DNA of 64,000 nt from Phoronis australis. Its lineage: Eukaryota; Animalia; Phoronida. The notes under the pieces were generated by a model that was given only the letters and a program-made list of their open reading frames with translations, did no database searches and had not been told where the DNA came from. Location of the stretch: positions 186,001-250,000 of the forward strand of contig NMRA01000513.1 in the NCBI GenBank assembly GCA_002633005.1, read 5' to 3'. The position numbers were made by a program, and so were the translations under genes. Of this stretch, positions 1 to 64,000 are shown in pieces (the stretch's first letter is position 1; each line of letters opens with the position of its first letter).

Positions 1-119
1 CTACCAGCAGATATTCAATGAAGAGATCGCTGTGAGTGAGTGGACAACAGAGGAGGATCAGCTGCTGTTGGAGGTTGTCAATATGTGTAAAGTGGGAGAG
101 GTCATCAACTGGGCTCAGG
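1..119 (+). CDS. SNAPC4: SNAPC4-like exon (Myb repeat, YQQIFNEEIAVSEWTTEEDQLLLEVVNMCKVGEVINWAQ), 5' partial
   Basis: WTxEED Myb motif; donor G|GTAAGT at 120. Confidence 0.85.
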
Positions 120-3100
120 GTAAGTAATGAGGGAGGTGGGAGGGGCTGGGGGCGGGGCTAGTTGTGGCAGTGGCAGGTCTGTTGGTGAGGCTATTGGTGG
201 ATGTTGGAGGGGCTATGGTGGGGCTAGTCAGGAGGTCGGAGAGGCTGCGAGTGGGGTACTGGTGGGATTTGGAGGTCCCCTGGTATGGACTAGGTGTGTT
301 AGGTAGGAAGGTCTAGTGTAAAGGTGGGAGGGGTTTGTGGTGGAAGTTTGATTGATGTGGAAGGGACTGTCAATGAAGCCAGTGGTGGAGGTGAGAAGTG
401 TTGTGAGTGGACAATGTGGTGGGAGTGGGAGGGACTGTGGTCGGTGCTTGTGGTTTAGGTGGAAGAGACTTTGAGGTGGTAGGAGGTTCTATGAGGTGCC
501 TGTGGTTCAGGTGGGAGGGGCTGTGAGGGGCCTATGGTGGAGGTTGGAAGAGTTATTTTTGTGCGAATGATTCTTGTAAACTCAACAGGGTGACTATTTC
601 TGTTGGTGAGTCTCTTTCACCCAGTCGCCATGGTGATGATACGTGACTATATTCTAAGCTGCTCAAGACTTCTGGCTGTTCTCGTTTTACAGAAATTAAT
701 GCAATATGTGTGGCGATGTCTATGTTACTTTAAATTTGTCTTGATATTAGTCAGGAACACTTAACATGTGAAAGAATTATTGATGACCATTCCGGGTATT
801 GATAAGAATCTTTTTATGAATGTCTTATATATTTACTCCTTTACTATATGTCTGGCTAATATTGTTTTACTCTGACTAACTTTTCTCACTCCGTATTCTT
901 TTAGTGAATTACTACCTCGAGGGACACGATGGCAACGACTGCCGTCGCCGTTACTTCAAGATCAAGCCGGACTTAAAGCGAGGTCGCTTTTCACTCGAGG
1001 AGGACGAGGTAGGGGTGGCAGGGGCAGTTAGGGGGCTAGTGAACTTGTTATTGGCCTTATGGGATGCATTATTTTTTCACTTCTTAAATGGCTGGTAAGG
1101 GCTGTTCCAGTAAAATCCGTGTGGGAGGGGGGGGACGGCAGTAGAAATAAAAATTCATGGGTGGTTGTCTTCAGAAAAAAACACAAATTATAGGTGGTCG
1201 TTCCTGTAAGAAGTGATGCATTAAAAATGGGTGGTATTTTTTGACCTATTAATGTTCACAGGTTGGTTACTTCAGCCCTCAAAACTCAAAAAAATGCATA
1301 TATCCTAACTTATCCCAATACAAAAAAGCCCATATTGCCAGTGAACAGAGTGCAATATGTTCACTAAACCATTAATCAAGTCATGGGCAACTTGATTTGA
1401 GCCAACTGTTTGTCTGCAGTCCTATTGAATTGAAAAGTTATGCAACACTAAACTGGTGTTAACACATATAAGAAAATTGATGATTTTTAAATAAAAAGTA
1501 TGAGGAGTAAGATAAAAAAAATAAACAAGTTCCAATATTCACTTGATATAGAAGTATAAAAGAGTTCGTGGAGACAGTTCATAGATCCTTATAAATGAAA
1601 AAATGTTCATTGAAATTATAGACATATGGTGAACAGAGACACCTGGTGGCTGCCAAAAGTATTGCTCACAGGCTACTTTAGTTTTTGACAATATTGGACA
1701 AGACAACTAGTTCTTGTCTGTCAATCATCTAAGTTCTTAACAGGTCCTCCTGGAGGCAATTTGTTTGCAAGTGTTGGATTTTATATTTTAACCTATTAAA
1801 AATAATTAAAAAATTATGGGTCATGGGTTGGAGAAATAAATGAAAAATATGGGCGGTGGGTACGAAATAAAAGTGCCTTCCCCCCCTCCCATACAGATTT
1901 TGCTGGAACAGCCTTGACTGGATTCATATGGAACTTTTTCGTAATCAATGGTAGTATGCTATCATACATTGTTCTCCAATATGTTGTTAGTAATAATGCC
2001 TCGTTTTGTGTAGTAATGTTCTGTTGCCAAATGAAATACATTACATTCAAGTTAGGTCTGTCTGCCTGAAATATCCGGATTTATTTCCCATTCTTGCAAA
2101 ATGTCAATAACTTCCATACAAAGTATACGGAAGAACGGCTGGAGGTGATATTTCAAGCTCATGATATAACATTTTTCTTGGAATCGATCGTTAAATACGC
2201 CTAGATTTAATGGAAAGTTTTGCTCTAGAAAACATTCAAAAATGAAAACATCGTATTAGAGGCATTACATGATTATCTACCACCAATGTTTGCTGTTGTC
2301 ACTTTTCCGTGGTCAACCGTTGATGTTAACAGACCTGTTTACACTTTATAATATGAATTGACCATAAAGTTTGTGGAATTTCCTCCTTTAACAGTATTTT
2401 GATAGGCTACCAAATTTTTGTTTACCACTGTTTCCTTATGATGGCCTTTGGTTCTAACCTGACCTATTCGATAAACTGCGACATGATCAACATCACTCGA
2501 GAAATCCGGTATGTTCCACCAGTTAATGGACCAATCAAAACGCAAACTTTTGGATTTAACCGTTATCGTAATTTATTGTTTGAGTGGGTTGACATGTTGT
2601 GTTTTGATCGTGAAGGAAGATGTGTTTTGAATTAAGTGATGAGTAACAGGAGTCAATGCTGGGCGCAAAGAAAGCTTGAATTGGACACTGTTACCACCAC
2701 GAATGCCAGCAGATTTGGCCGTGTTTTGAGCGGTCGAAAGGCCTTTTCACATACAGTTAACTTCGGTCCCTATAATCAAATCAGTTAATCCCGAACTTAA
2801 GCGTGAGTGTTCACATCAACTTCAGAGCATAGTTCACCGAAGTTCTTGCAAGGTGGCGCTAATATGACCTTCACCTTTTGCAATTATGGACGGTGCGCTC
2901 TCAGCTGCGTATGTTACACAAACGTTCAGTAATGTTTTATTTTTTTAGGGAAGAATCCAGTAAACATGTCTATATAGTGAAACAGAAGGCTTATACTGCT
3001 AAAATAACAAAAATGGAACAACATATTAACCAGTTACTGCCCGCTGTTGGCAAAGGCAGTGACACCTGCCAATAACTCCAATGGCATCGAACTTATTAAG

Positions 3101-6100
3101 TGATGTCATTATACCGAGGCATCAGCGTTTCACTGTTAAATCCAACTCTTAACTTCTGAGTTAACTTGCGCGGTTAACGATGAAAGTACGGTGTTCCCAC
3201 TCACCGAGGCTTCAGAGACAGTGAGAATGGTTTTAAAAACTAGGGAAATCCTTAATATGTAATATATTATGGTAGTAAGAAGTTAAAAGTATTTTTGTTA
3301 GATGTGCGAAATTGACTGTTGGGTATTCAGAGTGATTACGCAATCACGCAAAAATATTGACAAAAATCAACAATTAATATGAAATGCTCACACGTTACTG
3401 TAGACATGTTGTAGGGGTAAGTAGGTGTGTGTTAATTGTAGAAATTTTAATTTCAGAAAATCGTGGCTGCGGTCAAGAAGTTTGGACAACTGTGGCAGCT
3501 GGTGGCCACGGAGGTGCCTGGACGCAGTGGTGACCAGTGTCGGGAGAGGTGGAGCGAAGCATTGAGCGACGACGTCCGCAAGGAACCATTCACCTATCAA
3601 GAGGACCGCATCATTTGGTTACTGCATAATACTCCAGATCCACGTAAGGCACTTAAAGCTTTTGTATCATCTATGGTTCGTGTAGATGTACCAGTACGAC
3701 AATGTAGTCTTCAAAATAAACTGGACTAACTTCGATAGAACTCTCTCAGACTCTTTCAAACCGTGACAAAGTTATTGTCAGAATTGTAATAGTTTGTTCT
3801 TTAAACTTCTGTCAGAAAAGCGTTTTTGCCAATATTTAGTCAGAGTTTAATGTGACGTCGTTGCGCTTTTGTTGTCACAAGTTGTTTATTTATGAATGGA
3901 CGTAACTGACAGTGAGGGCAACACCTGCTGAGATTTCGTCAATATTTACCCAGAACTGAAATACATTCATGCTGAAAAGAAATTATCGTGGCTTTGAGCA
4001 ACGAAACTTTATCAAATTTCGACATTGTCCAGTTTATTTTAAGAACTTTGTATACACAGCTATGTATTGTAGACACTGAATGTGATAGAGGGAAAGGTTA
4101 TGTTCACTTGATCCTTGATCTAGATAGAAGAATGAAGAATGAATTAACATGCACATTGTTAATCTACACAGGTTTATAAATCTTAACTTGGTGTTACCAG
4201 TGCTTCCATCTTTTGTCACTCAGCAGAACTACCTGTGGTCAACTGAAGAATGTTTTGCAATTTTCTAGTTAGCATGATTTTGTTTGTACAAACTCAGTTG
4301 TCTTCATCCAAGCATGTTGCAGCCATCAGTTCAATTTTTCTAAAATCTCAGCTTGATGTTGTTAACGATTACCAAATAGGATGTGGTTAATATTTGCCAA
4401 CTGCCATTTCTGACAACAACGGGGCTGGGAATTTTCCTCTTTTTATGAGGATTTTTCTCTATTTACTGTCGTTTGATTTCCCATTTCCTCTTCTTCCATC
4501 TTTTATCATTATGTTGACTTTATTCATCAGTTAAATTTTAAAACGCAAAAAATACTTCTTTCACTCAAGCCTATTTGTGGAGTGATGCATCAGCTGGAAG
4601 AAAAACATCCTCTTTTTTTGTCATTGGTAATTCTAAGCCCTGTAGCATTTAGTTTCTAATGTGAAGCTTTTATGTTGATTTGCAGCTAAATGGTCGACGA
4701 CTGCTAAGATGATAAAAAGGACAGACGCGCAAGTGATGCGAAGGTTTTTGCAAATGAAGAACTATGAAGAACTCAACACACACATCAACAGGGGCATGGT
4801 AGGGTCTGACTATGGCTTGATAGGGTGTAATAGGGACAAGCTAGGGTGCGGCATGGGCTTGATAGGGTGTGACGGGCAGGGCAGGGTCTGATGGGTGAGA
4901 TAAGGTCCGGCAGGGGCGTGATTGGCGCTGATTGGTACAAGGTAAGGTTGAGAATTGCAGGCTAGGATCTGACTGGAATCAGATGCTGTCTGAGTGGCAG
5001 AGTGCTGTCGGACATGGGTGAGATTCGGAATAGGAGGGGTAAGGTGAGGTCTCGCATGGGCAAGGTAAGAGTCTCCAGATCAAGTTTCGAGGGCAAGGTA
5101 AATGTCTGACTGATGAAAGGTTAGCTCTGGTGAAGCCAAAGTAATTAGCATTATATGCTCTGACAGCAAGATAAAGTCTGGCATGGGCAAAATTGTGGAA
5201 TTTAATGTTCATTCTTATTCAGAAGACAGATGATCTATCATAATGATGTCAGACTGTTTCAAGGACTGCTGTGTCATCTGGTGGCCATGTGGTCAGTTTG
5301 CACCTGCCTTTCTCCATTATTTTCACTCAATTCCTCAAAAGATCTCCATTAAATTATTTCCAATTGATGTGTGAGTTCTCATTCAAGGCTTTGCTATTCA
5401 AAAACCATAGGGGTAATGCAGTTATCTTCTCAGCCAGGACCATAAACCTTTTGTTGACCTATGTTTAGTTACAAAATCCAACTGGGACAGTTGTATGACT
5501 GAGCAGGGTTCATAAAGAACTGGTTTCACTGGCATTCACTATTTGCACAGTCACATAGGTGGCTCTGGAAAAATGGCTGTTGTGCATAGTTTTTAGGACA
5601 CAATGCTTTATTTTAGCATTTTAGCAACACAAACGTGAAAGCGCCCGTGTTCCAAGCGTGAGAAACCCGTTTGAACACACCACCTTGTTTTCAAATGGCA
5701 AATTATTGCAAGTAGTGAATTGCATGTCAGTTTCAAAAGGCCTAGGAATTGTTTTTAAAATGTCTCGGAGTGTTTTATTACAAACTCAAGAGTTACATAC
5801 GAATTTGAAATTATGAAAGCTTAGTAAACTGCAATCATGATAGCTTAGAAAACGTAACTTATCCTTTTTGAGAATCTAGAACCATGGCCATAATATTCAA
5901 TCCATACTCAGTTTGGTTTGCCATGATTATAAAATTTTCGTTTTAACTAAATTTTACCAAAAATACACAGTCAATGGCAGATTGGTATAAAGTAAAAAAT
6001 CGTGTTCTACAGTCCGTCTGCTTTCAGAAAGTAGTTTTTTCCTCGAGTTAAATTCTGAATTTCGAATATAGTCAGCTAAATAGAATTACACAGGAGCAGA

Positions 6101-9100
6101 AGACACCTTTGTGCAATGCTCAATGGTCAGCCATTAAAGCAAGGATTTGCAGCCGGGTCTCCCAAATGGAAGTCCGTAGCTCAAACCACTGAGCCAGACT
6201 GTCTCCTTGACCGTAATCGCAATAGTCGTAAGTCTTTCGTTGATTCGTTGTTAGTGGTAGTGTATGTGTATTTTTGGCTGTTTCAGCGATGTTCAATTCA
6301 AGATCTGGAAAACAAACGAAAGCGCAGAAACAACTCTAAGGGCATTCTCTGTGACCTCTCTTTGATTGGCTCTGTAAGTATGTCGACACTTCATCTACTT
6401 AATCTATGGAAGACCAATAGTCCTTAATTCAAGATGTTATTATCCTTTGGTTACCAAGGATTTGAGTAGTAGATCCATGGAGCTGTAAACGCCTTGATGA
6501 TCGCAGAATTTTTTTTATTTTTATGCTTACTTAAAGGAAGGAAAATTATCAGTGGAATGCAATACACCGAATCTAATGCATACAAAGATAAAGGCCAGAT
6601 GTTCATATTAAACACTCTGGCGTTTTAACTTCAAAGCACTCTTGCAGTTTAACAGATAAGTAAACAACGTCATGTACTTTGTAAGATTATCTCTACCACG
6701 TTCAAGAGGAGCGGAAAACTCATGGTTTGTATGCTAATTGTGAAAATGACGATGATTGTAAATTGTTGCCTAAGCTTAAACGTGATGAATTGTAATCTGG
6801 CAGGTTGTTCTAGACCTTCAGTCGGATTTTGCCTTGCTCGTAGGAAGAATCCCATTGTGGTTTGGATATGACACGCATCGTTGTCCTTCTACGAGATGTA
6901 GTTCAATCAGGTATTGTTTCGGTTGCAGGAGGAAGAATCGCCTTATTCATCTGTGGAGGCGTTCCTCAACAGCACCATCGCTCATCTGGATCAGAGCAAG
7001 GTTGCCAAGAAACGAGAGGACGAAGTTATGATGAACCAGGACCTCAAGGCTGGTAAGGGGCTCATGTAGACTCAGTGTGTCCTCAGTGTGTTCTCAGTGT
7101 GTTCTCAGTGTGTTCTCAGTGTGTTCTCAGTGTGTGGTTTATATTGAGATGAGTGGGTCATGTGGAGCTAGAGTATTGTCAGGGTGTGCTTATATTGAGA
7201 TGAAAATCGAAAACAAAATTAATGTGTAATGTGTTGAAATCAGGCTGAAGACTTTGTTACTAGATTTTGGGAGATACGTGATGCACAAAATTTTCACAGT
7301 TATTCAAGAATTATGTTTTCTGAAGTCGGTGTTGTTGCCCCATGCTGTACTCAATAGGTCAGCGGGAAGTTTCAAACTTCAAACTGCAGTAAAGCAATAG
7401 GATGGTCCCGGATAATAATCTCGTTTATCCAGTCGGTAGGAAAATGTGCTGTTACATTCATTGGTTTCGTTTTCCAAATATCCGACTGATTCTAAGAATC
7501 ACGTCCGAAAATATTTCATCCACGGATACTTCTCAAGTTTATCCGACTTTTTGCCGCTGGTGTTGCAGCCCACAGAACAACAATAAAAGTTCGCCGGCAT
7601 TGAAAGGTTGGATGCAGTTGAGAAAAACTTGAGAATAGCAAGGCACGAACAAATAACACAAAACACTCCAATGGCACGAAAATGAGGCTAGGAAACTGCT
7701 TTACGGTGTTGCATTATTGTGAGGGTAAATTCCGTGATATTCAAGTTTTGCTGTGTAATCCAATGGGAAACAAACTTAAGTGTTTCTAAAAATTTTAAAT
7801 CGAAACAACAGTTTGCCCTGCCAGTGCTTCATGGGCTTGTTGAATTTCCTGTTCCCACAGTAGAACAATGAGATTGAGTTAAACTTGTCAAAATTCACCA
7901 AAAGGTGGCGCGACAAGACTCTGGAATTTGATTGGGAACTGGTTTCTATACATGCCACCTTAAGTCAGTTTTCAAAAATGCATTTTATGACTAAATGTCT
8001 ATAATTTCTTTCGACTAGAACGCATTTCAGTTCGTACAGGTAGGTTCTACTCAAAATCTCGACAGGTTGGGTTCGTAACACTTTATCGAAATCTCAACAA
8101 ATTGCCCTGCAAGTTGATTACGGCTATGCAATAAGCAGCTTGATGCAATAACGTCACATCAAACTCTTTAAGTTTGACAAAAATGCCATTTTATTGACAC
8201 GTGTCAAATAATCACCTGCTCCATAAAAGTCTGTTTAGTTGACAATCACCTATTGTAGAAGAGAGGGTGTCGCTAATTGTTAACTGTGATTTAAAGCGAG
8301 CGCTTGACTTTCAGGCGTAATCATACCCCGCCCGCCATCCTACACGCACAAACGACATTACCGCAGTGTAAACGATCACCGAGAGCTGGTGAAAGACATC
8401 ATCCGCGCCAAGGCTGCTGAAATGCAACTGAGAATGCCAAACAAAAGTATTGCGTCGGTGTTCACGCCTGCAAATATCATAGAGAAGCTGGTGCGTACAG
8501 AATGGTTTCAGTGTCTCGTTTCTTCAAAAGTCATATACCGCGTTCACACGCCGTCCAGTTAGAAGCTATTTTTGGGGTGACAAATCGTCCTCCTTACCTT
8601 GAGAAGGCCGTATTCCATTGACGGTGATCGCATGTGATTGGCCCCCGAAATTAACGTTTTCCACATTATGTTGTGTGCTTAATGTTAACATTTTTCACGT
8701 TGATGATGTATTTATTACTCGTGAGATAGTTCCTCCTTGTGTGCAGTCGTATTAAGAAGCTGTTGTGTCTTCTGAACCTTATTCATTGTAGTTGAAAGCC
8801 AACTTGAAAATATTTTTGGCACTCTGTTATTGTTGTATGCTTTATAATGTTGCGACTTTTGCTCATCGACATCCAGTCCAAACTTGCACTTGACAATCCA
8901 TAGATTCGAACTGCAAACTGATGGAAAATAACTCAAGATTGCCAAGTGAAAAATCACGATTTCGTGCTCAAAACTTAACTTATTGATGCTGGGGTCATCA
9001 AATCCAAACTCGAATTAGATGACCGTACACCTGAGTCATAGTGTACATAAGCGCAAAATAACAGACAGACAGAATGATAGCCTCTTATCTCGAGTTCGCT

Positions 9101-12100
9101 CAAAAGTAGAATTCTATGGGAAATGTCAAAAATAGGCTTGAGTACAAAAATTATACCCTGGGTCATGGTCAGGTCCCTTTTGCATGCTCATAAAAATTCC
9201 TCGTGTGAACACGGTATTTGATAATTACATTATACTCATGTACTGGTAATACTTCTCTCAGTAGACTGGACAACGCCAAAGTCTTGTGATGCCAATTTAT
9301 CACTAAATGTCAATTTTGTTGTTTTAATTGTGCATAAATAGTTTATAACACAATCTCACGTAAACTCCTCTGTCTACTCAAAGACCAGCATGCCGATCCC
9401 TACCCTTATGTTGCTGGCATCCCTTAAAATGATTGTTTGTCAAAATCGTTACATTCCGGTATGCATATTTCAGTGCAGTAACCATCGAAAGTAATCAGAC
9501 AACACTTAATTCGCTTAACTCCAAGAAGTACCACGAAATCTTATTTCACTGCCTTCTTGTCAGGAGTGCTCCTGTAATCTCTGGAAGTTAAACGAAGATT
9601 TTGATTGCGTGGTATCATATTCATGCTTTTGTTAATGTTATCATTGCCGCACCACATAAGCAGTGTAAGGTGGAAGATACAGGGTGAGTCAGTGACACTG
9701 CACAAAAGGCTTTGCGAAGTCTAGGAATTTTGTAGTAAAGCTAGTACAACTAAAATATCCCCACGTATAGAGCGTTGCGCTCTTTCTCAAGGGTGTGCTG
9801 CAGACTCAAAATTTTGGTTTGTTATAAAATTTTCAGTTGCCAATTACACCATATGGTAATCCACTGCGCTCTTAATATTATTATGGGAATCAGGGCACAG
9901 CTTCTTGACAAAAATGTGTTTGTCCGATATTTTTGATGCCTGCTGTACCTACCTTTTTGCTTGTGGCACAAGCTCATTGGCTGAAGTTTTTAACTAGCGT
10001 GCACTTTTACGAGTTATTTATTTTTGCAGCCAGAGCACATACAACGGAAGATTTTTGCTAAAGAGACATTGTCAAGAAAACGGGACATTCACAGCATCAG
10101 CAAGGCAATCAACCAATTGGCTGATTCGACACGTCCATGGTTACCTGGGCGTCACGAAAAGGACAAGGAGGAGACGGAGATTGACGAGCAGCTGTCTTTC
10201 ATTTTTAACTCCACCTTTATACAAAAGGGGAAACTTGGTCGGCGTTCCTATAAAGTGCCTGGTAAAGGTTTTAGTGTTTGAGATGCATGTAGTGGGACAA
10301 AAATTCAGTCGGAAAGTTGATGAGAAACGGCAGAAATATTTTTGAAAATTTGCTGAATTTTGATGACTAGAAATGTTGTCTCATTCTCCTTAAATGACCA
10401 ACTGTATTCTTTTGCTGCCAGTTTTCATAAAAAATGCTGCGTTTATTTTAAGACATGAAAATGAATTCTGATGGTTGACAGCTTCATTACCAAAAGGTTT
10501 TACTCAAGACAAGATGCTGTGCTTCATATCGACGTTTCCATGTTGCTCAATGTTATCTGCAGTCATATAGTTACTGGACTAATGCAGTAATTATGCTGTA
10601 AAAATGTTTAGGAACTTTTCATTATCCTGACCACTAGAATGTGTTATAACTGACTGACTGGGCTTAAGAGGACGACAATAGTCCTTTGTTGACTTGACTC
10701 CCTCTTAAAATTGCCACTGGTGATGAAATGGCCTTCTCAGGTGTAAAATTTTTGGACCAGGACAACACCTGTATTAGGTTGTCAATAGGTGAGGCATTTC
10801 ACCTGAAGCACTATGATGCAAAGAGGTCATTTAACCAGAATATTTGGAATACAAACTAGAGCTGTGAAAGAGGTTGCTGTAGCATGCACTGTTATGTCAA
10901 GTAATTGATTATTTTCTCACCTTTGGACTCATTTATTGTATCTCTGTGTACTGACTGTAATCCTGATGATGAATAGTATTTTAGAAACGTCAATATGAAG
11001 CACAGCAAATATCACCGTGTACAACAGTCTTGTACCTGATTAATTTCGAAACACCATTTTCATATTTCACTCGACTAGCGTTGTTTTCGTTCTCCATTTC
11101 TTGCTCAATCATTTGGCCAAAAACTGATATGAAGTACAGCGTCTTGTCTTAAAATTTGCTATTTAGCTTTTTACTGACCACCTGGCCTTGACTGACATTA
11201 TCATGTCTGGCATTATGGTCATGTTGTCTTGTTCATTCTGATGCCCATGCCTTTGCAGTGACCGAAGAGCAAGCTGATTTTCAGATGAACCAGGCCGTGG
11301 CACTGTACATTAAGGTAAAGGTCATGACCTTTTCCCAAAGTTGATTGTTGAATGACTAGTGAATTAGGTCATATTATAACTGACTCTCTCTTAAATGTTA
11401 TTTGGAGACCATCCACTTTCTATAATTAAGCTGTATTGATGTTATCTAGGCATTGAAAAACAAAAATTTGATCAAAACTAATTTCTGACATTTAGACACA
11501 GAGTAAGTGCAACACAATCGCACACACTCACATGTCGTGATGGTTAATGTGCGCCACCCTTTGGTTAACACGGCTACTAGAAAAAGACACCAAATTGTAA
11601 CCAGTGTTGCCATAGTTACTACACACACAATAATTTGCTATAATAGTACTTAAATGTCTTATGCTTTGCTATCTTCTAGACTCTTGATGTAGACATAGAG
11701 CAAGCAAAAGCCTCGAGGGATTCCATGTGTGATATCGAAGGTGTCCCCATTGAAGACGAAACACCGAGCACTAGCCGTGAAGGGACAGACAGCGCACCTG
11801 TTGACCAATCTAATAACCAAATCTCACTAGAAAGTACAGAGGGCGACGCTGTTCCAGGTGAACCGTCTGAAGCTATATATCTTCTCCGCGAGGCACTGCG
11901 GCCCTCAGAATCTGAATCTTGCACTTCGCCTTTAGACGTTTCGCCAAGTAAGCGGCGACGTTTAGTGGGCCAGCCTGTCAGTGGCACGCCACGGTGTCCC
12001 GTAAAACTTCTTGATAGGGTGGATGCAGCCGCCAAAATTGTTTTTGATAAAGACGACCGACGAAGCATCATGAGAACTTCGCTGCCTCCCTCTCTGACAA

Positions 12101-15100
12101 GCGTCAATGCCTTTCGTCACATGCTGCTACAGCGCAGACTACTGGGTACGCAGCAACTCGCCGACGACGATGTGAAGGTGTTGCGTAGCACCCTGCCGTC
12201 GATCAGAGACAGCGCCACCTACCAGATGCTGAAACAGCGGTTCCACTCTGCCTTTCTGTGGCCAGCAATTCTTAGTAACATGGACATGGGTTGCCTGACC
12301 TCTAAAACCACAACGCGTAACAGGAGGCGACAATACAAGTAAGTCAGCTAGGCCAATTGCTCGTTAAAATGGCTACAAACGCACCTTCCATCACAAAAGA
12401 GTTGGTTATATAATCACTAAGAAATTGGTCTCAAATTCTTCCTTAGTCAAAGCGGGTGTAAATTCTGGTCTCGACTACATTCTCTGTTAGTTGACTTGCC
12501 CGGTCTGGAAGACTAGTGAACTGGCGGTTGTTTGCTTTCAGGTAACATCTGTGTGTCGAAAAACTATTGATCCATTTAAACGAACCTTTACCCTATTCAC
12601 ATCGGCACAATGTTTCCTTCGGTCGAGTTCAATCCCAGCTTGCACTAGGAAAAAGGAAAAAGGTGTTCATTGACCAGGGTGAGTGTGCCATACACCCATG
12701 CTTGGTATTCCCATGCCTGTTCTTCAAAGAGCGCTGTAGCACCTCAACATGGTTGGAAAAATGACTCGCCGAGACACGGTGCCGTTGTAAATAGGCTAGA
12801 GATTGGTGTATATAAACCATTCACTTTCCAATGGAATAAGTTTCTCATGTTTCGTGACAATGTTTATCTGGTAAAAATTTCACTTACCACACACTTTTTG
12901 TAGTTGAAGACTCGGATGTTTCTACCCTCATCTAAGGGTCTTTTTCAACAAGTGGATTACCTGTATTTTTCTGACCCAGGTCTAAAATGGGGCCATGTAC
13001 CCCTGAAAAGCGCGGGAAATTCACTCATTGAAAAATACCCTTAGATGAGGGTGGAAGCCTCCGTGTCACCGACTTCAAACACTTCGTAGTAAGTGAAGTT
13101 TTTACCTGATCATTGAATTAATCAGGGCTTGGAATTTTACGCGGAAATGCGGATTTCCGCTTTTTTGAAATGTACTTTCCGCTTTTTTTATAATATTTCC
13201 GCATAAAAAAATCGGATTTGATATGAAATTTTCGCGGCAAATTCCTTTCTTACCGCGGCATTGCAGACGACGTTCACCTCGAAAAGCGGAGGTCTTTATG
13301 TTTCGGAGGAACTTAAATTGTCAACATTGCCGGGGCATCTGGGTAAAGCGTGGTCTGATTTTCAATGGCGGCTCGTGTTATTGTTAAGCGCGGCGACAAA
13401 TACTACCGCTCTGCAGCCAAATTTGTGTGGGTTGGGGGTGGACGGTGGAGCGAAAAGGACGCAGACGCATGCTACTGATGGTGGTAACTTTTTTTTTTTT
13501 AGTCCTCCCGATTTTTGTCGCGGAAAGGTTCACATTGACCATTTCAAAGGCTGGTTATCGGGCATGATTTGGGCCGTAAAAGTTTCCGCGTTTTTTGTCA
13601 TTGGTCATTCCAAGCCCTGATTAATATTAATGTTGTCATTTTGACAGGGATGTTGGTGCTATTGCTGATAACTGGGTCAGAGAATCTTACCTTCACTCAA
13701 TGAATTCTCCTCTCAGAAGTCACTAACACCTGTCCTATGTGAATGGGTGACTTGTCATATATCTTCTGCAAGATGTGCTCTGCTGACTCCTACATTACAA
13801 ATTTGTCTTACATAAATTGGCTAAAGTTGCTTGGTTGTTTTATGTAGGTATATACCAGTAGCAAAGCGGCAGAAAGTGAGTTGTCAAGCAGTGACCACTG
13901 CTCCACCTAGTGGGAACAATGGTAAAGAAGATGCAGGCAAGTTGAGAAATTGTGAATGCATGCTGCGAGTGCTTTCTTTAGAAACTGTCATGGTGTTTAC
14001 CCATTAGGGCTTCATATTTGTTGGAACATGCTTAGCCTCATTATCGTGCCCAGCCTCATTATCGTGCCCAGCCTCATTATCCTTCTTAGCCTCATTATCG
14101 TGCCCAGCCTCATTATCGTGCTCAGCCTCATTGTGCTCATCCTGATTATCGTGCTCAGCCTGATTATCGTGCTCAGCCTGATTATCGTGCTCAGCCTCAT
14201 CATCGTGCCTAGCCTCATCATCGTGCCCAGCCTCATTATCGTGCCCAGCCTCATTATCGTTCTTAGCCTCATTATCGTGCTCAGCCTCATTATCGTGCTC
14301 ATCCTGATTATCGTGCCTAGCCTCATCATCCTTCTTAGTCTCATCATCTTGCCCAGTCTCATCGTCTTACCCGGCCTCATCGTCGTGCCCGGCCTCATTG
14401 TCGTGCTTAGCCTCATTGTCGTGCCCAGCCTCATTACCGTGCCCATCCTCCCTACCGTGCCCATCCTCGTTACCGTGCTCAGCCTCGTTATCGTGCTCTG
14501 CCTCATTATCATGCCACTGCCTTTTCCTGCGGCTGTACCAACTTGCTATTTCAAGTTTAAGTCTATTAGTCATTTAGAGTGTTGTTGTTCTGTTACGAGT
14601 CTGAGCTGATATCTAACAGCATTATGGATTTATACTAAGTATCATTATTATACTAGTTCTATAATAACTGTTACTGGCACTGTCGCCACTACTGCTACTA
14701 CTGCTATTACAAACTGCATTTGTAACTTGCTAATACTACTATCACTTCTATTGCTAACTGTTACTCCTAACTGTCATTACTATACTTCCACTAACTACAA
14801 CTTACTACTACTAGTGTCGCTACCACTAACTGCTATTGTAATGTATAATTGATACTTCTAACAACACTGATACATGTTGCTTCTACTGTCTGAAGCTGAT
14901 ACTATTACTAACTGCTACTACCATTAACTAACTACTACTATTAACTAACTATTACTATTATCTTGTATGATTAACTGATACTACAGCTACTGTTACTGAT
15001 ATTGTGTTTGTTAATTACTAATAAGTAATACTAATAACTGCTACTAATAACGGTTACTAACTACTGCTACTGACTATGACTACCATTACAGTAAACTTTT

Positions 15101-16696
15101 ACTAGTAGAATTTAGTACAGTAGTGCTGATTTGTACAGCTGAGTCAATTAGAGCATTGTAGGCTAAGTTTTTGCTCAAGCACACAGCTACACAAACCCAG
15201 TAGTGCACAGTTTAACAGGTTCCCATTAGTTAAGCTTCTAATTTGCTTATCAGTCACGTTTATTACTACATCAAAGACAACAGTTAGTTAGTGTTACATG
15301 ACCCCTGATACTTCCATTTTCTGTTTTTCGCTGAAACGCGGTACGACTTCCAATAGAGCGTAGTATTGGCAATAGTCTGATATAATGTGTGCCCGTATAT
15401 TGAGAACCAGTTGATGCCAGATATTTAATGGAGAAAACTGGTTCTCAAAATTTGGGCATGTTATATCAGACCATTCCATAGTATTCACCAACTTTAAGAG
15501 TGGAGTATCACTTTTCACTCATGCTGCCACATATCAAATGTCCCTGTTCACGATCTTACCAATCAGATGCCTTAGAAATCATAAACCCCGATCACGAAAA
15601 GAACCAGATGAGGTCAGTGTATGAAATAAAGCAGGTAAGAAAAAGTTGGTCTAACATGACATGAAAAAATCAGAGTAAAGACATAATTATCAATGATAGT
15701 ATTTTTTTAGTAAAAGACCGATACCTTGGGTGTATCGCATCATGTAGACCTCAGAGATCAATGATGCCTCTGGCATTTTGCAGTATGACCTCTCTCCTAT
15801 CAAGATCAGTTCGTGTTTGTGTATTGTTAAAATATTAAGCATTTTTATTTTTCATTCCAGGTGATGCTGACATGTCAGGTGTTCCTAACTCATCTATGGG
15901 GAAGACGAGGACACGTCAGGTGAAGCGCGTGCAGACCTACAGTGAAGAAGTGGACGCGCGAATGGAGAAGGACGAGAAGAGGAGACAGGAGCAGAGGGTT
16001 GTTAAGGCCAACAACGAAGTGTTCCCTTTTAAAATGGGTAAAAGGGGTAGGAAAAGGTTGAACAGTATACAGGCGGGGAAGGATGCGAAACGTCGTCGGC
16101 AAAGAAAAATGAGCAGAGGGCATACAATGAAGGCACCTCCGTTGTCTTCCTGTAGTGATCAGATGGAGAGCGCGTTTAAGCCGGACTCCAGTACACCCGG
16201 AACATGTTTGGAGAATGGTGATGTACTAGAAAAGAAGAAAAGTGAAGATTCAAACATTCGAGCAATACTGAATAGTACGCTGGTTAGTGCTTCCACCAGT
16301 GCTAAAGGGAATCTGAATGCTGCGGTTGGACTAGCTTTATCTTCAACCAAGAGCAAGCAGATTGCTGTTACCAGAAAAGTTGAAAATTCCGTTCAGCCGA
16401 CTGCACAACCCAACATGAAGCACAAAGCGATTGTGTTGAAGTTACCGGCATCGTCGCAACCATTCCAGATGTCATCGGATGTTCTGAATCAGTTGATCGC
16501 CTCTGCAGGCCTGGGTTTGGGTTCGGGTCCACTCTTGCCCAGTGGGGTCAGCTTTCAGCTGCCAGCCTGTGACTCTGGGTCAGAGAAGAAGGAGGATAAT
16601 GGTGAAAAGGCAGACGATGCAGCACAACAGGAGAGAGAGTGTTCTTCGGAAGGGACTACGGTTTCTAAAAATGATCTTCTTTCTGATAAGAGTTAA
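1..16696 (+). CDS. SNAPC4: snRNA-activating protein complex subunit 4 (SNAP190)-like Myb-repeat gene, 5'-truncated. Exons: 1-119, 905-1008, 3457-3643, 4686-4798, 6929-7052, 8315-8490, 10030-10261, 11259-11314, 11680-12338, 13848-13921, 15861-16696 (about 892 aa in window)
   Basis: All introns are GT-AG and the phases chain without a frameshift. The spliced Myb repeats EWTTEEDQLL..INWAQVNYYLEGHDGNDCRRRY..KRGRFSLEEDEKIVAAVKKFGQLWQLVATEVPGRSGDQCRERW resemble SNAP190 as I recall it (IVYYMEGRD..VPGRSDAQCRDRY). The motif LPPSLTSVNAFRHMLL..YQMLKQRFHSAFLWPAILS resembles the conserved SNAP190 C-terminal block (YLLLRARFLAAFTLPALL). Confidence 0.85.
905..1008 (+). CDS. SNAPC4: SNAPC4-like exon (Myb repeat)
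   Basis: tttag acceptor, GAG|GTAGGG donor; VNYYLEGHDGNDCRRRYFKIKPDLKRGRFSLEEDE. Confidence 0.85.
1099..1914. mobile_element. MITE (PIF/Harbinger Tourist-like) in SNAPC4 intron
   Basis: Imperfect TIRs of about 35 bp, GGGCTGTTCCAGTAAAATCCGTGTGGGAGGGGGG / CCCCCCTCCCATACAGATTTTGCTGGAACAGCCT; flanks TAA / TGA. Confidence 0.7.
3457..3643 (+). CDS. SNAPC4: SNAPC4-like exon (Myb repeat)
   Basis: tttcag acceptor, C|GTAAGG donor; KIVAAVKKFGQLWQLVATEVPGRSGDQCRERW. Confidence 0.88.
4686..4798 (+). CDS. SNAPC4: SNAPC4-like exon (end of last Myb repeat)
   Basis: ttgcag acceptor, ATG|GTAGGG donor; KWSTTAKMIKRTDAQVMRRF; phase 1 to 0 fits neighbours. Confidence 0.8.
6929..7052 (+). CDS. SNAPC4: SNAPC4-like exon
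   Basis: ttgcag acceptor, G|GTAAGG donor; open frame EEESPYSSVEAFLNSTIAHLDQSKVAKKREDE; phases fit. Confidence 0.7.
7071..7135. repeat. 11-bp tandem repeat (CTCAGTGTGTT) x about 6
   Basis: Directly visible. Confidence 0.9.
8315..8490 (+). CDS. SNAPC4: SNAPC4-like exon
   Basis: tttcag acceptor, CTG|GTGCGT donor; open frame VIIPRPPSYTHKRHYRSVNDHRELVKDIIRAK; phases fit. Confidence 0.7.
8538..9214. mobile_element. MITE with TA target duplication (Tc1/mariner-like)
   Basis: TA|CCGCGTTCACACG ... CGTGTGAACACGG|TA. Confidence 0.65.
10030..10261 (+). CDS. SNAPC4: SNAPC4-like exon
   Basis: tttttgcag acceptor, G|GTAAAG donor; in frame with ORF 10024-10281. Confidence 0.72.
10506..11150 (+). mobile_element. 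Truncated Penelope-like retroelement with inverted pLTR fragment
   Basis: About 10742-10860 translates as VKFLDQDNTCIRLSIGEAFHLKHYDAKRSFNQN, the PLE GIY-YIG C-terminal pattern IL..E...RL..EA.I...LN. It is followed by a hammerhead-like core. 10506-10538 is an inverted copy of the 10984-11005 and 11126-11150 segments. Confidence 0.6.
10958..10997 (+). ncRNA. Minimal type-I hammerhead ribozyme motif (Penelope-associated, probably decayed)
   Basis: aatc-CTGATGA-tgaatagtatttta-GAAA-CG-TC-aatatg; the inverted copy at 10521-10538 reads GAAACGTC-gatatg, which restores stem I (atc/gat). Confidence 0.55.
11259..11314 (+). CDS. SNAPC4: SNAPC4-like small exon
   Basis: ctttgcag acceptor, AAG|GTAAAG donor; 56 nt that convert phase 1 to phase 0 exactly as the next exon requires. 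Confidence 0.65.
11680..12338 (+). CDS. SNAPC4: SNAPC4-like exon with conserved C-terminal motif
   Basis: tcttctag acceptor, AA|GTAAGT donor; contains LPPSLTSVNAF..YQMLKQRFHSAFLWPAILS. Confidence 0.82.
12866..13110. mobile_element. Palindromic (fold-back) MITE of about 245 bp
   Basis: Arms GGTAAAAATTTCACTTAC..CCCTCATCTAAGGGT..TTTTTCAA and TTGAAAAATACCCTTAGATGAGGG..GTAAGTGAAGTTTTTACC are reverse complements. Confidence 0.7.
13123..13619. mobile_element. MITE with CAGGG termini
   Basis: Perfect 13-bp TIR CAGGGCTTGGAAT / ATTCCAAGCCCTG, with ATTAAT on both flanks. Confidence 0.75.
13848..13921 (+). CDS. SNAPC4: SNAPC4-like small exon
   Basis: tgtag acceptor, G|GTAAAG donor; bridges phase 2 to phase 1 (YIPVAKRQKVSCQAVTTAPPSGNN). 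Confidence 0.6.
14031..14512. repeat. 18-bp minisatellite (consensus about CYYAGCCTCATTATCGTG), about 26 units, intronic
   Basis: Directly visible; explains the repetitive ORFs 13956-14609(+), 14012-14512(-) and 14367-14573(-). Confidence 0.95.
14665..15110. repeat. Degenerate (ACT/TAC)n-rich low-complexity tract
   Basis: Runs of actact/actgct/attact. Confidence 0.8.
15861..16696 (+). CDS. SNAPC4: SNAPC4-like terminal coding exon (low complexity, basic NLS-like stretches)
   Basis: tttcattccag acceptor, in frame with ORF 15872-16696; TAA stop. Confidence 0.72.
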
Positions 16697-17912
16697 GGGC
16701 ATTCCTACGTAAGCAATGGTTCTTCTGAAATTAAGGAGTGCCAAGTATATGTCTGACCGGATCTGCGGTTCCTGTGTGAGATAGCTTCCTTTTTGATTTT
16801 TCTTCGAACCACCTGCTTGCATGGTTCTCATGAGAAAAGGTGTTTACTGTTTGTCACAATGATAGATTTTCTGCGGAGATTGTTACATTGTACATGTCCA
16901 ACCTGTCTGTGGATTCACTATCAGCAACTGCTTGATTTCATTCTGAGGCCGTGGTACTGCAATTCTCCCGTTACGATTTTCATTTTTCGAAGGCTGGTTA
17001 GGTTATTGCAAGCAATGATAAATTTACCAAAATTTATTTCCTGCCTTCGAAACGGTACAAACCACGCTAAGACCTAAAGTTGTGTAGGTGAGTTCTGAGC
17101 CCAGATGTTTCGGTGCTCATTTGGACAGTTTTGAACTCCAAGTTTCATGACCGTTGTGCCCCGAGGAACTGCAGATTTTGGTTGAGTTATCATATAGGAG
17201 TCTTTACTTTGACTGACTCAGTGTTTTGTGTTTGAAATCAGTGCTGTACCCTTTTGCCTAATCTTGGATGTTAACCCAAATGGTTCATTAAGTGATTGGT
17301 TGAACTATGTCTTAGATCTTTTGGTGAATCGTTTGCGCCAGATACCTGGCTCATTCATTGTTGTTGCAAACATTATCTCAAACCAGTAGTCTGTGCTCGG
17401 TGGTTTTCAGGTGGTGTTGAATTCATCGTGCCCCATTTTGCGTCTGGTTAGCGGGACGGTGCATTATTTTGTTGACTTCATAGACTCTGACTTTGTTGTT
17501 TTTTTTTTCACGTGAGCTCTTCCTTTTCTTATAATGAAAAGTATCTTAGAAATGACTGGTTTGTGTTTTACTTCTGCTTGTTTGTGTATCACGGCGTTGG
17601 TAACCATGGACTGATGTCAATCCTGGAGATATCTAAGCCTTGACCAACACTTACATTGTATTATTGACCTTATCTGATTTGGTGCACCAAAGATTGTGTA
17701 AACGTTACGGCGTTTTCCCGTTGCTCCCAACTTGTTCGATTCTATAACCCAACAGCAAATTGGGAAGTTTACCCCCCGTAGCCAATATCTTAAAGGACTG
17801 ATTAACTCCAGGGCTCTTTTGTTTGATAATTGCGCTAATCTCCGATCAGATCGTATCCAGCCTGACTGGGCTGTGCTGCTAAAAACGGAAGTTAAGTTAT
17901 AACATATTTGAA

Positions 17913-18906
17913 CGTAAACCAACAGCATTTATAAATTCCTTGTCAAATGCAGCTCATGTTTAGTTTTTGAATCACCAAAATCGTCCAACTACAATAGAAG
18001 TTAAGACCATCCATTCTGCCAGGTTTCAATAACTCTTTGAAGCCTGTGACAGTAAGTGGTCTGCTTGTTATCATACAGGACAATCGACTGTGCTGGGTAG
18101 TTAACAAAAGAGGCAGATGTTATCGCACGTTCAGCACCCGTCACGTCAGGAAAAGTTGCTGAACGACATAACGATGTCGTGTCACTGTAGCCGCTTCAAA
18201 TGTTCAGCATAGAAATGTAGCCTGTCTCTGTTTGCTAAATTGGTTTTGACACATTTTTATGACTTGTTCAAAGGATCCTGTGCCCAGTGTTGTTGTGTTC
18301 GAATGAGAGAACAGTTGCCGTTTGTGGGCATCCTGGATGGCCTTGCAACCAATCAATGGCAAAGCGGGGGTTCTTGGCTACTCCGGGGGTTGCATCTGGA
18401 AAATTAGTAAACCCGGCACCCGCCTTGTTCAAGAGGACTCCAAAAAGTAAGCTTTTGTATGATTTCCAAAAGTACAATCGAACTTTCAGGTGACACCTCT
18501 GATGTTCGGCGACACGACCTCGCCTAGGATGGTGCTGTGCTCTTTTCTCACTTAAGTTGGCTTGGCAATGGTGTTGCTGGTGGTGTACGTCTATTAACTT
18601 TATCGAAAGACCAATCTGGGTAACCACAGTTATAGCTTCTTTGGTCTTGTCATTCTCTACCAATTTGTAGCATCTTCCAAACTTTTCCGAATAACTGACA
18701 TGGCCTATCAAACAGGGATCTGTAATCACCCCCGAATTCGTGGATGAATCGAAAGCTGCATGTTCCGAGTAGAAATTCAGCATGGGTTTCTTAGGGAACA
18801 CCAGAACCATGCCATGACCAGACTTTTTGTACAAACGAAGTACACTGGGTCATGAATGGGAAGGTGTTGTCCCTCTTTTGCCTTGTTCGTGGCCGGATTT
18901 TATGCT
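17913..18906 (-). mobile_element. Decayed Penelope-like RT-thumb / GIY-YIG region, copy 1
   Basis: Frameshifted minus-strand motifs occur in PLE order: DNTFPF, KETHAEFLL (cf. RKPTHTDQYL), GVI..RSLFDR, CGYPDWSFDKV, RVY*FSRC. Confidence 0.6.
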
Positions 18907-19201
18907 CAAGGGGCGGATTCAGGATTTTCAGTTAGGAGGCATAGGCGGATTTAGGGGGGAGGCCCGCCCCCCCCCCCCTTGGCTGCCGCAAAAAAAAATA
19001 AAACAGTAAGAGCGTAGGGAAATGGTGAGTTTGTTAATTAACCCCGGTAATTAAAATTATACGAATGAAAAAAGATTTAAATGTGTGCAGTTTTAGTGTT
19101 GGGGGGGGGGCTCAAATCCAATTTCAAGTGTCAAATCCGGAACACGGCGCGTTCGTAACGGAACTATGGCTAAGTATAGAATCTCCCGCGATATCCTAGG
19201 N

Positions 19202-20189
19202 CGTATACCAATATCATTTCTGAATTCCTTGTCAAATGCAGACCATGTTTAGTTTTTGAATTGCCAAAATCGTCCAACTACAACAGAGGTTTAGACCATC
19301 CATTCTGCCAGGTTTCATTAACTCTTTGAAGCCTGTGACATAGTAATTGGCCTGCTTGTTATCATACGGGACAAACGACTGTGCTGGGTAGTTAACAAAG
19401 GAGCCAGATGTTATCGCACGTTCAGCACCCCTCACGTCAGTTGCTGAACGACAGAACGATGTCGTGTCACTGCATGTAGCCGCTTCAAATGCTCGGCATA
19501 GAAAAATAGCCTGTCTCTGTTTGCTAAATTGGTTTTAGTGACACATTTTTATGACTTGTTCAAAGGATCCTGTGCCCAGTGTTGTTGTGTTCCGTCGAAT
19601 GCCGAGAGAACAGTTGCCGTTTTGGGGCATCCTGGATGGCCTTGCAACCAATCAATGGCAAAGCGGGGGTTCTTGGCTACTCCGGAGGTTGCATCTGGAA
19701 AATTAGTACACCCGGCACCCGCCTTGTTCAAGAGGACTCCAAAAAGTAACCTTTTGTATGATTTCCAGAAGTACAATCGAACTTTCATGTGACACCTATG
19801 ATGTTCGGCGACACGACCTCGCCTCGGCTGGTGCTGTGCCCTTTCCTCACTTTGGCTCACTGGTGGTATACATCTGCTAACTTTCTTGAAAGACGAATCT
19901 GGGTAACCACATTTATAGCTTCTTTGGTCTTGTCGTTCTCTACCAATCTGTAGCATCTTCCAAACTTTTCCGAATACCTGACATGGCTTACCAAACAGGG
20001 ATCTGTAATCACCCCTGAATTCGTGGATGAATCGATAGCTGTTCCGAGTAGAAATTCAGCATGGGTTTCTTAGGGAACACCGGAACCATGCCATGACCAG
20101 ACTTTTTGAACCAACGACGTACACTGAGTCAAGAATGAATGGGATGGTGTTGTCCCTCTTTTGTCTCTTTCGTGGCCGGATTTTATGCT
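19202..20189 (-). mobile_element. Decayed Penelope-like region, copy 2 (roughly 90% identical to copy 1; begins at the N gap)
   Basis: DNTIPF(I)LD and CGYPDSSFKKV motifs; collinear with 17913-18906. Confidence 0.6.
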
Positions 20190-20348
20190 CAAGGGGCGGA
20201 TTCAGGATTTTCAGTTAGGAGGGCATGGCGGAGTTTTAGCCAGGATTTTTCCCATCAGACAGTCGCACCCCCGAGCTGCCAAATGGAATCTGGGAGAATT
20301 TTAGGGGAGCATGGCCCCTTGCTCCCCCCTCCCAAAAAACCACCACTG
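20190..20348 (-). mobile_element. About 160-bp MITE family with CARTGGCGGAT..ATCCGCCCCTG-type ends
   Basis: Reverse-complement homology to 40529-40685 and 52762-52911; a partial copy starts at 18907. Confidence 0.65.
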
Positions 20349-22429
20349 TACTCCCATAGGAGGTCACATTGTTCAGATCGCCAGTCAACTCAGTGTGGAG
20401 TGGTGTTTATCTTAACAATTTCCAGAATGTTATCCGGACATAACATCTCTAAAGGTGGGAAGTGAATTGATATTAACAGATGCAGCGGCAATGGCTTTAA
20501 CGGCAAGTGTTTCACAAAAAATAGGATTAGAGTGAAAAAGGGCTACCCAGCTATTCCAAATATCTGCTAGAAACAATTTCATTGAAAGAGAAATACGCCG
20601 AGACAAGATAAACTCCAATAACTCAACAACATCTTTGAGAGTCAGTTAAGTCTTGTTGAATTAAGCAAATCCAAGTCATTATTTATAGTCTTGTTTTAAG
20701 ACATTTAGAATCCGGGGTAGGGAGAACCTGGGCCGGGAGACAACACTATTGAAGATGGCGTGGACTGGGACACAGACTTGGCTGTAAAAAGTAGACATAG
20801 TCTGTTACGTCGCCGGCGTCAGTATTTAGCGATTGTTGCCGGGACATTTACATGTATATGTAAATGAACTGTTGTGTTGGCCGGGTACATTCAAATTTTC
20901 GGACCAGGGTGCGGCAGTCGAGAGCTAGCCGTGATAAAGGTGTAGACGTGTCTACATGTAATTTGTTTGGACTCAGAGGGACGTTTGCGCCGACAGTGAA
21001 AACTTGTAACATTCAGCGGACAAAGTGGGGACCGCAAGATGATGGTGTTCAAAGTAGAATGCTGAAAGGAAGGTACTGACCACAATAGCACTGTGCACGA
21101 AGTGTTTGAAATGATAAGTAGTGAACTCTGACTCAGTAATACTACTTTGGGTGCCACATGGGGGTAGTCGACCCAGTTACGATACTTAGTTTTTGTGTGT
21201 AAACGTCTTTTAATGTCCGAAGTTTCAATATTAAATTTGTTGTTTCTTTTAAACTTGTTTTTCTAATGAATCGTCTAATTAAGGTCACGTCGTGACATTG
21301 CATAGCATTATCAATGCCTGTGACAACAGAAAAATACGGTAACGTTATGAATAGAAACTGGGAGTAATTGGTCCTAGATAGAAACGAGCGCCGCTATGTT
21401 CACTTCGTCCTACCTTCCACCCAATGTACATTTGTACAGTAGAGAATCAATGGGGAATCGATTCAACCTAGGCTACTCAAGTCCACGGCCGGCGCACCAC
21501 CTGCCGGTCAGTTGGTGACCAAGTCGTGACTGAAACTGTGAAGGTATTATAGTTTGAATTGTCTGTAATACGGAACTTCTTTAGTAGTCGCCAACTGAAT
21601 ACACTGAATATGGCAAAGGATCCAATGTTAGAGTTAGTAAAAATTGTTTGTCCTTCAACAAAACTTGGTAGGCCTATGGACGGTGTTTGGCATTAAGTAC
21701 AAAGCGCGAGCACTCGGTATTTAGAAATTTTTCAGTTCTGTTCTTTGGTAAAAGGCAAACACTGTTTGTCTTACAAAAACGAACGACAGCAAATGAGAGC
21801 CTCTTACCGAAAACACCAACGTTTCAATCATTTCGGAGGAGTTTTTGGGTCATTGTAAAAATAATGTTATTGCTTGTTTTAAGGGCATACCATGGCAGCC
21901 GATTATTATGTTTTCGATGTCGTTCGTCTTTTAAATCCGTGCCATTGCTTTCAATTCTATTTCAATTTGCATTGGCATGAATTTTTCAGCATTTTATTTT
22001 TGTTTGATTTTACTTCATTTCTGTTTCTGTTGACAAAGGACGTTATTGTATCGAAAATTTCAGTTGATCCATTCTTGTTGTTTTATTTACCTATTTATAT
22101 TCAGCATATTGAAAATGCAAAATTTCAGAAATTTCATGACGCAATCCATTATTCTTAACGTCACCGTTTGTACTAAAAGACTCCTTTCGTCATTGTTGCT
22201 GAGTAACGCATTACGTCATCGCTTTGTTATGTCAATTTGTTTTGGCAACTCTCCTCACAACATCTTCGACCGTCAAGCAGTCAAGACGTGTCTGGTGATC
22301 GCTCTGGCCATGTAGATCGCGATGCGCATGCTCAGCTGACGTGGTCGTTACCGGGACAACGCCTTCCATGATGCGCAGGTTAGCAACTGATTACTTTATT
22401 GGACAATATTCCTTCAAATACTAGTAACT

Positions 22430-23150
22430 CAAAGACTGGTCTACATGCAGGCCATAGTGAACGAGGTTGTCCATCCTTTTTGTAGACGCGTCAGGAAATT
22501 ACCAGTTAGACATGGTTCCATTATTTTTTGTAGGTCTCTGGACGAAGCTTCCCGGAGTGAGCAGATTAAACGAAGGAGAAGCTATCCAGCTTTCCTACCC
22601 TGATAATTTTGACTCGCTCGAAAGACGCAATCGTGGCAGAATATAGACCACTTGAGTGAGAAAGTGTGTTTGACGTGTGCTTGCACCAACTACATCTACT
22701 CCCTCTCGTGGCCTCTATAGATTCTCCAGGAAGGAGAGAAACGGAAATCCCAGTACAAACGCACCCGAGATATCATCAGTTGTACTGCGATCGGCATATC
22801 CAGTGGTAGAGTGCACCGTGTGATCTGACGCTGTTACGACAAAGTTATTTCACTTTCTGAATCATCTATTTCAAGTGAACAAAATTTGTATCTTTACGAT
22901 TTCCCATCGACATGCAATGGAGCTTGTTGTTGTCCATGTCCGTTGACATCTATGAAAACTGACCATAAAGTAGTCTTCGAAGAGAGGTCGCGTCGTTCTC
23001 GGAATAAGACGAGATTCATATTGCACGTCGGGCATAGGAAATTCATGGCTGTCGAGTGTCATATAGTGAGGCATCCCAGTCTGGTTATTGCCCGCGACGA
23101 AAAGTGATAAAATACTGTGCCCTTGTCGAAGTAGAGTGGCCATTTCATTC
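22430..23150 (-). mobile_element. Highly decayed DIRS-like (tyrosine-recombinase) retrotransposon fragment
   Basis: Frameshifted motifs in DIRS order: RNase H-like DKGTVFYHFSSRAITRLGCL..FLC..LIPR..DLSS; then IDV..NNKL; then YR N-terminal-like STRQT..LKWSIFCHDC..GKLRPET. Pattern recognition only. Confidence 0.45.
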
Positions 23151-26100
23151 ACTTCAAAGTGACAAAATCACTTAATGTTGCAGATCATTACGATTAGGAA
23201 AACTACGCGCGAGAAAGTCGAAAAGGTGAAAGAAATAATGCATGGACTTTGAAGAACATGTTGATACAAGGAGGTTTCAGATTTGATTTATAATGAGAAG
23301 AAAACGGCAAGTGAGCCAACTACGTGTTCAAAGAAAGAAGGAGCAGAAGGAGGGTGGATTGAATTTATAAGTACTTTTTATTTTAATTTTATACAAAGTT
23401 TATAAGTACTTTCCGTCACCCACATAAGTTTTAACCAATGCCTACTGGCAAAATCTGGACGTTATAAATTCGTGATTCTCGATCATTCCACAGTTGCGTC
23501 GACAGACCTTGTGTGGTTAAATTTTGTTGATAAACTACCGTAGCACCATTTACATGCTTGGTGGTAATCAAAGTTGATGGACTGTGGACATCGTCTTATG
23601 ATCAAGAGACTGACTGCTACCTTCCGTGCACGAAATCGGCACGTGTACGGGAGAGGACCCTTTTAGACAGAAGACGGTCTAATTGTAAGTGGCGTATCAT
23701 AGCATCATACTACAGTCAGAAAACGCGGAATAACGTCTGTAACGAAAGACCTCTGTGTTATCAAGAGAACTTGCGCACTTTTAAATTGTAATTGGTAGGG
23801 TTTAATTTTGATTGATATACATGTACTTTTACTATACATGTTTATATTTTATTCTAGTATATCATATTAATCATTTTACTGTATCGTTTTCTTACATTTA
23901 TAAGTGGTTTGTAAATAAAAACTGAGAAAAAAATGACACGTGTATTACAGGTTCACATTATGCGCATGCGCATCATGGTAGTCAATTCACTGGATATTCG
24001 AGAACGCTGTTGAGTTTTGGCAAAAATGAAATGTTGTAAGCACCTGTAACCACTCCAGCCCCATGACCATGTTTCAGTAACACACAACAAGGTATTTTCA
24101 TTGCCGAACGACGATGTCATAAACGTGACTAAATTCGTTTGATATAATTGTAAGATAAAATGTCGAAGATAAAATATCAAAAACACTGTTATATTTTTCT
24201 AGAATATTTCGTTTTATGCAACTTTTGATTTTTCATGAAAATCAGAAACTTGGCTTATTTTTGAGAGCCTCTCATAACAATGACAGCATTTTAAACGCAA
24301 TTCTTTTAAGTATTTTGGAGAACACTGTGTTACATTTTCACGTGAATCCGATCATCCAAGTCTGAGAATCGATGTTCCGAAGTGAGCCAAATTTGTATCT
24401 TACTAAGTTTCACGGGCTTGTACACATTACGCCATAACTTCCATAACGCCATAAACTCCCAAATTGCAAATCACAGACATTGTCGAAAATTCTTCTTGAG
24501 AAATTGTTACGTTTATGACACTATAATATTAAAAATTAATCGAAGTCAAAGACAGCGGTTCAGGCCTTTGCAGCTACCAAAAATTAATGAAGTCTGGTAG
24601 GTCAGCTTTGATGGCAAATTTGTGGAGTAAATTACAAACGATGGTCAAAACAGTATAATTTTAGAGGTTCAGAAGTTTGTCCTCTGTCCTTTTCTAACCG
24701 GATACGGAGGTCCCGCCAATATTTAAGACGAAATCCTGGCTCTGTGAGAAATTTTAGCACGAATACAGGTACCCTTCAGTCCAATGGAATATAGTTGGTA
24801 CTGACATTTTTCAAACTAAATTTTTACTCATTAGAATATTTGGACTCTTGTCTCCTGCCTGGTATCGGGGCAGTCGTGAATTTGTAATTTTAGGGAGAAA
24901 GTGCCGAAATTGAAATTTGGTGTTTTTTTTGCAATGTCGTTTTTTCTGGTGACCATAGCAAAGTACATGGCTTGTTGAAATCCTTCATCTTTGGGAAACC
25001 CATGGATTGTACATTCTGTAAGTTACGTCCTTTTCGAGGGTGTAAACAAAGGCTTTTGCATGTATTTACCAAGACCAGTGACAACGTCGAGATCAGCCAT
25101 TCGAACTCTGACCATTGCCCCCTAATAAATGTGCCAACAATAACACTCGCAGGTACTCTCAGGGTTTGTTGTTTTTGAAAACTTTGTCGCACTCTTACTG
25201 TACCCCAGTTGAATATTCTCTTTTGGTACTTATTTACATGTATTCTTAAAAATGCCTTACTAAGTGACCTACTTGGTAGCGATTTATTTCTCACGAATGT
25301 GATGTTGTTGGCGTTATGAAATATATTTAGTCAATGCGAATCATCTAAGTCAAGAGGTTTCTTCTTCTGCTGTCTTACCGGAAATGAGGTCACATTTTGT
25401 ATCTCTGCAGTTGTGATTGCCCATCACTTTTCAACAGTGCTTAGTATAAAGTCATATTCAAATCTGATGTTTCGCGCTTTAATTTAACACCATAATAACA
25501 AAAATCTCAACGCATAATCCTTTTTCAAATTAGACAGTACATGTATGTTATTTAAAATAAAGAATAATATTCAATTGTTTTATGAATTTTCAATGACGTA
25601 AACTTAAGGTTTTTGCCTTTTGTCAAACTGTGCCCAAACCCTTAGGCTATCGAACTGGTCGGAATAGAAAAACCAAAAGTGTTATTAGCGCTAAATGGTT
25701 GGATTAACGCGACTATGTCGTTTTGACTTCTTGTCCTTCGTTAAAAGATTCGTTTCTCACCCCTGAAATCACAATGTTCCCATAATTATCACGGAATGAC
25801 AGCATTGTCCTCATGTGTGTTTGTATTGATGAATGTTGCTGAGAGTTTTTAAGAAAATGTTGCACTGCCCTGAAGCTGTATTGGTGACACTTGATTCAGA
25901 CTAGGAACTAAGTGATGCGACGATAGGCCTAATGGAAGCATGAAGTTGGAATTCACGCGTCCACTTTTTCAGCCAAGATTTTTATTGTCTGCGCGCGCAT
26001 ACAGAGCGGAAGAGTGAAATGAACGTGTTGTTTAAGAGCATGGCGTTCCATATTCCTATACCCCGCAACTCGGCTCAGTCTTTGTGATTTAGTACATGTA

Positions 26101-27730
26101 AGTGCCTCGGGGAAATAGATGTATTCGACATGTGATATGCAGAAACGACGTGAAGGTTTTGGCGCTTCTGCTGTGCCGTGTTCAGTCCTCTCGTGCTGGC
26201 AGAGTTGAGATTGACAGTCCCAGGTTTTATTTGATGTCATACAGTTATTCGGCCATAATTATACACGATTTTCAATTTTCAGTAGATTTTTCAAGTGCCG
26301 ATACGCTGGAGTTAAACAGATTACCAATTTTCAATAGTCCGATGTCACATCCAGTTACATTTTTGAAAACCGTTATCATCTTATTTTTACGGCATCACCC
26401 ATAACGAGGAAGACGTCGCCATGGTAATTTCTCCAAAGTGGTTTCTTTGTTCAGACTGCGTTCTGGTCTTGGATATTATGTGTTGAGAAGAAATTGCTCC
26501 TTATTTTGCCACTTGGTTTAATATGGTAGCTACCCACATTACAACACGCCATGGAATCACGTGACATGAAAAGCTGCAAATTACCTCATGACATACTAGG
26601 GTGCATCAAAGGTTGCTGAAAAAATTTTGCTCTCATAAATTTCATGTTTCAATCATGTGGTGGTATTTCTGTGTCATTTCATTTCCACTTGAGAATGAAA
26701 CAAGCATGTTTCGAAATATCGTGTGTCATTTAATCATATCTCTTGGTCAGTTGCTTTACCAATGTTCTGTTGAGTGTTGAACTTTGTTCCGAGGATACGA
26801 ACGGAACGGAATAAAGATCGTTAATAACCACAAGTGTTGTGTGTTTTACAAATTTTACATAATTCTCCGAAAACTTGCTCCCGAAATACAGCCACCCCCG
26901 TAAATGAAATATTGGTAAGCGTCTGCTGGAAGGTGTCAAGTTTGTTGAGATCTTGTGTTCGATTTCTGAGAATACCTCCATTCTGATAATCCAACTGTAA
27001 ACGTCTGCCTCCAAGCACGATCCACGTTTTATGTACATGTAAATGTGTGGCAGAAATGGGCCTGTTCATTTTATGAACGATTCACCTTTAATTCATGAAT
27101 GTACCGTACGACTCGTCTCAACGTGTAAAGTGTGCATGCCAAAATTACACTTTTCTTTTGACTGAACATGTTTGATTCCATACAAAATTTTTCGTCGAAT
27201 TTGAGCAACATGAAATTTCTTTGAAGCACCAAAATGTACTTAAATGAAAAGCGCGCGTTTTGAGATTTCCTATTGCCAAGTGATATAAAAAAACAAGACT
27301 AAAACACAGTCAAACTCTGCGTTCTGGGGCGTTTGGTAGGCGACCACCTCCGTGGGCACAAAATTGATTGGCTGTTCTAGTGTGAATGTTACTTGTTAGA
27401 GTGTATTTTAATTTGCATATCCGGGGTTGACTTACCAGAACGTCCCATGTCCACCATTTCCTGGTGCCAGCCAGTGGGCAAATATCACTTTGTGGAAAAG
27501 AGTGTGTGATTGCCTATTGCGATGACGAGGCTGTCGTCTGCTTCCAATTGAACACGTGCAGTGCTGATATATATTTTCAAAGATAAGAATCTATTTCAAA
27601 ATGTGCCGGTGACTAATGCACAAATTTTTAGTGAATGGAAGAAAAAAATCGTGAGTGCCAGTCAAATTCATGAACTAAATAACACAATTTGTAACAACAG
27701 GTACTGTTAAAACGTCAGTTATTGGAAATA

Positions 27731-27736
27731 TTTAAT
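27731..27736 (-). terminator. Candidate ATTAAA polyadenylation signal of gene A
   Basis: tttaat on the + strand, about 430 nt downstream of the predicted stop at 28160. Confidence 0.3.
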
Positions 27737-28159
27737 TGGAAATATTAAAAGACTGTGTATTCTCAAAATCCTACGGAATCTTCCGTATACATGCACAGCT
27801 ATGGTTTGGACTATGCCACACTCACGTGCATATCAAAAATATAATACAAACAACCAACAAGAACAGGTTTGCAAACAACTTTCGACATAGAGAGAAGACG
27901 ACTGACCGATATCAAAACAAATGCCGAATTAAGTTGTAAACTGGGCATAGTCCATGTTTCTTGAGAAACACGCGCAACTACGTAGTGTGTACGACATTTT
28001 CACTTAATCCGACGTCCTCTTCTTGATCTTGAGATGGCGCGTAAATTGCTTTTTGTGCAGGAAAGTTGTTTGTGCGCCCTGTTAATGGTGGTTTTCGATG
28101 GCCGTCAGCCGTTCGTTCCGTAGTCTTCTTTGTGGTTAGAGGTTTTTGATAACAAAGAC

Positions 28160-31100
28160 TTAACTGAAAGAAAAAAACAAATGGTTTACTCACATTGTAT
28201 CAACAACAACAATATCATACAGTGAAAGTATATTAAAGGTTGATTATCGTCGAGAAAAGAGAACATTTTTCGAAATAAGTCTCAACAGGGAATCAAACCT
28301 GTAAACTCCGCGGTCGCAATCTAACGTTCAGCGAAATCCCTCTCTTTAGATGCAGGTCTCAGACCATTTTAAGAGTAATTAGATGATAAATGCACCGGCC
28401 TCAATTTCATAAAACGGTGAGAATTTTCAATTTTTAATAAGAGCACATAAAACAACAGATTTTTTTTTGTTTTTCTTAAAAACTATAATCAAAGCTAACT
28501 GTTTCAAGATAGACGTCAGTCGTACACTAATCCGAAGAAATGCGTGTTTGCCCGTTGAATCGCTCGGGTCTCATTTAGCCAAGTTGTATCATCGTTGAAA
28601 CAAGATTTAAATAATGTTTATCCTTGGAATCACGCAGGCACTAGTGGACATCGTATACATTAACACAAGCAACTGCCCAACAAGCAACTCGTAACAACGA
28701 GAAAACACGAGATCATCCAATAATACGCTAAACCAGGCCAATGAAGTTAAAGCGTCTTGGGAGTAATTTCGAGATCATGGTTCCGAATCTAGCAAAATAT
28801 CCGCTCCTGAATTGAAGCAATTGATCTTCTAGGCTGAATATGGGTTAAAATTCACATAGAAGATTGTTGGCTCCCAATGCCTTGAGGATGTGTTCCGGAA
28901 AGAACCTCAGATATTGCTGCACTGACCAACGTATATATATAACCGTATTAGGAGCACATGTAATCTCTTGTCGGTGTCGACTGTCGCACAACACCCCTTA
29001 ACTCTAACACACGAGCGTTTGCTTTTATACAGTTGGTATACTTACGATGAATATTTATTGAACATCTTCGTGAACTCTTCTTTATCAACCACACCATCCC
29101 CGTTAGCGTCCCCGCTCTTGATCATATCTTTGCCGTCATTGTCAATACCAAAACCACCGAGGAGTTTATGGATTTCGTCGTCGGTGATCTTTCCATCATC
29201 GTTAGTGTCGTAAGCCGCAAAGGCATCGTCCGCCTTGAACGAGTTATTTTGCATCGAGCTGAAAATTAGGCCACGTGAATCATTTCTAATAGACAAAGCC
29301 TTTACGTTTAAAACTGATTACCAAATTCTGAATGCAAATTGTGCAAAACATTGATAGAACGATTTTGATAAGGGCTGAGTAGGTTGTTCGCCTGTTAGTC
29401 GCTTATGACCTTCTTGTTATGGGATAAAGTATGTAGATGAGATAAATTACGCCCTGATGACGTCGTAGCCAAGGGCACCATAATCTTATGTTTGTAATTG
29501 ACCTATCGCAAGCTCTGCCCCCTTGCAAAATGTCGACAAACAAACAATAAGTTTTACCTGGTAACGTGCTGTTTGTCGGGTAAAATGGAGGCTTGGAAAC
29601 GAAGGTGTGTCAAGAATGCTGCGTCCTAATTGGTCGGTCAAGCCGTCACTCAAAATCCTGGCGATAGGTCAGTTACGTTTACAGGAAAAGCCCGATTGAA
29701 AATGCATGCTTAGCTTAATTTTATTGTAACTTTTTCTTCCAAACTGCAATGCTCGAAGACCATAAGAAACCGTTAAATATTTTCAAAATCAACAGCGCCT
29801 ATTACGTGCGACTTAGCCACTCACGAAATAATTTTGGATTGTCCGGCTTCAAACTCGGCGCTGTCGACGCTGCCATCTTTGTTGGTGTCGAACTTCTTCG
29901 TAAATTGTTCGGCATTGTTCTTTGCATCGTCGTCACCTAGTCCTTCAGATTTGTAGCCTTTGATAACTTCATCGCTTGAGATTTTTCCATCGTGATTGTC
30001 ATCAAGGACATCGAACGTTTGCTTTGCTGTAACATGAAGTTGTTCTTTGCTGTCACCGCTACAAAAGAGATGATTATGTAAATCTTGAACCAACGTAAAA
30101 ATTTATATCATAAACATTTTAAGCCAGGTATACACGCCATGCTTGTGACCTCCGTGATAAAATGTACATTATCGTAAGTTTCCATATTGAGGAAACAAAG
30201 ACTACTGAAAATTTGAATCTGTGTCCAAAAAGTCTAAAAAAGGTCTCTTTCGGAGGATATTAGTGGAGATTTTTCGTTATTGCCGACTACGATGCCCTCA
30301 TTTACCAGTGGGCTTTAAAAGTGCCGAATCAATTACCTGCACATAAGATTAAAAAATCAAGTGACAGAAACTGGCACGTAGGGATGACATGCATTCATAG
30401 GTTCTCATCAAGACTTTCAATTCGAGTTACAATTTAAGTTAGCAATTGGAGTTTGTTCTCATTTTAAGCGTGGATTATAGTTGACACAGTAGATGTTTTA
30501 ACCTGTGATTGACAGTCAGACATCACATAACAGTTGCCTAGACTGGTCATCGGTAAACTTGAGTTTTGAAAGAGCAATGCCACATTTTCCTTAACTTTGC
30601 CTCTTGTCTGAAATGCAACACGTTCCCGAAAGAGCCCACATCCCAATGGGAGCTTTTTGCCCTTGTTCTCAAAAGAGTCCCATTGTTTCACGTTGGTGAG
30701 ACTCTCAGAAACTCCCGCTATAGGGAAACCACGCATTGTCGGCAGGTGAAACTTTTCCATCAACACATATATCCAAGCAATTTTCTGAGATTAAAAGAGT
30801 CGTGAGTGTCATTTGTTGGTCATGGTGCCGTGGCCCGTCAAATGAAAGCAAGAGACCTGGCCTACAGTTGTCTGTCCTGTATACTGGGTAACTGAATTGC
30901 TAAAGTCAGCTGAAACTACTCCAACCCGGTGAATTATTGGATATCAATTGGGTTATCCCTTAGTCATCTCATGAAAAGGCGTAGTGATGTATCAGGGAAT
31001 GCTTTATATAGTGTCAAAGGTTGATTCTTTTAATGATCCATGTTATTCAAATACAGAAAAGTTTAAAATTTGTATATTTTGAGTCTGTGAATAACAAAAA

Positions 31101-32741
31101 ATCTGTTTTTGCTATGTTAAGATGGGTTCGGATGTTTTTAGAGTGAGTCTGGTATGCGCGGCCTTAGATATAAAATTTCATAAAGGTATGAAATAATAGA
31201 GACTGACGCCATCGATTTAGTGAGGAGCTGTAAAAAATCTTTGCAAGCCAGTAACGCACTATACAACTGCTACCGTTTGTACAATTCATATCCATCCAAT
31301 TGTTCCGTCAGAAAGTATTGTATATTCTGCTTACTTGGCCAGTTTAGACTGTTCGTCTTGAAATTCCTGCTTGGTGACACTGCCGTCTCCATCACCGTCG
31401 AAGGTAACCAAGAACTGCCTGGCTTGCTGATTGGCGACATCGCTGTCAGCACCTTGAGATTTCAGATAGGTTGTCAACTCTTCCTGCGTGGCTAGTCCGT
31501 CGCTATCTTTATCAATGGCCCCGAAGGTTTTATCTGAGTTCTTCGTCACTGCCTTGTTTGTCTTCTTGGTCAACTTTTCTTTTGGGTCAGCTTCCGAGGT
31601 ATCTTCAGCACGTTTTCTTGAACTTCCCCTAGAAAACGAAAAGAAATGGAATTGAAAATAAACACTTTTGCCAGACATTATTAGTAGCTATGGAATAATT
31701 AGCATAAAACCTCCAAAACGAGGCTTACTCCGGAACCATTCGGCCACAAGCCTGTTGTTCACATTCGCATCAATACACATATAATACCCACAGGGTCCTC
31801 GAACACTAAAACGCGTGTCTAACCAATGTTTATAGATTCTCATCATTCGTTCCATCTGTCATAAAACTCTGTCCAAGGTTTTGAAAAAAGAATAGTTATG
31901 AAGAAAATGATATTTTCAAACGTAGTTCGCAATACAAATCTATGTTCCCATTTTACTCCATGTTCACGCCATTTTTCAATGCTTAAATTATGACCTTAAA
32001 TCCTGAGTTTTGCCGGAGCAATTCAGCACTTTCTAGTTTAAAATTTCAATACTTGGCCAGTTTAAACTGCATGTCTTCAAATTCCTGCTTGCCGACTTTG
32101 CCGTCTCCATCACTGTCGTAGGTGGCCAAGAACTGCTTGACTTGCTGCTTGGCGACATTGTTGTCAGCACCTTGAGATGTCACATAGTCCATCATCTCTT
32201 CCTGCGTGGCTATTCCGTCGCTATCTTTATCAATGGCGCCGAAGATTTTATCTGAGTTCGTCTTCACTGCCTTGTTTGCCTCTTTCGTCAACTTTTCTTT
32301 TGGGTCATCTTCGGAGGTATCTTCAGCACGTTTTCTTGAAAACGAAAAGAAATGGAATTGGAGATACACTTTCGCTAGACACTACTAGTTGCTATGGAAT
32401 AATTAGCATAATACCTCCAAAACGAGGCTTACTCCGGAATCATTCGGCCACAAGCCTGTTGATCACATTCGCATCAATACGCATCTAATACCCACAGGGT
32501 TCTCGAACACTAAAACGCGTGTTTAACCAATGTTTATAGATTCTTATCATTCGTCCCATCTGTCATAAAACTCTGTTGAAGGTTTTCTTAAAAAGAATGG
32601 TTATGAAGAAAATGATATTTTCAAACGTTTTTCGTGATTTAGATCAGTTTGTTCCCTTTGTTTCCCATGTTCACGTCCTTTTTCAATGCTTAAGTTATGC
32701 CGGAGCAATTCTGCAATTTCTAATTTACAAATTCAATAGTG

Positions 32742-32786
<45 letters not shown>

Positions 32787-35700
32787 NATCTCTTCCTGCG
32801 TGGCTATTCCGTCGCTATCTTTATCAATGGCGCCGAAGATTTTATCTGAGTTCGTCTTCACTGCCTTGTTTGCCTCTTTCGTCAACTTTTCTTTTGGGTC
32901 ATCTTCCGAGGTATCTTCAGCACGTTTTCTTGAAAACGAAAAGAAATGGAATTGGAGATAGACACTTTCGATAGACACTACTAGTTGCTATGGGATAATT
33001 AGCATAATACCTCCAAAACGAGGCTTACTCCGGAATCATTCGGCTACAAGCCTGTTGATCACATTCGAACAATACGCATCTAATACCCACAGGGTTTTCG
33101 AACACTAAAACGCGTGTTTAACCAATGTTTGTAGATTCTCATCATTCGTCCCATCTGTCATAAAACTCTGTTTAAGGTTTTCTTAAAAAAATGGTTATGA
33201 AGAAAATGATATTTTCAAACCTATTTCGCAATTTAGATCAGTTTGTTCCCTTTGTTTCCCATGTTCACGTCCTTTTTCAATGCTTAAATTATGCCGGAGC
33301 AATTCTGCAATTTCTAATTTACAAATTCAATAGTAAGGTATATATAACTTTAAATGAGCAAAAATTCCACATCAGAAATTATGTTACATGTTTCCAGAAC
33401 GTTTTCGTGCATCGTTATCACATTCCCAAGGAACCTTTACCCTGTGAGCTGGACAGAGATATCTGCGACACTTTGGTCATGAAACCCAGCATCATTATTC
33501 CTAGAAAGTTTTTATTGTTAATTAGAGTACTTTTACCAATTCTTGATTTGTAATTTGTTGAAAAGATTTAAACCCAGCAAATGCTGTTTACATAACCCCT
33601 TCTAAGCGCAACAGCATAAAATTTGTCAACAAGTTTTCTTTTAAAATCTTGAGTGACATTATTAGCAAGTCTGCTCATCTATAAAGGTAACCGCAACATT
33701 TACATGTACATGTAGACTTTAACCAAGAAAAATTACAAGTTTATATAAGATCTTATCTACAAGACTGTGCGTTCTGCCTAATATCTACAAAACTTAAAAT
33801 TTAATTTGGTAGAGCTGTATATTTTCTGAAAGTGCACGTAAAAAGCCTGTGGAATCTGACTTTTTACTTTGTATCAAGTTTTTATTGATTGGGTTACGAT
33901 CCCGCCTTTTAGTAAAATTTAGCAAAAAAAAGAAATTTATATCAGCGGAACAGCAATGGATACAACAAAATAACGAAATTTTGTTTGATTTTTGTTGGAG
34001 ATGAATGTTTAAAAGCGTAAAAAGTGATTCTTTCACATAATTCGATGCTTATTTTAACACTTCTATTAGCATAAATTTAAGCAAATAATTAGAACCAATA
34101 ATCTTGAGTTTCTTGAGCCTATTGCATCGGTCATCATATGAGGCCTAGTGAGAGACTGTATCTGTGTGATGTGGTAGATTTTGAATGAATATTCAGGAGA
34201 ACGCGTCAACAAATCAAGTGAAAGCTTACGAGATGGTCTTGGAATTGGCCTCCTGGAGCTCTGCCTGGTCGATATTTCCGTCTTTGCTGGTGTCAAGTTT
34301 TGTCATAATTTCTTTAACTACCTTCGCGTTGCTTTCATCATCGACACCATTCTTTTTCAAGAGAGCAGTAACCTCAGCCGACGTAATTTTCCCATCCTTG
34401 TCAGTGTCGAGGGATTTGAAAAAGCTCTTTTGTGCTAGAGCAACGGTTGCGTTCCTGTCTCCCCTGTGGAAGTTTTGGAACATTAAGATTTTGTTTAAAA
34501 CAACTCAGAAATTAAGCTAAATTCGAAGTACATGTTTCCCATAGAGCAGTTTCTTTCTCTGTGTCCCCTACGGAATACTTTGTTATATAGATATTCTCAA
34601 ATTGTTTGACATCAATACACATGTAGTGACATAAATATTGTTTGGTATCAATATTGGGTGATCTAAATAGGTTGTAGTAATGTTTTCAATTTATCCGTGG
34701 ATGCAAAGCATGAAAAGTATTGACTACTATTATGTAATATCAATACAGTGTGATGCCAAAAGTTGTCGTCTTACAAGTTCCCTACATAGACGATCCCATG
34801 TAAATAGTTCATTTCAGAAATACATTGAAAGTGGTATTTTTAGTTTTTAGGCATATAAGTTTTATTTAGCGGTTACAACACTGAATAGGTAAACAAATAA
34901 ACGTCTATAAAAATCTCCCTGACATCCACGTTTTAACAATAAAGACGGAATAGGTAGGCGAGTAGGACAGACGAACGCTACCAACAAAACCCGTCAGCAC
35001 GCCGATTGAGAGCTCACGCAGACATTTCCTCCTACGTCGTGCTTAGTCGTGCGTTTAGCTTAGTAGATCGACGAAGTTAGTCTACCTTTTCATGTCATCA
35101 CTGCGCATGAGCGACATTAATACTCACTTGGCTAATATGGTTGTAACTTCCGTATACTCCTCCTTGTCGACGCTTCCATCTTCGTTGGTGTCGTAGGCAT
35201 CAATAAACTGTTGAGCCTGTTCTTCGGCGTCCTTCGACGATGATGTCGTGAAATCGTCAGTGGTGATTTTGCCGTCACCGTTTGTATCTAGAGCTTCAAA
35301 CCCTTTGTCTGCGGCCTTGCCAATCGCTTCATCACCCTTCTTCTTTATTTGCTCTATGCTAACCACATCTGATCGCTTGCTCTTAGCAACACTGAAAGAG
35401 AAGGTGGGTGACTATGTGAGCCTTGGACAAACGCTTCGGCTTCGTAGTAGTGAAACAAGTGTCGTGGGGCGATTCCCGAAGAATCGTGTTTCCTTTGGTT
35501 TATAATTATTTCATACCATACATCTCCTTCCTACTTTAATCGATCAAATGATTTGGTTTTGGATATTTTTGCAAACATTCCACAATACTGACTTCATGCC
35601 AAAATCAATTATTTGACGTAACCGTCCGACCTCCAATCGTTTTCTTGTTCCACCTCACACCAATATTAGCGCCTAACAAGGTAACTGCTTTTACTGCCAC

Positions 35701-38226
35701 TACATTAAAAATGTGCGTTTTGGTGGCTATCATCGATGAAAGCCCCTTTTTTGCAACTTCCATGTGTTTCTTTTCAATTAAATAGAGCTATTAACAAGGG
35801 CCCGGGGGTTTAATCTACTAGTACTCGAAATCGAAATCGAAATAATTTTAGCATTTTCCATTCTAATTAAATACATATTCAACGTAAATACGTGTTATCC
35901 GTAGCATCATGGTTTACGTGGATCACTGGGTAATCATGATTGCATTGGATGACTTCAGCATTAACACTATGAATTCGAGTGTGAGATTGAAATCTGAAGT
36001 TTTTATAAGAAATTTCGAGTTTTCACTCGAGTTTGTTTGCATCTTGAATATAGGGCTCGCCATTAACGAAGTTTGACTTTACGCCTAATTTGCGTATTCC
36101 ATCCTACTCCGGAGCTCTAAATTATAGATCATTGGCTTCAGTTCGTATTACAGAAGAACGGAAAATGGCATAAATATTTTCTAGTTCGATTAAAACCATT
36201 AAACCCCTGACCTAGGTGTGGCAACAATATTATCGCTTTGCATGTTCACGTGCGTATGTTGGTGACGTCATTGTCATGAGGACGTCTTCATTAGCTTTCC
36301 CGGATGATCAACTTACTTTGCGTGAATGTTGGCATCGTGTAGGTGGTGGTTAACAGACTCACTACTTCGTAGAACCCCGGCACTGAAAACAAACGCGAAG
36401 ATCGTCAACACTCGATACCGTTTCAGCAGATGAATACACCTACTGACACCCCGTGTGCACAAAATGCGTGTATTCCAAATATTCACTACAGAAATTCTTC
36501 AAACAGCACCCCATACTCCTCCCCAAGTTTGGAACGAACTTATCGCTGCCTCTAACACTCAACATAGAACACAAGTACAATGCATGTTGAATTCAGATTA
36601 GGTGTTTTGGTACTTGAATGCAAGTACAGAATCGAAAACAAAAAAATCGAGTCGTGAGCAAATCCATGACAAACAAACTAATTTTTGTATTGCACTCAGT
36701 GAAGACTCGATGGCAAAATACAAATTGCTATTAAGATAAAGGTTTAGTGGTGAATATGCCACTTGGTCATTAGCCTGACTGAGTTCTATACTGCACGTTT
36801 GTTTTGATATCAATGGAACTAGTGACCAGCTTTGACTTGACCTGAAAAGTCATTTCTAATAATACGGCAATACATCACCAATTTCGAACAAAAAATAACA
36901 GGAAATTTTTTCGTTTTCAAGCGCTTTTAGTATTGTTGTGAATGGTCACATGGTAAATATGGTGCAGAACTTTAACACATATAAAATAAAACAATTGCAG
37001 GCGGCCTGATACACGTTGTACCAGATGTGCGCAGGCCTCGCATGTGGGCCCATTGCACTGATCACCTGGAAATATTTTTAACTTTAACACAGGGTGACAT
37101 AGATTTCATGGAAAAATGATAAAATAAAATTCCTCTTTTCGGCCATGTTGTGGTTTAAACTGAGGAGATTAAACCGTACACAGTCCACGTTTTACAACCA
37201 GTCATCAGGGCATAGGGTCTAAATGTTTTATTCGAAATCGAACTCGAATTTTTTTGTAACATTTCCCATTCTACTTTAGTACGAGCTCAAAACTGATGCA
37301 TATTATTCTGTATTCGAGTGAAATATGGTTTGCCTGGTCCTGGATGACAGCGTAATTCTATATGGAACTTGATAGCACCAGCATATAATCTATCAATTTA
37401 TGTCTGAACTTTAAATGGCGAGTTTTTACTTGAAATAGTGAGTTTTCACTAGAGTTTGTAGTCAATTCCAGGAGTCATCAAGTGCAAATTTAGACCATGA
37501 CACTTGTTTGTGTAAGCCGCAATGAAATTAAGCACAGAATGATAAAAAATTGTCTTGATGTCATATTTATTAAAAGAAAAATAGAAACAGTAAAAATATT
37601 TTCCCCGAGTTCGACTTCCAGTAAAAAGATTAGACCCCGGGCATAGGTCATGCACTTGTTTTAGAGGTCCTTTTTGAATATTTGTATAGTGTTAGGGATA
37701 TATTTAGTGGGCAAAAACCCATCACCATGTGTTTGTGCTGCATTTTGAATTCATGGCTCCGTTTCCTGTTTCCAAATCTCCAAACAAATGCCCTGGGGCT
37801 TAATATCAGAAAATCTATAGCGAAAGGCGCATTTTACAGAAAAAAAGAACTGCACTTGTGAATTTGACGTGCCAAGTATCGCCAACGGTGAATACAAAAC
37901 CACTACATATATTTCGATTTGCTAACCATTCGGCTGGTTAGATTGTTTTGCCAAAGTGCAACGAAAAATTGCTTGTACGTAACAAATATAACGATAACCT
38001 AAAAATAATGAAGGTCAAAAATCGGCAAAAGAGCCATCGGGGAACGTGAACAGGTGTCGAGCAGGTTATGTGATTCATACTCACATACTGCCAAGTGAAT
38101 GTGTTCATTTACCCCCAATCATATTCCTTAAACAAAACCGTTTGAATACTTTTCAGTCGAGTGCTTTACTCACCGAACGCTGCTGCAGACGATCAGCAAA
38201 AGGCAAGCAACAGGCAAGCAGTTCAT
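28160..38226 (-). CDS. Gene A: secreted multi-EF-hand calcium-binding precursor (about 525 aa, 6 EF-hand pairs). Exons: 38174-38226, 35128-35391, 34230-34463, [32788-32928 partial at gap], 32053-32334, 31335-31628, 29825-30058, 29046-29258, 28160-28163
   Basis: Signal exon cag|ATG MNCLPVACLLLIVCSSV(R)|gtgagt. Every internal exon is a multiple of 3, phase 2-2, and carries two DxD/NxDG loops. The stop is formed as TC|T TAA after the last intron. Confidence 0.85.
29046..29258 (-). CDS. Gene A last EF-hand pair exon
   Basis: DTNDDGKITDDE..DANGDGVVDKEE; cag / TC|GTAAGT; 213 nt. Confidence 0.88.
29825..30058 (-). CDS. Gene A EF-hand pair exon (short GD type)
   Basis: GDSKEQ..DDNHDGKISSDE..DTNKDGSVDSAE; tag / GTGAGT; 234 nt. 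Confidence 0.88.
31335..31628 (-). CDS. Gene A EF-hand pair exon (long type, RKR)
   Basis: GSSRKRAEDT..DKDSDGLATQEE..DGDGDGSVTKQE; tag / GTAAGC; 294 nt. Confidence 0.88.
32053..32334 (-). CDS. Gene A EF-hand pair exon (long type, KR)
   Basis: KRAEDTSEDDPKE..DKDSDGIATQEE..DSDGDGKVGKQE; aag acceptor, weak GTATTG donor; 282 nt. Confidence 0.75.
32788..32928 (-). CDS. Gene A partial EF-hand exon copy cut by assembly gap (real duplicate or second haplotype)
   Basis: Near-identical to 32194-32334; ends at N 32787 next to (TA)n. Confidence 0.4.
34230..34463 (-). CDS. Gene A EF-hand pair exon 2 (short GD type)
   Basis: GDRNAT..DTDKDGKITSAE..DTSKDGNIDQAE; 234 nt; cag / GTAAGC. Confidence 0.88.
35128..35391 (-). 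CDS. Gene A EF-hand pair exon 1 (long type, KR site)
   Basis: VAKSKR-SDVV..DTNGDGKITTDD..DTNEDGSVDKEE; 264 nt; cag / GTGAGT. Confidence 0.88.
35798..36212. mobile_element. Harbinger-like MITE family (GGCCCGG..TAATC..TACTCGAAA ends), decayed copy
   Basis: Similar termini and internal CTCGA repeats to 44315-44704 and 37214-37640. Confidence 0.5.
37214..37640. mobile_element. Same MITE family, decayed copy
   Basis: GGGTCTAAATGTTTTATTCGAAATCGAACTCG ... CGAGTTCGACTTCCAGTAAAAAGATTAGACCCC. Confidence 0.55.
38174..38226 (-). CDS. Gene A signal-peptide exon MNCLPVACLLLIVCSSV
   Basis: ttttgttccag|ATG ... CG|GTGAGT; same layout as gene B exon 62531-62574. Confidence 0.75.
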
Positions 38227-40528
38227 CTGGAACAAAACGTTTTCAATCTTGTTAAAAATTTCCTTTTAATACACCATAGTGCCTAGGAACCTGTGAGATA
38301 TTGTCACATTTCAATGAAATGTTGTATCTCACTGAGAAAAGACAAACCATTGACAAGATTATGCAAAGGGTATATGAGGGGTTATTTCGACTCGTCTTGT
38401 GTGCTCAAATACGGGAAAAGAGGGAGGCGAGAAGGCAGGTGCATTCAAGTGCTCATGGGAGTTAATTGTCATCTAATTGTCCCGTATCGTTTGCCAGCTG
38501 CTCGTCTTGAAATTACCGTCTATTGTCGATGGTAACCATGCAATCTGAACACTTTTGCACACCTACTGATGATATCGTTCCTCTGATAGCGTAGAACATG
38601 CATAATCGTGCGCTTTTAACACAATTTCGGATAGGGGTTACAGCATTTGATTTTTTTTCTACCTCTCAGGGTCGAAGAGACGCATATATCAAACACAGGT
38701 GCATGAGCTTCTAAAAAGACGAGAAAAGTAGTGTTTAAGCCTCGTTTTGACATTGGAATGCTACTCACGCATGTGCCAAACTGATAACAATTCAAAGAAT
38801 TTTTGGTGGGTTCCTATATCTATGATCCCATAAGAAAGTATCAGATTGTGAAGAATGCAATCAATGCTTGCCTGTAATCAGTTATTGAAATACGGGGACA
38901 AGTGTGCAAGACCGGTCACGAGATCGCTGAATTGCCGCGGCGTGTTGAATGGCCGGGAACTGTTACTTGGCTTTAGATTGACGCTGGCAACCAATAAATA
39001 ATTAGTAATGAGTATCCCATCTAAATATCGTCACTGGTGTGAAACAATTTCTCTGCTTAAGTCATTGGGCTGCTTAATCTGTGTCAGTTTTGAGCCGGCA
39101 GACTTCAATTTCAAAGTCCTCCCTTCACAACTGAGGTTACACACCACACTATCAAGCACGGTTTTACTTCTACGTAATTTTAAGCTACAATTTTCTGGAT
39201 TTTTTAATCTGTTCTCTGTGAAACACTGAACATTGTCAGCTGTTGACCATTTGACACAGTTTTTTGCTCAGCCGCCGCGTTTCTTAAACCTTTAGTGCTT
39301 GAAAACGGGAAGTTGAAATTTAGCAAGAAATCCAGGTACCAATCAGGCTCTTTGGATTTGTGAAAATTCTAGCCGGCTAACACAAAAATTTCACCTAATT
39401 TCTGGAATCTGGAGAGTTTTGGCAGTGTGAATGCACTGTCTCTCAGTTCTTAGTAATCGCATGCAAATGGTGGCTTTGGGGGTGAAAACTGCTGACTTGT
39501 CGTGTTTTGGATCATTTCTTTTTTCAAGCAGCCGGCTGCACTTCCGGTGGTCGTAAAAGGTAAAAAATTAACTTTGGAATCAATTTCAATACACTTTTTG
39601 CAATGTTTTGAAGTCATTGGCCATATATACACTCTTCAAATTTTCAGGTTTTTTTACATCCTGTGGAACAGACTCGACCTAGATTTTTAAGCCCCAAATC
39701 ATCAAAAAAAATCTTGAGCGACACCTTAAACAGCGGTTTCGAGTTTACAGGTCCCGGATGCAACTAAAAAGCTGCTTACACCCAATAGATTTATTATCCT
39801 ACAACGAAAACGAGAAATCAGGAAGCGAGAAAAATCAAGGTCATGGTAACGAGGCTACAGGTTCGTTTATCGTCGAACACTTTTAACGTTGAACTTTTTA
39901 TATTAACACTCTTCCTCCGTTCACTGTTAGAACACATCTTATCATTCTTAATAGAAAAATCGGCAAAAGCACGGTCATAGAATATATCTTAACTATATAA
40001 TTATACAATTATGCGCTAAAAAACTGTTTTCGACCCAGGTCATTTGAGGCATGGGCTCGTTTAAGCCCGTGTTAACTGATGTAAGCAATCCCACGTGATT
40101 TTCAAACGTCGTTTCTAGGGGAAATTAATATTCACGCATTTTATATTTTAAAAGATCAGCTTGTCGAACCCACTATACCAAGATGACCAGTCGAACGCTC
40201 TGCCGTTGAAATAAATCACAAGAGATAAACAGTAGAATATTTTAAGGGTATTTTAAGAGTGAAGACATCGATCTTGACTTCAGGAAATGTCTTGTCAGAC
40301 AACGGCGAGAATTGGATCAAGGATTTTGTTTTGTACTTCTGATCAAGTCTAATATGTTTAAGAAATTCATACCATCCGACAATAATCCCACGATGCGTTT
40401 TTGATCGTGAAACCGATACAGTCCCTTCAACACGTCACTGATAACGTCACCGATGACACATCTGAGTCCCACCTCGGATGGAATACACAAGTGGAAAACT
40501 GAAAGTCTCACAACTTCTAAAGGCTATA

Positions 40529-40685
40529 CAATGGCGGATTTAAGGGAGGGGGGACAAGGGAGGCATGGTGCCTCACTAGATGTCTTGCAGATTCTATTTG
40601 AAAGTTTGGGGGTGCGAATATCTGGCGGGCAAAATCCTAATACTCGTCCCTGCCCCCCCGACTCAAAATCCTGGATCTGTCCCTG
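40529..40685 (+). mobile_element. About 160-bp MITE (CAATGGCGGATTTAAG ... ATCCTGGATCTGTCCCTG)
   Basis: Homologous to 52762-52911 and 20190-20348. Confidence 0.65.
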
Positions 40686-40707
40686 ATATAAACTCGGGCT
40701 CCGTCCA

Positions 40708-41387
40708 AACAAATGGCGAACTTTTGAATCAGGTCAATGCTTTAAAACTAGTCTCAACTTGTTCTTTACTCAGATGAGAAATCCTTTCTGGGTTTGCAAA
40801 GAACTGAAAGGTTGTATCTCAAGACCAAGACCGGCGTTTAAAATGGCGCGCCGTGAAAACCGGATTGTGAAGCCTGATAAGAAGCAGTAACGAACTGTCA
40901 TTTGTTTGAAACCCTTGACATTTTCATTTTCTTTCCAAATAAAATTTCATGACCAATTTACTAACATTCGTCTGATTAAAAAAATGGTTTTGTGATGGTA
41001 AGCGACTCCATTGCCGCTTTATCATTTCCTTCATGTACATAGGAAANAAACAAATGGCGAACTTTTGATTCAGGTCAATGCTTTAAAACTAGTCTCAACT
41101 TGTTCTTTACTCAGATGAAAAATCATTTCTGGGTTTGCAAAGAACTGAAAGGTTGTATCTCAAGACCAAGACCGGCGTTTAAAATGGCGCGCCGTGAAAA
41201 CCGGATTGTGAAGCCTGATAAGAAGCAGTAACGAACTGTCATTTGTTTGAAACCCTTGACATTTTCATTTTCTTTCCAAATAAAATTTCATGACCAATTT
41301 ACTAACATTCGTCTGATTAAAAAAATGGTTTTGTGATGGTAAGCGACTCCATTGCCGCTTTATCATTTCCTTCATGTACATAGGAAA
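40708..41387. repeat. Near-identical direct duplication of about 340 bp across the N gap at 41047 (probable assembly artefact)
   Basis: 40708-41046 matches 41048-41387 with only a few substitutions. Confidence 0.85.
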
Positions 41388-42245
41388 CCGATACGCTCCT
41401 TAGAACATGTGTATAGATGGTGAGAATGTACGCTTTTCTTTATGTTCGTGAGATCCGTTGCCGTGGGCTTTTGTTTAAATGCCTGATCAAAATATGCAAA
41501 GATACGTTAAAAATTCATTTTGGAGGTGACTTCAGGTTTCGGAAGATCTACAAGCTCGCTATTTTTCCGTACCTAGCATGCGCGCACCCAGCCTAAAAAT
41601 GGGAGGCTCGAATTTTTAATGTGGACCTTTGACGAGGTACCTTCAGAGCTACGAATTGTGCATTCTCCGAATTTTGGTAGTTCCTGCCTTTTTACGTTTT
41701 TGTCTCGTTTTCTATTTTTTCGAAGTTTTTGTTTCTCTGCGGCAGACCTTTTTGCCCACTTCGCTCCCTGAGCCACCCTCCCGGGTGCGCGCATACCGAT
41801 CTCATGAAATTTCAGGTCACATCGCATGAACGTAAAATTCTAAACCTACAAAGGAATAAGGCAACACCTGTAGCCTAAATCAAAGCTCGTTCTTAACATC
41901 TGTCAATTGAACTATCACGTGATCAGCTCTTCTGCTTTAACTACATGGATTTAGGCATGCGCACCAATGTTTTGAAACAGTTTAAACAGTAAACCGAAAA
42001 TCGCAGCTCTCCGTGATCTCACGTACACGCCCACTGCAAGGAAAATTCGAATTTCCCTTTCAATTACTTGCCATAATGGTTATTGTGTAACTCTATAATG
42101 ACAGCCCTATGAATTATTAATGCCCCATCTGCAGCCTAAGTATGACCGTGACAGTGCCGCACGTGCCGTGGCTAAAAGTGCACAGAATGTGATACAATTG
42201 ACAATCTTGTTTTTGAACCTCTGTATCATAAGGCTCTAGACTTAC

Positions 42246-42316
42246 CTTGTAACCTCTATCTCTCTTTTTGGACAAAGACGTGTGGACTGGTGTCAATTTT
42301 GTACCGCGTTTTTAAA
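42246..42316 (-). promoter_or_regulatory. Putative gene A core promoter and non-coding exon 1: TTTAAAAA (42309-42316), Inr CCA+1GTC (A at 42288), donor AAG|GTAAGT at 42245
   Basis: 28-nt TATA-to-Inr spacing and a strong donor; mirrors the gene B layout. Confidence 0.55.
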
Positions 42317-44314
42317 TGTTTTAGAACCTGGGGGATGCAGCATCTGCTAGAGCACGTTTTCTATATCATCACCCGGACTTTTTATCCAATATTAATCGCA
42401 CATAATTTAGACCATATATAATTAGCTAGAGTTGCTGCGATAATTGAGTTTAAGATTTACCAGCATAGCTGACAGAAATGTCACGGTATGCGGCAATTTC
42501 GGTGGAGTCTCCAATGGTCCACGAGGCTTCGATTTTGTATTTTACAAATTACCGCGTACCTCTGTGCATGAATATTTTATACAGAATAAGAAATAGACTG
42601 TCAGAGGTACAAAAATTTGCTCATAATGATTGGAAACTTTAATATTTATGATACCAACAAAACCGTCTTTTTATTCTTTATTTATATCTTATCTACCACG
42701 TCGGTAACGGCTTCATCCCTATCGTGCGCTTTGTCTTTTTCATCACGCCTATGTCAGCCTTCACCACCCTGATAATTGAAAGACATTCGGGTATATGCAG
42801 GGTGATTCTCCAGAAAGATGCCTCAAACTCCTGCCATCAACATATATCTACTTGACTTAAGGACCAGAAAATTGCATAAATTGCATAAACCATAAAGCCT
42901 GCAGTTCCTAGCGGTCTATGGATAAACCTGCACAATTGCAAATAAAAGCTGTAAAACGCGCTGCGAAAAGAGTGTTCGTCGCTGCTCAAGACATTTTTTC
43001 TGCAGTCTGTCGATATCGCGCTCAACGAATGTGCTCCATATAGTAGCTTGTGTTTCTTGGTCGAAGGTACTGGCAAACATACTTCATTTAGAATTCAGTT
43101 CGGAAGATACTGCGCACCATCTAAATCTTCTATACAGGACATAGTGAATTCTACGCCTCCTCCTGCTTCGCTGGACTAAACGTAATGAGCTTCGCGGAAG
43201 CCACTGAGAAGCCGCCGACGGCGCTAGCATCAAAAAACGTCCTAAGCCAGCATGAGGTTAATTCATCGAAAAGGGAGTCTGCAAAATTCCTGCCTCTACT
43301 GTTTCGGAAGAATCACCTTATTTATAAGTGTTGATGAGAATATTTTGAATAATCCTTTAACGATTTCGTATTCATTAAAATGTGGAAATTGATCGTAACC
43401 GTATCGGTTTTACGTTGTCTTCTAGGAGAGACTCCTTGAAGTTATTGGATGCTACTAAACCTACATGTATGAAACAGCAAAAGCGGTTGAGATTTTGTGA
43501 TATTATTTGAAATCACCGACAATTGAATTCGACGGTGTGACCTTAACAATTAAAAACTTTTAAAACGCTTTGCTGTTTGCCAGATTGACTTTTCCTCTTC
43601 TCGCCAAGTGGCGAATTGCGACAGGGTCGAATCGATCTTGGGGCTTACAATATGCTGTCGCTGAAAATGTCACTTTATCCACCCAATACGAGAGGATTTT
43701 TTACTCTACGTTTAACATTCCAAACCTTGCTGACACTGCGTACGTGCTCTTGAGCAGTTTTTCAAAACAAAAAAGAAAAACACTAGGCATTAGCGGAGAA
43801 TCAAGCGGGTGTTTTGTTTCTCTTTTATTTAGTGATCGATATGTACAGAACGGAACCAGCAAAGCTTTTTGGTCTAATACAGTGTAAAACTTTTTTCGTC
43901 TGCTTCTGTTAACATGACTGATGGAAACATTACGATTTTATCATTGTTATTACATAAAAAGCTGAGTTTATTGTTGTCAAATACATCGCTTTATAAAAGA
44001 ATTGATTTTTTAAAGAAAATAAATTTACAGTGATTAGATTTAAAAATAAAAATGTCCTTCTTGGCAACTTATGTCAAGAGAGGCAAAATTTTATTCAGTA
44101 TTACTTAATGGTGGAAATACGTGATTGAAACAAGATATAAAAGTATTCAATGTTATTGAAGGAAGACATAACTTATTTATTTATGGTTATTATATTTATT
44201 ACAGGAACCTTTTGAATATGTTGAAAATGCGACTATTTGACAAAAAATAAGACATGTGCCAAGAAATATCCGAATCACTTGATGTGAGTAATTTTTCAGT
44301 TAAATTTAGACCAG

Positions 44315-44704
44315 GGCCCGGTCTCTAATCTTTGTACTCGAAACTATTTTTGGCAATTTCTCTGCTCCTTTTGTGCGAACTTAAGATAATTGGTTATCAG
44401 ACTGTGCTCAAATACATTATAGTTTATGCATAGGAGTTTCTAGTTCAAGTTTGCCCTTGAAGACCCTTATATTCGTGCTACAAACTCGAGTAAAAACTCG
44501 AAATTTCGAGTTCAAACTCCAACTTATTGCTATAATATTGGGTTTACAAACTGTGAACTAAGGGCAACAACTTATCTACGTAAGTTATTGTATACTCGAG
44601 CATAGAATAATAGACACTTATCTTGAGTTCGCCCAAAAGTAGAGTAGAAAATGCCAAACCTAATTTCGAGTTCCATTTCGAGTAAAAAGATTGGAGACCG
44701 GGCC
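44315..44704. mobile_element. Harbinger-like MITE with CAG target duplication
   Basis: CAG|GGCCCGGTCTCTAATCTTTGTACTCGAAA ... TTTCGAGTAAAAAGATTGGAGACCGGGCC|CAG. Confidence 0.8.
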
Positions 44705-44994
44705 CAGGAACCTTTATGATGTTGGTCTCAATTTATTCCTTCCTTATTTATATTTGAAGTGCTTTGTGAGCTTGTGGAAACTGATCGAATGTTCGTTGTT
44801 ATCTGTGATACATGTATGTGGCTAAAACTGGTGCTTAACAACGTGAGTAGTACATTTAGGGATTTTCAGGACAAGTTTAATTCAGAGGGACCTCGGTCAA
44901 AGGTCATAGATCGCAAAGCAAAGATAATAAGTGTAAAGGTAACTGAAAGGTCAACATTAATAACGGCAACAAAAGAGGGTCGTAAGTGTAACCG

Positions 44995-45150
44995 GGCGTG
45001 CGCTCAGTAACGCTAGGACGTCCGGTACCATGGGACCTAGCTCTATTCTAGCCACAGTAACGTGTTCTCAATAAAATACATGGCAATAACTCACGTAATA
45101 TAGCGAGGTCTTGCAAATTGGCGAGGTCCTAGCGTTACTGAGCCGGAGGC
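44995..45150 (+). mobile_element. About 150-bp MITE family (TCAGTAACGCTAGGA / TCCTAGCGTTACTGA inverted ends)
   Basis: Copies also at 52143-52294, 52528-52665 (inverted) and 62238-62349 (partial). Confidence 0.7.
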
Positions 45151-48100
45151 AGGATTGATTACTGTCATCTGCAAACCGGAAGGAAGTGAAAATGAAGTCA
45201 ACTAGTACCCTCTGATACAGCGCCACCTATACTGCACTGTGATAGAGTGTAGTCAACTATTGGAGTCGGAACTTCCGTTCAACACGACAACGTGTAGCTG
45301 AATAATGACATCATGATGTGTGTAAGGCGAGGCATCGTCCACCACCCTGATGGTAAAAAGACGTTATGTTTGAATATATTCCAATTGTATAAAATGTCAT
45401 GTCGTGAACATATCCACTAAAAAAAGAAACTGTAGGAACACCGCATTTATCCACCTTCACTCTTATCAGGCTTCTATTGTGAGTCAGCATGCGTGAATAA
45501 TTGGCTGATAAGCCACCTCTGGAACTACTTTTGGCTGAATGGATGACCAGGCCATAAAATGATAATTAGCCAAGACCTGTTACTATAATGCAACAAAGAA
45601 TAATGTCTTGCATCACCTAGCCTTGGTGGAAAGCTGTATACTGTATTGGCTCAAACAAACGCTTAGAAAAATTCATTTCACAGGGAGGGGACGCTTATTG
45701 TAGTGAGCCTACGGCAGTTGAATCCCGGTTTCCCAAACGGGAAAAAATCGGAAGCTAGGATTCATCAAATTTACGCTCTGTGACGTATTTGTAGCCTATG
45801 ACAGCCTTTCTACAAAATTGTGGTGCATTGCTATCAACTTCCGTTGTTAAATTACGATAATTTTTCAAAAAATTGTGCTCATCACAGGGCGAACACTTGC
45901 CGACTGATGCGTCGCTGAATCGCCATCGTCAATAGGAAAACTTGTACTCTTGAATAAAAATATAGTTTCGACTCAACAAATTACCTGAAATCTTCCTGAT
46001 GTTTTACAATTTTTAAAGTTCATGTGGAGTCCAGATTAATTGCGATTAAGTCCAAATGTGCGCTACATCGTACTCCACAACAAGAGAAAAATCTCTGGAT
46101 GAACACACATGTTGTTGTCACGTGACGTTTGTTTTGAAGGTCGTCTGTGTATGAGAGTGAGTGAGCGTGCGTGTGCGGGTCATCGACGATAGACTTTTTT
46201 GTTACAAAAGGCGGAGGATTATGCAAGAAAATGGCGTTTACTAGATTGTTTTTCACTTAAACGGCTGTAACGTGCAAGGTGAGTGCTGGTTAACTCACAG
46301 ATTTTGTGTGCACAGGCCGACTGTCGTTAGCTCTGCCGTGGAGTATTAATAGTCCAAGGCTCGATCTACATGTTGGGGACGAAATGAACTACCCGGGCTG
46401 TGTGAAATTTCTGGGTCTAACGGAGACACTGACGCAGTGGTCAGCCAGCTCGCTGTATCAAGACTATAGTCAAAATCCAAATTCGTTTTATCGTGTCCCT
46501 GTCAATAATAACGGCATGCTAAAGCCTTCTTAATTTTCGTACTTCAGGAACATAACAATCACGTGTTTTGTACACATACGCGCACGCCGCAGATCACATC
46601 TCGGAAATTGCCGATTTGACGGATGACAATGAATGAACACAATGAAATTAACAACGTCGTTTTACAGCTTGTAAGATTCATAATAAACGTATTTTGAATA
46701 TTGCAATGCATGTGTTCCAAAATCTAAATAACTTGGGTCCTATATTTTTGTATTAGTGCGCGCCGAATGAAAGTAATCGTGAGTGTTGCTGTGTTGCAAA
46801 ATCTCTTATCCTGGGCCGATTTGAAAAATTCAAAGTTGTACTCACATTTGTTTTTGCTCCTCTTTTCAAATATTACAGTAAAAACTACGTAAAACTCTCT
46901 CCATAAAAAGTAAAGTCTGCTAGCTAGATTGTAATCAGCTGATCATATCCGCATGAGCGAAGCCAATTGTCCTCGCTCGTGACTCGATCATGATGACTAG
47001 AGCAGCTTGGCGGCATCCCTTTGATCGTGAGCCGAGCGCGACTCAGCCAAGGTGGATAAATACGGTCTAGTTCAATTTTCCATACCCCACCGTTTACCTT
47101 AACCACTGGGGTTAGAACCAATTTTATTTAGTGGGAATGTTCATAGCATGGTAAATTCCGTTATTTTGTGTACACCAGCCCCCACATGTCTTCGTCGCCA
47201 TTTTGTTCGGAGTAATCGCCATTTGTTCCGTCTCAGCATCTTTGAACAACAGATGTCGTGTGTGACCATCACATGAAAGGGACTAGAATAATAATGAAAT
47301 GTCGTAAAATAAAAAAGAAACCTTTTCGTTCTTTAAACGTGCAATAATGATAAGGCACATTCAGAATAGATTCACACTGCACAATCCTGCGCTCTGCAAG
47401 TATACATGTATAGACAATACATGCACATACAATTGTCTGCAAGGGGAATATGCACGGCAGGCACGGCGCTTAAATCAATGTTAGAGTTATTTGTTACAGT
47501 TTGTACCTTATTGATGCTAAGGGCACTAACTACTAGCCTATGACTACCTCTATCATCTAACTCACAGAAATGTTTCACCAAACTTTCCCGAATTTGCACA
47601 ATTTTATATAAACATGCCTTAGGTGGAGCATTGAGCGTCAAAACCATACAATGTACATGTAAGTAAGAACACACTGGCAGGGCAAAGCTTAAGCCCAAAG
47701 GTAAATTCGTCTGGACCGATAAATTCGCCCTTACAGGATATCATTATTAGTGCAAATAAGACCATCATCAGTGTTAGCACAGATAACGCCGTCATCATCA
47801 TTAATACAAATGCGACTCATCAAATCATTAGCTCAAGTAAGACGTTTGGATCTATGAATTCTCTCGTTAATATGATGATTGCACGCTGCAATTGGGTTGT
47901 ATCACTACATTACCCCCATGTATCCGAGTACAGTGCGCTCCTCACATATGATAGTTCGGGAGTGGACCTGGGATATGAATATGCATCACACTGCCGAGAA
48001 CATGGAAACCGTGGACCCAGACACAGTAACCATGAGGTTTAGCACTCGGTGAGTTACAGTGACTTAGCATATATCTAACTTAAGTGCTTGAAAAATTTTT

Positions 48101-49053
48101 TTCTAAAATTTTAAGTAAAATTTCTCAAAAAGTGAGTTTCAGATGATGTTATTTTAGATCTTTCAATTTTCACACTATTTGTTGCTTTCAAATGTTGTAC
48201 AACTTGAGGTATCCTTTTGAAGCCCCCGTCCCCCAGCCCCTTCCCCCGCCCCTCCCCCATTTATTAATCTATACTGATTGGTGTTTCCGGTGGTTGTGGA
48301 CCTTTAAATTATGTTTTGCGTGGGTGGTATCGAGTTTTCTGTTGTCATTTTGGTCAACGGTCTAATTTATACTGAAGATTCAAGACTCTTCTTAAACACT
48401 ATTATTTTGCAGAACCATCATCTAAAGTTTCATAAACATTACTTGTGAGGCAAGTTCATTTTATTATGAACATTTCTTATTTTTGTAATTATTTTTTGTT
48501 CTTTACGTAATCAAATATTAACCTTTGTTTACTTAACTAACATTTGTATTATAAATGGCGATTATACACGTGGCAAATGCTTACTGGTTCTTTTGAGTGC
48601 ATACACGCGTATTTATTATTAGGGCGGAGATTTTGAAAACTGTATTGGGATGAAAGAGTTGATATTTCGTCTTTGTTTCCAAAATAACAAATCATACGTT
48701 CTTTTTTCTAGAAATTTTTGCCATATTTAAAATGAATAGCTCTCCCGTTAGCATCCACACGATTTTTTTAAGATGGTGCCACCTTCAAAACCAGCCACCG
48801 TCATCAAAAGAGTTGTATTGTCGCCCCCTGTCGCTAGATTGTAAAAGCTCCTCTCTATGACGCTAAAGAGATTATCATTTGACAATTTCTTCCTTCAGTG
48901 TATTTCGTCCGAATAACGGTCAATGCAGCTCATTCATATTATCAACTGAAATTCAAAATTATCCTCGCTGTACGTCCACGTGGTTGAAACTCATTCTCAC
49001 AAGTGAGTATAAAGGCTTGTGTTCAAGCTGCTTTAGATGACGAAGTGATGTCA

Positions 49054-49356
49054 TCAACCCACGAGTTGGGACGAATCCGGATATCCGGCCCACTTCTCGA
49101 GATACACGGTTTCCTTTTTATTCTTTGACGCGTTTTGAGGACGCTTTCCACCTTGGACGAGTTTCCATTGGCCTAGGTTTATGTCACCGTGATCATTCAT
49201 CACTTTGTGTGCTGTCGGTGTACATGAAACCATTTTATCAAGAGGCCAGTTTGGTAAATATCCCTTCTTCAAAAGGACGCTTTCGGCCATGCTCATAACG
49301 ACCCGGCGGCCTGTCTTAAATTTTGGTCTGGCACTGAGGTTGCACGTACGAACCAT
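49054..49356 (-). mobile_element. Polinton/Maverick integrase C-terminal fragment (decayed)
   Basis: PKFKTGRRVVMS..LKKGYLPNW .. VYLEKWAGYPDS matches the Polinton integrase pattern PKFKVGDxVRIS..FxKGYxPNW plus chromodomain YLVKWxGYP. Confidence 0.75.
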
Positions 49357-50249
49357 TTAAAAGTGTCTTCTAGTAAACTCTCTTGATTAGCTCGTGTGCC
49401 ATACGAGTGTGTGGTTGTAAGACAACACTAGATCTTCCAATATATCAGTGAATCGTAAGGTTACTTAGTAGCTAAGACGAACTTTCACATTTTTTTCTAC
49501 ATGTATAAGTTCAATATAAACGTTCGGCAATGCTTTTTTTTGTCTTCTCATTAGAAGATGTAAGAAACCATTGGCAACGTTTTCCTCTTTGAGAAACTTG
49601 TATAAGACACGATTCGCACACTGTCTTTTGACTTGGAGAGGGACTATTGCATCGCAGTATTCTCTAAAATATATACGTGAGAGCAGATGATAGTAAATCC
49701 CACTTGAACTTCAACGGTGTGCGACGACAGATTATAGCTCGGCCAAGAACAAAGGATTTCCTCTAGGTGGCAGTAATAGCATGCACTTTCACTTATCACC
49801 TGAAAAGACAAGTACCGGCCAAAGACGGTGGTGACACCACTGGGCATTTAATTGAATTATGACCTTTGTTGGCAGTGGTGTCTGAGACAACTTGAGGATT
49901 GGTGTAGTATCAATCTAGAATGTACTTTAGTGTCATTACAAGTTTAAGCAACAACAGTTTTTTCTATGTTTTATATTGTGTAGGGCCTTGTCAAAAAGTC
50001 TGCGCAATAAGCCAAATATAAACAAATATCCTTATTATTTTTAGAACCACGAACAAGAGTGGACGAAGACGAGTGCAAGTGACGTTGAGTGACACCTTGT
50101 GGCGTCCAAAATGGGTTTCACCTTGACCGAAACCAAACTTAGGCCTGGTGACTGCAATACAGCAATTCCTCGGTCCAAGACGATCCCTGGTGCTGACTAT
50201 GGAAGGTGAACTCAGAAAAATATGTGCACCGGTGCTACATAGACTTTTT

Positions 50250-50775
50250 AACTATACGTCGTATATAGGGAGAAGATCGAACACAAACTGAGCACTCTTT
50301 TTCGTCTCAGAAGAATGATTTCGCGGGACTGACGTTATTGTCACTCTCCCTCTGTAAGGCCTACGGTGACTTATCGAAAAATCGGCTACTACTTTCTACA
50401 CTGTGTATAATTGCGGACAACAGCATGTGCTGAAAAAATTCTTAAAGTCACATTTTGAATACGAAAAGTGTTTGAAATAATGTCACCCACTTACCACTGG
50501 AGGCCACGTCTTGTTTCAAGAAGACAATACCACCTTCAGGCTCCTCATAAAGGAGGCTATGGATGTACGGTTGAGTCACACTGAGCGCTAGTTGAATAGC
50601 AACACTGGTTCATTTAAGCTCCAACTGCTTTGATTTCTCAGTGGTGTATCCCCTCACAATGCCATTTTGATGTATACCTGTGTAGACTGTTCTTCTGTGT
50701 TACCTGACTGGAGTGTTGTGAACATTGTCTTGAGAATGGTTCACTGATAATAAACCGAAACGTCAACTAATACGA
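50250..50775 (+). mobile_element. Decayed Penelope-like GIY-YIG 3' end with hammerhead-variant motif
   Basis: SYIG(E) at about 50259; VLFQEDNTTFRLLIKEAMDVR..LNSNTGSFKLQLL* at about 50507-50633; CTTGAGAA-TGGTT..AACC-GAAACGTC at 50729-50764. Confidence 0.65.
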
Positions 50776-52142
50776 TGTCTTTGTTTACGTATGCCCTGAT
50801 TTTAAAATTGGTACTCATATTTTGGCCAAAAACAAATGAAATGCCTTTTGTGTAAATCAGTTGGATATTATATACCAATTTAAAATTTAAAAGTAATCCA
50901 CAGAAACGTATTGTAAGGACGGTTGCGACTGATTGTACACTGAGTTGGATGAAAATGGAGATCTACGTATAATTAGGCAAGTTATTTTCTCACGACTGTC
51001 GTTTCCAAAAATGACAGTCAGCCTTTGATTTATAACTTAAACCATGATTTTAAGGTTGTCTTTGAACTCGAAATTTATATTTCAATCAACAATCTTTCCC
51101 GATTGTTTCTGCAAAGGTCTGCACGTCATCACTGCGGGTTGCTATTTCGAATGTGACGTGTTTGTACCCCGGCAAATTGCCTGTCAGTGACATGAATCGT
51201 TAATGAAAGGCGAGGAATATTTCGACGCCGATAAGATGAGAGTGAGAGGCCTTTTTCGATTTCCATTCCAACCAACTAAACGGCGCGATGTGCAACTTCA
51301 ATAAACCTGATGTTTGTGTTTTATAATGAGGGAGAAATTTGTTAGAAATATTTGTCCTTTATTGAGCATTCCGTTCATTGTTTACCGTAACGCTTCGCCA
51401 TCTAGTGGCACTTGATTGAAACTTAGATTCTAGGAGATGGCGGAATAAAAGAAGGTGTTGTTTGTAACCTTTGTCGTTGTTTCGATTAAGGAACAGAATT
51501 TGTATATTGTTGACTAGTATCACATTACTACACTTGTTTTCTTTTCTTTTTTAATGGTGTACTTTGGCCTGATGACTACGTGTACGTACACTGTATAAAG
51601 AGTGACGATGCCAGTAGAAAAGCAAGCACAGAACGAAATGTAAAATGTGATGTAGATAATTTCAGGTACATGTACAACATTTCCAGATATTAGATACTCA
51701 AATTATGATTGCGTGACAATGTAACGGGGTTGTAAAACATTGCGTTTTTAAACAGGGCTCTGTTTCATGAACTTAAGACTTAAGGCAGACAATTGTTTTT
51801 TTTCTCGTCTACTTGTAACCGAAAGAAAAGTTAGCCAAATGCTTAAGAGCACATTGCACTCTTGATCTAACTATCTCAGTAACTTGAAGTTTTGTATATA
51901 TCATTCTCAGAGAATTTACTTTTTTCTCAAATGATATTTTGTTATTTTTTATAAATAATTTGTGGAGTGTACATAAGACCAAATTTCGGACTTAAGTCTA
52001 AAGCCACGTTTCATAAAACAGAGAGTCCTAGGACGGATCTCCCATCTCAGTTTCTGACACCATGTGGCTACAAACCTGCCATCAACTAAAACTTGATCGA
52101 TCCGCGGAATGGGAGGCTTTTGAAGTACAAGTTTCTAACCTG

Positions 52143-52294
52143 GCGAGCGTTCAGTAAGGCTATGGCCTACGCTAGGACTTACCTAAAATCTAGCCGAAGT
52201 CACGTGCTCTAATTTAAAATACACTGCCATATCTCACGTAATCTCACAAAGTCTTGCTTTTTAGCGAGATCCTAGCGTTACTGAACGGGAGGCT
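52143..52294 (+). mobile_element. About 150-bp MITE copy
   Basis: Homologous to 44995-45150 and 62238-62349. Confidence 0.7.
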
Positions 52295-52527
52295 GGCTTC
52301 TGATCACGTGAGACTAGATAATAGAGGACGAGAAGGCAGTTTTACTTTTGCTTGAAAAGCACCACATCTAATCACAAACACTGTCAAAATGCCCCCCCCC
52401 CCATACCACCTGCTTCGAAGTAGAAGTGCCTCCTGGTAAGCTACCGTAGGTGGCGATAAGAATCACGGGTTCCAAGTGGCCAGTCCTTGTTGCTTTCTAA
52501 AACACAGTTTGTTGTTGCTTGAGTTCA

Positions 52528-52665
52528 GGTTCCCGTTCAGTAACTCTAGGATCTCGCTTAAAAGCAAGACTTCGCGAGGTTACGTGAGATCTTGCCATGT
52601 ATTTTGAATGAGAGCACGTGACTTAGGCTAGATTTTTGCTAGGACCTAGCGTTACTGAACGCACA
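52528..52665 (-). mobile_element. About 150-bp MITE copy, inverted relative to 52143-52294
   Basis: Reverse-complement homology. Confidence 0.7.
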
Positions 52666-52761
52666 CCATGCCCGGTAGCTTGCTTTGTTGTGGTGGCCGT
52701 TTCAACCCTGGTTCTTTTGTTTTCTCACTTCGTACTCTTAGTAAGGAACATACTTGCCATA

Positions 52762-52911
52762 CAATGGCGGATTTAAGGTGAGCAAGGCCCCCATAAAATT
52801 TTTCCAGATTCCATTTGGCAGTTCAGGGGTGCTGCGAATTTCTGACGGGCAAAGTCCGAGCTAATACTCTGCCCTGGCCCCACCTAACTCAAAATCCTGG
52901 ATCCTCCCCTG
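52762..52911 (+). mobile_element. About 150-bp MITE with TA flanks
   Basis: TA|CAATGGCGGATTTAAG ... AAAATCCTGGATCCTCCCCTG|TA. Confidence 0.7.
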
Positions 52912-55294
52912 TATTGAGACTTATTTTGTAGCAGAACTGATTTTAAAATCAAAAGTTGATTAATTTCTTTTGTCACCTCTGGTATATTTGATAGCCATTT
53001 CAATTTCCACATATTTTTTACTTTTTGAACTCTATTGTAATTTATCGTTATGCATTGCTCATGTCTTATTTTCTGTTGTATCTGTGAGAGGGCGCTCTTG
53101 GCAAATTGCATTATTCGTAAGAAGTTGACATACCGTATGTCGTGACCGGATGATATTATCCAATACAGAAACAGGTAAGATCACCTTAAAGTCCGATAAT
53201 ATTTATAAAAAAACACCAGCTTGATCCTTAGTGGGTGCAACACTTCATCAAGTATGAAGACAAGTGACACGAAATGCTTACTTAAGCTAAACTGTTCAGG
53301 ACTATAAAGTTGAGGAACTATTTTTACGGCTTTATCTCTGAAGAGGTGTGCCCTCAATTTCAGTCGTGTAATACAGTGTACTAGCAGACTTGTGTAAAAG
53401 GGATGCTGGGATTTTAGCGGATCATTCTGAAGTTGCGTTTCAATGTATGCATTTCATATCCTGAGCTAAAAGCGAAAGTTCCACAGTGTTTACCTTGCGT
53501 CGATAAATACAGTGTTCCGGAAGAGTCAGGAAAAGATCATACATATTGCATGCTATATACTTTATTTGCTAATTAAACAGTGGATGATATTACAAAACAA
53601 AATCCAACGAAAGAAAATTCATCAACAGGCATGATAAGCAAAATGACTCCTCTTCTACGTGAAGCCGCAGAGGGAATTTTAATTTTCCTTTGCACAGCAG
53701 CAGCTGCATTTAACAACTCAGGACCATGCTTCAAGAAACGTGAGATTGTTGTAAAGTTACATGCAATTCGTGCTTCTGCAATCCTGCTCAAGTTTTCTTT
53801 GACCAAATCTTACATCTTGCCATGTCCAATGTGAAGTGTAGAGTACTACTTTTCAAACAATGTCGTCAATAATTCTAAAAGCATTTGCGAATAGGCAGTA
53901 ATTGTTGTTGTTGTCACAGTGGGCGATAGATGTCACTCACGATCATAAGGAAGTCGTCTGCTTGAACACATTATGTTGATTTCAATAAACTTTCGTAGCA
54001 GTCGTCCTTCGCACCCTCTGAAAATTCAAGTATTTTTGTTCATAAACAGTTTCTTACGTAGTCTGTGTTGTTAAAACAGTATCTCGTTGGCGTAATTATA
54101 CTCATTTGCCATCCTTTGATGAACAAAAAAATCAAAAGTAATGAGGCTCTGGTCACCCGCTTCCTCCGCGCTTGAACAGACACAAGTTTCGTCACCTCGT
54201 CTAGTTAACATATACCACGATTATAAACGTAAGTTCATCTCAAATTGCTTGGATTATTCGCAAAAAGGTAAGAAGGCTGAGAGGTTAGGTCCATATCAGC
54301 AAGTGAGTGATGAAAAGAATATTGACGTAACATGTTTTTGTTCCTAGCCAATCAGTGCGTAAAACGTGTTCCCTCAATATGACTATCTTGCTAGTGGTGA
54401 CACAATTGCGTTAACTGGATTCCTAAAGACCCATTTGGAGCTATCTTTTAAAAGAATCCTCTTGGTTCATGAGTCGGAACCCTTTCGAATACGGTGAATT
54501 AGTGGTTTTCACGAGATAATACCATAGTCCGAATGGAACTCACTGATTGATTTTAAGGCTGGATTCGTCACCGCTTACTTGGTTTCATCCAGTTTAAGCC
54601 GTGTGATTTCTTACCTAACACGACACGAGTCTTTAGGAGTTGGTACGTTTTTCCAGTGGATAGTTAAAAACATATGCTCTTTCGACAACGGCACTGGGCG
54701 AATCTACTGACACAAAGGGGCTGCCCTGAGTATGAATTGTGTTCAGAATACGTTCTCGAAAAACTGATGCAAAGTGAATCACGAAACGCTGTCAATTATT
54801 AAAGTTACACTCAGATTTTCCCGCATTACATGGCCATGCGCCTGAATCCAATAATAATAGGTTTTGTCATGCAACACTTATTTTGCTCAAGTGTACGTGG
54901 CAAATATCAACTTAAATGGAAACTGAAGGCGACCAACCTTTGATTTGAATTGTGTGTGTCTTTTGTTTCATGTTAGTGCTTTCAGCTTTTACAGATGACC
55001 TTTAATAGAATGACACGTCCAATACTTGTCGTTTTGTAAGGATTAAATACCCGGAATAAGCCATTGTTCAGCTTGTTCTTTTAGGATTTGTTCTTTGTCA
55101 ATTACTCAAAAAAGTCCCATAAACTGTGAGCCTAACTACGAATTTGCGTGTAGGATCACATGGCCCTAAATACGTACATGCAAAACGTTGGTCGTGAGAA
55201 CTACTCCTGATCATAACTCTTTTATAAAGCTGGCTATTTTCTTAGACCAACTGCGTATGAATAAGTAAATCTTGAGTGAAAGTGGAAATACGGA

Positions 55295-55385
55295 TCACAA
55301 ACATGGTTGAGTCTGGTCAGCACGTCACCTAGGTTTTGATGTGGCCAACAGGTGACGTGCAGACCAAACTTAAACCTGATTGTGA
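55295..55385 (-). other. About 91-nt imperfect hairpin just downstream of the last gene B donor
   Basis: TCACAA..GGTT..TTGGTC-T-GCACGTCACCT [loop] AGGTGACGTGC-T-GACCAG..AACC..TTGTGA. Confidence 0.7.
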
Positions 55386-55431
55386 ACTACCTCAGAACTT
55401 ACGCTTTTTCATTCCTGACGGTATCAGTCAT

Positions 55432-55492
55432 CTAACTTGATTCTTCCTTCTCAATCTCTTTCTCTTCTTCTTTCGCCTCTTTCTCTTCTTCC
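55432..55492 (-). CDS. Gene B last coding exon (truncated copy of exon 7): EEEKEAKEEEKEIEKEESS*
   Basis: Same acceptor as 56507; homology breaks at 55440; TAG; donor GTAAGT at 55402. Confidence 0.75.
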
Positions 55493-58400
55493 CTAAACGG
55501 AAAATATAATTTCATCCAATTGTGTATTGCCTCGATTGTGCCCTCAATACAGATGTGGATTTTGTCTTACATCACTTTCTTGATTATGGAACAGAACAGT
55601 TCGGTTTTCTGCAGTTGCTGAACGGACGCAGTGTTTCAAGAATTTAAAAGTGTCGAGGACAGCACAATATTTCTCAAAACTCTTTTCGGTGTTCGGACAA
55701 ATTTATACTCACTTGGTAGTGTCCTTTACCCTGAGAGATATTTTTCGCTTGTAATGTCAAAACATCAGATATTATTCGAATGTGCAGTGCATAAATGTAT
55801 GCGTAGCAAAAAGAATCATACAAGATTCAAACTATTGAAAACGTGAGAACTTACGTGATTTGTTTGTCTTCGTCAGCCTCAAACGTTTTCTTGTCGATGC
55901 TTCCACCCTTCAAGATTTGTTTAACTAGTTCGTGGGCTGCATCTCCACCCATACCTTGAGCCTTAAGGTTGGCAACTACCTCATCGGTTGAGACTTTTCC
56001 GTCTTTGTTGGTATCGAGAACGTCGAAAGTTTGATCTTCTATCACAGCTTCGTCTTCTTTTTTGTCTCCCCTGGAATAATGTAAAGGGGTTTTCTTACAT
56101 TTGACTCGTATACATTATTGATGAACCTTTTCCAACAATAATATGAGGTTCATGAAAAGTTACATATGATGTGTGTTTTCCAAAAACTAGTTAAAATTGT
56201 AAAAACTTACTTTTCCAACTTGGCTTCAACAGCCTCAAACTCTGCCTTGTCAATACTCCCGTCTTTGTTGGCGTCGTAAGCCTTCATTGATTCTTTAACG
56301 GCAATGTCGCCTCCTGATGGGTTTGCTGCTTTTATTTCAGCACCTGTAATTTTTCCGTCTTTGTTGGTGTCAATGGACTCAAAGGTCTTATCTTCGTCCT
56401 TAGCTACATCTTTTTCTTCCTCAGCCTCTTCGCTGGCCAAGTCTCTTTTCGCTTTTTCTTCCTTCTCAATCTCTTTCTCTTCTTTTTTCGCCTCTTTCTC
56501 TTCTTCCCTAAACGGAAAATACAATTTCATCCAATTGTGTATTTCCTCGATCGTGTCATAAATACAGATAGCTATTTTGTCTTCCAGTATTTTCTTGAGT
56601 ACGGAACGAAACCGTTTGGTTTTTCTGCAGTTGCTGAGCGAACGCAGTGTTTCAAGAATTTAAACGTGTCGAGGGCAGTATAACATTTCTCAAACTTTTT
56701 TTTGGTGTTCGGACAAATTTACACTGACTTAATGGTTTCCTATACCCTGTCAGATTTTTTTGCTTGTTATCAATCAACGACTTGCAATTTAGCGTATGAA
56801 AAAATAGCACAAAATATCCAACAGCCAAGTTCACACTTTAACACTCACACATTTTACTTGCAGTACTGACGTTCATGAGTGAATGTACATGAAATGTATA
56901 ACAAAACATCGGATATTATTCGAATGTGCAGTGCATACATGTATGCGTAGCAAAAAGAATCATACAAGACTCAAACTATTTAAAACGTGAGAACTTACGT
57001 GATTTGTTTGTCTTCGTCAGCCTCAAACGTTTTCTTGTCGATGCTTCCACCCTTCAAGATTTGTTTAGCTAGTTCGCGTGCTGAATTTCCATCCATACCT
57101 TGAGCCTTAAGGATGGCAACTACCTCATCAGTTGAGACTTTTCCGTCTTTGTTGGTATCGAGAACGTCGAAAGTTTGATCTTCTTCCAAAGCTTCGTATT
57201 CTTTTTTGTCTCCCCTGGAATAATGTAAAGGGTTATTCTTACATTTGACTTGTAAACATTATTGATGAACCTTTTCCAACACTAAAATGAGGTTCATGAA
57301 ATGTTAAACCTTATGTGTGTTTTCCGAAAACTAGTTAAAATTGTAAAAACTTACTTTTCCAACTTGGCTTCAACAGCCTCAAACTCTGCCTTGTCAATAC
57401 TCCCGTCTTTGTTGGCGTCGTAAGCCTTCATTGATTCTTTAACGGCAATGTCGCCTCCTGATGGGTTTGCTGCTTTTATTTCAGCACCTGTAATTTTTCC
57501 GTCTTTGTTGGTGTCAATGGACTCGAACATCTTATCTTCGTCCTTGGCTACATCTTTTTCTTCCTCGGCCTCTTCACTGGCTAAGTCTCTTTTGGATTCT
57601 TCTTCCTTCTTAATCTCATCCTCCTCTTTTTTCTCCTGTTTCTCAACACCCCTAAAAAGAAAATATGGCCATATGCTATTCTATGTTTCCTGGAGGGTAT
57701 CTCAAACAGAAATGTGAGCTTTGTATTGCCCCCGTTAACACAAATATTGAACAGAATTGTTCGGTCTTCTGTAACACCTGCAATCGTAACACAAATTTCG
57801 AAGTGTCGAGGACAGCCGCTTCACTGAATAGGATATGTTGGTACAAGAATTTCTGTCTTTTCTCTAGACTGTCTCAAATTCGGAAAGAAAAATTACTGTA
57901 CTATATGTTTGCACTTCCTTGGACTGTTCAACATGAGGCTTCATCCCGTGAAACTAAGACCTTGGCTTCTGCATTCTTTCAGAGTATGAAACAAAAGTTT
58001 ATGGAAGATTTACAAAAGCATTAGAGCACACGATTAAAGCTCTACTGTTGACTTGAGGTGAAAGCTTTTATTCACGAGATACAATCATTTTGTCAGTAAA
58101 CAAATATTGACCTTCGGGCATATGTGACATTGTCTTTGGGATTCATCCCTATTACTATATTTTTGGTTGAAAATAAGATCTAAAAGGTATGTTAAGAAAT
58201 GTGCCTCTTGGAAACGAAGGTAGGCAGTTATACGTTGTTTAAGTGCATTTGGTTTAGAAACAGTATCAAAACTGAAACTCCACGAGATCTTGCTTGAACA
58301 TGGGGAGTAGGTAAAATATTATTTCGAGACAGACTTAAGAGCTTACTCAAATACTTTTTCTTCATCTGCTTCAAACTCTTCCTTGGTAACAGCACCGTCT

Positions 58401-61400
58401 TTGTTGGTGTCATAGAAGTCCATGCTTTCTTTAGTCTCCTTGGCAGCTTCGTCTTTATCAAGGCCACTAGCTAAGAGGGCGGCATTTACTTCAGCGGATG
58501 AGATCTTTCCGTCCTTGTCAGTATCGAGAGAATCGAAATTTTCCGTTACGGCCAAAGCAACATCTTCCTTTTCGTCTCCACTGAAATTGACACAATGGAG
58601 TATTATCGAAATTTCCCCAAAGTAGTTGAGGACACTTGGTTTTTGCTTAGGAAAAATTTTACAATGGTTTTAAAATATTTATTCGGTGCGTACATGTACA
58701 TGTAATCAGTAGATAAAACTCACAATGAACGAAATTTTCTCCGTCTTTTCGTTTGCTTTCGAAACAAAGCTATTCAAATTTAGAAGGCATTCGGACTGTT
58801 ACTTAAGGGCGCTAGGCAACTACAGGTAAGTAATACATGATGAGTGATGAATGGTGCATACACCCATATGTTTTCTTGTTTCCATATGTCGGTAAAAACG
58901 ATGAAGCGCGCTTTTCAAAATACAGCTCGACAGGTAAAAAGTCCACAGCCAAACTTTGTTAAGATTGAAGCAAATATTGAGAAATCTGGCAAATTTTATT
59001 TCCGGTCGGCCAACAGCACTTGCTGGACGTGTGTGACACTGTAAGAACGCTGCAATTGACGCTTGATATTTTAAGAAAGCACGAACTCCTCCCTTACCAA
59101 TGGAGGAGAGTACAGCACACATCACGAATTTTTGGCCGACCGGTCGGAAATTGGTCGACGACCGGCCGTCGACCGGTCGTCTAGCCGACCACCAGCCGAC
59201 CAACAACGGTCGGCTAGGAGCCGTCTGCTTAGTCGCCTCTGTGGTCGGCACTTGGGTCGGCTAATTGGTCGCCTNGCTCGACAGGTAAAAAGTCCACAGC
59301 CAAACTTTGTTAAGAATGAAGCAAATATTGAGAAATCTGGCAAATTTTATTTCCGGTCGGCCAACAGCACTTGCTGGACGTGTGTGACACTGTAAGAACG
59401 CTGCAATTGACGCTTGATATTTTAAGAAAGCACGAACTCCTCCCTTACCAATGGAGGAGAGTAGGTATTTGCCACTGTGATTCCCAATTTGTTAAACGAT
59501 ATTGTAGTGAGACACCCCGTTGCTGCAGTGGAAGCAAGTGGTCTCGCATCATTCACTTGTTATTCATATAGATATCTGACCAAACCCGAAAAAGTAGTCC
59601 ACAGTAGAATACAGCTTTGAATAAGTGCACTTCCACCAGTCTAACCCTTGTTTCCATATCTTCACAAAGGAATTTTAGGGTTATTTCATTACAGTGCATG
59701 TGTGCGCTGGGTGCTTAGCTAGTTTTGGTATATCAGTGTTTCACACCACGTTTTTCAATCTAGCCAGATGTCGTCCTATCAGGTTTACTGTGCATACATC
59801 AAGCTTTTGGTTCTTCCGCGTTTGTCACGTGGGTTAATTCGATATCTATATGAGGTTAATATACGGGTTCTTTTACTATTCTACTTACTCTTCCTCTTTT
59901 TTAGTGACAGCGTCAAACTCTTTCTTAGTAACTGCCCCGTCTTTGTCTGCGTCATAGTCGTCCAAGAACTCTTTTGCTGTCAGTTTGGCGGCAGCATCAT
60001 CGGCATCTACCTGGTCTTTGGCTGCAGCCTCGATCTCAGCGGCTGTGATTTTTCCGTCATCGTCAGCGTCGAGGTCATCAAAAGTTGCAATGTCTGCTAG
60101 AGCCACCTGTTCGTCTTTGTCGCCCCTTCGAGAAATATTGTAAGCTCAACAGTACAAGTAATAAAACTCACAATGTTATATTTAAGGGTTATTTATTTTG
60201 TAGTACATGAAATACTTTATAATTTGACGACTTACCTTGTTGAGAAAAGTTTCCAGTAATCGAATATATCTGAGATATAAAATGGTGTGAATTAAAACAA
60301 GTGCTGGCATGTCAGTTAATAATTGTTGAAGATATGATTAATTGAAGATTCAATTTTATATAACTTTTGTTTTCGTGATTTCTGTATTCTCTCGATCAGC
60401 AATTCTACGCATTTGGATTTCAAATGCAATTTTATCATATTCTCAAACTACATGTTCATGTATTTGCAGTCTCATTTTGGGTTATGTACTTACTTTTCTT
60501 CTTTGTCCAGAACAGCTTCAAACTCTTTCTTGTCAACTCCCCCACTCTTGTCGGTATCGAAGGCGTCCATGACCTCTTTAACCGTCTTCTTGATTGCAGC
60601 TGAAAGCATTGATTTGAGCTCACTGGGAGTAACTTTTCCATCACCGTTGGCATCGATACGGTCAAAGCTGTCATCTTCTTCCTTATTGTACTCTTTTTCT
60701 TCTTTCTTTGCATCTGCTTCTTCTTCTTTTTCCATCTTTTTCAGCTCTGGTCCTCCTTCCTTTTCCTCCTCTTTCTCAACCTCTTTCATCTCTTTTTCCT
60801 CATCCTTCTCTTCTGCCTTGATCTCCTTCAGTTCTTTTCCCATGCCTTCTTTTTTCATTTCGCCTTCCATTTGTTGTTCCACGGTCTCCATGCCTTTTTC
60901 GCTTTCGGATTCTCTGTAAGAATAAATGCAGTATGTCAGCAATTGCCACCATTGTAACCATCTGAGACACCTTCTTTGAATCTTGAAATGAAGTCTTCGG
61001 TTTCTTCTACTCCGCGTTTCGACTGACAATTATCCTTATTCGCGACAAAATTACCATCCTCTATCGCATCGAATACCACAGCTGATATTATACAAATGTG
61101 CAAACATGGCATCTTTATATAACACAAAACGCATTGTTGATACGTAAGGTCTGCTGCCACATTTTTAGAGGAACGGTTGCGAGCACATTGAACGATGTGG
61201 AATCTGCGTTTCATGAAGTGTCTGATGGAGATTTTGAAAATTCTAGGTTTTCACACCTTCCTATTTGTACGTGTTCAAGACAGTTTCAGATTATTTTCCT
61301 TCGAGGACATCGCAATTTTTCGATCAAAGATCCAGCAACAAATGTCAATTACGTGTACAAGTATACACATGTATGTTCTCTAAGTGTTGCAATGAGCATT

Positions 61401-62574
61401 GGTCATGTATTGAATAGAGCGTCAGTACATGAGCGTGTGTTGTTCCAAACTTATGAGGAGAGTCCATGGGCGTTAATGTAGATAGAAATAAGCGTTGTGT
61501 TCAATTGCACTTGTTCTAGTTTTCAACGCTTACTCTTCTACTGCTTATTGCTAATAATTGCGAGTATATAAAGCTGTTGCAATTTTATCAAATGGCCATT
61601 ACGATTTATTGGTTCATTTGGCACACACCAATTTTGAAATTATGCATTCAGTCACGAAACCATGAACGTAAACCACTTACTTGCGAACTGTGTCGAATTC
61701 CGTCTTTGAAACACTGCCGTCTTTGTTAGTGTCATAGGTGAGCATGAACTCTTCGACTACTGATTCAGCAGCCTTTGAAAGGATTCCCTCGAGTTCATCG
61801 GCCGTAACTTTTCCATCCTTGTTTGTGTCGAGTTGTTCAAATTCCTTCCCTTCACCCTTTTTGAGCTCTGCCTGCTCTTTCGCGCCTTCCTTTTTCATCT
61901 CTGCTTCTTCTTCCTTGAAGGCATTCCTTCGCAATACCCCGGCGCTAAAAAGAAGACAGTTTAGACGTCAGGCACAGCAGCACGCACAGATGCTGACACG
62001 AAAACTTCGAATTGCTCCTCCTGCGTATAAGCAAATGGGTTTCTTGCTTACACAAATAATCGTATTATTATCGGGCTGTTTAAATTTACACATTGTGCCG
62101 CACTACAATATTACTTATTCACTGATCGCTTCTCTTACAGGATTTTTACAGCGAATGTGCACGGATTGATAAAACACGGGGTAATAAATAGCGACTATTT
62201 TGGGAAGTTAAAAAGAGTTTATCAAGTACCATACTACTAGCTAAAATCTAGTCAAAGTCACGTGCTCTCATTTAAAATACACGGCAATGTCTCACGTAAT
62301 CACTCATAGTCTTGCTTTTTAGAGAGGTCCTAGCGTTACTGAAGGGGAAGTAGGAATACGGTGACGCCACTTCACTTACGTCGCTTCCATAGGCCAATTT
62401 TGTAGTCAAGAACGGCTGGTGAATATTAACTGATTTTGAAAGATTTTAAAGATAACGGTACATTGGTATTTTTAGTAAAAAATACCACAGAAACTTCATT
62501 TGCCCTAAAGTTTGAAACAAATTTACTCACCTGCACAGGGCAACCAACAGACATGCGGCGATCAAGTACTTCAT
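55432..62574 (-). CDS. Gene B: secreted multi-EF-hand calcium-binding precursor (about 761 aa, 8 EF-hand pairs). Exons: 62531-62574, 61681-61944, 60494-60913, 59889-60125, 58347-58580, 57355-57651, 56999-57214, 56211-56507, 55855-56070, 55432-55492
   Basis: Signal peptide MKYLIAACLLVALCSA-GVLRR. All internal exons are phase 2-2 multiples of 3 with GTAAG(T/C) donors and DxN/DxDG loops. TAG stop at 55432-55434. Confidence 0.88.
55855..56070 (-). CDS. Gene B exon 8 (duplicate of exon 6)
   Basis: 216 nt; offset 1144 bp from exon 6. Confidence 0.88.
56211..56507 (-). CDS. Gene B exon 7 (duplicate of exon 5)
   Basis: KAKR-DLASEE..; 297 nt; offset 1144 bp from exon 5. Confidence 0.88.
56999..57214 (-). 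CDS. Gene B exon 6 (short; second EF loop deleted)
   Basis: DTNKDGKVSTDE..ILKGGSIDKKTF; 216 nt. Confidence 0.88.
57355..57651 (-). CDS. Gene B EF-hand pair exon 5 (long, KR)
   Basis: ESKR-DLASEE..DTNKDGKITGAE..DANKDGSIDKAE; 297 nt. Confidence 0.88.
58347..58580 (-). CDS. Gene B EF-hand pair exon 4 (short GD type)
   Basis: GDEKED..DTDKDGKISSAE..DTNKDGAVTKEE; 234 nt. Confidence 0.88.
58925..59463. repeat. About 188-bp duplication across the N gap at 59275; first copy followed by a GC-rich transposon end (59113-59274) inserted at TA
   Basis: Both copies end GGAGAGTA; only the first continues CAGCACACATCACGAATTTTTGGCCGACC with many CCGAC/GTCGG subterminal repeats. Confidence 0.75.
59889..60125 (-). 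CDS. Gene B EF-hand pair exon 3 (short GD type)
   Basis: GDKDEQ..DADDDGKITAAE..DADKDGAVTKKE; aag acceptor; 237 nt. Confidence 0.85.
60494..60913 (-). CDS. Gene B EF-hand pair exon 2 (long E/K-rich linker)
   Basis: DANGDGKVTPSE..DTDKSGGVDKKE; 420 nt. Confidence 0.9.
61681..61944 (-). CDS. Gene B EF-hand pair exon 1 (long, RR)
   Basis: AGVLRRNAFKEEE..DTNKDGKVTADE..DTNKDGSVSKTE; 264 nt. Confidence 0.9.
62238..62349 (+). mobile_element. Partial about 150-bp MITE in gene B intron
   Basis: AAGTCACGTGCTCTCATTTAAAATACAC..TCCTAGCGTTACTGAA shared with 52143-52294. Confidence 0.65.
62531..62574 (-). CDS. Gene B signal-peptide exon MKYLIAACLLVALC
   Basis: ttacag|ATG ... AG|GTGAGT. Confidence 0.85.
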
Positions 62575-63679
62575 CTGTAACAAACGAAGGTAAGCCCTGA
62601 AGTAATTTATGAAAACTTGTGTCACGGCTACACCTCTGTGTTTATACATGTATATAGGTCGTTGAGCACAACGCTGCCTTGCAAATGCTACGGTAAAAGG
62701 TAGCCCATTCATTACAAAATTCAGTTGACGTTCATTACGCAATTTTCATACGCTATGGCAACAAAATTATTCTATTCAAATTTCCTTTTAGCGTAAATCC
62801 TCTTTCTGAACTTAATTATCTTATATTGTTTGGAGAAATTTACTTGTAAAAAAGTGAAATTATGCGACTCCATGACTTGTGCAATGTTCGGTTGAAAATT
62901 ATGTGCAAAAACGGAATTCTGGGACATGTGATCACGTCATAAGCATCTTTTGTTACGCTTAATTTTGCTGGTTGTTACTACATGTATTCCGTCATTACTC
63001 TGAAGCAGGAGTTTGGTTTCTTTGTCAAATTTTATTTCTCTGATTGCAGACGGGAAGAATGCAGGTTCGACAATCGATGAAGTCTTAAGCGCAATCCCAA
63101 GATTTTGATACGGTACCAAAAGTTCATAAGTAAGAGCCCTGTATGAGTGTTCGTAATTAATCAATTTTTTATTTGATTTATAAACCTAAGCCTAATGGTT
63201 CGGGGCCTTAAAATGGAACTTAAACATCAATTCTTGATGATGTTCAAGTACATGTAGCATTGTCGTTTAGTTCCTGCTATACAGTATCACAGTTAGGAGC
63301 ATGCAAATGGTTTTAAATACTGGCGAACCACTTGCAGTTGAAAATCAAAAATACAAATTCGTCAGTTAGTTCAGGCTTTGTCGAAAAGATGATGTTGATT
63401 TTGAATAGATTATTTTGCGTTGATTTTAGTTATTTTTTAGATTAAAAATCAAATTAAAGAGTATTGTTAAGCCACACGATAGCAATTTTCATTGACGGCG
63501 AGATTACGACAGTTTAAATTTATGACCAGTTAAAAATTTTAACTGCACATGCGCAATATACTGCTCAGACAGGTCCCTTTCACTGACAACGGACCAAATT
63601 GTGCGACCTGGATTTTCTAAACAGAGCCCCTGGATTTTAAAAAACAAACAAACAATGATAACGAAGTAAAGTCACTTAC

Positions 63680-63759
63680 TTTGTCTTCTGAATCCGTAGA
63701 AGTCTTTTGGAACTTTCGATGGATGAAGTGAAGTCTTGAATCTTGCACCCCTTTATATA
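63680..63759 (-). promoter_or_regulatory. Gene B core promoter and non-coding exon 1: TATATAAA (63752-63759), Inr TCA+1CTTC (A at 63729), donor AAA|GTAAGT at 63679
   Basis: Canonical TATA 30 nt upstream of a perfect YYANWYY initiator, then a roughly 50-nt exon. Confidence 0.75.
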
Positions 63760-64000
63760 TCTTAGATCGGGACGATTAAAGCATCTGCCTGCTGCTCCGT
63801 TAATTTTGAGCCCTGTTCTTTTAATCAGTCATAATCATTTTCCTTTCAAGAGAATTTACAATTTAATTCGCGCTCGTAATTATTAAAAATTGTTTCTACC
63901 GGTATTCCTACCAGAAGTGTTGGGAATGTTATTCTGCTGCCCGCCATTACATTTGTACGAAACGGCCTTAATGGGAAGCATAATTGCTTCATTGCTTCCC

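Follow-up and report, generated by a model that had tools for sequence, protein, structure and literature searches.

Two paralogous multi-EF-hand genes of Phoronis australis and the putative dibasic processing sites of their predicted secreted products

Structure and expression of genes A and B

The window analysed here, a stretch of 64,000 nucleotides of Phoronis australis DNA (contig NMRA01000513.1, positions 186,001 to 250,000), carries two complete, paralogous, spliced and expressed genes, designated A and B, and no Rfam matches. A first-pass annotation had proposed that the EF-hand reading frames scattered along the minus strand splice into two such genes, and this is borne out both by RNA, in which 20 of 20 introns are found and the signal exons of A and B are spliced in line with the EF-hand exons, and by the alignment of the two proteins (33% identity, 519 columns, E 1e-53). 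The RNA is assigned to the minus strand because the first mates of the exon reads lie on the plus strand. All features described below are on the minus strand, and their coordinates refer to the window; read counts are given for the raw-read runs X2, X3 and X4, in that order.

In gene A, a TATA-like box is present in the sequence at approximately 63755..63760, with RNA ends at 63708-63713 (X3) and the end of an X1 contig at 63723. The 5' UTR exon (63680..63723, upper end approximate) is linked by the joint 62574-63680 (15/29/1 reads) to the signal-peptide exon (62531..62574), which is placed by RNA joints, begins with the ATG and gives a hydropathy peak of 3.12 at residue 4. The exon 61681..61944 encodes the end of the signal, an RR site (R21), an E/K spacer and EF-hand pair 1, and 60494..60913 encodes pair 2 behind a 76-residue E/K-rich spacer, which, in the exon alignment, has KK where the other long exons carry KR or RR. 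Pairs 3 (59889..60125) and 4 (58347..58580) are followed by pair 5 (57355..57651), with KR (R421) in its E/K spacer, and by pair 6 (56999..57214), whose second loop is deleted. These six exons are supported by Pfam and RNA, and that of pair 5 additionally by an AlphaFold2 model. The next three are supported by RNA: 56211..56507, encoding an E/K spacer with KR (R592) and pair 7, is a recent duplicate of 57355-57651 (91% amino acid identity); 55855..56070, encoding pair 8 with its second loop deleted, is a recent duplicate of 56999-57214; and the last coding exon (55403..55492) repeats the E/K spacer a third time, in truncated form, and has no EF-hand. The stop codon lies about 30 nt ahead of the last junction, and the 3' UTR exon (53561..54017, lower end approximate), with AATAAA near its end, is attached by the joint 54017-55403 (28/69/0 reads) and found as a piece of an X1 contig.

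All 11 introns of gene A are seen as CT..AC joints in X2 (15-51 reads each) and X3 (25-69), and eight of them in X1 contigs, a single one of which holds five EF exons. Reads matching the distinguishing letters of each copy are present for both copies of the duplicated unit. The joint 56069-57354 was rejected as exon skipping, since the duplicated exons are identical over their last 170 nt and the reads are thus indistinguishable.

The 5' UTR exon of gene B (42246..42280, upper end approximate) is connected by the joint 38226-42246, seen in 9/5/0 reads and in one contig of X1, to the signal-peptide exon (38174..38226), which is again placed by RNA joints and starts with the ATG (hydropathy peak 3.03, residue 3). 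The first-pass model had each signal exon followed by one exon per EF-hand pair; one pair per exon stands, but in gene B a further 66-nt His-rich exon (36317..36382; RNA joints), encoding a putative propeptide, intervenes between the signal exon and EF pair 1. Pair 1 shares the exon 35128..35391 with KR (R46) and a spacer, and pair 2 is encoded by 34230..34463 (Pfam and RNA for both). The exon of pair 3, with KR (R208) and a spacer (32053..32334), uses the weak donor GTATTG, as seen from the RNA joint 31627-32052 (cut +1; 31/8/0 reads) and an X1 piece at 32052-32316. Its paralogue 31335..31628, carrying RKR (R306), a spacer and pair 4, is supported by Pfam and RNA, as is the exon of pair 5 (29825..30058). 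Pair 6 (29046..29258), hereafter module B6, is by alignment the module closest to the proteins P0089 and P0121 discussed below. The last exon (28163 down to at least 28058; joint 28163-29046, 19/12/6 reads; X1 piece 28058-28163) contributes one coding base, the stop and the 3' UTR, the final codon and the stop being formed across the 29046/28163 junction. All nine introns are found in X2 (9-31 reads) and X3 (5-32).

A partial second copy of the pair 3 exon (32788..32928; joint 32928-34230) is broken at the single N at position 32787. It was rejected as a real extra exon, as it sits in a 557-bp, 97% duplicate spanning that N, and it is most likely an assembly overlap, judging from this arrangement. 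All four Ns of the window are flanked by duplicates of 94-99.5%, so the assembly does duplicate sequence.

Relative to the earlier gene models, the 5' UTR exon of B and the EF-less last coding exon and 3' UTR exon of A are additions. A fused A-B transcript was rejected, given that separate 5' exons and signal exons are present for A and for B, and a separate 3' end for A; the reads were mapped to the A and B stretches separately, and this mapping could not reveal an A-B joint. Both genes are well expressed in X2 and X3 and nearly silent in X4, the exon depth of about 30-100 in X2 and X3, from 1.6-1.8 Gb read, being moderate. All 17 coding introns are in phase 2, and each EF exon encodes one EF-hand pair; the modules of secreted animal proteins are mostly of phase 1-1. 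The gene family appears to be growing by duplication of these symmetric phase-2 exons, a process that is seemingly ongoing.

Protein products

The A protein comprises 761 aa, with eight EF-pair exons and 16 EF-hand positions, of which 14 are intact loops and two each bear a six-residue deletion; the B protein comprises 547 aa, with six EF-pair exons and 12 loops. The counts of 16 and 12 given earlier thus hold. Uncut, the chains would have masses of 84 kDa and about 59 kDa. The EF pattern used is matched by 26 of these 28 positions, and 25 of those 26 have Glu at loop position 12. A domain check had been suggested as well, and Pfam EF-hand_1 lies above the curated cut-off in all 11 exon translations submitted (of 14 EF exons, three near-duplicates having been left out). 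The AlphaFold2 model of exon 57355-57651 has the fold of an EF-hand pair, with pLDDT 87-92 over the pair, and in Foldseek it is matched best by calmodulin lobes, a CDPK domain and troponin C (rmsd 2.2-2.8 Å and probability 1.00 for ranks 1-4; 22-27% identity in the top rows), none of them at E ≤ 0.001. By their paired canonical loops, A and B belong to the EF-hand superfamily, and Ca2+ binding is predicted.

Each protein has one hydrophobic segment, at the N-terminus (peak 3.0-3.1), with a maximum of 1.19 past residue 30; signal peptides are predicted for both from hydropathy and the -3/-1 pattern, and hydropathy reveals no membrane segment beyond this one. As had been read earlier, the mature chains contain no Cys and no Trp past the predicted signal, and the RNA-confirmed C-termini (..NKYSS and ..EKEESS) carry no retention tail of the KDEL, HDEL or HDEF type. 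EF pairs and D/E/K spacers make up the chains, Leu being below 5%; A has a net charge of about -107 and a pI of 4.4. Met amounts to 1.3-2.1%, or about one per EF-pair core, versus 5.5-6.6% in the calmodulin-like matches P0091 and P0034.

Dibasic motifs in the linkers

Absent from the earlier reading, and new here, are the dibasic sites. Each of the six [KR]R motifs of A and B falls in a linker, 25-33 residues ahead of a first loop, and none in the cores. Five of the six long exons have KR or RR, while KK stands near the equivalent position of the remaining one, and these exons have 26-44% identity to the first row of the alignment, the recent duplicate apart.

When the linkers were shuffled, six [KR]R motifs were observed in A and B versus 2.1 expected (P 0.007), four versus 1.3 without the recent duplicates (P 0.023), and seven versus 1.9 with P0089 included (P 0.0003), a moderate enrichment in a post hoc test made after the motif had been noticed. 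The sites derive from shared exons, so that the counts are non-independent. When whole proteins were shuffled instead, the KR result was weak both for A (P 0.10) and for B (P 0.053). By the ratio of observed to expected linker [KR]R, A and B rank 14th and 15th of 262 multi-EF-hand proteins, or within about the top 6%. Furin recognises R-X-K/R-R, and none of the A and B sites has this pattern. In exon 57355-57651, the model puts the KR within a single long helix, with a low confidence of pLDDT 51-63, and a helical site of this kind would be a poorer convertase substrate.

Relatives and homologue searches

The protein P0089 has a signal-like start and four EF pairs, with KR, KKR and KKR each 12 residues ahead of a pair and two of them followed by Gln; in its model, the two internal dibasic sites are located where pLDDT is below 50. 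It shares 56% identity with module B6 over 64 aa, and its third site is retained in P0121 (52% identity). Given these relatives, the lineage restriction proposed in the first-pass annotation is tentative. The link of A and B to P0089 goes through this one module, because P0089 ranks first for B6 alone; for the remaining 13 modules it is 7th to 104th in a field of about 370. In the module tree, 30 of 53 inner branches are unresolved, and the relation to P0089 is left undecided. P0332 likewise has a signal-like start, 12 loops, and RR and RRRKR sites ahead of EF-hand blocks. Its modules score just 29-77 against those of the window, and it was rejected as a family member; it represents a separate, Trp/Met-rich family of similar design.

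No named full-length orthologue of A or B occurs among the best 120 of 3,117 and the best 150 of 91,308 profile matches, which agrees with the first-pass failure to recognise a named family; further true relatives may rank lower, because generic EF-hand proteins swamped the profile searches. In the single-exon homologue search, none of 438 candidates reached E ≤ 0.001. Atlas rows are generic EF-hand clusters, those nearest P0089 including molluscan clusters of 133-145 aa at 0.87-0.88, which serve as leads only. Also rejected were two loci from a metagenome scan, where the match spans just 20 residues of one loop; XopAW, with a generic EF-hand match of 36 bits versus the NCBIfam curated cut-off of 120 (first member); and lanmodulin, where LanM matches six of 12 members (best E 6e-6), below the NCBIfam cut-off and again generic. 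The literature searched, mainly outside subscription papers, holds no account of the A/B family or of any EF-hand polyprotein. Shell or venom proteome tables could contain relatives of A and B.

A possible convertase-cut precursor

At about even chances, we consider A and B to be secreted, Ca2+-loaded precursors that are probably cut by convertases into pieces of two to eight EF-hands. The products would enter the secretory pathway by their predicted signal peptides, which may be removed after A16 or A19. Ca2+ would load on the canonical loops (14 in A, 12 in B), and these should stay filled at lumenal or extracellular Ca2+, making them stores rather than sensors. Enzymes of the prohormone-convertase type would cut at the KR/RR sites, giving residues 22-421 (eight loops), 422-592 (three) and 593-761 (three) from A, and 47-208 (four), 209-306 (two) and 307-547 (six) from B, and the pieces would likely leave the cell to carry or buffer Ca2+. 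Granule packing may be aided by the acidic, E/K-rich spacers, in the manner of granins, which are acidic chains involved in such packing.

Less probable, and still to be taken seriously, is secretion of A and B as whole chains: polyvalent acidic Ca2+ buffers or matrix proteins for a biomineral, mucus or cement, or a saliva-like chelator, with KR either incidental to the Lys-rich spacers or trimming a short N-terminal propeptide. The evidence on signal and loops fits this equally, as do the acidity of the A product and the weak per-gene KR statistics. Also in keeping with it, secreted EF-hand proteins are present in shell proteomes (PMC13425148, PMC10741955), and an 84-kDa multi-EF-hand protein is found at full size in leafhopper saliva (PMC4409333). 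However, the KR position is conserved among the diverged long exons and in P0089 and P0121. On account of the dibasic sites, a processed polyprotein seems the likelier design.

It is improbable that A and B work inside the lumen, storing Ca2+ as residents of the Golgi or of the secretory granules in a single cell type in the way of Cab45, nucleobindin or granins, and leave the cell only as passengers. Granins do share the design of an acidic, signal-bearing chain with dibasic sites, and so do NUCB proteins (PMC9004410); the expression in X2 and X3 is moderate, not overwhelming. Yet no tail of the retention type is present, and the recent exon duplication, together with the lack of a conserved named orthologue among the matches, would better suit a fast-evolving secreted product.

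Very improbable is a role of released EF-hand pairs as calmodulin-like sensors or signalling ligands for extracellular protein targets. The calmodulin-lobe fold of the model and its Foldseek rows are compatible with it, and processed precursors often give signalling products, as described for NUCB2/nesfatin (PMC9004410), but the Met content of A and B is low, and canonical loops would be permanently filled outside the cell. An artefact of independent small ORFs, pseudo-exons or assembly duplicates, to which the duplicates at all four Ns, one copy lying in gene B, might point, is refuted for the gene models by the introns found in RNA, the X1 contig joining five A exons and the reads for both copies of A's duplicated unit.

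Returning to the convertase-cut precursor, a broader proposal is put forward more tentatively, at somewhat less than even chances: some animals may possess EF-hand polyproteins, prohormone-style precursors that release folded Ca2+-binding domains, are multiplied via phase-2 exon duplication, and are discharged by one particular gland or type of cell, supplying extracellular Ca2+ or removing it. Such a design may have evolved two or more times, in the A/B family with P0089 and P0121 and in the unrelated P0332. EF-hand pairs are usually regarded as intracellular sensors or buffers, and the secreted cases considered here are small shell proteins, nucleobindin, a salivary protein of an insect and the CREC proteins, which are retained in the ER. 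If true, a precursor of 12-16 sites cut to domain-sized Ca2+ carriers would be an added route for the packaging and export of calcium in animals, and would give researchers on biomineralisation, mucus and gland secretion a specific candidate whose fragment sizes are predicted. Should the chains stay uncut, they would be a pair of large secreted Ca2+ buffers without a family name.

Comparison with known systems

EF-hand proteins that are secreted have been described before, among them Hdh-SMP5, NcSP84, CARP1 and nucleobindin; by their sequence features, A and B are not CREC proteins, calmodulins or nucleobindins. Their modules are canonical paired EF-hands with the fold of calmodulin and troponin C, which are cytosolic four-EF sensors of about 150 aa with Met-rich target-binding lobes, whereas A and B have a signal-like start, six to eight pairs and low Met.

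Nucleobindins carry two EF-hands. In NUCB precursors, a signal peptide is found together with dibasic sites and EF-hands (PMC9004410), all of which recur in A and B. Nucleobindins also have a leucine zipper, and their known active product is other than the EF-hand part. The chains of A and B, in contrast, are almost wholly EF-hand pairs and spacers, with neither a nesfatin region nor a leucine zipper, a distinction drawn from composition, and no NUCB-named protein is among the profile matches listed.

NcSP84 of leafhopper saliva resembles A and B in its description as a secreted 84-kDa Ca2+-binding multi-EF-hand protein that is proposed to act outside the animal; it was recovered at 84 kDa, apparently uncut (PMC4409333). 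The molluscan shell proteins EFCBP and Hdh-SMP5 and coral CARP1 are secreted, acidic, EF-hand-bearing and linked to calcification (PMC10741955, PMC6337334 and PMC12960093). Hdh-SMP5 has 134 aa and three EF regions, and repeated dibasic-spaced modules are not described in the accessible portion of its source.

CREC proteins share with A and B a signal sequence, multiple EF-hands and an acidic chain, and RCN1-3 and calumenin have six EF-hands in about 315-330 aa, with the CREC tail HDEL or HDEF (PMC12516920). Two HDEM-ending matches form a clade of their own, apart from the window modules (100/100, in a tree without a named animal CREC sequence). Unlike CREC proteins, A and B place 16 and 12 EF-hand positions in 761 and 547 aa, lack the tail, and are built of one pair per phase-2 exon.

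Gene structure and expression

The window has a GC content of approximately 40%, contains many introns and is eukaryotic in character. When all six frames were scanned with a stringent EF-loop pattern, matches were found on the minus strand alone, at 29.1-35.2 kb and 56.0-61.8 kb, the regions of two neighboring paralogues, genes B and A. Splice sites were placed manually and then checked against four public sequencing runs, namely the contigs of X1 and the raw reads of X2, X3 and X4. Among the joints listed, all 11 introns of gene A were present as CT..AC joints in both X2 (15-51 reads) and X3 (25-69 reads), eight of them also in X1 contigs, and five consecutive EF exons lie on a single X1 contig. 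Likewise, 9/9 introns of gene B were recovered in X2 (9-31 reads) and X3 (5-32 reads); there were 34 (A) and 41 (B) weaker joints beyond these. The first-pass annotation had claimed that the scattered EF-hand ORFs splice into two genes, and had named RNA-seq mapping as the check; run on X2 and X3, this check recovered every intron of both genes and the claim is borne out.

In X4, which is comparable to X2 and X3 in that read depth is similar and intronic repeats are covered equally well, support was 0-4 reads at each joint of A and 0-6 at each joint of B. The joint reads in X2 and X3, set against this near-absence, indicate that A and B are co-expressed in certain samples and almost silent in another. 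A and B are a real, expressed gene pair, which is unnamed and predicted to encode secreted multi-EF-hand proteins.

The product of gene A, at 761 residues, derives from eight EF-pair exons with 14 intact loops, the second loop having a six-residue deletion in two exons, while the 547-residue product of gene B contains six EF pairs and 12 loops; the earlier counts of 16 and 12 EF-hand positions were correct. Each protein has a single hydrophobic segment, which is N-terminal and ends in a plausible -3/-1 site. The annotated signal peptides are predictions resting on this segment and its -3/-1 site. The mature regions lack Cys and Trp and are D/E/K-rich, as had been stated, with Asp+Glu contents of 31% (A) and 21% (B) and 121 and 66 Lys residues, against which Arg is scarce, at seven in each mature chain. 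Neither C-terminus carries a retention tetrapeptide, again in agreement with the annotation. The short second coding exon of gene B (36317-36382, minus strand) encodes a His-rich stretch ahead of the first KR, possibly a propeptide or metal-binding tag.

Pfam EF-hand_1 scored above cut-off in all 11 exons submitted. In the loops of A and B that match the EF pattern, position 1 is Asp in 26/26, position 6 Gly in 26/26 and position 12 Glu in 25/26, residues for which the search pattern itself partly selects. The AlphaFold2 model of exon 57355-57651 comprises a confident EF pair (pLDDT 87-92) after a low-confidence helix; its best Foldseek rows were calmodulin lobes, a CDPK domain and troponin C, with none at E <= 0.001.

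Module duplication and probable assembly overlaps

All 17 introns within the coding regions of A and B are in phase 2, and any module exon can therefore be duplicated in frame. In gene A, exons 57355-57651 and 56999-57214 are repeated at 56211-56507 and 55855-56070, with 20 and 12 nucleotide differences, and each copy of the unit has reads of its own; the last coding exon is a truncated third copy. In the module tree, the third and fourth pairs of gene B group as sisters (support 100/99). Module duplication is recent and ongoing. The final intron lies at, or barely past, the stop codon in both genes (55403-54017 in A and 29046-28163 in B, minus strand) and shares the phase-2 register of the coding introns, which suggests that the final exon was formerly, or could become, one more module.

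Each of the four single Ns in the window is flanked by a duplicate: 1010 bp (94%) at 19201, 557 bp (97%) at 32787, 340 bp (99%) at 41047 and 188 bp (99.5%) at 59275. These are most likely overlapping contig ends, which can mimic tandem duplications. Since 4/4 Ns have duplicates of 94-99.5% alongside, the 557-bp duplicate is most likely an assembly overlap.

Other features of the window

Between A and B, 43936-47255 has heavy read depth on both strands in X2, X3 and X4, with numerous interspersed-repeat loose ends among the reads, and is a transcribed repeat cluster. Myb-repeat exons at 1-~17000 (plus strand) belong to a gene not connected with A and B. Exon 3451-3642 (plus strand) matches c-Myb best in the PDB (E 4e-22), followed by SNAPC4 (E 1e-11); because the long 3' exons are non-Myb, the gene is SNAPC4-like at a guess. 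An 18-bp minisatellite of 27 copies lies at 14007-14573. Its minus-strand translation is a run of hexapeptide repeats, rich in His, Asp and Glu, that follows an RRKR motif and has a single in-frame stop, and its plus strand gives a hydrophobic ORF of 217 codons. The minisatellite is probably non-coding. The 8-mer TACATGTA occurs 19 times window-wide, versus approximately 2 expected from base composition.

Relatives of the EF-hand modules

The single-exon search yielded no homologue (0/438 candidates). Generic EF-hand proteins, thousands of them, came up in the profile searches, with no named orthologue among the matches listed (best 120 and 150), in keeping with the earlier statement that the pair was not recognized as a named family. 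In a screen of 372 proteins, the joint-best single-domain score (58.3 bits) was shared by P0325, without a signal-like start, and P0089, an unnamed Logan protein of 313 residues with a signal-like start and four EF pairs. The basic sites of P0089 (KR, KKR, KKR) each lie 12 residues ahead of a pair, and two of the three are directly followed by Gln; the third is retained in P0121, which is 52% identical to P0089. In a low-confidence model of P0089 (mean pLDDT 59.7, pTM 0.28, two-sequence input), the internal sites fall within the least confident segments.

B6, the sixth EF pair of gene B, is 56% identical to P0089 across 64 residues and scores 163 against it, compared with at most 105 against every other window module. 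For the other 13 modules, P0089 ranks 7-104 and is not specially close. As the module tree is also largely without resolved branches, kinship with P0089 is established for B6 alone. In P0332 (unnamed, 682 residues), a signal-like start is followed by 12 loops, with an RRRKR site separating blocks; its modules are distant from those of the window, and it is, judged by sequence, of like design in a different family. P0332 and P0153, both unnamed, are multi-EF-hand proteins that are rich in Trp and Met, bear a predicted signal and contain basic sites resembling cleavage sites; they are candidates for a second family with this design.

Dibasic motifs and the proposed mechanism

The first-pass annotation overlooked the [KR]R motifs of A and B. 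All six lie in linkers and none within an EF core, 25-33 residues ahead of the first loop of a pair. They occur in five of the six 'long' exons, and the remaining one has KK at a roughly equivalent position. Linker-by-linker shuffles gave 2.1 expected against 6 observed (P 0.007), or 1.3 against 4 (P 0.023) without two recent duplicates, whereas whole-protein shuffles were weaker (P 0.10 for A, 0.053 for B). Compared with 262 multi-EF-hand proteins by observed/expected ratio, A and B take 14th and 15th place. Since the test was post hoc, the motif having been noticed first, and the sites share ancestry, these statistics are moderate evidence.

Direct observation covers the structure of the genes, their splicing, where they are expressed among the runs, and the location of the motifs. 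The favored reading, given roughly even odds, is one in which precursors A and B would enter the secretory pathway, their EF-hand loops would take up Ca2+, and cleavage at KR/RR would produce pieces carrying 2-8 EF-hands, which would be released as Ca2+ carriers or buffers outside the cell. That A and B are convertase-cut polyproteins is a testable lead. Counted against cleavage are the weak per-gene [KR]R statistics, the lack of a furin-type site in A and B, and a model that is helical around one KR. Secretion of both proteins whole is a tenable if doubtful alternative. Residence in the lumen or a granule has to be weighed beside C-termini free of a retention tetrapeptide, and is unlikely. 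Canonical EF loops would be permanently occupied at lumenal or extracellular Ca2+, and Met content is 1.3-2.1% in A and B versus 5.5-6.6% in two calmodulin-like matches. The expected filling of the loops and the low Met together favor a store rather than a sensor, and an extracellular sensor, despite the calmodulin-like fold of the modeled module, is highly improbable. That the genes are an artefact is scarcely credible: probable contig overlaps do occur in the window, but every intron is found in RNA.

Comparison with known proteins

Secreted EF-hand proteins as such are already known. Excerpts of the respective sources describe them from abalone shell (PMC10741955), lophotrochozoan shell proteomes (PMC13425148), pearl oyster (cited in PMC6337334), coral, as CARP1 (PMC12960093), and leafhopper saliva (PMC4409333), and a reference title cited in PMC6425005 names a snail gene for presumed neuropeptides together with an EF-hand region. 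The excerpted text of PMC11896702 and 10.64898/2026.10.05.756843 treats calglandulin and calmodulin-like proteins and does not describe the A/B family, of which no account was found in the literature searched (mostly outside subscription journals). Although their architecture is unlike that of A and B, NUCB precursors similarly combine a signal peptide, dibasic sites and EF-hands, according to an excerpt of PMC9004410, and by analogy would be the best model of how A and B may work.
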